Assembly (NCBI GenBank): GCA_964019335.1 | Contig: OZ025694.1 | Span: 372,001-436,000 of the forward strand | DNA: 64,000 nt | Reading direction: 5' to 3' | Origin: Diplonema japonicum | Lineage: Eukaryota > Protista > Euglenozoa: Diplonemea | Part shown: positions 1 through 64,000 of the stretch, piece by piece | Position numbering within the stretch: the stretch's first letter is position 1 | Layout of the letters: each line of letters begins with the position of its first letter | Position numbers and translations under genes: made by a program | The notes under the pieces: model-generated | Database searches by the model: none | The model's input: only the letters and a program-made list of their open reading frames with translations | Told to the model about the DNA's origin: nothing

Positions 1-525
1 ATATTATTTTGAGAAGAAAAAAAAAAGAAATAAGGAAACGGAAAACGGAAAAACGTTTTCCTTATTTTGATGGGGGGGGCCGTTACCCTAAGAAGGGAAA
101 ACTGTGGCCGGGTTTTGGGTCAAGGTACATGGTCAAATGGCCTTCGAAAACTGGAAAAAAAAAAGAAAAAAAAAAAAACCACCTTTGCTTTTGATACCCC
201 CTCGTAGCCATTTTTCTATCCATTTCAGTTATTTTCTTGTATTTAACAAAAGTAAGCGCTTCAGCTTTCTTGTAAGAATAAGAGAAAAGATTAGCATGCA
301 TATTTACCCCGGGCCTTATACCGTGTTGTACAAATTCTGTGCCAGGAACATTCCCTTGGTGGTTGGGGTGTGTTGAAGGTAGATATTGCTAGAGGTAGGC
401 CTTGCATCCTGTTACCATAATCATCGCATACAAAATGGTAAAATATATAAAACAAACAAAAAAAAAACGAACTATTTTTAGGTGAAATATACACAAAAGA
501 AATACATGGTTTCTGGCAAATAAAT

Positions 526-3500
526 ATGCTGCCCACTCGTCTAGCTGTCTTGCTCTGGGTGCTGGCTCACGCGGGGGGGCAGGTTATAATAGGGTACAAT
601 GAGGCACCGATAAGCCTTGATATCTCTTCTACATTTGACAACCAAGGGTGGGCACGGTGCCCAGCTGGGTACGCAATGGTAGCCATTCGTCGGAGCTATT
701 GCGACAACCTGTATTGTGTTGAAGAATTTAAATGCGCACGGCCACAGGACTCCACAGGGTGGAAGAACTGCAGGAACGTCGATGTATCTTCCTCTTTCGA
801 TCGCACTGGTTGGGGTGAGTGCCCTGGAGACACCTTCCTCACTGGCTTGTGGCGCACTGGTGGCAGCTGTGATGGCCTTCTTTGCATCGAGACGATGAGC
901 TGCTGCGAGTTCGACCACCCCAACCCTTCTACTACCTCATGCCATGCGGACGCAGACTGGTACGGCTGCTTCGACAACGCGAACACCTGTTGGGTTCCCA
1001 ATGGCCGCTTCATGAAAGGGCTGTATAGGAACAGCTGCAACTCCCTGATATGCCTCGAGATGGCTAATCATCGATGCTTTCAGATCTACCCCACTCCAGC
1101 ACCCACTCCTGTCCCAACTCCTTTACCTACTCCACTACCCACTCCTTTACCTACTCCTTTACCTACTCCAGTCCCCACTCCACTACCAACTCCAGTACCA
1201 ACACCTATCCCACCTACACCATTCCCTGACACTACAGCACCTGACACCGCGATTCCCACAACTGCTCCGGACACACCAGCACCTGACACTGCAATTCCCA
1301 CAACTGCTCCGGATACACCGGCACCCGACACCGCAATTCCCACAACTGCCCCAGACACACCAGCACCTGACACAGCAATTCCCACAACTGCTCCAGACAC
1401 ACCGGCACCTGACACTGCAATTCCCACTTCTGCCCCAGACACACCAGCACCTGACACCGCGATTCCCACAACTGCCCCGGACACACCGGCACCTGATACC
1501 GCGATTCCCACAACTGCTCCGGACACACCAGCACCTGACACTGCAATTCCCACAACTGCCCCAGACACACCAGCACCTGACACTGCAATTCCTACAACTG
1601 CCCCTGACACACCGGCACCTGACACTGCAATTCCCACAACTGCCCCTGACACACCGGCACCTGATACCGCGATTCCCACAACTGCTCCGGACACACCGGC
1701 ACCTGACACTGCAATTCCCACTACTGCTCCGGACACACCAGCACCTGACACTGCAATTCCCACAACTGCCCCTGACACACCGGCACCTGACACCGCGATT
1801 CCCACAACTGCCCCTGACACACCGGCACCTGATACCGCAATTCCCACAACTGCCCCGGACACACCGGCACCTGACACTGCAATTCCCACAACTGCCCCTG
1901 ACACACCAGCACCTGACACCGCTATTCCCACAACTGCTCCAGACACACCGGCACCTGATACTGCAATTCCCACAACTGCCCCGGACACACCAGCACCTGA
2001 CACAGCAATTCCTACAACTGCCCCAGACACACCGGCACCTGACACCGCAATTCCCACTACTGCTCCGGACACACCAGCACCTGACACTGCAATTCCCACA
2101 ACTGCCCCTGACACACCGGCACCTGACACCGCGATTCCCACAACTGCCCCTGACACACCGGCACCTGATACCGCAATTCCCACAACTGCCCCGGACACAC
2201 CGGCACCTGACACTGCAATTCCCACAACTGCCCCTGACACACCAGCACCTGACACCGCTATTCCCACAACTGCTCCAGACACACCGGCACCTGATACTGC
2301 AATTCCCACAACTGCCCCGGACACACCAGCACCTGACACAGCAATTCCTACAACTGCCCCAGACACACCGGCACCTGACACCGCTATCCCAACATCGGCA
2401 CCTGATACACCAGCACCTGACACTGCAATTCCCACAACTGCCCCGGACACACCGGCACCTGACACCGCTATTCCCACTACTGCTCCGGACACACCAGCAC
2501 CTGACACTGCAATTCCCACAACTGCCCCAGACACACCAGCACCTGACACCGCTATCCCAACATCGGCACCTGATACACCAGCACCTGACACTGCAATTCC
2601 CACAACTGCCCCAGACACACCGGCACCTGATACCGCAATTCCTACAACTGCCCCAGACACACCGGCACCTGACACCGCGATTCCCACAACTGCCCCTGAC
2701 ACACCAGCACCTGACACAGCAATTCCTACAACTGCCCCTGACACACCGGCACCTGACACTGCAATTCCCACTACTGCTCCGGACACACCAGCACCTGACA
2801 CAGCAATTCCTACAACTGCCCCAGACACACCGGCACCTGACACCGCTATCCCAACATCGGCACCTGATACACCAGCACCTGACACTGCAATTCCCACAAC
2901 TGCCCCGGACACACCGGCACCTGACACCGCTATCCCAACATCGGCACCTGATACACCAGCACCTGACACTGCAATTCCCACAACTGCTCCGGACACACCA
3001 GCACCTGACACTGCAATTCCCACAACTGCCCCGGACACACCGGCACCTGATACCGCGATTCCCACAACTGCTCCAGACACACCGGCACCTGACACCGCGA
3101 TTCCCACAACTGCCCCGGACACACCAGCACCTGACACAGCAATTCCTACAACTACTCCGGACACACCGGCACCTGACACTGCTATCCCAACATCGGCACC
3201 TGATACACCGGCACCTGATACCGCAATTCCCACTACTGCTCCAGACACCCCAGCACCTGACACTGCAATTCCCACAACTGCCCCAGACACACCGGCACCT
3301 GACACTGCAATTCCCACAACTGCCCCGGACACACCAGCACCTGATACCGCGATTCCCACAACTGCTCCGGACACACCGGCACCTGACACAGCAATTCCCA
3401 CAACTGCTCCAGACACACCGGCACCTGACACCGCGATTCCCACAACTGCCCCGGACACACCAGCACCTGATACCGCAATTCCTACAACTGCCCCAGACAC

Positions 3501-6500
3501 ACCGGCACCTGACACTGCAATTCCCACAACTGCCCCCGACACACCGGCACCTGATACCGCGATTCCCACAACTGCCCCCGACACACCGGCACCTGACACC
3601 GCGATTCCCACAACTGCTCCAGACACACCAGCACCTGACACAGCAATTCCTACAACTGCCCCAGACACCCCAGCACCTGACACTGCAATCCCAACTGCTG
3701 CACCTGACACTACAGCACCGGACACCGCGATCCCTACTGTGTCACCTAACACAGTAGCTCCTGACACTGTGGTTCCTACTTCAGTACCCGATACGACAGC
3801 ACCTGACACCGCTAACCCAACATCGGCACCTGATACACCAGCACCTGATACTGCGATTCCCACAACTGCCCCTGACACTCCAGCACGTGACACTGCAGTC
3901 CCAACTGCTGCACCAAGCACTACAGCACCAGACACCTCAATCCCAACATCGGCACCTGACACTACAGCACCGGACACCGCGATCCCTTCTGTGTCACCTA
4001 ACACAATAGCTCCTGACACTGTGGTTCCTACTTCAGTACCCGATACGACAGCACCTGACACCGCGATCCCAACCTCGGCACCTGGCACCGCGATCCCTAC
4101 TGCGTCACCTAACACAATAGCTCCTGACACTGCAGTTCCTACTTCAGCACCGGACACAACAGCACCTGACACCGCAATCCCTTCCTCTGTACCTGACACA
4201 ACAGCCCCCGACACTGTGGTTCCTACTTCAGCGCCGGACACAACAGCACCTGACACTGCAACCCCAACATCGGCACCTGACACCGCAATCCCTTCCTCTG
4301 TACCTGATACAACAGCTCCCGACACCGCCACCCCAACATCGGCTCCGGACACCACAACCCCCAGCACTGCTTCCCCTACTGTTTCCCCGGACACACCGTC
4401 GCCTGACACCGCGGCACCAACACCTGCTCCCAACACACCCGCTCCCGACACCTCAGTCCCGACAACAGCACCAGATACTGTTACTCCCGCTCTCAACACT
4501 GCGATCCCAACATCGGCACCCGATACACCTTCCCCTGACACTGCGATCCCTTCTTCGGCACCCGATACTTCAGCACCTGTCACCTCGGTACCGACATCTG
4601 CCCCTGACACACTGGCACCAGGACCCGTTACCACAGCCATCCCCACTTCGGCCCCTGACACAGCAATGCCCACTTCCCAACCTGACACAGCGGCACCCGA
4701 CACAGTGGTCCCAACATCGGCCCCTGATACCTCGGCACCCAACACCGCGAATCCTACCCTTGCACCCGACACTGCAGTCCCAACATCAGTCCCCGATACA
4801 ACGACACCTGGGACACCGGCACCCGACACGGTGGTTCCAACATCTGTTCCGGATACATCTGCTCCCGACACAGCAAGCCCTACATCTTCCCCTGACACTG
4901 CGGCACCTACATCGGCACCTGACACACTGGCACCAAATACTGTTGTGCCCACCTCAGTACCAACAACAGTCCCAACGGTCAGTCCTGGAACGACACAAGT
5001 ACCGACCACAAGTCCCTTGACTTCAGTTCCAACACCTTCACCTGACACTTCGATACCTACCTCAACACCGACTCTGAGCCCTGGTACCACAGCATCCCCA
5101 AGCACTCCTTCACCTGATACGGCTTCACCCACAACGCCCCCTGACACGGCTTCCCCTGACACTTCGTCCCCTACCTCGGTACCCACTCTGGTCCCTGGAA
5201 CCACAAGCAGTCCTACTACTTCTAACCCCACAGCGTCCCCTGACACTTCTTCGCCAGATACGGCTTCACCCACAATGCCCCCTGACACGGTTTCCCCTGA
5301 CACTTCATCTCCTACCTCGGCACCTACTTTGAGCCCTGGTACCACAGCGTCTCCAAGCACTTCTTCTCCCGATACAGCTTCACCCACAACGTCCCCTGAC
5401 ACTTCGCCTCCTACCTCGGCACCTACTCTGGTCCCCGGGACCACAGCATCCCCAAGCACTCCTTCGCCTGATACAGCTTCACCCACAACGTCCCCTGCCA
5501 CGGCTTCCCCTGACACTTTGTCCCCTACCTCGGCACCTACTCTGGTCCCTGGAACCACAAGCAGTCCTACTACTTCGAACCCCACAGCGTCCCCAAGTAC
5601 TTCTTCGCCAGATACGGCTTCACCCACAACGTCCCCTGACACGGTTTCCCCTGACACCACTTCATCTCCTACTTCGGCACCTACTTTGGTCCCTGGTACC
5701 ACAGCATCCCCAAGCACTTCTTCGCCTGATACGGCTACACCCACAACGTCCCCCGACACGGCTACACCCACCTCGGCACCTACTCTGGTCCCTGGTACCA
5801 CCGTGTCCCCAAGCACTTCTTCGCCTGATACAGCTTCACCCACAACGTCCCCTGACACGGCTTCACCTGACACTTCGTCCCCTACCTCGGTGCCCACTCT
5901 GGTCCCTGGAACCACAAGCAGCCCAACCACCTCGGCACCAACCTCAACACCTACTCTGAGCCCTGGGACCACAGCATCCCCAAGCACTCCTTCGCCTGAT
6001 ACGGCTTCACCCACAATGCCCCTTGCCACGACTTCCCCTGACACTTCATCCCCTACCTCGGCACCTACTCTGGTCCCTGGTACCACAGCGTCCCCAAGCA
6101 CTTCTTCGCCTGATACAGCTTCACCCACAACGTCCCCTGACACGGCTTCACCTGACACTTCATCTCCTACCTCGGTTCCCACTCTGGTTCCTGGAACGAC
6201 AAGCAGCCCAACCACCTCGGCACCAGCCTCAACACCTACTCTGAGCCCTGGGACCACAGCATCCCCAAGCACTCCTTCGCCAGATACGGCTTCACCCATA
6301 ATGCCCCCTGCCACGGCTTCACCTGACACTTCGTCCCCTACCTCGGCACTTACTCTGGTCCCTGGAACCACAAGCAGTCCTACTACTTCTAACCCCACAG
6401 CGTCCCCAAGCACTTCTTCGCCTGATACGGCTTCACCCACAACGTCCCCTGACACGGCTTCACCTGACACTTCGTCCCCTACCTCGGCACCTACTCTGGT

Positions 6501-8784
6501 CCCTGGAACGACAAGCAGCCCACCCACCTTGGCCCCGGCCTCAACACCGACACTGAGCCCCGCGACGACTCCCTCGACTGCTTCACCTACAGGTAGTCCC
6601 ACATCTGCTCTGACAACGGCACCAGCCACAACGTCCCCCACAGGGAGCCCTGCGACACGGACGGCAGCCCCAACGCTGGCCCCGGTTCCTGGTATTACGG
6701 GGGCACCCCCCACAGGAAGCCCCCCCGCCACCACTCCCACCACCACCTCGCCGACATCAGCTCCTGTCACCTTGGGACCGACTGCTGGGACGACCGCTTC
6801 ACCAGCAGGGGGGGCTGTTCCGACCGCAATCCCCCCCACCTTAGCTCCTGGTTCTTCCCCCTCGACCCTGCCGCCTGTGACCAGCTTGCCTGCTGGGGTA
6901 ACGCTTTCCCCAACAACTACTGGAGTAACTCCTTCACCAGGAGGGACAACCACCACCACCTTCAGCCCGTCGACCCTGTCGCCTGTGACTGTGCCTGTTC
7001 CTGGGACAACCCTTCCGCCAGTGACTGCTTCCCCTGCAGGGACTACGACGAGCACCTTCAGCCCGTCGACCCTGTCCCCTGCGATCGGTGTACCCCCGAC
7101 AGCTTCCCCAGGAGGAGGAGGATCGAACCCCACATCCTCCCCCTTCATGATACCAACCTTCACCCCGCCTGTAGTCCCCACCTTCACCCCGCCTATGGTC
7201 CCTACCTTTTCTCCTCCTGCTGCACCCACCTTTACCCCTCCTTCTCCATCGGTTCCCACCTTTTCCCCAAGCACCTTGTCTCCGTCAGGGACGGGGCCAG
7301 CCACCACCGCCGCACCCTCATCGCCGGGGAGCACCTTCGAACCCAGCACCTTGTCTCCTGGCAGCACCTTCTCGCCGCCGACGACCTTGGTGCCGGGGAC
7401 GACGGAAGCTCCTGGTGGTGGTGCTGGGGGAACGACAACACTGTCTCCTGGCAGCACCTTCTCGCCGTCTACTTTGTCCCCCGGTGGCGGGACCCCCCCC
7501 GGGACCACACTAGCGCCTGGGACCACACTCGCACCTGGGACCACACTCGCACCTGGGACCACACTTTCACCTGGAACAAACACTTCGTCGTCCCCTTCAG
7601 GGGTTGGGGGGGAAACCCCTATTCCTACCTTGGGCAGCATAGAGAAGCCTCCAGCGAACGATGACGATGACGACAGCAGCTGGTTGTGGCTGCTTCTGCT
7701 TTTGTTGCTCCTCCTCCTCTGTTGCTGCCTGTTACTCTTGCTCCTCGCGTGGAGGAAGAGGAAGGCGAAGGAGCAGCAACAGCAGGGAGGGAAGTGGGAC
7801 ATGCACAGCGGGCACGTGGGGAGGGAGGACCCGATGTACGGCGAGCTGGCGTCACCACTGCATCACGAGGCGGACAACAACCCGAGGGCAGAGGACAGCT
7901 TGTATCCAGATGTGTCCCCGGGACCTTTGCTCCCCGCTTTCCTGTCACCGAATACAAACCCGAACCCGAGCAGTCCCCACGATGCGGCACACGAGCCGAA
8001 CAGGGCGGCTGGGCTTGGGTCTGCGTGGACACCTGATGCAGATGAGCCGAACAAGGCGAACGACAAGGCAGCTGGGGGTTCTGTGTGGAAACCTGATGCG
8101 GACGAGCCGAACAGGGCAAGTGATTACATTGTGGGCAGCCCGCAGACGAAGAGCCTTCCCAGCAGCGACAGCAGCAGGCCGGAGGACGCCTCGTTCGCAG
8201 AGCTCGACATCACGAAGGCCTTCCCGCCGCCACAGCTGCAGAACATATCGAGCCCGCTGAAGCGGCCGCACAGGGGGCCAAGGAGTTACGGGAGGTCGCC
8301 TGCCGTGTCGTCAGCAGCGTCGCCGTCACCCATGTCGTCTCCTTTGTCGCCACCGGTGCTGCAGAACGTGCCACCCAAGGTGCCGAAGAGGAAGACGCGG
8401 CCGATGGCGGAGCTGGCCTCGTTCGACCCTGCATGGGGGGAGGGGTCCATTGTATCTGGGCTGAGTGTCACGAAGGAACCTCTGGAGCCGTACACACCAC
8501 CATCGATCACGACAGAGGGGTCGCGGCAGACACTGCTGAACCGCAGCGGGAGGCTGACGAACCCCTTGACCCCCTCCACGAAGGGGGGAGAGGCCTCGTG
8601 GGCAAGCATGAGCGCGTTCAGCATTGGCGGGTCGAGTGGGAGGACTCCTCTGGGGCAGTACTCCACACCTTCCATCACGACAGAGGGGTCTCGGAAGACA
8701 CTGCTCTCGCGCAGCAGCAGGCGGTCCACCAAGCCGCTGGGGCCGAGTGCCGCGGAACAAGATCTGAGTGCGTTCCAAGTTTAA
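526..8784 (+). CDS. Giant type-I membrane mucin-like receptor, copy 1: signal peptide, Cys-rich three-repeat head (biomphalysin small-lobe/beta-prism-like), ~2200-aa Pro/Thr/Ser stalk, single TM, ~340-aa cytosolic tail
   Basis: 2752-aa ORF; hydrophobic N-terminus ([12 protein letters not shown]); three repeats of FD..GW..CP.G.(F/A)(L/M).G(L/I).R..C..L.C(I/L/V)E; [26 protein letters not shown] preceded by DDDDD and followed by RKRK; TTTTTAG acceptor-like site at 481. Head-domain assignment is from motif recognition only. Confidence 0.9.
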   Translation: MLPTRLAVLLWVLAHAGGQVIIGYNEAPISLDISSTFDNQGWARCPAGYAMVAIRRSYCDNLYCVEEFKCARPQDSTGWKNCRNVDVSSSFDRTGWGECPGDTFLTGLWRTGGSCDGLLCIETMSCCEFDHPNPSTTSCHADADWYGCFDNANTCWVPNGRFMKGLYRNSCNSLICLEMANHRCFQIYPTPAPTPVPTPLPTPLPTPLPTPLPTPVPTPLPTPVPTPIPPTPFPDTTAPDTAIPTTAPDTPAPDTAIPTTAPDTPAPDTAIPTTAPDTPAPDTAIPTTAPDTPAPDTAIPTSAPDTPAPDTAIPTTAPDTPAPDTAIPTTAPDTPAPDTAIPTTAPDTPAPDTAIPTTAPDTPAPDTAIPTTAPDTPAPDTAIPTTAPDTPAPDTAIPTTAPDTPAPDTAIPTTAPDTPAPDTAIPTTAPDTPAPDTAIPTTAPDTPAPDTAIPTTAPDTPAPDTAIPTTAPDTPAPDTAIPTTAPDTPAPDTAIPTTAPDTPAPDTAIPTTAPDTPAPDTAIPTTAPDTPAPDTAIPTTAPDTPAPDTAIPTTAPDTPAPDTAIPTTAPDTPAPDTAIPTTAPDTPAPDTAIPTTAPDTPAPDTAIPTTAPDTPAPDTAIPTSAPDTPAPDTAIPTTAPDTPAPDTAIPTTAPDTPAPDTAIPTTAPDTPAPDTAIPTSAPDTPAPDTAIPTTAPDTPAPDTAIPTTAPDTPAPDTAIPTTAPDTPAPDTAIPTTAPDTPAPDTAIPTTAPDTPAPDTAIPTTAPDTPAPDTAIPTSAPDTPAPDTAIPTTAPDTPAPDTAIPTSAPDTPAPDTAIPTTAPDTPAPDTAIPTTAPDTPAPDTAIPTTAPDTPAPDTAIPTTAPDTPAPDTAIPTTTPDTPAPDTAIPTSAPDTPAPDTAIPTTAPDTPAPDTAIPTTAPDTPAPDTAIPTTAPDTPAPDTAIPTTAPDTPAPDTAIPTTAPDTPAPDTAIPTTAPDTPAPDTAIPTTAPDTPAPDTAIPTTAPDTPAPDTAIPTTAPDTPAPDTAIPTTAPDTPAPDTAIPTTAPDTPAPDTAIPTAAPDTTAPDTAIPTVSPNTVAPDTVVPTSVPDTTAPDTANPTSAPDTPAPDTAIPTTAPDTPARDTAVPTAAPSTTAPDTSIPTSAPDTTAPDTAIPSVSPNTIAPDTVVPTSVPDTTAPDTAIPTSAPGTAIPTASPNTIAPDTAVPTSAPDTTAPDTAIPSSVPDTTAPDTVVPTSAPDTTAPDTATPTSAPDTAIPSSVPDTTAPDTATPTSAPDTTTPSTASPTVSPDTPSPDTAAPTPAPNTPAPDTSVPTTAPDTVTPALNTAIPTSAPDTPSPDTAIPSSAPDTSAPVTSVPTSAPDTLAPGPVTTAIPTSAPDTAMPTSQPDTAAPDTVVPTSAPDTSAPNTANPTLAPDTAVPTSVPDTTTPGTPAPDTVVPTSVPDTSAPDTASPTSSPDTAAPTSAPDTLAPNTVVPTSVPTTVPTVSPGTTQVPTTSPLTSVPTPSPDTSIPTSTPTLSPGTTASPSTPSPDTASPTTPPDTASPDTSSPTSVPTLVPGTTSSPTTSNPTASPDTSSPDTASPTMPPDTVSPDTSSPTSAPTLSPGTTASPSTSSPDTASPTTSPDTSPPTSAPTLVPGTTASPSTPSPDTASPTTSPATASPDTLSPTSAPTLVPGTTSSPTTSNPTASPSTSSPDTASPTTSPDTVSPDTTSSPTSAPTLVPGTTASPSTSSPDTATPTTSPDTATPTSAPTLVPGTTVSPSTSSPDTASPTTSPDTASPDTSSPTSVPTLVPGTTSSPTTSAPTSTPTLSPGTTASPSTPSPDTASPTMPLATTSPDTSSPTSAPTLVPGTTASPSTSSPDTASPTTSPDTASPDTSSPTSVPTLVPGTTSSPTTSAPASTPTLSPGTTASPSTPSPDTASPIMPPATASPDTSSPTSALTLVPGTTSSPTTSNPTASPSTSSPDTASPTTSPDTASPDTSSPTSAPTLVPGTTSSPPTLAPASTPTLSPATTPSTASPTGSPTSALTTAPATTSPTGSPATRTAAPTLAPVPGITGAPPTGSPPATTPTTTSPTSAPVTLGPTAGTTASPAGGAVPTAIPPTLAPGSSPSTLPPVTSLPAGVTLSPTTTGVTPSPGGTTTTTFSPSTLSPVTVPVPGTTLPPVTASPAGTTTSTFSPSTLSPAIGVPPTASPGGGGSNPTSSPFMIPTFTPPVVPTFTPPMVPTFSPPAAPTFTPPSPSVPTFSPSTLSPSGTGPATTAAPSSPGSTFEPSTLSPGSTFSPPTTLVPGTTEAPGGGAGGTTTLSPGSTFSPSTLSPGGGTPPGTTLAPGTTLAPGTTLAPGTTLSPGTNTSSSPSGVGGETPIPTLGSIEKPPANDDDDDSSWLWLLLLLLLLLLCCCLLLLLLAWRKRKAKEQQQQGGKWDMHSGHVGREDPMYGELASPLHHEADNNPRAEDSLYPDVSPGPLLPAFLSPNTNPNPSSPHDAAHEPNRAAGLGSAWTPDADEPNKANDKAAGGSVWKPDADEPNRASDYIVGSPQTKSLPSSDSSRPEDASFAELDITKAFPPPQLQNISSPLKRPHRGPRSYGRSPAVSSAASPSPMSSPLSPPVLQNVPPKVPKRKTRPMAELASFDPAWGEGSIVSGLSVTKEPLEPYTPPSITTEGSRQTLLNRSGRLTNPLTPSTKGGEASWASMSAFSIGGSSGRTPLGQYSTPSITTEGSRKTLLSRSSRRSTKPLGPSAAEQDLSAFQV
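1261..3696 (+). repeat. 42-nt coding tandem array, 58 units of (T/S)[13 protein letters not shown]
   Basis: Unit phase 1261 to 3697 = 58 x 42 nt; includes an exact 336-nt (8-unit) block duplication around 1717-2384. Confidence 0.95.
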
Positions 8785-9062
8785 AAGCTCGTAAAAGGTT
8801 TCTTATTTTATTTCTGTTAAATGGGCGGAACTTAAAGTTTACGTATGCCCTTTTATTTTATTTTTTTTTGTCCGCTCTCCTCCCCACTCCCTACCCTTTC
8901 CCCTAAGCCTCAATGAAATACCTCACTACCTACTGTTCGCCCAGTATCGGTCTTTTTTGTTTCCTACATTTGAGAGCAACCTCCTTGTAAGGTGCCCTCT
9001 GTGTAGTATGGTGCTGATGCGTCTTTTTGTTTTTCATATTTCTTCCCCCCCCCTTTTTTTTT

Positions 9063-9103
9063 GGATGAGAACAAGGGTCTCACGAAGTCCCCTTCTCATA
9101 TAC
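9063..9103 (+). mobile_element. Short 3'-end remnant of LINE family 2
   Basis: GGATGAGAACAAGGGTCTCACGAAG...CTCATATA matches the terminus of 33556-33955; sits between T tracts. Confidence 0.6.
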
Positions 9104-9968
9104 CCTTTTTTTTTTTAAAACTGTTTGGTGCCGTTTCACCCCTCCAACTTGCGTGGTTTTGCTGTCTGAGTGGTTACTCTGTTTGGAGTAAACAATGGGT
9201 TGAGAAGTTCGCAAATCGCGGCCCAACCCGCATTAAAAAAAAAAAAAGAAAAAAAGAAAAAAGAACCGACAGACAGCCGATAAGAAGGGGGGGGTGGGGG
9301 GGGGAAGGAAATAAATAGTTCAGTAGTTCTCCCTCTCTTCCCTTTTCCGTTCTCCTTTCCCTAGGGATCTTTCCCTTTCGTTCTGTTTACCCAATAGCTG
9401 AATTTGATATATTTATTTTTTTGTCTACGTTTATTTACTTATTTTCTTTTTTAATGCTACCATTAAGATGTAACAAACCTTTTACCTTCTCGTTGCCTTT
9501 CTATTCAAAAGTGTGTTTTTTCTTTTTTTTTTTTTCCCTTCTTCTTTTGCTGTTTTAACCCTTGTCAGAAGAAAACAAGTTTTTCTTCGTTTGTCTTTGG
9601 TGTCCCTCCTCTTCTCTTTGTTTTTCTCTCTTTTTTTTTTTTTTTTTTTTGACAAATTCGTGACTTTGTAACAAAGGAAACCTGAGCTGGAGAGTCCTCG
9701 AATGATTGGTACGGCATGTCCTGTGCCCAAAAAAGAAAAAAGAAAAAAGAAATGACAACTTCTTTTCTACCTAAAAAAGAATATTAAACCGTGGTGAGTT
9801 AGTTGCTTGAAGCTGACCCTGTGATATCGTGAGGTCTATAGAAAAGGGGGAAAAAAAAGGGGGGGGGGGTAAATGAAGAAATAAAGGGAAGGAAGGTTAC
9901 AAGATTCTTTTTAAAATCGTGGGGGTGGGGGACATTCCCACCTCCTCTTTTTCTTTTTCTTTTTCTTC

Positions 9969-9999
<31 letters not shown>

Positions 10000-10134
10000 T
10001 CAAAAAAAAAAAAAGAGAGTCCGTGAAGAAAATAAAAAATTGTGTTTGAGGAAAAAAACAGTTTTTTTTTTTGTTTTTGTTTTTTGTTCCTCAGTCTATC
10101 TACAATCGAGCCGTTCTTTTTTTTTTTTTTTTTT

Positions 10135-10314
10135 GTGCAGGTTGCCGCCGCCAACAACACCGGCCTCCTTTAACTCTTACATATTATATTTTGGAAGATA
10201 TAAACGTCAGGCACTACTGTGGGTAGCAGGGAACGACCCCAAAAGGGGAGCATCATCAGGTAGGCACGCCACCGCGGCGAGCCGTTGCTAACCACTTCGT
10301 TCCTATCATAGTGA
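10135..10314 (+). mobile_element. Two abutting retroposon 3' ends (family E 10135-10186; family B 10187-10314)
   Basis: GTGCAGG..GCCGCCAACACCGGCCTCCTTTAACTC recurs at 34303-34345; CCGTTGCTAACCACTTCGTTCCTATCATAGTGA recurs at 10438, 33144, 57537, 58071; followed by poly-T. Confidence 0.65.
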
Positions 10315-10545
10315 TTTTTTTTTTTTTTTTTTTGATGCGCAGCAGTAGACACTCCCCGACAGAGCCTGCAACGGGCAGTACGAGGAGCACAAAAAAAAAA
10401 AAAAAAATTGCAAAAGATTTCTTTTTCCTTTTTTTTTTGTAACCACTTCATTTCCTATCATAGCGAAATTCTTGCTTTTCCCATGTATCAATAGGCCTAC
10501 CCACCCCTTCTTTTTCTTCTTCTTTTTTTTTTCTCTCCTTTTTTT

Positions 10546-10670
10546 GCATGAATAAAAAACAATATACTGACAATGAATTGTTACTGCTAAAAAGAGTAGT
10601 GGTAGCATTGTTGGGCTTATTCTTCTACAGGTTAACCCCCGGCTGTGCACAAACAAAAAATCAACTCTTT
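10546..10670 (+). mobile_element. Dispersed repeat family C (T-tract-terminated)
   Basis: Near-identical copy at 52700-52830 (GCTAAAAAGAGTAGTGGTAGCATTGTTGGGCTTAT..TTCTACAGGTTAACCCCCGGCTGTGCACAAAC); diverged partial at ~14417-14480. Confidence 0.7.
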
Positions 10671-10911
10671 TTGGCCCTGTCCGTGGTCAATTATTTGTTG
10701 ACCGCAAAGAAGCACACGAATGAAAAAAGAAAAAAGAAGAAAAAAAAAGAAAACTGCAAAAGAAAAAGGAAATAAAGAAAAAGCTCCCCCCCCTTGTCTA
10801 AACAATAGAGGAACGTTTGGTAAACATGTGTTTGCAGGTTAAAGCCTTCTAAAGGTTATTACGCACAAACAAACGGCCACTTTTTTTTTTTTTTTTTTTT
10901 TTTTCTAAATA

Positions 10912-12103
10912 CTGTAAAACGAAAAACTCCCGGACGGAAAAATGTCCGAGTTTTTTTGGCGTCCGGGAATTTTTCCGTCCGGGAGTTTTTCCGTCCGGGA
11001 ATTTTTTTTAGGTAAGGCCGTCAGGGGGCCTGGTCCACTACCACCTACATACTGGCCTGGGCTGCAAACGGCAACCGCGCGAAGAAACCCCAGGGTTCCC
11101 TTTCTGCATCTTTGTCCTCTCTTGCTGCCCCTGAGGCAATCAGCTTGTCGAGCCTTCGTGTGGCCACTATTTATAACCTTAATAGATGCTTTACAGCTGC
11201 GTTCAACCCAATATCCATCTGGTGAGCCCAGGGGGACAAAAGCAATGGTTTGCGCCTGCGAACCACTCTACGCACCCATAGGCATAGGTCGTGTGAGAGT
11301 TGTGGTCGCCGACAAGCAGCAGAATTGGCCCGTTCGGCAAAACCATGGGAATCGATGATTTATAGCAAAAAGGAAGAAACAGCTCTGTAACCCAGATACC
11401 GAGTATCATAATTAGCCCAATGATTGGGCGATGCCGTTAGGCTCCATTCGGTGGGCAGGTACACGGATAACTGCCGTCGCCAAGCCCGTTTTACCTATCG
11501 ACCGAAGCAAAAACCTTGGCGGCCTCTGCCTCGGTCAGAAGAAGTTTGCGACCGACGGTAAAGGGGCAGCAACAGGCCCAACAGAGCCCCCACTCCTCCG
11601 CAGGATACCACACCCTGGCCGCCGTGATAGCAGCGTATCGCCCAATATGGGATTTAGCATCCTTCGGGGGCTGAAGCTGCTTTCGGGGGTTTGTACTGGC
11701 CTTCTCGGCCCGGTGTAAGGAGTTTATCTCCTCCACCTCTCGGGGGCCGGGGGTGTCAGCACCAAAGTTGGGCCCCTCACAAGCCAGCGCTCAACGTGCC
11801 TTGGGTAGTCGAGCTGGTCAATTTGACGAAAGAAGTACGGGTTTATGAGAAGTTAAAGATCCCGTGGGTGCTGTTTGTTGGTGCATTGAAAGGGGGAAGA
11901 AAAATTCAAACTGCCACGCAGGGTAAACATTTTGGCTCTGCACAAGTCTGCACAAGGAATAAAGCCCTTCCAGGCAAACGTGGTGGGAGCTGCTACCCCC
12001 CTTGAGTAAAAAAGCTTCTTCTCAGAAAAACTCCCGGACGGAAAAATGTTCGGGTTTTTTTGGTATCCGGGAACTTTTCCGTCCGACATTATTCGTTTTA
12101 CAG
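10912..12103. mobile_element. Non-autonomous TIR element (IS630-Tc1-mariner-like, TA-flanked), 1192 bp
   Basis: TA|CTGTAAAACGAA...CGGACGGAAAA at left and TTTTCCGTCCG..TTCGTTTTACAG|TA at right; subterminal TTTTTCCGTCCGGGA repeats; no recognisable transposase. Confidence 0.8.
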
Positions 12104-12359
12104 TAAGTCTATTTGCGGAGAATCATTTCGGAATCAAGGACTCTGAAGTGCATAGGAGAGGAGAAAACAGAAAGAAAAAAAAAAAGGAAAAAAAAAACAG
12201 AAGAAAAAAGTATTTTTGATGGGAAAAAAAAAAAAGAAATGGAAGGAAAACCCCATTCTTGCGGGGGGTTTTTTGAGATTTAAAAAAGAAAAAGGAAAAA
12301 AAAAAGATGAGTTGCTCTCTTTTTTTTTTTTTTTTTTTTTCTTTTCTCTCTTTTTTTTT

Positions 12360-12492
12360 CTCATCGCGACAAACAGCCACCGCAGGCACCAGACAGCAAC
12401 CGCAGAACGGTGACCGATTAGTGTGCATTTCTTCTTGTGTGCATTTCTTCTAGAACAGTGAGCACCCCCATGCACATGAAACTTTATCGAAT
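12360..12492 (+). mobile_element. Dispersed repeat family G (T-tract-terminated)
   Basis: CTCATCGCGACAA.CAGCCACCGCAGG(G)CACCAGACAGCAACCGC shared with 14519-14645; terminal GTGAGCACCCCC..GCAC..GAAA.(C/T)TT shared with ~14945-14992 and ~33498-33540. Confidence 0.65.
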
Positions 12493-13349
12493 TTTTTTTT
12501 TTAATTCAAAATGCAATATGGTTTAAAATTAAATTAAAAAAATGATAATAAAACTCGTATTATTATTTTTTTTTTTTAAATTCTTTTTTTTTTTCTACCT
12601 TCGCTTCCCCCCCTTACTCGAGCGAAAACTTTACCTTACATTCCTCTCGCTTCAGACGTAAGATTCTCATATTTAAGCATTCTCGCAGACCTTGTCCGTA
12701 AAAAAAGGAAGAAAAAGAAATCTCTATTCTCAGCATTTCAGTTGATGAGTGACTGGACGGGAATATATATATGAGACCGAAAGCTGTGAGGGGACCATAA
12801 GAGGAAAAAAAAAAAAAAGAAAAGCTAACAAAAGTGGGATCCAAAAAAAAGAAAAAGAAAAGACATTTTAACGCAACGCCCAATAGAATCAGATTTTGAA
12901 AAAAAAAAAGAAGGTGCTGTTGGAGTCAGGGGGGTGGGCGTTCGTTGTCCTTTTTTTTTTTTTTTTTTTTTGTAAACCCGAAAAATAACCATTTAACCCC
13001 CACTTCTCTGTGCATCATCTACCACTGCCTCGTCAATAGGAATGAAAAAAGAAGGACGAATAAAGAGAAATGGAGAAAACTTGCGGCGCTTTCCCTTTTT
13101 GCGCTTGTGCGACTTTTGGTCTAAATAAAAGACAAATAAAAGTGTGCGCACAAAAAAAAAACACTTTTTTTTTTTTTGGTTGAAACCAGTCTTCTTATGT
13201 ATTAACATTAGAACAACAAAAAGGCGATTTTATTACCTCATTCATGGGGAACGAGATGAGAAAAAAAAAAAAAAAAAAGGAAATGAAAGAAAAAAAAAAA
13301 CTAGTTGACGGCAGCGTAATGAGCCATTTAAACGGGCGAAAGATAAATG

Positions 13350-13495
13350 CACCCCTCCCTGGTTGTGAGGCCTATGGGTGTGGCGCGCTGTGTCTGAACC
13401 GTTTAGCTCAGCACTTTTTGGCACGTTGTCGATGACTGTGGTCGTTGCAAGAGCGCCTATAGGTAGAATTGGACGATTCAGTTAACAGAATAGTT
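13350..13495 (+). mobile_element. Dispersed repeat family A (SINE-like/LINE 3' end, followed by poly-T)
   Basis: TGTGAGGCCTATGGGTGTGGC...GGTCGTTGCAAGAGCGCC.ATAGGTAG.ATTGGACGATTCAGTT.ACAGAATAG recurs at 33288-33466 and 5'-truncated at 63295-63360. Confidence 0.75.
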
Positions 13496-14518
13496 TTTTT
13501 TTTTTAGCTTTTTTTTTTTTTTTTTTTTTTTTTTCCTTCTCCCTATGAAACTGCTATTATAAATTAAAAACATAGTGCGCAAAAAAAAAAAAAAAAAAAA
13601 AAAAATCAGTTTTCTCCATATTGTTCTTTTTATTTCTTCTCTTTCTTTCTCTTTCTAATTTCTTCATATTTTTTTTTTCTTTTCCATCTTTCTTTTTTTT
13701 TTATGAAGAGAAAAAGAGTAGAAAATGAAAAGTAAAAAAAAAAAAAAGATGAAGAACCAATTAGGCCACAGTGTCCCCAGATATTTGCCAAGGCCAACGT
13801 AATGAAAAAGAAAGAAAAAAAAAGAAAATCCTTTCAAGTAAAATACAGTTCTTATCGGGCTGTTTATTTTTTTTAAGAAAAAAAACCCGCTTTTGTTTTA
13901 CTACTCTTTTCTTCCATCGCTCCCCGATCCTTTCTCTTTCTCCCAGGCTCCCCCCCCCCTTTTTTTTCTCCTCTATGCAAATTTCCCTCTAAATACGGTT
14001 ATGGCAATGCTACTGGCTTTACATCTGAAAAGCAGTCTTTGTTAATGCCTTTGGCCGTATTTTTTTTTTTTTGTTTCATCTCAGTCCCCCTCCCCCCCTT
14101 TCACTAGCTCTTTTTTTTTTTTTCTCTCTTGTTCATATTAAGCATTATTAAGACCACCATCACATTGCCGTTTTCGTGTTGACGCACCCGCATCCACAGG
14201 GCTATGCAGTGGTATTGTGCAGCAAGTTCTGAGTGAGTGGGGGGGGGGGGGGGGGGGGGAGCCTGGCGTACCTATACCAAGAAAGCTTAAGACAAGATAT
14301 TGTTGTTGCATCCCACAAAAAAAAAAAAAAAAACGGCTTGCTACTATTAATCAGCCGGACTTTCTTTTGTTTTGTTTTTGTTACGTTTGATTTTTTTTTT
14401 TTTTTTAAATCTATTATTTGCTAATAAAAAAAGAGTAGCACTGGGTTTATCCCTCTTCTGCATAGGTTGCGATCTCTTTTTTTCTCTCTCTTTTTTTTTT
14501 TTTTTTTTTTTTTTTTTC

Positions 14519-14992
14519 AAGCACGACCCTATCAATGTTTCTCGCCCTGCCGCCCATCTCATCGCGACAACCAGCCACCGCAGGGCACCAGACAGCAACC
14601 GCTGAACGGTGACGGTGACCGATTCACACTGAAATTTTATCGAGTTTTTCTTTTTTTTTTTTTTTTTTTTGCAAAAACGACAACAATCGCAACAATCCCT
14701 TCGGCATCGGGTTAGAGAAGACTCCTGCCTCGAACCGAAACCCATAGTATTTTTAGCCTTTGAGCTGGTCTCAAATCCCATAGACTTTGAGCAACCCTCG
14801 GCACCAAAGACCTGCTCATGGAGAAGGCTGCTGGGCCACGATATACGGCCGATGTCAATCGACACCGCCCCCTACCAGCACCGAGCTCCATGTAATGTTT
14901 TCTCGCCCCAGATACCAGCCCAGCCCCCGCCGACTAGTGTGAGTTTCGTCGCGAGCAGTGAACACCCCCCTGCACACTGAAATCTTACCAAG
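14519..14992 (+). mobile_element. Two tandem family-G copies (14519-14645 and ~14670-14992)
   Basis: Both carry AATGTTT(T)CTCGCCC and end in CACACTGAAAT(T/C)TTA.C.AGTT. Confidence 0.55.
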
Positions 14993-15098
14993 TTCCCCCT
15001 CTCCACCCCATTTTCTTTTTTTTTTTTTACCACGACAACTTTCGCAAGAGAGCGGGGGGGAGGGCGGGGGTCCTGAAAGAATAAAAAGAAATATATAT

Positions 15099-18000
15099 AT
15101 GGTATGGCAGGTGGTGCTGCCCACTCGTCTAGCTGTCTTGCTCTGGGTGCTGGCTCACGCGGGGGGGCAGGTTATAATAGGGTACAATGAGGCACCGATA
15201 AGCCTTGATATCTCTTCTACATTTGACAACCAAGGGTGGGCACGGTGCCCAGCTGGGTACGCAATGGTGGGCATACGGCGAAACCACTGCAACAACCTAT
15301 ATTGCATTGAAGAGTTCAGGTGCGCACGGCCACAGGACTCCACAGGGTGGAAGAACTGCATGAATGTAGACATCCGGACTAAGTTTGACAATACTGGTTG
15401 GGGTGAGTGCCCTGGGAACACCTTCCTCACTGGCTTGTGGCGCACTGGTGGCGGCTGTGATGGTTTATATTGCATCGAGACGATGAACTGCTGTGAGTTC
15501 GACCACCCCAACCCCTCTACTACCTCGTGCCATGCGGACGCAAACTGGTACAGCTGCTTCGACAATGCAGGCACCTGTTGGGTTCCCAATGGCCGCTTCA
15601 TGCGAGGGCTTTATCGGAATCACTGTGATCCTCTATACTGTCTCGAGATGGCTAATCATCGATGCTTTCAGATCTACCCCACTCCAGCACCCACCCCTGT
15701 CCCAACTCCTTTACCTACTCCGCTACCCACCCCTGTCCCAACTCCTTTACCTACTCCGCTACCCACCCCTGTCCCTACTCCTTTACCAACTCCGGTACCA
15801 ACACCTATCCCACCTACACCATTCCCTGACACTACAGCACCTGACACCGCAATCCCGACATCGGCACCTGATACACCAGCACCTGACACTGCAATTCCCA
15901 CAACTGCCCCCGACACACCGGCACCTGACACCGCGATTCCCACAACTGCTCCGGACACCCCAGCACCTGACACTGCAATTCCCACAACTGCCCCCGACAC
16001 ACCGGCACCTGACACCGCGATTCCCACAACTGCCCCGGACACACCGGCACCTGACACTGCGATTCCCACAACTGCTCCGGACACACCAGCACCTGACACA
16101 GCAATTCCTACAACTGCCCCAGACACACCAGCACCTGATACCGCGATTCCCACAACTGCTCCGGACACACCAGCACCTGACACTGCAATTCCCACAACTG
16201 CTCCAGACACACCGGCACCTGATACCGCTATTCCCACAACTGCCCCGGACACACCAGCACCTGACACCGCGATTCCCACAACTGCTCCGGACACACCGGC
16301 ACCTGACACTGCAATTCCCACAACTGCCCCCGACACACCAGCACCTGATACCGCGATTCCCACAACTGCTCCAGACACACCGGCACCTGACACCGCGATT
16401 CCCACAACTGCTCCAGACACTCCAGCACCTGACACAGCAATTCCTACAGCTGCCCCAGACACACCAGCACCTGACACCGCGATTCCCACAACTGCTCCGG
16501 ACACACCGGCACCTGACACCGCTATCCCAACATCGGCACCTGATACACCAGCACCTGATACCGCGATTCCCACAACTGCTCCAGACACACCGGCACCTGA
16601 CACTGCAATTCCCACAACCGCCCCGGACACACCGGCACCTGATACCGCGATTCCCACAACTGCTCCGGACACACCAGCACCTGACACTGCAATTCCTACA
16701 ACTGCCCCAGACACACCGGCACCTGACACCGCAATCCCAACATCGGCACCTGATACACCAGCACCTGACACTGCAATTCCCACTACTGCCCCAGACACAC
16801 CGGCACCTGATACCGCTATTCCCACAACTGCCCCGGACACACCGGCACCTGACACTGCAATTCCCACAACCGCCCCGGACACACCGGCACCTGACACCGC
16901 GATTCCCACAACTGCTCCAGACACACCGGCACCTGACACCGCGATTCCCACAACTGCCCCGGACACACCAGCACCTGACACAGCAATTCCTACAACTGCT
17001 CCGGACACACCGGCACCTGACACTGCTATCCCAACATCGGCACCTGATACACCGGCACCTGATACCGCAATTCCCACTACTGCTCCAGACACCCCAGCAC
17101 CTGACACTGCAATTCCCACAACTGCCCCCGACACACCGGCACCTGACACTGCAATTCCCACAACTGCCCCCGACACACCGGCACCTGATACCGCGATTCC
17201 CACAACTGCTCCAGACACACCGGCACCTGACACCGCGATTCCCACAACTGCCCCGGACACACCAGCACCTGACACAGCAATTCCTACAACTGCCCCAGAC
17301 ACACCGGCACCTGACACTGCAATTCCCACTACTGCTCCGGACACACCAGCACCTGACACTGCAATTCCCACAACCGCCCCGGACACACCAGCACCTGACA
17401 CAGCAATTCCTACAACTGCCCCAGACACACCGGCACCTGACACCGCTATCCCAACATCGGCACCTGATACACCAGCACCTGACACTGCAATTCCCACAAC
17501 TGCCCCGGACACACCGGCACCTGATACCGCGATTCCCACAACTGCTCCAGACACACCGGCACCTGACACCGCAATTCCCACAACTGCCCCGGACACACCA
17601 GCACCTGACACAGCAATTCCTACAACTGCTCCGGACACACCGGCACCTGACACTGCTATCCCAACATCGGCACCTGATACACCGGCACCTGATACCGCAA
17701 TTCCCACTACTGCTCCAGACACCCCAGCACCTGACACTGCAATTCCCACAACTGCCCCAGACACACCGGCACCTGACACTGCAATTCCCACAACTGCTCC
17801 AGACACACCGGCACCTGATACCGCGATTCCCACAACTGCCCCAGACACACCGGCACCTGACACCGCGATTCCCACAACTGCTCCAGACACACCGGCACCT
17901 GATACCGCAATTCCTACAACTGCCCCAGACACCCCAGCACCTGACACCGCAATCCCAACTGCTGCACCTGACACTACAGCACCGGACACCGCGATCCCTA

Positions 18001-21000
18001 CTGTGTCACCTAACACAGTAGCTCCTGACACTGTGGTTCCTACTTCAGTACCCGATACGACAGCACCTGACACCGCTAACCCAACATCGGCACCTGATAC
18101 ACCAGCACCTGATACTGCGATTCCCACAACTGCCCCTGACACTCCAGCACCTGACACTGCAGTCCCAACTGCTGCACCAAGCACTACAGCACCAGACACC
18201 TCAATCCCAACATCGGCACCTGACACTACAGCACCGGACACCGCGATCCCTTCTGTGTCACCTAACACAATAGCTCCTGACACTGTGGTTCCTACTTCAG
18301 TACCCGATACGACAGCACCTGACACCGCGATCCCAACCTCGGCACCTGGCACCGCGATCCCTACTGCGTCACCTAACACAATAGCTCCTGACACTGCAGT
18401 TCCTACTTCAGCACCGGACACAACAGCACCTGACACCGCAATCCCTTCCTCTGTACCTGACACAACAGCCCCCGACACTGTGGTTCCTACTTCAGCGCCG
18501 GACACAACAGCACCTGACACTGCAACCCCAACATCGGCACCTGACACCGCAATCCCTTCCTCTGTACCTGATACAACAGCTCCCGACACCGCCATCCCAA
18601 CATCGGCTCCGGACACCACAACCCCCAGCACTGCTTCCCCTACTGTTTCCCCGGACACACCGTCGCCTGACACCGCGGCACCAACACCTGCTCCCAACAC
18701 ACCCGCTCCCGACACCTCAGTCCCGACAACAGCACCAGATACTGTTACTCCCGCTCTCAACACTGCGATCCCAACATCGGCACCCGATACACCTTCCCCT
18801 GACACTGCGATCCCTTCTTCGGCACCCGATACTTCAGCACCTGTCACCTCGGTACCGACATCTGCCCCTGACACACTGGCACCAGGACCCGTTACCACAG
18901 CCATCCCCACTTCGGCCCCTGACACAGCAATGCCCACTTCCCAACCTGACACAGCGGCACCCGACACAGTGGTCCCAACATCGGCCCCTGATACCTCGGC
19001 ACCCAACACCGCGAATCCTACCCTTGCACCCGACACTGCAGTCCCAACATCAGTCCCCGATACAACGACACCTGGGACACCGGCACCCGACACGGTGGTT
19101 CCAACATCTGTTCCGGATACATCTGCTCCCGACACAGCAAGCCCTACATCTTCCCCTGACACTGCGGCACCTACATCGGCACCTGACACACTGGCACCAA
19201 ATACTGTTGTGCCCACCTCAGTACCAACAACAGTCCCAACGGTCAGTCCTGGAACGACACAAGTACCGACCACAAGTCCCTTGACTTCAGTTCCAACACC
19301 TTCACCTGACACTTCGATACCTACCTCAACACCGACTCTGAGCCCTGGTACCACAGCATCCCCAAGCACTCCTTCACCTGATACGGCTTCACCCACAACG
19401 CCCCCTGACACGGCTTCCCCTGACACTTCGTCCCCTACCTCGGTACCCACTCTGGTCCCTGGAACCACAAGCAGTCCTACTACTTCTAACCCCACAGCGT
19501 CCCCTGACACTTCTTCGCCAGATACGGCTTCACCCACAATGCCCCCTGACACGGTTTCCCCTGACACTTCATCTCCTACCTCGGCACCTATTTTGAGCCC
19601 TGGTACCACAGCGTCTCCAAGCACTTCTTCTCCCGATACAGCTTCACCCACAACGTCCCCTGACACTTCGCCTCCTACCTCGGCACCTACTCTGGTCCCC
19701 GGGACCACAGCATCCCCAAGCACTCCTTCGCCTGATACAGCTTCACCCACAACGTCCCCTGCCACGGCTTCCCCTGACACTTTGTCCCCTACCTCGGCAC
19801 CTACTCTGGTCCCTGGAACCACAAGCAGTCCTACTACTTCGAACCCCACAGCGTCCCCAAGTACTTCTTCGCCAGATACGGCTTCACCCACAACGTCCCC
19901 TGACACGGTTTCCCCTGACACCACTTCATCTCCTACTTCGGCACCTACTTTGGTCCCTGGTACCACAGCATCCCCAAGCACTTCTTCGCCTGATACGGCT
20001 ACACCCACAACGTCCCCCGACACGGCTACACCCACCTCGGCACCTACTCTGGTCCCTGGTACCACCGTGTCCCCAAGCACTTCTTCGCCTGATACAGCTT
20101 CACCCACAACGTCCCCTGACACGGCTTCACCTGACACTTCGTCCCCTACCTCGGTGCCCACTCTGGTCCCTGGAACCACAAGCAGCCCAACCACCTCGGC
20201 ACCAACCTCAACACCTACTCTGAGCCCTGGGACCACAGCATCCCCAAGCACTCCTTCGCCTGATACGGCTTCACCCACAATGCCCCTTGCCACGACTTCC
20301 CCTGACACTTCATCCCCTACCTCGGCACCTACTCTGGTCCCTGGTACCACAGCGTCCCCAAGCACTTCTTCGCCTGATACAGCTTCACCCACAACGTCCC
20401 CTGACACGGCTTCACCTGACACTTCATCTCCTACCTCGGTTCCCACTCTGGTTCCTGGAACGACAAGCAGCCCAACCACCTCGGCACCAGCCTCAACACC
20501 TACTCTGAGCCCTGGGACCACAGCATCCCCAAGCACTCCTTCGCCAGATACGGCTTCACCCATAATGCCCCCTGCCACGGCTTCACCTGACACTTCGTCC
20601 CCTACCTCGGCACTTACTCTGGTCCCTGGAACCACAAGCAGTCCTACTACTTCTAACCCCACAGCGTCCCCAAGCACTTCTTCGCCTGATACGGCTTCAC
20701 CCACAACGTCCCCTGACACGGCTTCACCTGACACTTCGTCCCCTACCTCGGCACCTACTCTGGTCCCTGGAACGACAAGCAGCCCACCCACCTTGGCCCC
20801 GGCCTCAACACCGACACTGAGCCCCGCGACGACTCCCTCGACTGCTTCACCTACAGGTAGTCCCACATCTGCTCTGACAACGGCACCAGCCACAACGTCC
20901 CCCACAGGGAGCCCTGCGACACGGACGGCAGCCCCAACGCTGGCCCCGGTTCCTGGTATTACGGGGGCACCCCCCACAGGAAGCCCCCCCGCCACCACTC

Positions 21001-23042
21001 CCACCACCACCTCGCCGACATCAGCTCCTGTCACCTTGGGACCGACTGCTGGGACGACCGCTTCACCAGCAGGGGGGGCTGTTCCGACCGCAATCCCCCC
21101 CACCTTAGCTCCTGGTTCTTCCCCCTCGACCCTGCCGCCTGTGACCAGCTTGCCTGCTGGGGTAACGCTTTCCCCAACAACTACTGGAGTAACTCCTTCA
21201 CCAGGAGGGACAACCACCACCACCTTCAGCCCGTCGACCCTGTCGCCTGTGACTGTGCCTGTTCCTGGGACAACCCTTCCGCCAGTGACTGCTTCCCCTG
21301 CAGGGACTACGACGAGCACCTTCAGCCCGTCGACCCTGTCCCCTGCGATCGGTGTACCCCCGACAGCTTCCCCAGGAGGAGGAGGATCGAACCCCACATC
21401 CTCCCCCTTCATGATACCAACCTTCACCCCGCCTGTAGTCCCCACCTTCACCCCGCCTATGGTCCCTACCTTTTCTCCTCCTGCTGCACCCACCTTTACC
21501 CCTCCTTCTCCATCGGTTCCCACCTTTTCCCCAAGCACCTTGTCTCCGTCAGGGACGGGGCCAGCCACCACCGCCGCACCCTCATCGCCGGGGAGCACCT
21601 TCGAACCCAGCACCTTGTCTCCTGGCAGCACCTTCTCGCCGCCGACGACCTTGGTGCCGGGGACGACGGAAGCTCCTGGTGGTGGTGCTGGGGGAACGAC
21701 AACACTGTCTCCTGGCAGCACCTTCTCGCCGTCTACTTTGTCCCCCGGTGGCGGGACCCCCCCCGGGACCACACTAGCGCCTGGGACCACACTCGCACCT
21801 GGGACCACACTCGCACCTGGGACCACACTTTCACCTGGAACAAACACTTCGTCGTCCCCTTCAGGGGTTGGGGGGGAAACCCCTATTCCTACCTTGGGCA
21901 GCATAGAGAAGCCTCCAGCGAACGATGACGATGACGACAGCAGCTGGTTGTGGCTGCTTCTGCTTTTGTTGCTCCTCCTCCTCTGTTGCTGCCTGTTACT
22001 CTTGCTCCTCGCGTGGAGGAAGAGGAAGGCGAAGGAGCAGCAACAGCAGGGAGGGAAGTGGGACATGCACAGCGGGCACGTGGGGAGGGAGGACCCGATG
22101 TACGGCGAGCTGGCGTCACCACTGCATCACGAGGCGGACAACAACCCGAGGGCAGAGGACAGCTTGTATCCAGATGTGTCCCCGGGACCTTTGCTCCCCG
22201 CTTTCCTGTCACCGAATACAAACCCGAACCCGAGCAGTCCCCACGATGCGGCACACGAGCCGAACAGGGCGGCTGGGCTTGGGTCTGCGTGGACACCTGA
22301 TGCAGATGAGCCGAACAAGGCGAACGACAAGGCAGCTGGGGGTTCTGTGTGGAAACCTGATGCGGACGAGCCGAACAGGGCAAGTGATTACATTGTGGGC
22401 AGCCCGCAGACGAAGAGCCTTCCCAGCAGCGACAGCAGCAGGCCGGAGGACGCCTCGTTCGCAGAGCTCGACATCACGAAGGCCTTCCCGCCGCCACAGC
22501 TGCAGAACATATCGAGCCCGCTGAAGCGGCCGCACAGGGGGCCAAGGAGTTACGGGAGGTCGCCTGCCGTGTCGTCAGCAGCGTCGCCGTCACCCATGTC
22601 GTCTCCTTTGTCGCCACCGGTGCTGCAGAACGTGCCACCCAAGGTGCCGAAGAGGAAGACGCGGCCGATGGCGGAGCTGGCCTCGTTCGACCCTGCATGG
22701 GGGGAGGGGTCCATTGTATCTGGGCTGAGTGTCACGAAGGAACCTCTGGAGCCGTACACACCACCATCGATCACGACAGAGGGGTCGCGGCAGACACTGC
22801 TGAACCGCAGCGGGAGGCTGACGAACCCCTTAACCCCCTCCACGAAGGGGGGAGAGGCCTCGTGGGCAAGCATGAGCGTGCTCAGCATGAGCGGGTCAAG
22901 TGGGAGGACTCCTCTGGGGCAGTACTCCCCACCTTCCATCACGACAGAGGGGTCTCGGAAGACACTGCTCTCGCGCAGCAGCAGGCGGTCCACCAAGCCG
23001 CTGGGGTCAAGTGCCGCGGACTTGAGTAGTTTACAAGTCTGA
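15099..23042 (+). CDS. Giant type-I membrane mucin-like receptor, copy 2 (paralogue of 526-8784)
   Basis: First in-frame ATG at 15099 ([16 protein letters not shown]...); same architecture; stalk/TM/tail almost identical to copy 1, head differs at 24 residues. The ORF-track start 14958 is a GTG inside repeat DNA. Confidence 0.9.
15861..17960 (+). repeat. 42-nt coding tandem array, 50 units
   Basis: 15861 to 17961 = 50 x 42 nt, 8 units fewer than copy 1. Confidence 0.95.
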
Positions 23043-23095
23043 TGCTTTAGGAGAGAAAAAAGGAAAGAATAATGACAGTTTTTTTTTTTTTTTTT

Positions 23096-23205
23096 GGCCT
23101 CGATTGGAACGAAAGCAATGCTCCAGAAGGGGAGTATAAAAAGATAACCCCCCCTAACCCACCCAAGGGCGGCCCTCCATGAGGGGGTTTGTCCTGCACT
23201 TTGAG
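23096..23205 (+). mobile_element. 110-bp 5'-truncated 3' end of LINE family 1 in the 3' UTR of mucin copy 2
   Basis: GGCCTC.AT.GGAA.GAAAGCAATGCTCCAGAAGGGGAGTAT...AGGGCGGCCCTC...GTCCTG.ACTTTGAG matches 37877-37983; poly-T on both sides. Confidence 0.85.
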
Positions 23206-24394
23206 TTTTTTTTTTTTTTTTTTTTTAATTTCATCTTTTTGTAACCGTCTCAATTATATGTATTTTTACATTCCTCCCACACCCTTACCTTTCCCTTCCC
23301 TCCACCACCCTTACCTTGGTGTTTTAGAAATACCTGATTACCTACTGTTCGCCCAGTATCGGTCTGCCTTTTGTTTCATTCAAATGATACATGTAGCTCT
23401 ATACAGGGAAGGGGGAAGAGAAAGAAGCAAAAAATAAAAAAACAGAAGAAAAACGGGAAAGTCTTTTCTCATTTCTTTTTTTTCTGTTGTTTCTTCTTTC
23501 TTTTTTTTTTTGTCCCCTTCTTTTGTTGGTTCCACCTTTTCTTTTTTTTTTTATTATTTCCTTTTAGTTGTCCCGCTATATCTTCCCATATCCACACCTT
23601 TCTATTCACGTACTATTGCTCGTTTTGCCCAGAAACGACGAAACTTTTTTTTTTTTTCCCCGTTCCTTGCTTCGCCCTCATAGGGCTCCCTCTCAAAAGT
23701 TTTGTTTTAGTTTTTTTTTTTTCTTTCCTTTTTTTCCTCTTTCCTACCTAGGTGTGTTTGTTCTGTGTATTTTGCGCACTACTGGCAGCGAGTCCTTTTA
23801 AACAAGGTCTTTTTTCTTTCTTTTTTTTTTTTTTTAATGCGATTGCCAAAGTGTGTATTTATTATAATATTACCTCTTTTCCCCCCCTCCCTTAAACCCG
23901 TATACTGGTGACCTATGTGATGCAGTCTTTTTTTTTTTTTTTTTTGGCGTTTTCGCGAAAAGAGTTCATAGCCAACTTGCGACAGAATACGTTTTAGTGA
24001 AGAATTAGAAGTCTTCTTCACTTTGTGGTGGCAAGCTAAACATGTTGTCCCTCTTTACAACACCCGCTTATAACACTGACGTGAACTAAGGCCCCATATA
24101 CAGTACTCTCTTCTCGTGACTTAAGCCATTTTAAAAAACCTATTGCGCGAAAAAAAAGAAAAAAAAAAGGGAGATAAGGTAGTAGTTGTAAACTTATCTT
24201 TTCGTTTCTTTTCCAACACCTTTTTTTTTTTTTATAGTCGCGCGAAAAAAAAAGAAAAAGAAAAAGAAAAAAGCGAGAAAAAAAAAAAAAAAAAAGGTGT
24301 GCGCAGTATCCTTTCAAAAACCTCTTTAATTTTTTGAGCCTCTTTTTTTTTTTTTTTTTTTTTTTCTTGTCTGTCAACCCTTTTTTTTTTTATA

Positions 24395-24503
24395 CTGTAA
24401 TAGAGTAATTTCGTCAATGAAATAGTTTTCGTCATCTTCTTTTTTTTTTTTTTTTTTTTTGCTTCGTTACTTTTTCTGTGTTGAAATTATCTTCGTTTTA
24501 CAG
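24395..24503. mobile_element. Tiny TA-flanked CTGT...ACAG MITE
   Basis: TA|CTGTAATAGAGTAATTTC ... GAAATTATCTTCGTTTTACAG|TA imperfect TIR. Confidence 0.5.
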
Positions 24504-25000
24504 TAAGCTCTTTAATCTAACTTTTTCTTCACTGTTTCTTCACTCTGTGTGAATAAGTTTTTTTTTTTATTCTTCCCCAGAAACCATTATGCGGGGACCC
24601 ATTCCCCCTCGGCAAATATGTTGCCAGAATCAAATAAAATGAAAGTAGAAAATGCCGCAAAAAAAAAAAAAAAAAAGAGAAGAAAGAAAAAAAGGGAGAG
24701 GTATTTGCCCTCTCCCCTTTTCGTCCTTAGCGTGTGTGTGCCTCTCTCTTTTGATGACGAGACAGAAAACACTCAAAAGAAAAGGAACAAATTTATCCCA
24801 GGGAAAAAAAGAAAAAGAAAAGAGATGGCTTTTGAGGAATGAAGACATGAAGACTTCTGGGTCTGGATTCCAGTGGTCACAAATAGAGGTAAGATTAAAG
24901 AAGATTTTTAAGAAAAAAAAGAACTGAAGGATGTTACTCTTCGCCAGAAAACTGGAAGAAAAAGAAAAAAAGAGGGGAGCAAAAGGGAAGGCTTTCCTTT

Positions 25001-25051
25001 TTGAAAATAAGGAAACGGAAACGTTTCCCGTTTCTTGCCAACATAGCCCTG
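25001..25051. mobile_element. Right end of hAT-like MITE (GGAAAC family)
   Basis: AAATAAGGAAACGGAAACGTTTCCCGTTTCTTGCCAACATAGCCCTG matches the right end of 40895-41060; reverse complement starts CAGGG, a hAT-type terminus. An internal piece is also at ~28-90. Confidence 0.55.
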
Positions 25052-27061
25052 GGCTGGGGGGGGGGGCAACCTTACATTTTACACCCTCCCCCATTTTTTT
25101 CTCTTTTTTTTTTGCTGAAACAAGTAAAACTTAAGATTTTTGAAAAGAACTGTAAATTGCGAAAAGAAAGAAGAAGAAAAAAAAAACAAGAAAAAGAGTA
25201 GAGGCAGTTAGTGTTTCCCTGTACTGTAGGTGAAAACGGTTTGCACAAGAAACTATTTTTTTTTTTGACAACATGGCTTTCCCCCCCACCAACCCCTCGA
25301 GACGGGAAAAAAAAAAAAAGAATTGCGAGAACTGTCTAGCTACAAGGGGAACACTGCCAAAGGTGCTTACAGGACCCCTCTTTTTTTATTTTTATTTTTT
25401 ATCCTTTCTCTTTTCTTGTCTTTACCCCCCTCGGATTGCGTCTTTTTAAGAGTTCTTTGAAGACTATAAACAGAAGGGAAGAAAGAAAAAAATAATGGAA
25501 AGAGAAAGGAAACCGACTCGATAGGGAGGTGCCCATATGTTACTGAGTAAGTCTTTTTTTTTTTTTCTTCTTCTTCCGCTGCTGCGTGTTTACAGGTTAC
25601 AGGTTTCGACCCCACAACACATAAAAACAACAGCCAGTTTCCTTCCTCTTATTTTCTTCGTGCTTTCAAAAAGAATTTTTTTCCCTCTTAAAATCGCCAA
25701 CGACATGATGAAGTACATTGCAAAGGAAATGAAATCTTTACAAAATGCCGAGTTTGCGTCTTGACAGAAATATCCCCCCCCCTCCCCATTCACTAATTTT
25801 TCTCACTATTCTTTTTTTGAAAAAAATTTGAAAAAGAAAAAAAAAAACATTTAGACACCCTATGAAATTCCCTTTTTCCTTTCTTTTTTTTTTTCTCACA
25901 GTTTACCATCTACGCTTTGCTGATTTTTTGCCTGAATAGAAAAAAAAAAAAAAGATAGAAGATACATTTGACCCCCCCTTTTTCTTTTTTTTTTTTTTTT
26001 TTAGTTAGTTTTCACGCCCAAGCTGCTGAATAGGTACTACAATGAGCCTAATAGGCACTACCACGACAGAAGTGATCAAGCGAGAATGGTTGTCGTTAGC
26101 GATCCTGTCACACACTGCAGGCTCCCTTCAAAGACACCTTTTTTGTACGAAGCTGCATGGCATCCAAACACATCAGTGGCTTGAGATCGTGAACTCTATA
26201 AACTATTTTTTATTTTTTTTTTGCTAACGTATTTCTTTTTTTTTTTATGTGTATATATATATATCATAGCCTGCACGTTGTAACGCAAGCATAACGTTAT
26301 CAAATTGCTATTTTTTTAAATGATCGATGTTGTCCCATTTCTTTTACCAAGACCATTTTTCAATTTCTTTTTTTTTCGAACGCCCTATTTTGACGATCTC
26401 AGCCAGGGGCTACAGAAGCAATTAAACACCAAGGAGAGTTGTGGGAGGCTTGCTTCACTGGCACAAGGCCGTGGAGAGGTCTTCCACAAGTACCTCTCTA
26501 GCTCACCTTTAGTCTCTCATCCCTCCCTGTTGCCATTCTTGAAACAGCGTCTTCTCATTCCAAACTTTATAACGCGCCCAAGGTCTGGCTGAAGTAAACC
26601 AATGTTCATTGTCCCCGAGGGTCATATTTCGTGTTTCTGGACCCCTTCTCGACATCTGCGGGGGTATAGAGGACCTCTGCGTGCCCAGGCTAGTTTTGCA
26701 CTATTTAAATACCCTTAACGATTAAAGTACCCAATTGGTATCGGTTTGACGTACAGGCTATGTTATATATATTCTAAAAACTTATTTCTTTTTTTTAAAG
26801 ATTTTTTTTGTTATGAATCGGGGAGGGAGAAATGAGAACTTTTAAAAAAGAAAAAAAAAAGAGGGGGCAGATAAATCCCTCCTCTATTTTTCTTTTTCTC
26901 TCTGCTTTCTCTCTTTTTTTATTTATGTGACAAGAAGAATGAAGGTGTTCTCAGTCACTTGAAAATAAAAGATTTAAAGAACAATGAAAAAAAGAAAACA
27001 AGTTTTTAAAATGAATAAAAAAGAAAACAAAAAAAGTAATATAGGAGATAAAGAAGGCCAG

Positions 27062-27298
27062 GTACAGGGGGCGCACCTCGGCCGAGCTGTGTCCGCGTCG
27101 TGTCCTTAATGCGTGCGGTGTGCAGCTCAGCCCCAGCCGGGCCGGGGGGGCGCGCTCCGGGTAACCAAGATTCTGCGTTCGTGAAGTTGCTTCCTGTTCG
27201 TCACCCTTAGCATCTGCTACCGGTGATGACCGACGAGGAGGTCAACAGCGAACAACACATCTGATGTACTTCTTTATATCTCCCGTGTTATCCCCAAC
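27062..27298 (+). mobile_element. Dispersed ~250-bp repeat family H, inverted relative to the copies at 34018 and 58592
   Basis: Reverse complement of TGTTCGCTGTTGACCTCCTCGTCGGTCATCACCGGTAGC...GCACGCATTAAGGACACGACGCGGA...CTCGGCCG.GG.GCGCCCCCTGTA. Confidence 0.75.
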
Positions 27299-27576
27299 AA
27301 CGTTTCCTTCTCACATGAAACCGGAATGTGATTACAACCGGTTTCCCCCCCCCCCCCCCCCCCCCCATTTTTATCTTCTTTTCAGGCAAAACCTCATTGA
27401 GCGCCAGATAGAGAAACGCTACTTTTTTTTTCCTTTTTTTTTTTCCCCCAAAAAAGAAATACCCCCACCCCATCCCAAAGAACCCCCACTCTCACACACA
27501 GTAGTAGCTGAAGAGCAACAAAAGAAAATGATGCACTTTCTTTTTACTGTTTTCTTTTTTCTTTTTTTTTTTTCCA

Positions 27577-27695
27577 AGCTGGGGAGGAGGCCGGCACGAC
27601 CACCCGAAGAAGGAGAAACCGCTGCTGAAAGGGATAAGTGGGTAGTGGATGAGAACAAGGGGGCGTCTTACAAGGACTTCCTTCAACTCATATAT
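27577..27695 (+). mobile_element. 3'-end fragment of LINE family 2
   Basis: Encodes LGRRPARPPEEGE, matches 33831-33950 through CAACTCATATAT. Confidence 0.75.
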
Positions 27696-27700
27696 AATAT

Positions 27701-28703
27701 GAGCTCGTCCGGACGAAAATGTCAACACTTTTTTGGGCACCTCCGAAAATTTCTTGTTTTGATTATTTGAGCAAAAAAAGGGCAGCATGCAACCATAGGA
27801 AGATGACATATATGGTGTACATGATGTCGTTCTTTCAATTGCGATGCTTGTTTTGCCATGAGGGTGGCAGGCTTTGCAACCGGCTGCCCCCGGGAAGCGA
27901 AAAATAGAGGTCAGAAAAACGGCGAAAAATGTTTAAAATGCAATCTTGTTGCTTAAAATGCAGCATCTAGGGTGCATAAAATTGGTGATCAAGCGCACTT
28001 GTGACCCCTGGGTACAACCCAGGGTCGGGTTACTGTTAAAAGTACTTAGCGAAATATATATGGCGCCGCATAGCCCCCGAAAATCCGGTTTTTTACACCC
28101 TATTTTTTGGCTTTTTCAAGGGGTTCCTAAGGGATTTTGGCCTTTTTCAGAAAGACCAATTCTTAACACTTGCCTGCTCATGCAGAGCTTCGACATTGGT
28201 ATCTTTGGGGTCAAACTTTCATTCTCACCCATCTGCTGAGGTTTTTCCTTTTCTTTTGCACTCATAATACTTTAAAAGTGAAAAATTTGCTTTTTTAAGG
28301 GGTTTTAAAGGATTTTAGCCTTAAATAGGCCAAAATGGCACTGTAAGGGAAAGTTCTCCTCACCCATTTTAATAGTGATTTAGAGTCCAGCCCACCCAAA
28401 ATGACCCCAAAGGTTTCACAGATTTTCAGTCTGCGTCCATTCCTCCTGTCACTTTTCACGGAAAAACGAAAATAAAAAATGGAGTCTGGGTTATTTGTAA
28501 CTTCCAAATTGAATCGTTTGCCAAAAACCATTCTAAAAAACATGTTTTTGCACGTGCGTTTTAAAAATAAAACAAACGGCGAGCATTTTGACCTATATGG
28601 TGATGACAAAGTGGTGTCGGACTACTTTTTTACTTAGAAATTTAACGGGGGTTTTCCGCCGCATAGGAGGGTCATTTGTTGACCTTTTTTTCCGGACGAG
28701 CTC
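27701..28703. mobile_element. 1003-bp non-autonomous TIR element with GAG...CTC termini and ATAT target duplication (Sola-like)
   Basis: ATAT|GAGCTCGTCCGGACGAAAATGTCAACA ... TGTTGACCTTTTTTTCCGGACGAGCTC|ATAT; no coding capacity; inserted in the AT tail of the LINE-2 fragment. Confidence 0.8.
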
Positions 28704-29173
28704 ATATAGTTCTTTTTTAAAACAGAAGAAAAGACAAAAGAAAGAAAGGAGCATCACCTGACCTGACCCTCGCGGCGGCTAGCACTAGTTCTTTTTTATT
28801 TTATTTCTTTTATTCCAAATCGGAAAACAGTTGGCCTTTGACAGGCGAGTCCATTCGTGAGACAGCAAATAATATTGGTAACTTCAATTTATGAGGTTTT
28901 TCTTTCCCCCCCCCCCCCCCTCTTTTTTATTCCCTTGTTCTAGCTCTAAAAATATTGTTTTTTTTTTTGAGCCTATCCGCCCATTGCAGCAGCAACAGAG
29001 AACGCGCTGGAGCTTTCTGTTTCCGCTGGCTACACATCTGAAAAAAAAGGGGGGGGTGTTCAAAAGAAAGGAGGGACGATAAGAAAGAAGAGAGGAGGGG
29101 GAATGTTGTACACAGGAATAGGGATAGTGGTGGCATGCAGTACTTAGCTCAGGATGTGCCGTGTAACATAAGT

Positions 29174-29218
29174 AGAGACAAGGGGTTCCACAACAGTAAC
29201 CTCCTTTATCTCATCTCT
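29174..29218 (+). mobile_element. Short dispersed repeat family F (T-tract-terminated)
   Basis: AGA.ACAAGGGG..CCA.AACAG.AACCTC.TTTATCTCATCTCTTT recurs at 59177-59226. Confidence 0.55.
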
Positions 29219-29894
29219 TTTTTTTGTCTTCTCTTCCCCCGCCCCCTCTTCTGTTCATTTCCTCAACAACGTTTTCTTGTTCTTTCTTCTTCTTCTTCTT
29301 CCTCACCAGGGCTGCAACGACAGTGAGGTTATGATACTGTTGAAGAGATGGCTCCCTTTTCCAGGAAAGGTGTGGTCCTTTGTCGCCGATCTACGCGGAG
29401 ATACTACCTTGCCTCATAAGGTGACAGGTTTGCGGGTACACCCAGCAGGGCCATGTGCTGGGTGGGCCTGACCTCCCTTGCGTGTTGTGTGCGTATGCCT
29501 GCGTCCCGAGGTTCGCTGGGGCACCTGATGGAGCAGTACCAGCGGCGAACCCCGTCCAGCCTAGACCCACTTTCGGAAGTCCCCCTTGCAGCATATTGCC
29601 TACCGGACCTAGCGGTGTTGTTCTTCCTTTGCTACTGCCAGCCTTTCACACCTCCCCACACTGTCCCCTTCTTTTGGTGCGCCCTGCGGAATAGAGCCAT
29701 TGCGCGGTACGGCGAGGCCACCTCCGGGTCGCATGTGGGGCACCTGATGGAGCAGTACCAGCGGCAGTCCTGGCACGTCACAGCCCACCAGTTATTGTAG
29801 GTCGTTCCTTTGTATTGTTTCTTTAATGGAGGACAGCGAATGATCGTCATCTAGCTAGCTTTCTGTATCATGGCACAAAGAAGAGCTTTATGCG

Positions 29895-30045
29895 GGATGG
29901 AAATGGAACCACTGCGTGACAGGACAGGGTGGCCGCTCTGCTTTGAAGCTGCATGCGACCCTCTCAAAGGAGGAACGGGGTTCGAGCACCTGGAAAGACT
30001 GCAACTGGTCGTCGAGAAGCGGGACGAAGCGCTGATGCAAAGCAG
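29895..30045 (+). mobile_element. Internal relic of a LINE related to family 1 (post-zinc-finger region)
   Basis: EPLRDRTGWP...FEHLERLQLVVEKRDEALMQ aligns with LINE EPLRNRTGWP...FAYLEKLQRYLAVVVEKRDVELMQ at 37245-37385. Confidence 0.7.
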
Positions 30046-31219
30046 GAGGCAGCAACAAGAAGGGAGCGGAAAAGTGAGGCAAGGCTGCGATAGGCTTCAG
30101 CAGAAGACCATTCTTCGCATCAGGACGGACAGCGCAGAAGCCACGGGAGTTGAAGGAGGAAAGACCGCGTGACAGTCCATGATTGTCTGTTTAGTTTTGA
30201 GTTAAATCTTGAGTTTTCTTTTTGTTCCTTCCCCCATGCTCTGCTTCTTCCCTTCTCAACACGACTCAATCACACATCAGTGAACACTTTGATAAAAGAA
30301 AAAGAAAACACACAACTACTGCAAAAATGGAAAGAGAAATGCCTTTACCCCAGCTCCTTGAGAAGTACAGGAAAGGGGAGCGCCTCGGGGGAGGGGGCCA
30401 GGGGTCGGTGTTCAAGGCGGTGAGGGTGGTGGACGGGAAGGAGTTCGCGATGAAGTTGGTAGAGGCGGCGACGAAGGAGGAGCACGAGAGGCACGTGAAG
30501 GAGGTGGTGAACATGCTGCAGCTAAAAGACGAGAAGGTGGTCCCGTGCTTTGACTACTTCGGGACGACAAGGGAGCTGGCTGCTGGGGTGACGCAGTGGG
30601 AGCTCCACATCGTGATGCCCCTGTACACGGGGGACCTGCAGAAGCTTCTGGAGAGGGAGGGACCGCTCTCTCGGGAGATGGCAGTGAACCTCCTGCGAGA
30701 GATAGCGGAGGCGCTTGCCTACTTGCACGGGAAGGGTTGGATTCACAGGGACGTGAAGCCTCAGAACATCATGGTGGTGTCGAAGAACAACTCCGAAGGG
30801 AAGACTGGGTTCGTTCTGGCCGACCTGGGATTGTCGAAGTCTGTTGTTGGTGCAAGTGGTAGCAGCAGCAGTCTTTCTGGAGCGACCGCCAACAGCATTG
30901 TGGGGACCCTTCCCTTCATGGCACCCGACTTTCAAGGTACATCGTACACCAACAAGGTGGACATGTGGGCCCTCGGGGTGACGGTGTGCCTCGCCGTTCT
31001 GGAGAATGAGTGGCTGAGGGAACGCTTCCTGAGGTACCTGAAAATGAACCGGGACCTTGTGATGGGTGAGCTGGAAGAACGCCTCCCGAAGCTCGTGGGG
31101 GAGTCTGTGGGGACCTTGCTTCTGCGCCTCCTCTGCGTGGACCCTTCGGAACGCCCGACCGCTTTTGAGGTTCTGTCTGTGGTGGGGGCTGCACCGGTGT
31201 GTGTGGTGGACCCTTCGAA

Positions 31220-31310
31220 GGAGACAGCTGCACCTGACGAGACAGCTGTACCTGACAAGACAGCTGTACCTGACGACGCAGCTGTACCTGACGAGGCAGC
31301 TGTACCTGCG
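31220..31310 (+). repeat. 18-nt coding minisatellite, 5 units ((E/K/D)(T/A)A(A/V)PD) in kinase linker
   Basis: CAGCTG(C/T)ACCTGAC repeated with 18-nt period. Confidence 0.85.
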
Positions 31311-31934
31311 ATGACGAAGAAGGTGTTGACGATGGTGCTTCTGGCCTTCGCGGACTTCGGTGGCGAGGAGAGGAAGAGGCTGCTCAGTGTGGCTGTGGGG
31401 TAGGGTGTGGAGGAGGTTCGGGTGGCGGCGGAGGAGGCCTTCGCAAAGGACGGGCTGGGACGGGTTCGCAGGGTGGAGGTCTTCAACAGCGACTTCGATC
31501 TGTTCGTGGATGCCGACAGCGAGACTGTTTTCAAAGACAAGGAGAAGGTGAAGGTGTACCCGGAGCACAAGTTGAACATGATGGACGCGAACCAGCTCGT
31601 CTCAGATGAAGAATTCAAGAGGAAGGGCCTCGTTGCGGAGTGGGAAGAATTCGCGGAAGTGCTCTTGAGAAAGATGCTGGTGCAGGTGAAGCACGACGAG
31701 CTTGGGTTGCTTACCCAGCTGAACAAGGAACATCCACCGTGCTTGGTGATTGACTTCACAGGGGCTTCCCTGGTTCATGTGGAGGAGAGGTACGTCCCCA
31801 TTGTGACTCGCTTTGAACATGTGGTGCTGAAGGGCGTGCAAGGCGACATCGCTGATGGCTTCTTGGGATTCGGAAATACTTCGCGGCTGAGGTCACTCCG
31901 TGTCTCTCTCGACTCCACTGTTTGTTCAGGGTTC

Positions 31935-32534
31935 GTCACCAGCATCGGCAATAGATTCTTGGCTTCGTGCACCTCCCTTCAGGCCGTGGATCTCTCACCT
32001 CTTTCCAACGTCACCAGCATCGGCAATGAATTCTTGTACAGGTGCACCTCCCTTCAGGCCGTGGATCTCTCACCTCTTTCCAACGTCACCAGAATCGGCA
32101 ATGGATTCTTGGCTTCGTGCACCTCCCTTCAGGCTGTGGATCTCTCACCTCTTTCCAAGATCACCAGCATCGGCCATGGATTCTTGGATTCGTGCACCTC
32201 CCTTCAGGCTGTGGATCTCTCACCTCTTTCCAAGATCACCAGAATCGGCGATGCCTTCTTGATTTCGTGCACCTCCCTTCAGGCCGTGGATCTCTCACTT
32301 CTTTCCAACGTCACCAGCATCGGCAGTGAATTCTTGATTTCGTGCACCTCCCTTCAGGCCGTGGATCTCTCACCTTTTTCCAACGTCACCAGAATCGGCT
32401 GTGGATTCTTGGCTTCGTGCACCTCCCTTCAGGCCGTGGATCTCTCACCTCTTTCCAACGTCACCAGCATCGGCAATGAATTCTTGTACAGGTGCACCTC
32501 CCTTCAGGCCGTGGATCTCTCACCTCTTTCCAAG
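31935..32534 (+). repeat. 8 x 75-nt near-identical LRR units (VTSIGxxFLxxCTSLQAVDLSPLSN)
   Basis: Exact 75-nt period from 31935; units 2 and 8 identical but for the last base. Confidence 0.95.
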
Positions 32535-32822
32535 CGTCTGGGGAGAGGCCGCATGAAGCTCTCAGACATTATCGAAGTAGGCTGGAGGACGAGTTAAAGA
32601 GCATCAAAAGCTATCCCAGCCCCGAAGGGTGGTACCTCTCCACTTTTACCTTCTACAGGACCACAGGGGCGGCTGAGGCACTTATGATTTAATCAGAATC
32701 CCGAGATCCCATCCCTGCTCCCCAAATAGAGAGTGTACCATCCTGTTTCTCGCGGAAACAGAAAACCTACCCCCCACCACAGCAGCCGACCGATCAGACA
32801 CAACAATATAAAAAAAGAAAAT
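32535..32822 (+). mobile_element. 3' end of an Ingi/I-like LINE with A-rich tail, abutting the last LRR unit
   Basis: 32667-32797 (GGCGGCTGAGGC...TCAGAATCCCGAGATCCCATCCC...ATCCTGTTTCTCGC.GAAACA...CCACCACAGCAGCCGAC) matches 63871-64000, the 3' UTR of a CCHC LINE fragment. Left boundary at 32535 is inferred. Confidence 0.65.
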
Positions 32823-33143
32823 AAGCCCCCCCCCAAACAAACTTTTCCCCACCCTGATTACGTGATTAAGAAAAGAAAAAAAAGGGAAAAAAGGAAAGTG
32901 GTGAAAAAGTGTAAAGTGTCAAAGAACTAGCAAAGCTTGTGGAATGAGAACTACCAGGGCAACCAGGTGAGCGTCTCGAGACACTTCCAACCCACCTTGT
33001 GGGTGCGGCCTTAGCAAGTCGAAAAGAGAGTAAAATTTAAAGGCTTTTTTGGGGATTTTCCGAAGAAGGTAGCACGGGGTAGCTAGTGAGCACCAACCGC
33101 ACCAAAACCTATCAATATTTTATTGAGTGTCTTTTTTTTTTTT

Positions 33144-33540
33144 GCGGGCCGTTGCTAACCACTTCGTTTCTATCATGGTGAATTTTTAAATACAACGGAA
33201 GGAAGATTTACCAGAAGTAAAAAGCTCTGGCGGATTGGAAGTTTTTTACTTCCTGTAATTTATTGTTTTACAGTATTTCTTTTTCTGCCCCCCTCCCCTG
33301 TGAGGCCTATGGGTGTGGCACGCCATGTCTGAAACGTACAGCTCCCTTGAAGCTCACACCAGTGTGCGAGTTTAGCCCATTTTATTTTGGCACGTTGGCG
33401 ATGGCTGTGGTGGTCGTTGCAAGAGCGCCCATAGGTAGTATTGGACGATTCAGTTGACAGAATAGTTTTTTTTTTCTTCTTCAGTCCGAATTTCCAAGTG
33501 AACGGTGAGCACCCACCCGCACTCCGAAACCTTTGAAAGG
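33144..33540 (+). mobile_element. Stack of short elements: family B (33144-33182), a TTGTTTTACAG|TA MITE end (~33190-33273), family A (33288-33466), family G end (~33498-33540)
   Basis: Each matches other copies in the window (10281, 40681, 13350, 12455). Confidence 0.65.
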
Positions 33541-33555
33541 TTTTCTTCTTTTTTT

Positions 33556-33955
33556 AGGGGGATCTCGCAGAAGTACAGCAGAAAGCGAGGAGATTGCATG
33601 GACTGATGAAGAAGATCTGGCACACATGGGAGCTAGGGAGGGTACTGAAGAAGGTGAAAGGAAGGAGGGCCTTCCCAGCTGAGCCGAGCACAAGGGTGCA
33701 CACACTACGATCCATCGGGAGGACGGTGATCGGATGGAACAGGAGGGCGATATTTGCATCACCGAAGACCAAGCATGACCTAGAGGCGTTGAAAGGACAA
33801 TGGGCAAGAGAACGAAGAGAAAGAGCGGCCAGGCTGGGGAGAAGGCCGGCAAGACCACCAAAGGAGGAGAAACCGCTGCTGAAAGGGGATAGGTGCAGGT
33901 AGAAGATGAGAACAAGGGGGCGTCTCACAAAGACTTCCTTTAACTCATATATTTT
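33556..33955 (+). mobile_element. 400-bp 3' fragment of LINE family 2 (diverged relative of family 1)
   Basis: RRAFPAEPSTRVHTLRSIGRTVIGWNRRAIFASPKTKHDLEALK aligns with family-1 C-terminus RRPFPADERKRVKSLIAIGGKAAIGFSRRPIFATRSTHDKLMELK; ends CTTTAACTCATATATTTTTT. Confidence 0.8.
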
Positions 33956-34017
33956 TTATCCTTCTCCCCCCACCCCCCCTCCCCCCTGCTTTCCCTTTGT
34001 TTTCTTTTTCTTTTATT

Positions 34018-34300
34018 TTAGGTGGTGGGGATAACATGAAAATATAAGAAAAACATCAGATGTGTTGTTCGCTGTTGACCTCCTCGTCGGTCATCACCGG
34101 TAGCGCCCGAGTGGAAGAACATAATGCAGATGCTCAGGGTGACGAACAGGCAGCAAACTGCACGAGCGCAGAATCTTGGTTACCCGGGACGCACCGGCTG
34201 GGGTTGAGCTGTACACCGCACGCATTAAGGACACGACGCGGAACGCAGAAGAAGCTACAACTCGGCCGCGGCGCGCCCCCTGTAATCAAGTAGACAGTTC
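34018..34300 (-). mobile_element. Dispersed repeat family H
   Basis: High similarity to 58592-58870 (same orientation) and 27062-27298 (inverted); A-rich tail on the minus strand. Confidence 0.75.
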
Positions 34301-34348
34301 TTGTGCAGGGCGCCGCCAACACCGGCCTCCTTTAACTCATATATTTTA

Positions 34349-37300
34349 TTAAGGAGGGCTTTACAAACGGACTGGATAGACGCCGCTGCATTCTGTGCTC
34401 GGAGGGATGGAGTACAGGTAGAGAGCACACTTGTCAGAACCAATTGCAATACGCGGGTTGATAGGGTACTGTTGAACAACATCGCGGCCCAGGGGCTCGA
34501 GCATTGCGGAGTAAGCGAGGCTATCTCCGGGTCGGACCACCGATGCCTGTCGGTAACACTCAACATCCCAGCCTTTCGACAAGAAGTCCTAAGATACACC
34601 GTCCCGCAGGAGATACCAAAGACCAAGAAGGCGCCAGTCGGAATAGCGGAGACACTGATGCAGAAGTCGAGGTACCGTGAGTTCATTGCAGCACAGAGGC
34701 CAACCGAAGCTTTCTCAGAGATATCAGACCTTGCGGAACAATACTTACTACATGGGTACATGGGACCGGTACGCAACGTATACACCGGGAGGGGCAACGA
34801 GGTCAGAGCTGAGTGCGAGGTCAACGGAGTCGGCAGTCGGGGCGGCAACAAATCGACAACAGCGGCTTGAGAAGTTGAAGCTCAAAATTCGAAGTGCAAA
34901 ACAGCAAATGTTGAAACTCTATGAGGGTGGACACTGCGGGCCGCTCCCGGTGGAGATACGGAACGCGCTCAGAAACATTAACGACGCTAGGGGAAGAGCT
35001 GAAGGTCGAGTTCTGCAAGATCGACGCGACAGGGAGTATTGATAGCATCAGGGGGGAGCTTGAAATAGCTGAGGACTACTCCCAGGGAATGTTGTCGGAG
35101 CTGCCGCAAGAACATGCAGGCGAAAGCATACGAACGTTCAATACGCTCTGATTTTGGGAAGGAGCGCAGACACATCACAGCCTGGATCAAAGACCACCCA
35201 AACCAAAGGACAGATGTGGTTGAGACGGCAGATGGTGGAGTGACCGCAAACCTACGGAAGATGGACGAGGTGATGCGAGACGCTTGGTCGGGCGTCTTTT
35301 CTGCACGGGCACCAGAGGACGAGCCACAGTACGAACGATTTGCACAGCGCTACGGGAACATGATCAAGAAAACCCTAATGTCGCGTACTTCGATCACAGC
35401 GGAACAGCTGAGGGAAGTGATCAAGAAGAAGCCGGACAAAGGGGCCTGTGGCGTGGACGGTTGGCGGATGAGTGAGCTGAAACGTCTTCCGGTGAGCATC
35501 CTGAGAGCTTTCGCAGACCTCTTCAACCTGATTGAGGAGACAGGCCAGTGGCCGAGACAGATCACGACAGCCCTGGTGTCACTGATTCCAAAGGGTGAAG
35601 GGTCAGCTCCTCTGAACCACCGACCCATCACGGTGACCAGCACCATCTACCGCTTGTGGGCGTGTACGAGGCTGAAGGGTGTCCTTGACTGGCAGGAACG
35701 TTGGATCACGCCGAGACAGCACGGGTTTAGGCCCAAGCACAGTACGACGACAGCCCTCATGGAACTGTGTACCAAGCTGGAGCTGGCTTTGGTGGATGGG
35801 GAGCCGCTGGAGGGACTGGCCCTGGATTTTAGAAAGTGCTTCGACCTGGTGCCACAACAGCTGTCCCTTGACCTCATGAGCGCCCGGGAATGGACGAATC
35901 TATAGGAAGAGCACTCCAAGGGATGTACTCCCAGATCACGAGGAGGTTCAAGTACCCCATAGGAGTTGGTGACACGTTTGAGGCCACAAACGGTATCCTC
36001 CAGGGGTGCCCGCTGTCGGTCATCATCATCAACGCCTTGCTGTCCATCATGATACGGGCCGTCGAGCAGGTAGCGCCGGACGCCGAGGTGCTAGCATATG
36101 CCGACGACGCCTATCTGTTAGCGAAGCTGCGGGACTCACTGCAGGCAGCGGTCGAAGGGACTCTAGAGTTTTGCGACCTGACGGGGATGCAGGTCAACGA
36201 GGAAAAGACGGTGGGCTTTGGCACCGCGGAAGGGTTCAAGTCGAGAGTCGTGGGAGACCGAACGGCGATGAAGAAAGGCTCGGAAGTACCTGTACCATAC
36301 AAGACGGTGTCGGACCTCAAAGGGCTTGGCGTGAAAATCAACACGCGCAGGACAGGGACGAAATGGAACAAACCGACCGCGAATGCGCTTGACTCGCTAG
36401 ACCGGCTGGGTTGCACGAGGTTAGCCTTCGAGACGAAAGCACACATGGTCAGCACGACGATTCTTCCGTCATGCCTCTACAGCGGACCGTTCTCCCCCCC
36501 ATGTGACGAGACGCTCAAGAGTGTCGACAAGGGTAACATGCAACCTATGGGGCCCTCACCACCGTGGACGCTCTCCTACCGCAGTGAACACAGTCCTCTT
36601 GAAGGGGCACACTAACGATCCCCTCTCCTATGTGATATACCACTCCCTGAAGGTGGTGTCCGGAGCGCTCGACGACGAACGACTACGACAGAGATGCATG
36701 CGGATCGCTGCGGGGTACGGCACGGGGTCCACCCCGATGGGACCAGTAGGCAACCTGGTCTGTCGGTGGCTCCCCTATATAGGATGGAGCTGGGCGCAAT
36801 TGCTAGACTGTGGGAACAAACCCTGGGCCGAACGCGGACACGTCTTTAGGGACGCGGTGAGGAAAGCCCGGAGCAGGTCGCTGGCGAACGAGAGGAACAC
36901 AGTGAGAGGGATGGAGGCGGGAGCGGATCCCAAAACCAACCAACTATGGAAAACAGCCAAAGACCCGCTCATGTCCTACTGCCTGAGACGGGTTATCACC
37001 GGAGGGGTCCCCTACCTTAGCCCGCATGCAGGAACGAATCAAAGAAGCGTCCCCCTGGCACCAGAAGGTGACGGCACCGAAGAAGTCGAAGAGAGCATAA
37101 GCCAAGTCCCAACAACGACAGTATCACGCACACAAGGGTTCAGGTGCGACCTGTGTGAATCACCGTACCCGGACACGGTAACCCTACTCCGCCACCAACT
37201 CTACGAGTGCGCCTGCGCACAGGAAGAGCTAGCACAGGACGGCTTGGAACCACTGCGCAACAGGACAGGATGGCCTGGAATTGCACGCGATTCTGCCGAG

Positions 37301-37983
37301 AGGACATGACTTTGCGTACCTAGAGAAGCTGCAACGATACTTAGCCGTGGTGGTTGAGAAACGAGACGTAGAGCTCATGCAGAAGGAGGATGCCAACACA
37401 CAGCCGCTACCGTGGATTCGAAATGTGGTAGGTAAGAAATGCCCCGTTCCGATAGCTGGCGAGCTCGAAGGAGTGAGCGGGGTCCTGTCCCAGTACCTGA
37501 ACCCGCTGCTACAATGGTTGTCACAACTGCGCTGGGTGGAGAAGGACACCACCTCGGAGGTGTCGGCGGTGGAACTGGCCATTGACTTCGAATGGACGAC
37601 CGGAAAGTCTTTGGGAGGCCTGCTGGAAGATAGGGCGCGCAGAATCAAAGCTCTCATCGTAAAGATAAACACAGCATGCAGGGCACGGAAGAAGCGACGC
37701 CCCTTCCCAGCGGACGAGAGAAAAAGAGTGAAGTCCCTCATCGCCATTGGAGGAAAGGCAGCTATTGGTTTCTCCAGGAGGCCTATTTTCGCCACCCGCT
37801 CCACGCACGACAAGCTAATGGAATTGAAAGCCGACTACAAGCGGGACCGCATCACACGACTCCGCAAGACGCTCACGGCCTCAATCGGAATGAAAGCAAT
37901 GCTCCAGAAGGGGAGTATTAACAGATAGACCCCCCCCTCCCATAGGGCGGCCCTCTAGCGGGGGGCTTGTCCTGAACTTTGAG
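34349..37983 (+). mobile_element. 5'-truncated non-LTR retrotransposon (LINE family 1): partial APE endonuclease, reverse transcriptase, CCHC zinc finger, C-terminal domain; about four frameshifts
   Basis: APE C-terminal motifs TRVDRVL and SDH (34445-34545); RT motifs GVDGW, LIPK, RPITV, QHGFRP, LDFRKCFD, GILQGCPLS, AYADD; CDLC...HQLYEC at 37145-37210; stop 37928; short GC-rich 3' UTR then T-rich tract. Confidence 0.92.
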
Positions 37984-38033
37984 TTTTATTTCTTTCCCCC
38001 CCCGCTTTCTTTGCCGAATACATACTTATCACA

Positions 38034-38034
38034 G
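38034..38034 (+). promoter_or_regulatory. Putative trans-splice acceptor AG for the 7TM gene
   Basis: Pyrimidine tract 37984-38015 (the LINE tail) then TATCACAG|G, 90 nt before the ATG. Confidence 0.35.
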
Positions 38035-38123
38035 GTAGTGGGGTAAGAGGCTCACCCTCACCCTTTACTCACGTGGGGGTAAAAAAAAAAGAAACGAAGA
38101 AAATAAAGGGGAGAGCAAAGAAA

Positions 38124-39038
38124 ATGTCGTTACAATTCCACACCAATTTCACAGACGCGGAGACAGACACAATGCAGATTGTGACAGGCGTGGCCAGCGG
38201 GGTGTCGCTTATAGGGAGCTTGTTTATCGCGTCCTGCTACATGAGGTTCGGGGGCAGCAACATGGAGTTGTTGCTGTGGCTCAGCATCTCAGACGTTCTG
38301 AGCGACGCGTCCACTATCGCAGCGCTGTTTGTGTCCCCGGACAACGAGCAAGGCTGCAAGACAGTAGGTTTCCTTGTGACCGCCCTTGACCTCCCTCCTG
38401 TCCTGTGGACGGGCTGCTTGTCGCTGTCGCTATTCATCACGGTTTTTCTCTCTGAGAAAACAGGCAAGAAGGGGGTTCAATATTTGTACTTTTACTTCTT
38501 CATCAGCTTCGGGATCCCTCTCGCCACTGCTGTCATAGCGCTTCTGAAGGAAGACTTTGGCGATTCAGGGTATGGGTTTTGCTGGATAGAAGACCCGACG
38601 GAACGACTGCTGTACTTCTTCTTCCCGCTGTGGGTGGTGATCTTCTTCAACTCCATAGTGTACTTTGTCGTGACTAGGGAGTACAAGAAGGTCCTCCTCG
38701 CAACGCAAGGTTCGCTGTCGGCCAACTCTTCTTCACGCGCGCACCGTCTTAAGTACTACCCCCTCGTCCTTGTGGTGACCTGGTCCTTTGGGACAGCCCA
38801 CCGGTTGGCGCAGGCGCTTGGCATCCACTCGTACCCGCTTGCCATTCTGCACATGAGCTTCAGCAGGCTGCAGGGCTTCTTCAACGCTTTTGTGTACTCA
38901 TCTGACATTGGGATCAAGCAAGCCCTCCCCTGCCTCGGCTCTCGCAGCGGCACCTCTTATGATGGGCTCGATACCTACATCAACGCCACCCACGAGGAGG
39001 AACGGGGTAATAGTGTTTCTTACAGTCTTGCAGAATAG
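38124..39038 (+). CDS. Seven-transmembrane receptor, Dictyostelium cAMP-receptor/GCR1-like family
   Basis: 304 aa from ATG 38124; seven hydrophobic segments; family motifs SLIGSLFI, WLSISD, LWTGCLS, GFCWI, RLKYYPLVLVVTW, LQGFFNAFVY; N-glycosylation sequon NFT near the N-terminus. Confidence 0.85.
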   Translation: MSLQFHTNFTDAETDTMQIVTGVASGVSLIGSLFIASCYMRFGGSNMELLLWLSISDVLSDASTIAALFVSPDNEQGCKTVGFLVTALDLPPVLWTGCLSLSLFITVFLSEKTGKKGVQYLYFYFFISFGIPLATAVIALLKEDFGDSGYGFCWIEDPTERLLYFFFPLWVVIFFNSIVYFVVTREYKKVLLATQGSLSANSSSRAHRLKYYPLVLVVTWSFGTAHRLAQALGIHSYPLAILHMSFSRLQGFFNAFVYSSDIGIKQALPCLGSRSGTSYDGLDTYINATHEEERGNSVSYSLAE

Positions 39039-39093
39039 AATTTTTTTTCTTTTTTTTAAATCAGAATGGGGGGGGGGGGAAGAAATACAAATA

Positions 39094-40694
39094 CTGTAAA
39101 ACAAAAATCCACCGGAAGATAAAATATCCGGACCGCCGAAACATCCGGTGATTTTTTCTTCCGGACATTTTATCTTCCGGACATTCTTTTGGGCACTTTT
39201 CTAAGGGGGTACCTAGCCTGACCTACGCACTGCCCCCTCTGTCTGGAAAACTTATATTTCTGTTGCAAGAGTCTTAAGAACGGCAAAAATAAAATTCAAA
39301 TTAACAGACGAAAGCTGCATGCTCTAAAAAGGGGAAGGACATATCTCGCGACCCCTCCAGGTGCTGACCTCTTCAGGTGACTGAAATGATATTGCAAGTG
39401 GGAATATCTTCAGGTGAGAGGCACCCTTCAATGGCTGCGTCCCAGCAGGTTGGAGAGTACTTTTCCCGACAATAGAACTAAAAAAGGGGCGAGGAAAGGG
39501 CAGCATCTTCCTGTCCGCACGTCTGGCCGTCTTGTTTGCTGCCTTCGCAGCCTTGGCAGTGCGCCTGGCCTCGGCCTTAATGGCACAAATAGGTGAGGTC
39601 TGGGGGGACAAACGCTAAGTGAACGTTTGTTTCTGAAAACAAGTTCACAAAAGCCTGCGTAGTGTGGACATTGTAGTCATCAATGATGAGTAGGATGGGC
39701 TCGGTGGGTGCTCAGCCCGATGACTCGATGAGGTTGTAGCAAAGGGGAGAAACAAATCTTTTACCCAGAGCCGAAGCGTTTCCTGGGTGGCCCAGTGAGA
39801 TTTCGAAGCTGTTAAACTCCAGCCTTTTGGGGGGTGTGCAACACGAGGGACGGACCCGAGGTATTTCCTGCCGCGAGCTGGTTCTGTTTTTCCCGTGTAA
39901 ATTAGCTGCGGGTGCAGTTTGCCACCAGTCAGGGAAACGCAAAACTGTCCGGTGACGGCGCGCTTGTCCTAAATCCCTAACCTTGACAACCTTGGGACCC
40001 TTTTTCGTCTTCTTCCCAGCGGCAGCAGCTGGTCCATGTTCCAGGTCAACCGGCCTGATCTTTGTGAACCTCCTCGCTGCTTGGGTGTCTTTGGGGCTGC
40101 TAGACTTCCCTATTGTTGGGTGGCGGCTTGTGATGCCATGCTTGGAGCACAGCTGGTTGGCCCTCTGCATACAGGCTGATGTCCGACGCTGCTACCGGCA
40201 CCCCCCTTCCGTTCTGCATCTGGATCCAAACAAAGAGCCTTGTTGTTTCTTCCTAGTTCAGAAGAGGCTTCGACCCGCAGTAACGGGTGCGGCAGGGGGA
40301 TCGACCTTGGAGCTACCAAAGCGGTGCTTCCAGTCTGATATACTGGACATTGGCTCCATGACGCAAACCCGCAAAAAATAAGAACAACCCTAAAGCAAGC
40401 ACAAGAAGTGGTTTGGTTCAACAAGCTTGTGGTAGAAGCAAACAATCAGGATCTGAGGTGTCTTTTAGTTCTTGGAAAAGTCCGTAATTCAATTCTCTGA
40501 TTTTTGTTTGATTTTCTCTTGCTATAGAAACTAGTTTCATCTGTTTTCGGGTCCAGCCCTTTAATAAAAGGGGGGTCCCAGGAAAAAAATGTCCGGAAGA
40601 AAAAATATCCGGACCGCCAGAGCTTCCGGACATTTTATCTTCCGGACATTTTTTCTTCCGGACATTTTATCTTCCGGTGATTTTTGTTTTACAG
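39094..40694. mobile_element. 1601-bp non-autonomous TA-flanked TIR element (same superfamily as 10912-12103)
   Basis: TA|CTGTAAAACAAAAATCCACCGGAAGATAAAATATCCGG ... CCGGACATTTTATCTTCCGGTGATTTTTGTTTTACAG|TA; subterminal TTTT(A/T)TCTTCCGGACA repeats at both ends. Confidence 0.85.
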
Positions 40695-40746
40695 TAATTG
40701 TTTCGATCTGATGGTAGGTGATCAAGAATGGGGTAGGGGGGGTAGG

Positions 40747-40864
40747 GGTCCTTAAAAAGGGCCATTTTTTTTTAATATTTTTCAGTTTTTTCGATAAGGG
40801 CATTAAAGGCCCTTGGCGAAAAAACTGAAAAAGGGCAAAAAGAAAGTGGCCTTTTTTAAGGACC
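40747..40864. repeat. 118-bp foldback (hairpin MITE-like)
   Basis: GGTCCTTAAAAAGGGCCA / TGGCCTTTTTTAAGGACC outer arms; TTTTCAGTTTTTTCG / CGAAAAAACTGAAAA and AAGGG / CCCTT inner arms. Confidence 0.75.
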
Positions 40865-40894
40865 ATATGACCCCCCCCCCCCCCCCCCCCCCCC

Positions 40895-41060
40895 CCCGGC
40901 TATGTTGACAAGGAAACGCGTTTCCAAGCTTTTTTTTTAAAAAATAAGGAAACGAAAACGGAAACGTTTCCTTATTTTGGGGGCCGTTTCCTTAAAGTAT
41001 CTGAAAAATAAGGAAACTGGATGCGGGAATGTTTCCCCGTTTTTTGCCAACATTGCCCTG
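40895..41060. mobile_element. hAT-like MITE (GGAAAC family) between a poly-C and a poly-G run
   Basis: GGCTATGTTGACAA ... TTGCCAACATTGCCCTG imperfect TIR; internal AAGGAAAC/GTTTCCTT motifs also at 28-90 and 25001-25051. Confidence 0.65.
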
Positions 41061-41287
41061 GGGGGGGGGGGGGGGGGGTCCTTTCGCCAAGCCTCGCTGT
41101 ACTCGGTGTTTTGCAGTTTTCCAGATTCTTTTGAATCAAGAGACCAAAAAATGCTTTGCAAGAGCTCCAGGTTTCTTTCTTCTTAAAACAAATGTTAAGG
41201 GTGGGGGGGGGGACCAAAAAGAAGAACGAACAAACAAGTCACATTGAAAGACGGGAGAAAAAAAAAAATTAAAAATAAACTGAACTG

Positions 41288-41423
41288 CTGTTAAACAAGA
41301 ATTAACGAACGAGACAAATTCGCGAACCCGAAAAAGTAAAGCCCTTTGGCTGCCTTTACAGCTGATAGATATCGACGAACGCGTGAAGAATTGCGAACCT
41401 GTTTGTCAGTTTTTGTTTTACAG
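41288..41423. mobile_element. 136-bp CTGT...ACAG MITE
   Basis: CTGTTAAACAAGAATT ... AGTTTTTGTTTTACAG; internal GCGAAC repeats; flanks are TG/CA rather than TA/TA. Confidence 0.5.
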
Positions 41424-42450
41424 CATCTAACTACTATTATTAACAATTTAATAAACCCTTAAAGACGGGAGAGGGGGGGGGGGGGGGGGGGGGCCTTTCT
41501 ATAGTAACATGGGGGGATATCAGGAGTTGTGCTACTCCTGAAGGAAATACTTTCTTTTAAGAAAATCGACAGGCACTTTAATTCCCCCCCCCCCCGATTT
41601 ATCAGCCCCCCGTTCTTTAAGAGTTTTAAAAAGAAAAAAAGAAGAAAAGAAAAAAAAGAGTCGAGTTTTTAGCATTTTTTTTGTTTGTGCACACGGTATA
41701 AATCCCTGGGGAATATATACTGCATGCTGCCACCTACTCTTTTACTTTGCTCGTTCAAAACTGAGCAGTACTTTTTGTTAAATACAAAAAAAAAAAAAGA
41801 AAAGTATCATCATTTTTTTTTTTTTTTTTTTTTTACATTTTGTACTGTCCTGGAAAAAAAAAAGAAAATGAATGTGCCGGGGCTGACAAAAGAAATATTC
41901 GAGTATTTTTAACCGGGAATTTGTCAGGCACAGCATTTTCTTTTTTTTTTTTCACTTACAGTATTTCTTTTTTTTTTTTTTAGCTCCTTTTTTTTAAAGC
42001 GAGTCTGGTTAGTCTGTGCACCCCACCGAGGCGAGGAAACAGGGACAAAGCACACACATGTCTGAGATGGCCGCTGTACTGAACGAAACGCACTCCAAAA
42101 TGTGCCGTTTTTTTTTTTTTTCCAACAGTAATTGTAAGTGAGTTGTTTCTTAATGTTGCTAAAAAAAGAGTCGCGGCAGGCTTTGTTCGGCTTGTTCGGC
42201 TTTTTAACCTTTTGCAGATAAAAAGTGACGTTGCACAGTGGTCTTCTTTTTCTTCCTCCTTTTCTTTTTTTTTTTTTGGAAAAAAATAGAAATGTACCGT
42301 TTATTCTTCCTGTTCTTTTGAGGTTTTTTTTTTTTTTTGAGTTTTGTTTTTTTTTTTTTGTTCTTCTTTCGGCCCTTGTTTCGTGAAAGGTCACAATCCT
42401 TTTTCTTTTCTCTTTTTTTTTTTCTTCCGACACACATTGGGCTCGTCGAC

Positions 42451-42483
<33 letters not shown>

Positions 42484-42520
42484 TCTTGACAAAATGGGCG
42501 AATAAAATGGACCATATATT

Positions 42521-42541
42521 AATTCTTTTTTTCCTCCACAG
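42521..42541 (+). promoter_or_regulatory. Polypyrimidine tract and AG acceptor (putative trans-splice site)
   Basis: TTCTTTTTTTCCTCCACAG|G 52 nt upstream of ATG 42593. Confidence 0.5.
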
Positions 42542-42592
42542 GTTAAAACACTTCACTAAAAAAAAAAAAAAAAAAAAGAAAAGACTCAAGAA

Positions 42593-45500
42593 ATGGAACT
42601 CCCCCTAGGAGCCTTCCTAGTGGTTTTAGTGCTCTGCAACTGTGGAGTCGTCAAGGCGGACATCTACAACAACAGAGATTGCAGGGACTGGGGACCTCCT
42701 CAGAACAAGGCCGAGTACCCGAAGTGGCCGTATTGCAACAGAAGGCCGGGTGACGGGAACACGAGGTACAAGTTCCTGACGGACGCAATGCCGCCGGCTG
42801 ACCTCCCACCCTACAAGTGCGGGAAGGGCTTGGTCCTGCGTCACGACGCAGACGGCATAGTGTGTGCCAACTACGTTCTAGGCGATGACTATGCAGGTCC
42901 TTGCAACGACCCCACGTGCTGTGTCAAAGAAGTCTGCACCACCTACAAATGCCCTAAGAACTGGGTCCTTAAACCTACTGCCGACCAAATCTCGTGCCTC
43001 TTCGGCTGCGGCGAAGACATCTGTTGCGATCCTGTCAAACCCGTTCCCAAGATGAACCCTGCGGGGCTCATCTTCGTCGACCAAGACCCGAAGAGATTCT
43101 CCTTCGGCGGGAAGGTGACCATCCTCCGTGCTCCTGACGAGACCGACATCACAGAGTACCGGGTCTACTGGGGGTACTCCAACATGGTGCGCAAGGTCCC
43201 GTCATGCGGGTTAAAGAACCCTGTGTCATGGAACAACGTGAAGTGGCGTTCGGACAAGCTGTTGAAGAAGGTGAAGGCGACTGGGTGTGACATCACGTTC
43301 GAGATCCCAATGGGGACGAAGCCGCCGCCTCGTGACAACACGTGCACCATCATGACCGACAGGCAGGACAGGACAACGGCAGGGACCGACCCGTGCAACC
43401 CGCACTACCTTATCGTTGCGGCGTGGAACGAGAATGGCGAGAAGCCTGTCATGGCAACCAACGAGCAGCAAGTGGGCCCCCGCCACCCCATCTCCGATTA
43501 TGAAGAAGAATTCAATCTCCCTTGCGCAGAGGGCGGCATCACCATGGGCCACGACATCCCTGCTGAGAACGACGTCGTCCTTGGTGCCTGGAACAGTGTC
43601 GAGACCCCTGCCGACTGTGCAAAGCTCTGCCGCGAGTACTCCGGACCCAAGGGACCCTGCCGCTACTGGACCTGGGCCTACCCCAATAAAGGACGCACCG
43701 CGAAGACGTGTTGGATGGAAAGTCAGATCCTCCAGAAGACCCATTACGGCGTTCGTGTCGTCGGTCCGGCCGTCTGCCCCACACGAGACGGCGAAAAGCC
43801 TACTGGCAAGGAACGCCCCCGCTGCAACAGATGGATCCGAAAGGCCAATCAAGCACCCTTCGCTAATGAAAACAACGGCCGCAACAAATGGATAGACAAG
43901 GGACACCACTGGGTGCAGAAGCCCAACCTCCCAGACGTTCCCCTTGGGCCCTACCAGAACGCAGAGGAGTGCCAAGCCATCTGCGATATGGACATGTTGT
44001 GCATCGGGTTTACATACATGAAACGTGACGTGTCGGACAAGTGGTTCCACAGGTGTTTTATGATCCGCCAGGACATCGGCTTCAAGAGCAATGTGTTCTA
44101 TGACAGCTGGATGTGCTCGCGGGAGGGCATGGCGCCCCTTTTGTACGGCTACACGATGAACGGCAACCCGTTTGGCTACATGAAGTGCTCGCAGGCACCC
44201 TCTGCCGAGCAGCAGGCAAAAGATGTCGACTGTTGTGCGGCGCTGTGCGATGCTGATGCAAGTTGCGCGTCGTTCACGTTCTGGGCAGATAAGAAGTGTC
44301 AGCTGTTCACATCGTGCACGTTGCAGAAGGTGAACAAGGTGGAAGGCTGCTCGTACGAATCATGCTTCGATGGGTACGGCGCTGCGTCGTACACGAAAGA
44401 CACGGCACGCATGATGTCCATAGTGGACAAGTGGCCGCAGGCAGGGGGCGACGGCGGGCTTCCTATCACCGTGCAGACCAACGGTGGGATGGACGGTGTG
44501 GAGGTAACGTGTGTGGCGTGGAGGGAGGGCAAGCCAGTCCGACCTGCAGTCCCGACCACTGCCTTGGCCATCAAGGCACAGGCATCACTGTCTGCCTCTT
44601 ATGCCACAGGGATCGTCAAGGACAACCTAGCGGAGATGTTGCTCACACGCGAAGAAGCAGCCGCCTGGCTCGACGACGGGCAGAAGTACACAGTGCGGTG
44701 CAGTGTTGACGACCCCCAGCCACTTGGGCTCCCCACTTACATTGATCAGACGGTGGAATCCAATTTTGTCAAAGGCTTCGTCCTCGTAGGTGCTGGCTAT
44801 TGCAAGACGACGTCCTGTAGCAAGGCAAAAGCCTTTGTCCCCAAGAACGCTCCCTACACCCTAGCCGCTTGCAGGAAGGAATGTGTCGACCACGGCACCG
44901 AGTGCACTGCTTTCTGGTACCGCAACAGCGACGGGTGGTGCCATATCAAGATCGACGGCTGCAACTACGATAAGGTGAAGAACGATGCCAGCGTGCAATG
45001 TTTCCGCAGTGCAACTGAGCCCAACCCGTTTGTTCCTGGGACAGACATCTGCGAGAAGTCGTGCACAGGTACCTGTGCTGTCAAGAGACAGCTCGGCGTC
45101 TACGACAGGGACAGTTTCATCCCTCTCAGGCAGGTCTGCGACGAAAGCGACGAGTGTGCGACAGGCCCTTGCGGCATGGGGCAGACGTGCAATGATCCTA
45201 ACACCGCCCCTAGCAGCCTCAACGATTATGTGTGCAGCTGCGACGCCGACCCCTCCGTCCAAGCCACGGGTGCTGCCGCCATGTGCACAGTCGACGAGTG
45301 TGCCACAAGCCCCTGTGGTGCAGAACAGGAATGCAACGACCCTGACATGAGCAACAGCAGCCAGCACGACTATATCTGCACTTGCAAATCAGACACTAGT
45401 CTCACTAAGGTAGACGGTCCTGCTGTGTGTTCAAAAGATGAGTGTGCCACCAGCCCTTGTGGCACTGGGCAGACCTGCAGCGACCTTACGCAAGGTGTTG

Positions 45501-48500
45501 CGAACCTGAAGGACTACACATGTACTTGCGACAATGACCCGTCGACGAAGGCCACTGGTGCGCAGGCAACCTGTGAGCTCGATGAGTGTGCAGCTAGCCC
45601 CTGTAGCGCTGACCAAGAGTGCACTGACCCCAACATTAAATACAGTGCACAGCTTGATTACGTGTGCTCTTGCAAGTCCGATCCAAGCATCAAGAAGATA
45701 GGTACTTCAGCTACTTGTTCGAAGGATGAGTGTGCTTCGATGCCTTGCGGCGTGGGCCAGACTTGCAATGACGCGAATCCTACCATCAACAGTGTGAAGG
45801 ACTACACTTGCACTTGTGACAATGACCCTGCAACGAAAGCCACTGGTGCGAAGGCAACTTGCGAACTCGATGAGTGTACATCCAGCCCTTGTGGTGCCGA
45901 CCAGGACTGCACTGACCCCGACACGAAGTACAGTGCGCATCTTGATTACGAGTGTTCTTGCAAGGCTGATTCAAGCATCAAGAAGATAGGTACTACAGCC
46001 ACGTGTACAAAAGACGAGTGCGACACTATGCCCTGTGGCACTGGCCAGACCTGCAACGACCCAGTTCCCACGATCAACAGTGTGAAGGACTACACTTGCA
46101 CTTGTGACAACGACCCTGCAACGAAGGCCACTGGTGCGAAGGCAACCTGCGAACTTGACGAGTGTGCCAGTGCCCCGTGTGGTGCTGACCAGGAGTGCGC
46201 TGACCCAAACACGAAGTACAGCTCACAGCAAGACTTTGAGTGCTCTTGCAAGGTAGACAGCAGCATCAAGAAAATTGGTACCTCGGCCACTTGTTCGAAA
46301 GATGAATGCGATCCCATGCCTTGCGGAACTGGCCAGACTTGCAACGACCCAAGCCCCACGATCAACAGTGTGAAGGACTACACTTGCATTTGTGACAATG
46401 ACCCTGCTTCTAAGGCAACAGGTGCAAAGGCAACCTGTGAGATCGATGAGTGTATTGGGGACCCGTGTGGTGTCGACCAGTTGTGCACTGACCCAAACAC
46501 GAAATACAGCTCACAGCAAGACTTTGAGTGCTCTTGCAAGGATGATCAAAGTGTGAAGAAGATAGGTACCTCGGCCACTTGTTCGAAAGATGAGTGTGCT
46601 TCGATGCCTTGCGGCACTGGTCAGACTTGCGATGACCCCAGCCCCACGATCAACAGTGTGAAGGACTACACTTGCACTTGTGACAACGACCTTGCAACGA
46701 AGGCCACTGGTGCGAAGGCAACCTGTGAGCTCGATGAGTGTGCCTCTGACCCGTGTGGTGCCGACCAGGAGTGCACTGACCCAAACATGAAGTACAGCTC
46801 ACAATACGACTTCGAGTGCTCTTGCAAGGCTGATCCAAGCGTGAAGAAGATAGGTACTTCTGCAACCTGTTCGAAAGATGAGTGTTCTTCGATGCCATGT
46901 GGAACTGGCCAGACTTGCAATGACGCGAATCCTACCATCAACAGTGTGAAGGACTACACTTGCACTTGTGACAACGACCCTGCAACGAAGGCCACTGGTG
47001 CAAAGGCAACCTGTGAGCTTGATGAGTGTACTCTTACTGTAAGTCCGTGTGGTGCTGACCAAGAATGCACTGACCCAAACACGAAGTACAGCTCACAGCA
47101 AGACTTTGAGTGCTCTTGCAAGGCCGATACAAGCATCAAGAAAATTGGTACCTCAGCTACTTGCACAAAGGACGAGTGTATCTCTATGCCTTGTGGAACT
47201 GGTCAGACGTGCAACGATCCAAGTACGACGATCAACAGTGTGAAGGACTACACTTGCACTTGTGACAATGACTCTGCAACGAAGGCCACTGGTGCGAAGG
47301 CAACCTGCGAACTCGACGAGTGTGCCTCTGGCCCGTGTGGTGCCGACCAGGAGTGCACTGACCCAAACATGAAGTACAGCTCACAATACGACTTCGAGTG
47401 CTCTTGCAAGGCTGATCCAAGCATCAAGAAGATAGGTGCCTCGGCCACTTGTTCGAAAGATGAGTGTTCTTCGATGCCATGTGGAACTGGCCAGACTTGC
47501 AATGACCCCAACCCCACGATCAACAGTGTGAAGGACTACACTTGCACTTGTGACAATGACCCTGCATCCAAGGCTACTGGTGCAACGGCAACCTGCGAAC
47601 TCGATGAGTGTACCAGTGCCCCGTGCGGTGTTGACCAGGACTGCACTGACCCAAATATCAAATACAGTGCGCATCTTGATTACGAGTGTTCTTGCAAGGC
47701 TGATCCAAGCATCAAGAAGATAGGTACTGCAGCCACGTGCACAAAAGACGAGTGCGACACTATGCCCTGTGGCACTGGCCAGACCTGCAACGACCCAGTT
47801 CCCACGATCAACAGTGTGAAGGACTACACTTGCACTTGTGACAACGACCCTGCAACGAAGGCCACTGGTGCGAAGGCAACTTGTGAGCTTGATGAATGCG
47901 CAAGCAATCCATGTGGCAATGGTCAAGACTGCACTGATCCAAACACGAAGTACAGCTCGCAGTTCGACTTTAGTTGCTCTTGCCAGACCGACGGCAGCAT
48001 AGTAAAAATAGGAGCAGCTGCAACCTGTGAGCGTGACGAGTGCACACCGACGCCATGCGGCGTGCAGCAAACATGTGTTGACCCCAATACGTCTCCGAAG
48101 AGCCTGAAGGACTACGTGTGTACTTGCAGCGGCGACCCGAGTACAACAGCTACGGGGACGCAGGCAATTTGTGAGCATGATGAGTGCGCAGTGGTGCCTT
48201 GTGGTCCGGCCCAGTTGTGCACTGACGGTGACAAAAGGAAGAGCTCGACTTCCGACTTCACGTGTACGTGCATGAACGACATGGCCACTGTAAGCATAGG
48301 CAAGGCCTCAGTGTGTGTGATCGATGAATGTAGCCTCTCGCCGTGTGGTTCACAGGCATGTCTAGACCCCGACACGCGCGCGAGTAAAACAAGTGACTAT
48401 GTGTGTTCGTGCCCTGGTGGCATGCCAAGCAAGGTTGGCGGGATTGCGACCTGCAGCATGGGAAGTGTTGATGAGTGCACCACCAGTCCTTGCGGCCTGC

Positions 48501-51500
48501 AACAGTGCTCAGATCCTGACCAGCAGGCAACAAGCACTGGTGACTTCATCTGCTCGTGCCAAACGGGAACAGGAACTGCAACTGGTATGGCCGCCACCTG
48601 CGTCTTGGATGAGTGTCTCAGCAGTCCATGCGGCAGTCAGGTTTGCACTGACACCAACACTGACGCTGCTGCTTTGAGCGACTTCATTTGTTCATGCCAA
48701 GCACCTTCCACAGGGACTGCAACAGGAACGCTGGCGGTGTGTATGCTAGACGAGTGCCTTGCATCACCTTGCAAGGCTGCGCAGACCTGTGCCGACCCGG
48801 ACACATCGTCTTCTATGTTGCATGACTTCACCTGCACATGCAACAACGGTGTTAAGGCAACCGGAGGCAGTGCCACGTGTGAACTAGATGAATGTGCTGC
48901 TGACCCCTGCGGTGCTGGGCAGCGATGCTACGATCCCGATAAGATGTACACACAGCAGCATGACTATGTGTGCACATGCATCTCAGATGCCACAAGAACC
49001 CAAATAGATGCGCCTGCGCTGTGCTCTGTCGATGAGTGTGCTTCCAGCCCTTGTGCCGCTGGTCAGTCGTGTGTTGACCCTGACCATGGCACGAATATGC
49101 TCAAGGATTACACCTGTACGTGTGTCAATGGTGTGAAGGCCACGGGTGGCAGTGCGACGTGTGAACTGGACGAGTGTGCTGTCAGCCCATGCGCAATGGG
49201 GCAGACGTGCAGCGACCCGAACACAAGTTACATTGCTCAGCATGATTTTAAGTGCACCTGTGACAGCGACCTTACCGCGTTTCAAATCGCTGGTCCTGCG
49301 CAGTGCATCTACGATGAGTGCTCGAACTCCGTTTGTGGCACTGGACAAGTTTGTCTTGATCTGAATGTGTCAAAGCACTCTCTGAAGGACTTCACCTGTA
49401 CTTGTGCCAATGGCGTAAAAGCCACTGGTGGTGCTGCCACGTGTGAAATTGACGAGTGCACGAGCATCCCTTGTGGTGCTGGACAGACCTGCTATGACCC
49501 TGACACCAGGTACAACATGCAACACGACTACACGTGCACCTGTGACAGTGACTCGAGTATCACACAAGTTGACGGCCCTGCCACCTGTGAGAACGATGAG
49601 TGCAGCAGTAATATATGTGGGGCGGGCCAAATGTGCTTCGACCCCAGCAAGTCCCTTCGTTCTCTGAAGGACTTCACGTGCACATGTGCCAACGGTGTGA
49701 AGGCCACTGGTGGTGTTGCGACATGTGAAATTGACGAATGCATCACTGATCCTTGTGGTGTCGGGCAGACCTGCAGTGACCCTGACAAGAGGTACAACAT
49801 GCAGCACGACTACACGTGTTCCTGCATTCCCGACTCGAGCATCACACAAGTTGATGGTCCCGCCCTTTGTGAGAACGATGAGTGTAGCAAGAACGTGTGT
49901 GGGACAGGCCAGACGTGTTTGGACTTAAACACCTCGACTCACTCTCTGAAGGACTTCACTTGCCTTTGTGCCAATGGCGTGAAGGCCACTGGTGGCATTG
50001 CAACGTGCGAGTTCGATGAGTGCACGAACAGCCCTTGCGATGCTGGGCAGACCTGCAACGACCCTGACATCAGGTACAACATGCAACACGATTTCACATG
50101 CACCTGTGACAGTGATTCGAGTATCACACAAGTTGACGGCCCTGCCACTTGTGAGAACGACGAGTGCAGAAATGACATATGTGGAGCAGTCCAAGTGTGC
50201 TTTGACCCCAATAAGTCCCTTCGTTCTCTGAAGGACTTCACGTGCACATGTGCCAACGGTGTGAAGGCCACTGGTGGTGTAGCGACGTGCGAGATTGATG
50301 AGTGCGCAACGAATCCTTGTGGTGTCGGGCAGACCTGCAGTGACCCTGACAAGAGGTACAACATGCAGCACGACTACACGTGTTCCTGCATTCCCGACTC
50401 GAGCATCACACAAGTTGATGGTCCCGCCCTTTGTGAGAACGATGAGTGTAGCAAGAACGTGTGTGGGACAGGCCAGACGTGTTTGGACTTAAACACCTCG
50501 ACTCACTCTCTGAAGGACTTCACTTGCCTTTGTGCCAATGGCGTGAAGGCCACTGGTGGCATTGCAACGTGCGAGTTCGATGAGTGCACGAACAGCCCTT
50601 GCGATGCTGGGCAGACCTGCAACGACCCTGACATCAGGTACAACATGCAACACGATTTCACATGCACCTGTGACAGTGACTCGAGCATCAAGCAGGTTGA
50701 CGGCCCTGCCACTTGTGAGAACGACGAGTGCAGAAATGACATATGTGGAGCAGTCCAAGTGTGCTTTGACCCCAATAAGTCCCTTCGTTCTCTGAAGGAC
50801 TTCACGTGCACATGTGCCAACGGTGTGAAGGCCACTGGTGGTGTAGCGACGTGCGAGGTTGATGAGTGCGAAGCGAATCCTTGTGGTGTCGGGCAGACCT
50901 GCAACGATCCCGACAAGAAGTACAACATGCAACACGACTACACGTGCTCTTGTGACAGTGACGCAGCACTGTTCCAGATCGACGGCCCTGCCACGTGCTC
51001 ATATGACGAGTGCCAGGTTATAGGCTGTTCGACGGGCCAAGCGTGCAGGGACGAGAACATTTCCCGCCACTCTTTGAAGGACTTCACGTGCACGTGTGCC
51101 AACGGGGTGCGCGCAACAGGCGGGGATGCTACATGCGAACTGGACGAGTGCGACACAGCCCCCTGTGGCCCACAGCAGACATGTGACGACCCTGACCTGA
51201 GGTACACCGCGAGGCATGATTATATATGCAGCTGTGCAAATGAGACGGGCGTGAAGATAGGAGCGCCTGCAGTGTGTGAGCTGGACGAGTGCGTGAGTGC
51301 CCCGTGTGGGGATAGCCAGGTGTGCGAAGACCTTGATACGTCGATGAAAAGCTTGAAGGACTACGTCTGCACGTGCTCAAACGGCGTTAGTGCTGCAGGC
51401 GGGCAGGCGACCTGCGAGTACGACGAGTGCGCCATGCAGCCCTACCCGTGCGGCAACCCTGCACAACAGGAGTGCATCGACAGCAATACGTCCTACGTCT

Positions 51501-52030
51501 CTCGTCATGACTTCAAATGCATCTGCCGAGATGTCAACAGACAGCAAGTAGACGGCCCTGCTATGTGCTCAAAGAACGAATGCGAGGCGGCGCCTTGCGG
51601 CAAAGGGCAAGCGTGCATCGATCCAGTGCAGAGCTGGGAAAGCTTGAAGGACTTCACGTGCACGTGCAGCAACGGTGTGAAGGCGACGGGCGCTCCGGCA
51701 ACATGCTCGGAAAGCGTAGCCAACGAAACCTCCTCTGCCCCAGTACCTGGTGCCGGTGGTGTCCCGGAGGATAAATCGGACGCAGCAGAGGGTACCAACG
51801 ACGGTGACGGTGACGGTGACGGTGACCTGTGGTGGCTTGTTTATCTGTTGATCGCTGTGCTCGGTTTCATAATTCTCGCAGGATGCATTGTCATGGCCTT
51901 CATCTACAGCAGGAGAAGAAGCAAGCAGATTGACATTGGCACCTTCAACCAGGTGATTGCAGAGCAGGAGGCCGAGATGAGGTATGGTTCTCAGAACTCC
52001 GCGCTGGGCATGCAGTATAACCAAATTTAG
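42593..52030 (+). CDS. 3145-aa type-I membrane adhesin/receptor: signal peptide, Cys-rich N-terminal region with about four PAN/apple-like modules, ~46 tandem six-Cys EGF-like repeats, TM, short tail
   Basis: Signal MELPLGAFLVVLVLCNCGVVKA; PAN-like C...C......C..F/WT(Y/F/W) motifs; repeat DECxxxPCGxxQxCxDPx8D(Y/F)xCxC...GxxAxC; TM WWLVYLLIAVLGFIILAGCIVMAFIY then RRR; ends YNQI. Confidence 0.92.
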   Translation: MELPLGAFLVVLVLCNCGVVKADIYNNRDCRDWGPPQNKAEYPKWPYCNRRPGDGNTRYKFLTDAMPPADLPPYKCGKGLVLRHDADGIVCANYVLGDDYAGPCNDPTCCVKEVCTTYKCPKNWVLKPTADQISCLFGCGEDICCDPVKPVPKMNPAGLIFVDQDPKRFSFGGKVTILRAPDETDITEYRVYWGYSNMVRKVPSCGLKNPVSWNNVKWRSDKLLKKVKATGCDITFEIPMGTKPPPRDNTCTIMTDRQDRTTAGTDPCNPHYLIVAAWNENGEKPVMATNEQQVGPRHPISDYEEEFNLPCAEGGITMGHDIPAENDVVLGAWNSVETPADCAKLCREYSGPKGPCRYWTWAYPNKGRTAKTCWMESQILQKTHYGVRVVGPAVCPTRDGEKPTGKERPRCNRWIRKANQAPFANENNGRNKWIDKGHHWVQKPNLPDVPLGPYQNAEECQAICDMDMLCIGFTYMKRDVSDKWFHRCFMIRQDIGFKSNVFYDSWMCSREGMAPLLYGYTMNGNPFGYMKCSQAPSAEQQAKDVDCCAALCDADASCASFTFWADKKCQLFTSCTLQKVNKVEGCSYESCFDGYGAASYTKDTARMMSIVDKWPQAGGDGGLPITVQTNGGMDGVEVTCVAWREGKPVRPAVPTTALAIKAQASLSASYATGIVKDNLAEMLLTREEAAAWLDDGQKYTVRCSVDDPQPLGLPTYIDQTVESNFVKGFVLVGAGYCKTTSCSKAKAFVPKNAPYTLAACRKECVDHGTECTAFWYRNSDGWCHIKIDGCNYDKVKNDASVQCFRSATEPNPFVPGTDICEKSCTGTCAVKRQLGVYDRDSFIPLRQVCDESDECATGPCGMGQTCNDPNTAPSSLNDYVCSCDADPSVQATGAAAMCTVDECATSPCGAEQECNDPDMSNSSQHDYICTCKSDTSLTKVDGPAVCSKDECATSPCGTGQTCSDLTQGVANLKDYTCTCDNDPSTKATGAQATCELDECAASPCSADQECTDPNIKYSAQLDYVCSCKSDPSIKKIGTSATCSKDECASMPCGVGQTCNDANPTINSVKDYTCTCDNDPATKATGAKATCELDECTSSPCGADQDCTDPDTKYSAHLDYECSCKADSSIKKIGTTATCTKDECDTMPCGTGQTCNDPVPTINSVKDYTCTCDNDPATKATGAKATCELDECASAPCGADQECADPNTKYSSQQDFECSCKVDSSIKKIGTSATCSKDECDPMPCGTGQTCNDPSPTINSVKDYTCICDNDPASKATGAKATCEIDECIGDPCGVDQLCTDPNTKYSSQQDFECSCKDDQSVKKIGTSATCSKDECASMPCGTGQTCDDPSPTINSVKDYTCTCDNDLATKATGAKATCELDECASDPCGADQECTDPNMKYSSQYDFECSCKADPSVKKIGTSATCSKDECSSMPCGTGQTCNDANPTINSVKDYTCTCDNDPATKATGAKATCELDECTLTVSPCGADQECTDPNTKYSSQQDFECSCKADTSIKKIGTSATCTKDECISMPCGTGQTCNDPSTTINSVKDYTCTCDNDSATKATGAKATCELDECASGPCGADQECTDPNMKYSSQYDFECSCKADPSIKKIGASATCSKDECSSMPCGTGQTCNDPNPTINSVKDYTCTCDNDPASKATGATATCELDECTSAPCGVDQDCTDPNIKYSAHLDYECSCKADPSIKKIGTAATCTKDECDTMPCGTGQTCNDPVPTINSVKDYTCTCDNDPATKATGAKATCELDECASNPCGNGQDCTDPNTKYSSQFDFSCSCQTDGSIVKIGAAATCERDECTPTPCGVQQTCVDPNTSPKSLKDYVCTCSGDPSTTATGTQAICEHDECAVVPCGPAQLCTDGDKRKSSTSDFTCTCMNDMATVSIGKASVCVIDECSLSPCGSQACLDPDTRASKTSDYVCSCPGGMPSKVGGIATCSMGSVDECTTSPCGLQQCSDPDQQATSTGDFICSCQTGTGTATGMAATCVLDECLSSPCGSQVCTDTNTDAAALSDFICSCQAPSTGTATGTLAVCMLDECLASPCKAAQTCADPDTSSSMLHDFTCTCNNGVKATGGSATCELDECAADPCGAGQRCYDPDKMYTQQHDYVCTCISDATRTQIDAPALCSVDECASSPCAAGQSCVDPDHGTNMLKDYTCTCVNGVKATGGSATCELDECAVSPCAMGQTCSDPNTSYIAQHDFKCTCDSDLTAFQIAGPAQCIYDECSNSVCGTGQVCLDLNVSKHSLKDFTCTCANGVKATGGAATCEIDECTSIPCGAGQTCYDPDTRYNMQHDYTCTCDSDSSITQVDGPATCENDECSSNICGAGQMCFDPSKSLRSLKDFTCTCANGVKATGGVATCEIDECITDPCGVGQTCSDPDKRYNMQHDYTCSCIPDSSITQVDGPALCENDECSKNVCGTGQTCLDLNTSTHSLKDFTCLCANGVKATGGIATCEFDECTNSPCDAGQTCNDPDIRYNMQHDFTCTCDSDSSITQVDGPATCENDECRNDICGAVQVCFDPNKSLRSLKDFTCTCANGVKATGGVATCEIDECATNPCGVGQTCSDPDKRYNMQHDYTCSCIPDSSITQVDGPALCENDECSKNVCGTGQTCLDLNTSTHSLKDFTCLCANGVKATGGIATCEFDECTNSPCDAGQTCNDPDIRYNMQHDFTCTCDSDSSIKQVDGPATCENDECRNDICGAVQVCFDPNKSLRSLKDFTCTCANGVKATGGVATCEVDECEANPCGVGQTCNDPDKKYNMQHDYTCSCDSDAALFQIDGPATCSYDECQVIGCSTGQACRDENISRHSLKDFTCTCANGVRATGGDATCELDECDTAPCGPQQTCDDPDLRYTARHDYICSCANETGVKIGAPAVCELDECVSAPCGDSQVCEDLDTSMKSLKDYVCTCSNGVSAAGGQATCEYDECAMQPYPCGNPAQQECIDSNTSYVSRHDFKCICRDVNRQQVDGPAMCSKNECEAAPCGKGQACIDPVQSWESLKDFTCTCSNGVKATGAPATCSESVANETSSAPVPGAGGVPEDKSDAAEGTNDGDGDGDGDLWWLVYLLIAVLGFIILAGCIVMAFIYSRRRSKQIDIGTFNQVIAEQEAEMRYGSQNSALGMQYNQI
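45148..51707 (+). repeat. EGF-like repeat array (46-48 aa units) with 288-nt dimer and 564-nt tetramer higher-order periods
   Basis: Alternating A/B units with 288-nt period at ~45700-47900; near-exact 564-nt duplication (e.g. 49939/50503, 49992/50556). Confidence 0.9.
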
Positions 52031-52699
52031 TCTTTTTGTTTCACTTCCCCTCTTCTCTTCTCCCCCCCCCCCCCCCCCCTACAACTACAGTTATTTACTT
52101 TTTACACCATTCTTGTAATTTTGCAATACCTCCCCGTTACCTCTCTTATCAAAAAAAGATGCCAATTTTTTAGAAGGAAAAACGAGAAAAGAAAAAAAAA
52201 AGGTTTTATAAAGGGTAATGGACAGTGGTGCGCCGTAGGTTCAAGAGAGCGCGCCAGTCCTTCTTTCCACCCCCTTCACCTTTTTTTTTTATTTGTTTCC
52301 ACCCTCAATTTATTTACACTCACATCTCTAAAGGCCGAAGTACTTAGGTAGCTGGGCCTCTTATCTTCCCCCCCCCTTTGGCTGTAGTTTGTCTCATGCG
52401 GACCCTACGATTCTGCAAAGAATAAAATAGCCTAACTTCTACTACTCTACTTCCTCTTTCTTTCTCTTTCCACTATTCTTAATTCTTTTACCCCGTGCAA
52501 GCTCTGCACGGAGCCAAAGGTAGCCCATGGTGAGATATAAATTTGGGTTTCTTTTTTATTTCTTTTCTAACTTGAACAGAACGCTAGCCTTTTGGGTCTT
52601 AGTGGTTTACATAGTTTTGCCACAACCCAGACCTCTTGCGTAGATAAGCACCAAAGGTAAAAAAGAGAAAAGCTTTAGTGGGCTCTTTTTTTTTCTTTT

Positions 52700-52897
52700 T
52701 GCATGAACAGGAAAAACAGTATATTGATAATAAATTGTTAGTGCTAAAAAGAGTAGTGGTAGCATTGTTGGGCTTATCCTTCTACAGGTTAACCCCCGGC
52801 TGTGCACAAACAACAATCAACCAACTCTTTTTTTCAAGAGATAGATTGAGCAACTTCAGGCGTCCTGCCACTTACTGCAGGTACCCTTAAATGTCTC
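52700..52897 (+). mobile_element. Family C copy (52700-52830) directly followed by family D (52834-52897)
   Basis: Family D CAAGAGATAGATTGAG..CTTCAGGCGTCCTGCCACTTAC.GCAGGTACCCTTAAATGTCTC + poly-T recurs at 58114-58177. Confidence 0.75.
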
Positions 52898-53017
52898 TTT
52901 TTTTTTTTTCTTTTTTTTTTTAAATTTTTTTTTTCCCCTCTCCAGAGAAAGAACACCGAACGAAAAAAGAAAATGAATCAGAACAGAAGGAAAAAAAAGA
53001 ATGGTGAAAAATAAACG

Positions 53018-53052
<35 letters not shown>

Positions 53053-53238
53053 GTCGTCATTGTTTACTCTCTCTCTCTTTTTTTTTTTTTACACCATTTT
53101 TCTCCCTCTCTATCTTTCTCGTTACTTAACACAATCCATCTTCTTGCTTCGTGCGTTTTTATATTTGAATTTTTAAAACTTTCCCTTTTTTTTGTCCCCC
53201 CCCCCTCACCATCATTTCTTTCGCAGGCATCTTTCAAC

Positions 53239-56200
53239 ATGCACACATCGCACCTCGTCCTCCTGGTGTGGATAGCAACATTAACAAGCGCTGAGGTCAT
53301 TGAGCTTAGGTTCACCACGAACACGTTCAGATGGAGTGAGTCAGGACACAGCTTCACGCCGACTGTGCACGCATCCTCAGGGGCGACCTGTGTTGCAGGG
53401 AGAGTCCACAGCCCTGATGGCGGCGATGTACACACTGTGACAGCCTCATGCCCCTTCGCATCGAAGGACTTAACCAGAGTTACCGTACCGGCACCAGGGG
53501 GGAACGGGTGGGCCATTCTTGTACTCGAGATCAAATTCAATGGAGCATGGTCGCCACTATGGGCCGTGAACCTCTCCCCACCACACGTGTCCACTTGGGT
53601 GGATGATGACGATCGCGAGCCACAGTACAAGGTCGGGATATGGGAAAGGCCTCTTATGGTGTTCAAGGCAGTCACAAAGACAAGCAGTGATGCTGGATCG
53701 GATTCAACATTCGTACCATATTTCCTGTCGCCGTCTGGGCAGTCTTGCAAGGGAACCTCCATCGTCTCCCCAAACAAGGGCGCCACCTATTGGAGTGCTG
53801 CGGCGTGCTTCACAGATTTGAGCCACGTTGAGATCCCCTCCCCGGGCAACGATGCATGGATCATTGAGTCTGTCCACCAAGCAGAGGGCACGGACACCCT
53901 TCAGCAGCTCGTCGCCATCAACGAGGTGCCACCCACATTGTCACCCTTCATCGATGGTGACTCTGGCCAGCAGTTCAAACGAGCTGTCCTGCGACCTGTC
54001 GTGTTCAAGGTGCGCATTGTCACAGAGAGCTTTTCTTCCTCCGAATCATCACACACTTTTGAGCCGCTATTCATCTCCAATACGGGAACTATCTGCCCGG
54101 GTACAGGCATTGCCTCCCCAGGGAGAGGGAGCAGCATCTGGTCATACGGTGCATGCACCTTCCCTGTGAGCGAGCTGGACCGTGTGGAGATCTCGAACAA
54201 GGGGGACGACGGGTGGGACATTAACTCACTCTTCGTTGAGATAGCACCAGGCATTCAGATTCAGTGGTGGGCTGTGAACGAGTCCCCTCCGAAGTACAGC
54301 ACGACAGTGGACGGCGACGGGGCCTCCCGCCACCGCAAGTGCATCTACAAGGTTCCTGATACTGAGGCACCGGACACTGATGCTCCTACTCCACTTCCTA
54401 CTCCTGTCCCGACTCCAGTCCCGACACCTGTCCCTACGCCAATCCCGACACCTATTCCAACACCAATCCCGACACCTGTCCCTACGCCAATCCCAACGCC
54501 CGTCCCGACACCTATTCCGACACCAGTCCCTACACCTATTCCGACACCAATCCCGACACCTGTCCCGACTCCCGTCCCGACACCTGTTCCAACACCAGTC
54601 CCTACACCTATTCCGACACCTATTCCAACACCTGTCCCGACTCCCGTCCCGACACCTGTTCCTACGCCAATCCCGACACCAGTCCCTACACCTGTTCCAA
54701 CACCAATCCCAACCCCTGTTCCTACACCAGTCCCAACACCTATTCCGACTCCTGTCCCTACACCTGTTCCTACGCCTGTCCCGACACCTGTTCCAACGCC
54801 CGTCCCGACACCTATTCCGACACCTGTTCCAACACCTGTCCCTACTCCAGTCCCAACACCAATCCCGACTCCTGTCCCAACACCTGTCCCTACGCCCGTC
54901 CCAACACCTGTTCCGACCCCTGTCCCCACCCCACTGTACTACATGGGGTGCTTCGTGGACGACGATGTGGACATGAGGGTGCTGGGGCACAAGGAGTCTG
55001 ACTCCGAGATGCTTACTACAGCCTCTTGCGTGGCGCGGTGCGAGGCGGCGGGGTACCCTTTTGCTGGGACGGAGTACTCTGTGGAGTGCTACTGCGGGGC
55101 GTTCGTTCCTCCGGTGACGGCCCCCGAGAAGGAGTGCGACATGGAGTGCAGCGGTGACGCTGGGGAGGTGTGCGGCGGGGTGCACCGGCTTTCCGTGTAC
55201 AAGGTGAAGGAGAAGGCGACGCCGGCTCCGGTGACAGAGGCGCCCGCCTCGCACACGGGGGGCTACAAGGGCTGCTTCGTGGATGTGATCTCTGACCGGG
55301 AGCTTCCGGTGCGGATGCCCGACTCGGATGCGATGACGGTGGAGACGTGCAAGGCGCTGTGCTTGGGGGAGGGGTACACTTTTGCAGGGGCGCAGTTCGC
55401 ACAGGAGTGCTTCTGCGGAGGGGTGCTGCCCGCGGGGGTGGCTCCCGAGCGGGAGTGCGACATGGGCTGCGCCGGGGACGCGGCGGTGATGTGCGGCGGG
55501 TCTCTTCGGCTGTCCGTGTACGCGACGAGCGAGAGGAGCACAGAGGCACCGGACACGGTGGCACCTGCGAAGCTTCCCCCTCCGCCGCCGCGCGCCCCGA
55601 ACTACCTGGGGTGCTATGCTGACGAGGTGGGGCAGGGGCGGCTGCTGAAGTCTCTGGTGGGGGACGAGCCCTCCAAGATGTCGCTCCAGCTGTGCATGAA
55701 GGCTTGTGAGGGGAGCTTCTTCGCGTTCGCGGGACTGCAGTTCGGGCGGGAGTGCTGGTGCGGGAACACGAAACCGGCGGACGGGTCGAGGCTGGCGGAC
55801 GACGCGCAGTGCGACATGCCGTGTTCGGGGCAGAGGGGGGCGATGTGTGGCGGGGTGGGAAAGCTTAGTTTGTATGAGAGCGTGAGGAAGGAAGAGCCCA
55901 AGGTGTACCTGGGGTGCTTCAAGGACGAGCCGGGGGCGAGGAGGCTTCCAAAGATGATCCACGCGGACGGGAAAGGGATGACTGTCGGGGTGTGTGTGGA
56001 GCGGTGCCGGGCGGCGGGGTACCGCTTCGCGGGGCTTCAGTTCGCGCGGGAGTGCTTCTGTGGGAACGGGGGCCCCGGGGTGGCTGTCCCGAACAGCGAC
56101 TGCGACATGGAGTGCCCTGGGAACGAGCAGGAGCTGTGCGGGGCGGGGGGCCGGAACTCCGTGTACCTGGCGGCACCACCAACACCAACACCTGCTGTCC

Positions 56201-56502
56201 CTCCCCTGGAGCCTGCAGGGTGCTACACCGACACGCTGTCCCCGAGGACACTCCCCTTCATGGCCTTCGACAACGACAAGTACCTCACGGTGGAGCTCTG
56301 CATCGGGATCTGCGCAGCGGCCGGTTTCCCTTTCGCCGGCCTGCAGGACGGGAACCAGTGCTGGTGCGGCACCCTCCTTCCCCCCTCCTCCGCCCTCGTC
56401 TTCTCCACAGAGTGCTACGCACCCTGCAGCGGCAACCCCGCTCAACGCTGTGGTGGGCCCTGGAATAACTTGATTTATCCTACCTCAAGGTCTGAGATCT
56501 GA
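53239..56502 (+). CDS. Secreted protein: three PLAT/LH2-like beta-sandwich repeats, (PTP[V/I])n linker, five WSC carbohydrate-binding domains
   Basis: ATG 53239 after pyrimidine tract and TTCGCAG acceptor (53226); signal [18 protein letters not shown]; three ~115-aa repeats with G.(D/N)(G/A)W.I motif; five GC(F/Y).D...C...C...FAG.(Q/E)...(E/Q)C.CG...C...C.G.....CG WSC units; no TM. Confidence 0.9.
54385..54933 (+). repeat. 12-nt coding tandem repeat, ~45 units of PTP(V/I)
   Basis: Direct inspection of the translation. Confidence 0.95.
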
Positions 56503-56617
56503 GGTTGGCTTCTTTTTGTTTCTTTTTTTATCTTCCTCAAATTTCTTTCTGCTGAACGCGAGCTTTGACTTGTGCGGCGTCGAACATGGTAACCCTTTGA
56601 AACGAGAAATAAATATC

Positions 56618-57231
56618 TTTTATTTCACTCTTCAGAAATTACTTCACGCACTGGGGGGCCCATTACTTCACGCTAAATCTCATTACTTCACGCTAAATCT
56701 CATTACTTCACGGTGAAATAATGGCCTGTTTTCCGTGAAGTAACAGGGGGTTTCCGTTAAATAATATGCCTCGGTAGGCCAATTTTTGCCTCGGTTCGGT
56801 TTCCAGTGGGGCTACTTTTTCCTCTCAGTTTGCTATTTCCCCCCAGGTTCAGTTCAATTGGCCAACTTTTGCCTCGGCTCAGTTCCAAGTTGGACTACTT
56901 TTTCCTCCCAATTTGCCCACTTTTGGCTAGGCCTTGTTCCCAGTTTCTGGGGGTAACTCTTCTGTGGGTAAGGGTAACTTAGTCAGTCTCCCCAAATGAC
57001 TTCAAAATACCGAAGCAGCAGAAAAAAAGGAGCCAGCGGCCGCGCCAGGTATGGGAAGGCCTGATTAGAGATGGTGACAGTGGCAATGCCAGCGACAGCG
57101 GCAGCTCTTAGTCAACAAAAGGAGGGAAAACAACTTGTATTGTAACCTTTGTAACCCCTCTCTTGTTGTACCCCTTGTCACCCTGTTGTGCCCCTCGTGG
57201 TGAAGTAATTTCAGAGTGTCGTGAAATAAAA
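56618..57231. mobile_element. Probable ~614-bp MITE with imperfect TIRs and subterminal TTACTTCACG repeats
   Basis: TTTTATTTCAC..GAAATTACTTCAC at left, GTGAAGTAATTTC..GTGAAATAAAA at right; 20-nt tandem CATTACTTCACGCTAAATCT; no clear TSD. Confidence 0.6.
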
Positions 57232-57236
57232 CCACT

Positions 57237-57368
57237 TACCTACCGCCAAGTAATGCTTTACCGACCTCTCGGTTCCGCATTTTACCATCTCGGGCCCTGC
57301 GGGCCCTCGACGGTAAAATGCGGAACCTCGAGGTAACGGTAAAGTCATTACTTGTTGGCAGTAAATAG
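57237..57368. repeat. ~130-bp imperfect palindrome centred on GGGCCC-TGC-GGGCCC
   Basis: CAAGTAATG/CATTACTTG, CTTTACCG/CGGTAAAG, GGTTCCGCATTTTACC/GGTAAAATGCGGAACC arms. Confidence 0.85.
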
Positions 57369-57536
57369 CTATTATCAATTTGAGTAATTTTGACCGAAAG
57401 GTACTCGGGCTTGAACTTCCGAGTGGAGTACCAACTTGGCAGAAATCATGTTGAGCTTTTTCTTTTTTTTTTTTAAAGGGGGGCGCAAACTAGCCAGAGT
57501 CATTGCTTTGCTACACAGCAGTATCTTGTTGTTTGT

Positions 57537-58174
57537 GGTCGTTGCTAACCACTTCGTTTCCTATCATAGTGAATTTCTTTTTGTTTAAAACAAAAATAAT
57601 CTTGTTTCAACCAAAAAATAAAGACACTATAATTATACAACTATGTGAAAAAACAGTTTTTTTTTTTTTTATATATTTTTAAAAGCGTAGGAATTCATTT
57701 TATCTCTATTGACACCACCCCGATTAAGCTAAAGACCCTTCTTCTCCAAGCAGCAGTTTTTTTTTCTTCTTCTTCTTCTTTTTTTTTTTTTTGGATGAGA
57801 AACAAAGGGGCGTCTCACGAAGAACTTCTTTAACTTAACGGTCTTACGCGATCGGGGTGTGCATATAGGGTGGAGGACTTGATTCATTATCTTTTTTGCA
57901 AGAACGAGTCTTTGACTTGTCTAAACAAAAGGGGAACGTTGGCAACGTGTTTCGGGTTGACAAACTTCTCCAGGTTTTACCCGGGCACGTACAAACAACG
58001 GCTAGTTCCTTTTTTTTTTCCTTTTTTTTTTTTTTTTTTTCCTCAAGCGACGGTCATCCGACTCTTTTTTCGCGGGCCGTTGCTACTTCGTTCCTATCAT
58101 AGTGAACTTTTTTTCAAGAGATAGATTGAGACTCTTCAGGCGTCCTGCCACTTACCGCAGGTACCCTTAAATGT

Positions 58175-58177
<3 letters not shown>
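57537..58177 (+). mobile_element. Cluster of short retroposon 3' ends: family B (57537-57572, 58071-58105), LINE-2 tail (57793-57836), family D (58114-58177)
   Basis: Matches to other copies in the window; each adjacent to T tracts. Confidence 0.65.
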
Positions 58178-58214
<37 letters not shown>

Positions 58215-58591
58215 TCGAACTTGCTGTTTTATGCAGCGAGTGTGCGATTGGGGGGTAAAAATTCCGATTATTTATTGATAAAGTTTCGAACCCAATTTTT
58301 TTTTAAAAAAAAACAACGCAAATAAAAGCCCCTTATTAGTGCCTCCCCCGACGATGGAAATTTTGCGCGGCCCATTTTCAAAGTAGTTACTTGGACATCG
58401 GGTCCAGGAGTACAACGAAATGCTGAAACACCTGGGGGAGGCCAATGTAGAGGTGGAATATATTTGTGTCATTTTCTTTCTCGACGACTATTCTTATTTC
58501 TTACTCTCCCCCCCCCCCCCCCCCCCCCCCCGGAAAACCACCCCTTAAAAAAAAAGAAAATATGTTTTTTCCCCCCTCAATGCCCACCTTT

Positions 58592-58870
58592 TAAGGTGGT
58601 GATTGATGTGGGGATAACATGGAAATTTGTTCGCTGTTGACCTCCTCGTCGGTCATCACCGGTAGCGCCCGAGTGGGAGAACGTATTGCAGATGTTCAGG
58701 GTGACGAACAGGCAGCAAACTGCACGAGCGCAGAATCTTGGTTATCAACCCGGGTCGCCCCCGGCTAGGGTTGAGTTGCACACACCCGCACGCATTAAGG
58801 ACACGACGCGGAACGCAGAAGAAGCTGCAGCTCGGCCGAGGTGCGCCCCCTGTAATCAAGTAGACAGTTC
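58592..58870 (-). mobile_element. Dispersed repeat family H
   Basis: Aligns to 34018-34300. Confidence 0.75.
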
Positions 58871-59764
58871 GTGCTTCGTTGCCCACTTAACACCACTTAG
58901 GTTGCAATCAAAGCCCCATTTTTTTTTTTAAATGTACTTTCGCTTGAAAAATAGAAAAAGGGGATGATCAAAAGGAGAAAAGGTTGGAAGAGAAAACAAC
59001 GGGAAGTATTTATATTCCCTTTTTTTTTCTGTTTTCCGTATTGCCTTTTTTCTCTTCTCTCTCTTTTATCATTTCTTTTTGAGGGAGAAAAAAAAACATA
59101 CAGAAAGGGGGTTTATTATTGTTTAGTTTTTGCCCCCCCCCCCCTCCCTACGATTTTTAATTTTTTTTAGATATGTAGAAACAAGGGGGACGCTCCAAAA
59201 CAGGAACCTCTTTTATCTCATCTCTTTCTTTTTTTCTTAAAAATACACATGTCTGTCTGACATTAGTTTCTGGGTTCTGACAGTTGTCTGTCAACTTCAT
59301 CTATGTTTCTAAGAAACCGCCTTCCTTGCTGATGTAGCAGGCTATTCCTTCTCATCCTTCTTCCTCTCTGTTTCTTAGTGTTTCCTTTTCTTTCTTCTCT
59401 TGCTATACTGGTAGGAGGGGGGGGGGGGGGGGGGGGGTAAATGCGGCATGGGTGGTGTGGCAGTTGTTATAGTCCGCTATCAAAAGGGCTGGTACAGTCT
59501 TTCACAGCTTTTATTTATTAATTTCAGTTGTGCAACTCTTTTGTGCTGACCCCGTTTGCAACATGCTCTTTCGTTTGACAGAAGTGCGCACCCTGGTAAA
59601 GCTCTTCATTTCATTACAGAGGTTTCGTATAAATAAATAAAGAAAACGACTACTGGGGGTGGCAAACCCTGCCCTCTAGGCGTATCCGACTATCTACTGG
59701 CCCACCCGGGCCTATCCCTGCCCACCCGTCCTACTACCCAGGCAGAAAAAACGGGGGTCCTGCA

Positions 59765-59844
59765 AGAAAAGCTACCGGACAGACAAATGTTCGGGTTATT
59801 TTAGCATCCGGGAGTTTGTCCGTCCGACATTTTTCACTTCACAG
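59765..59844. mobile_element. Orphan right end of a ...ACAG|TA TIR element
   Basis: CCGGACAGACAAATGTTCGGGTT...ATCCGGGAGTTTGTCCGTCCGACATT...CACAG|TA parallels 12025-12105. Confidence 0.6.
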
Positions 59845-59981
59845 TATTTTGTTTTTTTTTTTCCCCCTTCCTCTTAATTCTCTTAAGGCTGACAGGCCGC
59901 CAGTACCTCCCCAAACCTTTCCTGTTTCTCTTTTTTTTGGGTTAAAAGAAAAAAAAAAAAAAAAAACACACAAATAAAAAG

Positions 59982-60419
59982 GTGGTGACGGGAGGGGGTT
60001 ATTTCCCTATTTTCTTTTTCTTTCCGCATGTGGCTGAAACCCACGGTCCTGGCGCTGTTGTCAAGTACTGGTGGTGGGAGCAGCGCACACAAAAAAATGA
60101 ATCCGAGGACCTGATACAAAATGCCGCCACACTCTACCTAACTGGAATGGGGTGTGGATCGGTAATGGGAAAATACACAAAGCAGCGGAATAGCCGAATA
60201 TGGGCGAACGGGGAACGAAGAATGTACTGGGGACAGGACAGCCGATGGCACATCACCGACAGAGTGGGTGACGTGACCAAAAACCTCGGTTTAATCACTA
60301 GCGATGGACCGTTGTTGACCGGTCGGTCGAAGCCCCACCTCGGGCAGCTTCCGCACCAAGTGGACGAGTGGGACATCGTGGCGGGAAGACAGTGCTTCGC
60401 CAGGCAGGTTATGAAGTAG
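59982..60419 (+). pseudogene. Fragment of an uncharacterised Trp/Gly-rich domain
   Basis: Protein-like, GC-richer stretch (GKYT...WANGERRMYW...WHITD...KNLGLITSD...HLGQLPHQVDEW) lacking a convincing start; could be an exon. Confidence 0.35.
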
Positions 60420-60495
60420 TTGTTGTTTTGATTTGACGCCCCCCCCCCCCCCCCCTTTCCCCCCCTCTTTTTTTTTTACCGTATTACAAAACAAA

Positions 60496-60996
60496 AACCC
60501 TTGCATCGGGGCCTACAGGTCGGACAACCCGAACGGCTGGGACCCATGCTCCGGGAAGTACATGGACTGCCCGAACTGCAAGTTCCACGAGAACATCTTG
60601 GCGCAGAACTGCTCAGCGCAGCTTGACTGGTTGAAGAAGACCACGTCGCAGATCAACAAGAACGACTGGGTCATCGTGGTGGGGCACCACGCAGCATGGG
60701 AGATCAACTCCGCGGACCCCACCTCCGTCTTGCAGGAGTACGGCTTCTAGCTCTACATGAACGGGCAGACCACCACCCACGAGCTCAACATGTACACGGT
60801 GGACGGGAAGGGGGACTACATCACCACAGGGGCAGGCACTATGGTCGCCATCCCCGCAAAGAAGGGAGAGGAGGAAGAGAAGGTGGAGGAGGGTGTCGCC
60901 CCTCGCCCACACCCACGAGTACACCTGGTACCAAGTCGCTGGCTTCACCACCCACAGTTTCGACTCCACCTTCACCACCCTCACTACTAAGTTTGT
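60496..60996 (+). pseudogene. C-terminal half of a purple acid phosphatase/TRAP-type metallophosphoesterase, disrupted
   Basis: AQLDWLKK...DWVIVVGHH; GF*LYMNGQTTTH (decayed GHxH); YITTGAG; VAGFTTHSF; in-frame TAG 60748-60750 and a frameshift near 60900; N-terminal motifs absent. Confidence 0.7.
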
Positions 60997-61276
60997 GCGC
61001 AAAGGAGCGTGGCCTCTCTTGCGACCTATTGGCATGAGGCTCTTGGCTGGGTCAAGGGTGGGCATCGTTCAAGACGGGAATCCCAAAGATCACCCATTGG
61101 GATTTGACAAAGCTGATTCTCTTCTCGGAGTAATTTCAGGTCAGCTCTACTTTTTACAAACGTAGTTCTGTGTTTATTTCTTTTTTACAACTGTATTTTT
61201 GTTATTCGTTTTTCTTATCCTCTCCACCCCCCATTCTTAATCACTTCAGCTACCTGCACAACAACAACTACAAAGT

Positions 61277-63185
61277 ATGGATCCTTCGACACTTCAGAAG
61301 TACGAGCAAGGGGAGCTCCTCGGGTCCGGCGGACAGGGGTCGGTGTACAAGGCAGTGAGGAGGGTGATGGAGGTATCTTTGCGATGAAGGTGTTGGAGGC
61401 GCTCGCAGAAGAGGTGCACAAGAAGAACGTGGAGGAGGTGCAGCACATGCTGAAGCTGAAGCACAGGAACCTGGTTCCCTGCCTTGACTTCTTCGAGACG
61501 ACAAAGCAGCTGGCAAAGGAATCCCTTGCGAAGGTGTGGCGGGTTCAAATCGTGATGCCCTTGTACGGAAAAGGGGACCTCAACTCATGCGTTCAAAAGG
61601 AGGGACCCCTCTCTCCTGAGAGGGCGGACCGGCTCTTGCGGGAGATGGGAGGGGTCCTTCAGTACATTCACGGTGAGGGCTTCATCCACAGGGACGTGAA
61701 ACCCCAAAACATCATGGTGTCGGGGAAGGTATCTCCTCCTTCTGCGGCCAGTGTCGTTGGTGGCGGCTGCGGGGGGGAGGCAGAGTTCATCCTGGCTGAC
61801 CTGGGATGTCGAAGGAGGTGTCCTCCGGTGGGGTAGCGAGCACCAAAATAGGCACACCAGCTTACATGGCACCCGACATCTTAAACGTAGAGGACGACAA
61901 CTACACCAACAAAGTAGACATGTGGGCCCTTGGGGTGACTGTGTGCAACGTGGTGCTCCGAGAAGACCTGAGGAGTCTCTTTCTGAAGTACCTGCATCCT
62001 AACAGGGAGCTTGTGATGGAGACACTTCAGACCCACCTCCCCCCTGCCCTCTTCGGGGTTGTGCTCCGCCTCCTCTCCACCGACCCTTTGGAACGGGCCA
62101 GTGCAGCTGAGATGCTTCAGACGGTACCCCCTGGGATGGTTCCTCAGCCGACTGGAATAGTTCTTCTCGCGTTTGGGAGTGTTGATGGTGGAGAAGAGAG
62201 GAAAAGGAAGCTCTGCGTGGCTGTGGGAGCAGGAGCGGAGGAGGTTCGAGTGGCGGCAGCAAAGGCCTTCTCTTCGGGGGGGCAGGAGCTCCTCAGGGTG
62301 CGCAGGTTGGAGGTCTTCGACAAGGACTTCGGGGAGTTCGTGGAGGAGGACTACGGGGACATCGTGTTCGAGGACAAGGGACGGGTCCGTGTCGTGTTTG
62401 AAGCACCGCTCCCAACCACCGCCACTTCTTCAGCCACCTGTGACAGCAGCAACATGCCACCCTGCTTCATCCCACCTGCTGCGAACAACAACAACAACAA
62501 CAACACCACCCTCACAAAAGAGGAGGGGAGGCTTGCCTTGGTCAACGCTGTTTCAGAAGGCGACCTTGACCTTCTAGAGCGGGGTGTTGACCCTGGTGCA
62601 GCGGACAGCAATGGTTTCACAGCCCTGCACCGTGCAGCTGGAAACAACTGTGTGGAGGCTGTGGCTGCTCTCGTCTGTTCTTACCACCAGGACCCTGGTG
62701 TCAAAAGCAACGACGGTCGGACACCGCTTCATTCTGCAGCACTGAACGGCCACCTCGAGACCGTTAAATATCTTGTCGAAACTCGGGGTCTCGACGCAGG
62801 TGTCAAAAGCAACGACGGTTGGACACCGCTTCATCAAGCAGCACTGAACGGCCACCTCGAGACCGTTAAATATCTTGTCGAAACTCGGGGTCTCGACGCA
62901 GGTGTCAAAAGCAACGACGGTCGGACACCGCTTCATTCTGCAGTACAGAACGGCCACCTCGAGACCGTTATATATCTTGTCGAAACTCGGGGTCTCGACG
63001 CAGGTGTCAAAAGCAACGACGGTTGGACACCGCTTCATCAAGCAGCACTGAACGGCCACCTCGAGACCGTTAAATATCTTGTCGAAACTCGGGGTCTCGA
63101 CGCAAGTGTAAGCAACGACGGTTGGACACTGCTTTCTCTAGCCAAATTGAGCAAAAACCCCAAGCTGGTTAGTTATCTGTCATAG
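61277..63185 (+). CDS. Ser/Thr kinase - PB1/ubiquitin-like module - ankyrin array; two single-base frameshifts (~61365, ~61806), pseudogene or sequencing error
   Basis: MDPSTLQKYEQGELLGSGGQGSVYKAVR from 61277; FAMK...HRDVKPQN...ADLG in next frame; MAPD, DMWALG and the rest in ORF 61806-63185; both shifts repaired by +1 base in a short homopolymer. Confidence 0.8.
62697..63104 (+). repeat. 4 x 102-nt near-identical ankyrin repeats
   Basis: Units start 62697, 62799, 62901, 63003; GVKSNDG(R/W)TPLH(S/Q)A(A/V)(L/Q)NGHLETV(K/I)YLVETRGLDA. Confidence 0.95.
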
Positions 63186-63359
63186 GCGTTTTGAGTGAGG
63201 GGCAGCCCCGACCCAAAGCACGTCTAGTATGAAAGAGCGCTTTATTGCGCATAAACAATGAAAGCAAGGAAGTGGCATTAAAAAAAAAAAAAAAGCGATG
63301 GCTGTGGTGATCGTTGCAAGAGCGCCTATTGGAAGTATTGGACCGTTCGGTTAACAGTA

Positions 63360-64000
63360 GAAGGAAACGAGGAGGCAGACCAACTCGCCAGCGACGGCAG
63401 AGACAAGTAAACAACACAGAAGATAATCATGGGTTGCGGCAAAGAACCACCTAAAAGAAAAGCTGGGAAGCGGGAAATATTAGCAGGGTTGAACAAGGAA
63501 AAGACATACAATAAGTGGGCAGGTAGAACGGAAGCACCAAAGAAGATGGAAGGGCTGAACAGGAAGGAAGAAGTACTGATCAACCAGCTGAAGACTGGGC
63601 ACCATGACCTGCTGAAGGTGGGATACGCCGAGCAGCGAAGTTGCGTGAAGTGCGGCCCCAACACGAAGCGAACCCTCCAACATCCTTCCTAGACTGCCCG
63701 TCATCCAAAGCAAGCAGGGACAAACACTTCGACACCCTGACGCTGAGACACATCCTTGTGGAGAACCCACGAAAAGCAATCCAATATCTCGAAGACACCG
63801 GGGACCTGCCCCCCTCCGCAACAACTCCACAACAACCAACTAACCTGCCGAAGTAGCATGCCAATCCGAAGGCGGCTGAGGCCTTGAAGATTCATTCAGA
63901 ATCCCGAGATCCCATCCCAGATCCCCAAGAGGGTACAATCCTGTTTCTCGCAGAAACAAAGAACATACCAACAACCCTCCACCACAGCAGCCGACGAATC
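63360..64000 (+). mobile_element. 3' fragment of an Ingi/I-group-like LINE (CCHC region and 3' UTR), runs to window end; preceded by a family-A end at 63295-63360
   Basis: LNRKEEVLINQLKTGH...CVKCG...TLQH/FLDCP (frameshifted zinc knuckle typical of I/Ingi/R1-type ORF2 C-termini); stop 63856; UTR shared with 32667-32797. Confidence 0.75.

Follow-up and report, generated by a model that had tools for sequence, protein, structure and literature searches.

The window analysed here is a 64,000-nt stretch of the genome of Diplonema japonicum, a marine protist (contig OZ025694.1). It holds two related genes, gene 1 (30327-32597) and gene 2 (61277-63185), whose features are listed in Table 1. In agreement with the preliminary description, both encode a kinase followed by a middle module of about 82 aa and differ in their tails, which consist of eight BspA-type leucine-rich repeats (LRRs) in gene 1 and of ankyrin (ANK) repeats in gene 2. 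The kinase halves are 41-47% identical, and the modules share 53% identity over 58 aa (BLASTP, E 1e-11). Both genes contain HRDVKPQN and MAPD. DLG, also claimed for both, is intact as ADLG in gene 1; in gene 2 the codon immediately following the Gly is hit by the second deletion. ADLG and MAPD are near-universal across the kinase-module family.

Table 1. Features of the two kinase-module genes and of the element between them (window coordinates)
Feature	Position	Strand	Details and evidence
Gene 1, first ORF piece	30327..31403	+	ATG 30327; kinase ~30366-31178; ends at in-frame TAG 31401-31403
18-nt tandem repeat	31221..31308	+	4.9 copies, 91% matches (Tandem Repeats Finder, TRF)
Gene 1 middle module (predicted beta-grasp), split by TAG	31332..31565	+	tblastn, 58.5% to gene 2 module over 82 aa
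Inter-domain region and N-terminal cap, LRR-tailed clade only	31566..31933	+	own-genome search with L029 region
BspA-type LRR array, 8 units of 25 aa	31934..32538	+	TRF, period 75 nt, 8.1 copies, 90% matches
Degenerate non-LTR reverse-transcriptase remnant, between genes 1 and 2	35114..36612	+	RVT_1 in two frame-shifted ORFs, E 5e-5 and 4e-12
Gene 2 kinase domain, three frames	61277..62120	+	1-nt deletions 61366/61367 and 61806/61807; Pkinase matches on pieces
Gene 2 middle module (predicted beta-grasp), intact	62157..62402	+	AlphaFold2 model; 43 own-genome matches
Ser/Thr/Asn-rich low-complexity linker	62403..62567	+	translation; linker type common to paralogues
Ankyrin domain: N-terminal cap, units, C-terminal cap, stop codon	62568..63185	+	Pfam Ank_2, E 1.4e-70

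A Pfam search of the first piece of gene 1 matched Pkinase (residues 14-284, E 4.4e-44), and the second piece matched LRR_5 (BspA type, E 1.4e-25). Translation of the 18-nt repeat gave a Pro/Asp-rich hexapeptide linker leading from the kinase to the module. The in-frame TAG aligns with an alanine codon in gene 2 and was found in contigs from four public runs (X1, X2, X4 and X6); 151-nt contigs over 31282-31432 showed no differences in X1, X2 and X4, and X6 matched at the TAG. Searching the organism's own genome with the module recovered the gene 1 module at C47:403335-403559 with one TAG, and the inter-domain region of paralogue L029 matched C47:403566-403940 (window 31566-31940) at 69% identity, together with about 15 other LRR-type members. 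The gene 1 ORF stops at 32595-32597 without the C-terminal cap that is conserved in intact members, and a search for the cap downstream found none there either.

Both single-nucleotide deletions of gene 2 were defined by DNA alignment to the intact paralogue L031 (98.5% over 1229 nt). The ANK array at 62697-63134 contains 4.3 near-identical 34-aa units (TRF, period 102 nt, 93% matches), which differ at the residue before TPLH and at positions 5 and 7/8 after T. The LRR units of gene 1 differ mainly at positions 14/15, 17, 20, 21, 24 and 25 of 25; the unit tables of both arrays thus uphold the earlier observation that differences are concentrated in a few codons. The frame defects reported earlier were also found, as the TAG of gene 1 and the two deletions of gene 2, and both window copies are broken and pseudogene-like. 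Neither copy has a signal-peptide-like N-terminus or a convincing transmembrane-like hydrophobic stretch, as had been stated; the Kyte-Doolittle 19-residue maxima belong to core elements of the kinase, the module or the LRRs. The "LINE-rich surroundings" proved only modestly so, amounting to a single degenerate reverse-transcriptase element near 35.1-36.6 kb. This remnant, which is context and lies outside the kinase-module family, has no ANK or LRR fragment beside it.

In the whole genome, the module was found at at least 43 sites, mostly in long intact ORFs of 587-1350 aa with an N-terminal kinase. All 20 ORFs of the main scan carried an N-terminal Pkinase plus ANK or LRR_5 by Pfam, and of seven further ORFs, four had a complete or almost complete kinase, one kept a C-terminal remnant of it, and two were broken at the N-terminus and had none. 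The large modular family that had been anticipated, with many paralogues sharing an N-terminal kinase and varied repeat C-termini, therefore exists. Its tails are ANK, LRR_5, FG repeats, a new 107-aa repeat (R107) or none, and the TPR and WD40 tails also envisaged were not seen. Almost every member keeps its catalytic motifs, about 7 of the 30 loci inspected (about a quarter) are truncated or frameshifted, and the family architecture contains no NTPase. The Pfam score of the kinase is twice as high for Pkinase as for PK_Tyr_Ser-Thr, and the closest relatives of solved structure, CAMK1, GCN2, PKR and ULK1, match at only about E 1e-20. Two database proteins, P0002 and P0001, are 100% and 99% identical to D. 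japonicum genome loci, respectively. These results describe a family of about 40 loci that is recently expanded, tandemly clustered and so far known only from D. japonicum.

A tree of kinase plus module placed the LRR tail in one clade (support 99/98) and nested the FG, R107 and tail-less forms within ANK; the two deepest-branching transcripts, under midpoint rooting only, carry ANK. The tail was originally ankyrin; LRR, FG repeats and the 107-aa repeat each took its place once, and it was lost once.

We then modelled the gene 2 module (62148-62411) with AlphaFold2 on the family alignment. The model (pLDDT 83.4) showed the order strand-strand-helix-strand-strand-strand, a predicted beta-grasp (ubiquitin-like) fold. 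As a domain the module was previously unnamed, and neither Pfam nor the PDB gave a sequence match. When 1.84 billion proteins were searched with its profile, it was found in only six: one kinase-module-ANK protein, one calpain-module-ANK protein and four standalone proteins with a helical tail, from D. japonicum, P. papillatum, Flectonema and one ENA record. The standalone protein, small and with a predicted coiled coil, is conserved in three diplonemids. In the D. japonicum genome, calpain adjoins the module at C85 and C61. The module is accordingly an independent, mobile domain rather than a kinase extension, occurring both alone and behind calpain proteases.

Members carry arrays of 3 to 25 repeat units, which grow by block duplication and have a unit identity of 65-88% at the amino-acid level. 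At LRR positions 20, 21, 24 and 25, entropy reached 1.8-3.2 bits, and 85 LRR units displayed 52 distinct four-residue combinations, only 9 of which were common to different genes. At these four positions dN was 0.82, compared with a scaffold dS of 0.23 (about 3.6-fold; scaffold dN/dS 0.49), a contrast based on sites picked post hoc and calculated without regard to tree or recombination. Purifying selection acts on the scaffold codons of the repeats (dN/dS 0.4-0.5). The signal at the ANK variable positions was weak (dN/dS 0.5-2.2); these positions coincide with those randomised in designed ankyrin binders. The LRR hypervariable positions lie outside the canonical LxxLxL strand, so that a "binding surface" is an assumption for them. 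For kinase plus module, the median pairwise dN/dS was 0.49.

We tentatively favour a reading that we judge close to, if short of, probable: the variable repeat tail would select the ligand, the kinase would be the output, the beta-grasp module would dock or pair, and the window genes would be decaying copies. Several known proteins offer partial parallels. In the PB1-bearing kinases aPKC, MEKK2/3 and MEK5, as in protein kinase D (PKD), a beta-grasp domain governs pairing and activation. The PKD ubiquitin-like domain (ULD; PDB 6RA0, Z 7.5) likewise places a small beta-grasp domain and a Ser/Thr kinase in one chain. Unlike in PKD and the PB1 kinases, where the domain is N-terminal, ours is C-terminal to the kinase, has no sequence similarity to theirs and accompanies a kinase of another group. 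LRRK/ROCO proteins and ankyrin-repeat kinases (RIPK4/ANKK1, ILK and TNNI3K) also combine a kinase with ANK and/or LRR in one cytosolic protein; in both, the repeats are N-terminal to the kinase, and ROCO proteins contain a ROC-COR GTPase and a TKL-type kinase. The LRR rod is 48-55% identical to that of the D. japonicum UBL-LRR proteins P0127-P0129, which share the 25-aa BspA-type unit, the variable IGxxFLxxC positions and a beta-grasp domain joined to the rod; their head is a different ubiquitin-like domain without a kinase, and an own-genome search showed that they lack the inter-domain region of the kinase-LRR clade. The repeat type is that of the BspA-like LRR proteins of Bacteroidota, Trichomonas and Entamoeba (LRR_5 E down to 2e-77), with Bacteroides ovatus LRR protein 4FS7 as best structural match and a Prevotella LRR protein as second-best database match, but those proteins are surface or secreted and lack kinase and beta-grasp domains.

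The preliminary description went further and proposed an NLR-analogous immune receptor without an NTPase, in which a PB1-like module replaces NACHT/NB-ARC as oligomeriser and ligand binding clusters the kinases; in the fuller form weighed here, a pathogen or symbiont molecule on the repeats would do so and trigger defence. We consider this unlikely, the oligomerisation, the clustering and the immunity being pure inference. The effector-adaptor-repeat layout, in which both tail and effector (kinase or calpain) are swappable, the diversifying LRR positions and the signs of birth-and-death evolution are consistent with it, as are the acidic (EEDDGD) and basic (ERKRK) patches in the module alignment. 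Fungal NLRs are also cytosolic, combine effectors, Pkinase among them, with repeat tails, and have ANK repeats that vary in length, evolve in concert and contain positions under positive selection (Dyrka et al. 2014, PMC4986451). They differ in having a NACHT/NB-ARC NTPase where our family has an 82-aa beta-grasp domain, in that none was found with LRR tails (PMC4986451), and in their link to cell death and allorecognition, for which the D. japonicum family has no known counterpart; moreover, our unit identity is mostly under the fungal 85% criterion of "high internal conservation". "PB1-like" is not specifically supported, since Pfam gave no PB1 match even at E 10 and PB1 tied structurally (Z 7.5-9.2) with UBL, plexin RBD, BILBO, DIX and PKD ULD, many such ubiquitin-like domains being non-oligomerising. 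In favour of the receptor model, D. japonicum has two bacterial endosymbionts (HiFi genome assembly, PMC13598402), and the kinase fusion was undetected in the protein set of symbiont-free P. papillatum; this correlation concerns a single species.

It is likewise rather improbable that these are ordinary signalling kinases, part of a general diplonemid kinase expansion without non-self recognition, whose ANK/LRR tails and module localise paralogues to host substrates or cytoskeletal sites. The diplonemid node shows a strong expansion of protein kinases (PMC10161547), kinase-plus-repeat designs are common, with TPR- and WD40-tailed kinases among the database matches, and two older, divergent family members, P0002 and P0126, are expressed with ANK repeats of the ordinary, non-homogenised kind. 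The module's best Foldseek match is the N-terminal domain of BILBO1/BILBO2 (PDB 6SJQ, 7A1I; TM 0.77, E 5e-4), also the second-best VIA match (Z 8.9). In these euglenozoan proteins of the trypanosome cytoskeleton, the ubiquitin fold is a peptide-docking domain followed by a coiled coil, as in the standalone diplonemid protein. Identity to BILBO is 10-16% without a profile match; being about 25 residues shorter, the module may lack the long loop with which BILBO1 is described to bind its partner (bioRxiv 10.1101/738153). However, housekeeping targeting domains seldom show homogenised units with few hypervariable positions, such variation in unit number, so many residue combinations or a quarter of the copies broken, and protein-database searches did not detect the fusion family outside D. 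japonicum.

Quite unlikely is a largely non-functional family, spread by segmental or transposon-associated duplication of a kinase-ANK gene, with most young copies silent and drifting and hypervariability due to relaxed constraint and the shuffling of units. Several copies besides the two in the window are broken, there is a retroelement remnant close by, ANK-clade kinase-plus-module dN/dS (0.5-0.9; several pairs 0.7-0.9) is high for a working kinase, and searches of the transcriptome-derived public D. japonicum protein set brought up only P0002 and P0126 of the family, with nothing near-identical to the young ANK/LRR clades. The broken copies, the high dN/dS and the missing near-identical proteins also weigh against the reading that we favour. 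On the other hand, most copies retain long open frames and intact catalytic motifs, LRR-clade kinase pairs have a dN/dS of 0.27-0.5, and drift alone is insufficient for purified scaffold codons beside four LRR codons at about 3.6-fold the synonymous rate.

Under the reading of a ligand-selecting tail with a kinase output, intact members would be cytosolic proteins running from a catalytically complete Ser/Thr kinase through the module and a low-complexity linker to the repeat tail. The tail would be a variable protein-binding surface that chooses the ligand, and the kinase, or calpain in the sister architecture, would deliver the output. The module may dock to a common partner or pair two molecules so that their kinases activate in trans, by analogy with the dimerising ubiquitin-like domain of PKD. 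The ligands would most plausibly be fast-evolving non-self or selfish-element proteins, in a host that bears endosymbionts and eats bacteria. The family looks like a recognition repertoire, for which an immune role is a candidate only.

We searched the 62.5-Mb D. japonicum genome with the module of the ankyrin-tailed window gene (gene 2). The results showed 43 matching places, mostly inside open frames of 587-1350 aa, bearing out the expectation of the preliminary description that many paralogues would combine an N-terminal kinase with varied tails. We examined 30 short loci and 20 loci of ten kb, and the Pfam scan covered 27 family ORFs; thirteen weaker module sites were known by coordinates only (C13, C100, C103, C85, C91, C61, C84, C80, C47:250613, C47:487773 and others). 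An N-terminal Pkinase domain was present in 24 of the 27 ORFs, two of them without the domain start, and the other three comprised one ORF with a C-terminal kinase remnant only and two N-terminally broken pieces without kinase. The tail was ankyrin (ANK) in 15 ORFs, LRR_5 in nine and of another kind in three: about 35 FG-type Gly/Phe repeats with a Cys4 motif, three copies of a 107-aa repeat, and nothing after the module. TPR or WD40 tails, which had also been anticipated, were not seen among the family members examined. Local clusters were found on contigs C31 (4), C68 (3), C105 (3), C107 (6), C60 (2), C116 (2), C1 (2), C52 (2) and C47 (at least 3), and about 7 of the 30 loci inspected held broken (truncated or frameshifted) copies. 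Our literature search found no paper describing this kinase-module family; the D. japonicum genome paper (PMC13598402) makes no mention of kinases, and the P. papillatum genome paper reports a general kinase expansion only.

The ankyrin tails matched Pfam PF12796/PF00023 and the LRR tails matched BspA-type PF13306 (LRR_5), both above the gathering score, with Ank_2 reaching 759 bits at locus L035 and LRR_5 reaching 258 bits at locus L047. We then built a maximum-likelihood tree of kinase plus module (28 rows, midpoint rooting only), for which alone the broken window genes, searched piecewise, were joined with an X at each break. The results showed that the LRR-tailed members form a single clade (99/98), that the ANK clade encloses one branch each of the FG, 107-aa-repeat and tail-less forms, and that the two deepest-branching members under midpoint rooting, the expressed P0002 and P0126, are also ANK-tailed. 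This placement of tail types indicates that the tail changed at least four times. The anatomy of the family and its evolutionary pattern are directly visible in its genes. The FG-tailed gene, the second of a tandem pair at locus L008, has in place of ankyrins a run of 'GFGT' repeats (nucleoporin FG type) and, behind it, a CxxC...CxxC motif; Pfam matched nothing in this tail. Kinase and module of this gene hardly differ from those of the ANK-tailed neighbour, indicating a recent tail swap. At locus L040, one leftover ankyrin unit precedes the three near-identical 107-aa copies, and this repeat, for which Pfam gave no match, is possibly a new domain.

Both window genes lay where they had been placed in the preliminary description. 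In gene 1, the order is kinase (Pfam Pkinase E 4e-44), module, inter-domain region and a BspA-type LRR array (LRR_5 E 1e-25, 90 bits) of 8.1 copies of a 75-nt unit with 90% matches. The gene contains an in-frame TAG, and the same frame runs on through the remainder of the module, the conserved inter-domain region and the LRR array. An intron behind the TAG, conceivable in an organism with introns, was ruled out by the alignment, in which the TAG pairs gap-free with a sense codon in every paralogue. An assembly error was ruled out by public sequencing runs: 151-nt contigs from X1, X2 and X4 match the window exactly, TAG included, and the TAG is unchanged in X6. These four runs come from three studies, with X2 and X4 at uniform single-copy depth, and the published assembly is PacBio HiFi (PMC13598402); this agreement indicates that the TAG is real. 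Also missing from gene 1 is the conserved C-terminal cap with which all intact LRR-type members end, and the DNA of this gene is 78-87% identical to the nearest paralogues among the loci retrieved. Truncation of the LRR array by a LINE remnant was unsupported, the missing cap being absent anywhere downstream in the window, and the surroundings described as LINE-rich contained a single degenerate reverse-transcriptase remnant. The contig from X6, a run of a third study, departs from the window by a 1-nt insertion and four tabulated substitutions (the contig's own count gives six); it represents either another allele or strain of the gene 1 pseudogene or a close paralogue.

In gene 2, the kinase is spread over three frames and is followed by an intact module, a Ser/Thr/Asn-rich linker and ankyrin repeats (Ank_2 E 1e-70, 234 bits), the array core holding 4.3 copies of a 102-nt unit with 93% matches. 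Comparison with its intact paralogue L031 (98.5% identity over 1229 nt) revealed two 1-nt deletions, neither within a long homopolymer. Introns behind the frame breaks were ruled out, as both breaks are single-base deletions relative to L031. Judged by sequence, gene 1 and gene 2 are best read as young pseudogenes. The kinship claimed for them held: their kinases are 41-47% identical, the module is common to both (53% over 58 aa by BLASTP, 58.5% over 82 aa by tblastn), HRDVKPQN and MAPD occur in both, and differences between repeat units are restricted to few codons in both arrays. The DLG motif stood in part, ADLG being whole in gene 1 and the second deletion of gene 2 hitting the codon right after the Gly of ADLG. 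A signal-peptide-like N-terminus and a convincing transmembrane stretch, reported as missing from the two genes, are absent in every family member. Elsewhere in the window, a receptor-like gene, a WSC-domain protein and a long ORF were found, together with two giant ORFs (extreme GC skew, -0.26 to -0.49; GC 58-62%) whose openness on both strands suggests long low-complexity coding repeats.

Positions of features in the window and at other loci of the D. japonicum genome (G000)
Feature	Position	Description
Gene 1	window 30327-32597	LRR-tailed kinase gene
In-frame TAG of gene 1	window 31401-31403	
X1, X2, X4 contigs	window 31282-31432	
X6 contig	window 31072-31432	insertion behind 31096
Gene 2	window 61277-63185	ankyrin-tailed kinase gene
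Deletions in gene 2	window 61366/61367 and 61806/61807	
Reverse-transcriptase remnant	window ~35.1-36.6 kb	
Receptor-like gene	window 38073-39035	between the kinase genes; seven-transmembrane, Dicty_CAR E 1e-15
WSC-domain protein	window 53050-56499	between the kinase genes; five WSC domains, E 4e-96
Long ORF	window 42593-52030	3145 aa; no Pfam match
First giant ORF	window 526-8784 (+)	~2700 aa; no match in Pfam; antisense ORF 1086-7802
Second giant ORF	window 14958-23042 (+)	~2700 aa; antisense ORF 15674-22066
FG-tailed gene	L008:607-3240 (G000:C31:312546-315785)	
107-aa-repeat gene	L040:4089-6356 (G000:C68:341668-344907)	
Long LRR genes	L047:2706-6338 and L046:2931-6335 (G000:C107, C6)	21-24 LRR units in higher-order blocks
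Standalone module gene	G000:C58:162942-163564	
Calpain-module-ankyrin genes	C85:136791-140140 and C61:223065-226719	

To characterize the module, we modelled it with AlphaFold2 using the family alignment. The model (pLDDT 83.4, pTM 0.75) showed the order strand-strand-helix-strand-strand-strand, predicting a ubiquitin-like beta-grasp fold. The top Foldseek match was the N-terminal domain of T. brucei BILBO1 (TMq 0.77, E 5e-4), and an independent structure search (VIA) returned 265 chains at Z of at least 5, the top 50 listed being almost all ubiquitin-like folds. Essentially tied at Z 7.5-9.2 were the plexin ubiquitin-like domain, BILBO2 (8.9), Ddi2 UBL, Par3-NTD, UBX-L, Cdc24p PB1 (8.3), DIX and the PKD dimerisation domain. 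The module has no sequence match to BILBO1 or BILBO2, and searches of Pfam (to E 10) and of PDB sequences gave no match to any family. The specific label PB1-like was not supported: none of 18 module sequences matched Pfam PB1 (PF00564), even at E 10. Given these structural ties and the absence of Pfam and PDB sequence matches, calling the module 'PB1-like' adds nothing to 'ubiquitin-like fold'. An acidic patch (EEDDGD) and a basic one (ERKRK) can be seen by eye in the module alignment, and a role in PB1-style pairing is putative.

In line with the preliminary description, the module is not a kinase tail; it also occurs standalone and behind calpain. When 1.84 billion representative proteins were searched with the module profile, only six matched. 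Two are products of D. japonicum transcripts, one kinase-module-ANK and one calpain-module-ANK, and the other four are standalone proteins of 158-187 aa, in which the module comes first and is followed by a helical heptad-like tail (coiled coil by eye only). The standalone proteins P0001, P0003, P0004 and P0006 come from D. japonicum, Paradiplonema papillatum (KAJ9445313.1), Flectonema neradi and one ENA record; one is the unannotated 'hypothetical protein DIPPA_07586', and the protein ends in Cys in two species. The module is therefore old in diplonemids as a standalone protein. It is a new domain family, conserved standalone in three diplonemid species, and D. japonicum is the only species known so far to fuse it to kinase and calpain. 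The module probably derives from the standalone protein, which is also a candidate common partner. JGI metagenome contigs yielded no relatives with the module profile, and the look-alikes that the ESM Atlas gave for the standalone protein, at scores of 0.78-0.80, were uninformative. At two loci of the genome, the module follows calpain (Peptidase_C2) domains and precedes ankyrins, as it does in protein P0005, indicating that the adaptor-plus-repeat cassette serves a second enzyme. For the gene on C85, a transcript matched at 99%, and one or more introns apparently lie near the 5' end; the ORF on C61 has three separate calpain-region matches ahead of the module.

We next analyzed the repeat units for diversification. 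In 85 LRR units of 25 aa, positions 20, 21, 24 and 25 (the x's in IGxxFLxxC) had an entropy of 1.8-3.2 bits, and F22 and L23, which they flank, as well as several other scaffold positions were invariant. By a rough Nei-Gojobori count, at sites chosen after inspection and with recombination not modelled, dN was 0.82 at the four variable codons against a scaffold dS of 0.23 and a scaffold dN/dS of 0.49, and the pattern recurs within each array. The four variable residues gave 52 different combinations, nine of them common to more than one gene; all six of gene 1 are unique to it. Long LRR arrays grow by duplication of three- or four-unit blocks, and one four-unit block (DSEG-DSEE-NWKG-SRSR in variable residues) recurs as three to four consecutive copies. 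The variable residues flank a short strand, and not the canonical LxxLxL strand, in a model of the LRR rod (pLDDT 81; best structural match 4FS7, a Bacteroides BspA-type protein). The ankyrin units are most variable at position 5 after the T of TPLH and at the first of two residues before GH, and Trp and Arg alternate at the residue before TPLH. The last two of these positions are among those randomised in designed ankyrin binders. The ankyrin dN/dS signal, subject to the same reservations, was weak (0.5-2.2). Mean unit identity was 73-80% for LRR and 49-88% for ANK at the protein level and 84-90% for LRR at the DNA level, mostly below the 85% unit identity that serves as the criterion of high internal conservation in fungal NLR repeats (PMC4986451). 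The LRR rod is 48-55% identical to the rods of P0127-P0129, which belong to a set of ENA records (P0127-P0131) with a ubiquitin-like head and LRRs of the 25-aa unit type. The head of these UBL-LRR proteins is a different ubiquitin-like domain, and the kinase-LRR inter-domain region is not common to them; this region gave only 28 matches, mostly the kinase family itself, and was rejected as their 'ubiquitin-like head'.

The kinase matched Pfam PF00069 at 125-163 bits in all full-length members. FAMK, HRDVKPQN, ADLG and MAPD are conserved, so that the predicted catalytic motifs are intact almost throughout the family, and DLG for DFG and APD for APE are family-wide substitutions in which the Asp is kept. 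No close kinase subfamily was found, the best solved relatives being CAMK1, GCN2, PKR and ULK1 at about E 1e-20; the kinase is neither of the ROCO/LRRK nor of the RIPK type. Kinase pairs gave a dN/dS of 0.27-0.5 in the LRR clade and up to 0.7-0.9 in the ANK clade. In the D. japonicum transcriptome (EukProt EP01064), P0002 and the standalone P0001 are 100% and 99% identical to genome loci, respectively. When 5.8 billion proteins (lengths 160-1435 aa) were searched, none from this transcriptome set was near-identical to a member of the young ANK or LRR clades, and of the family only the older, divergent P0002 and P0126 appeared there. In favor of a functional family are the mostly long intact ORFs, the intact catalytic motifs, the purifying selection on the repeat scaffold and the LRR-clade dN/dS; the ANK-clade values, the quarter of copies that are broken and the missing near-identical young-clade transcripts call for caution.

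As the preliminary description had held, the architecture has no NTPase: Pfam listed no NTPase family for the 27 ORFs or for the window genes, and the space from kinase to repeats is taken up by just 82 aa and a linker. Fungal NLRs are alike in combining an effector, Pkinase among them, with a diversifying ANK tail; the family stands outside NLR/STAND because it has no NACHT/NB-ARC NTPase. Precedents for a kinase combined with a beta-grasp domain are PKD, with its ULD, and the PB1-bearing aPKC and MEKK. Binding, pairing, activation and any immune role are inferred; our best reading is a ligand-directed kinase (and calpain) repertoire, in which the variable tail would pick a protein ligand and the beta-grasp module would dock to a common partner or pair molecules for trans-activation. 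The ligands would probably be fast-evolving and plausibly non-self. A D. japonicum strain carries two Holosporales endosymbionts (PMC13598402; bioRxiv 10.64898/2026.01.29.702485). We consider it unlikely, if worth stating, that the family performs NTPase-free intracellular recognition with three interchangeable parts, namely a kinase or calpain output, a lineage-specific beta-grasp adaptor linking each receptor to one conserved 'adaptor plus coiled-coil' hub protein, and a hypervariable ANK/LRR sensor of endosymbiont, prey-bacteria or virus proteins, and that it would form, with the UBL-LRR family, an independently evolved protist innate-immune or symbiont-surveillance repertoire.

The importance of the family hinges mainly on the questions of expression and ligand. 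Even without an immune role, it offers a case of recent domain shuffling, with kinase and calpain heads and ANK, LRR, FG and new-repeat tails, and a natural set of candidate ANK and LRR binders with mapped variable positions. The known plant, animal, fungal and bacterial NLR/STAND repertoires are organised around an NTPase switch, and little is known about intracellular self/non-self discrimination in free-living protists. If the proposed reading is true, an effector and a diversifying sensor joined by a small ubiquitin-fold middle would represent a different receptor build, from an abundant marine lineage and a species that houses two bacterial endosymbionts.
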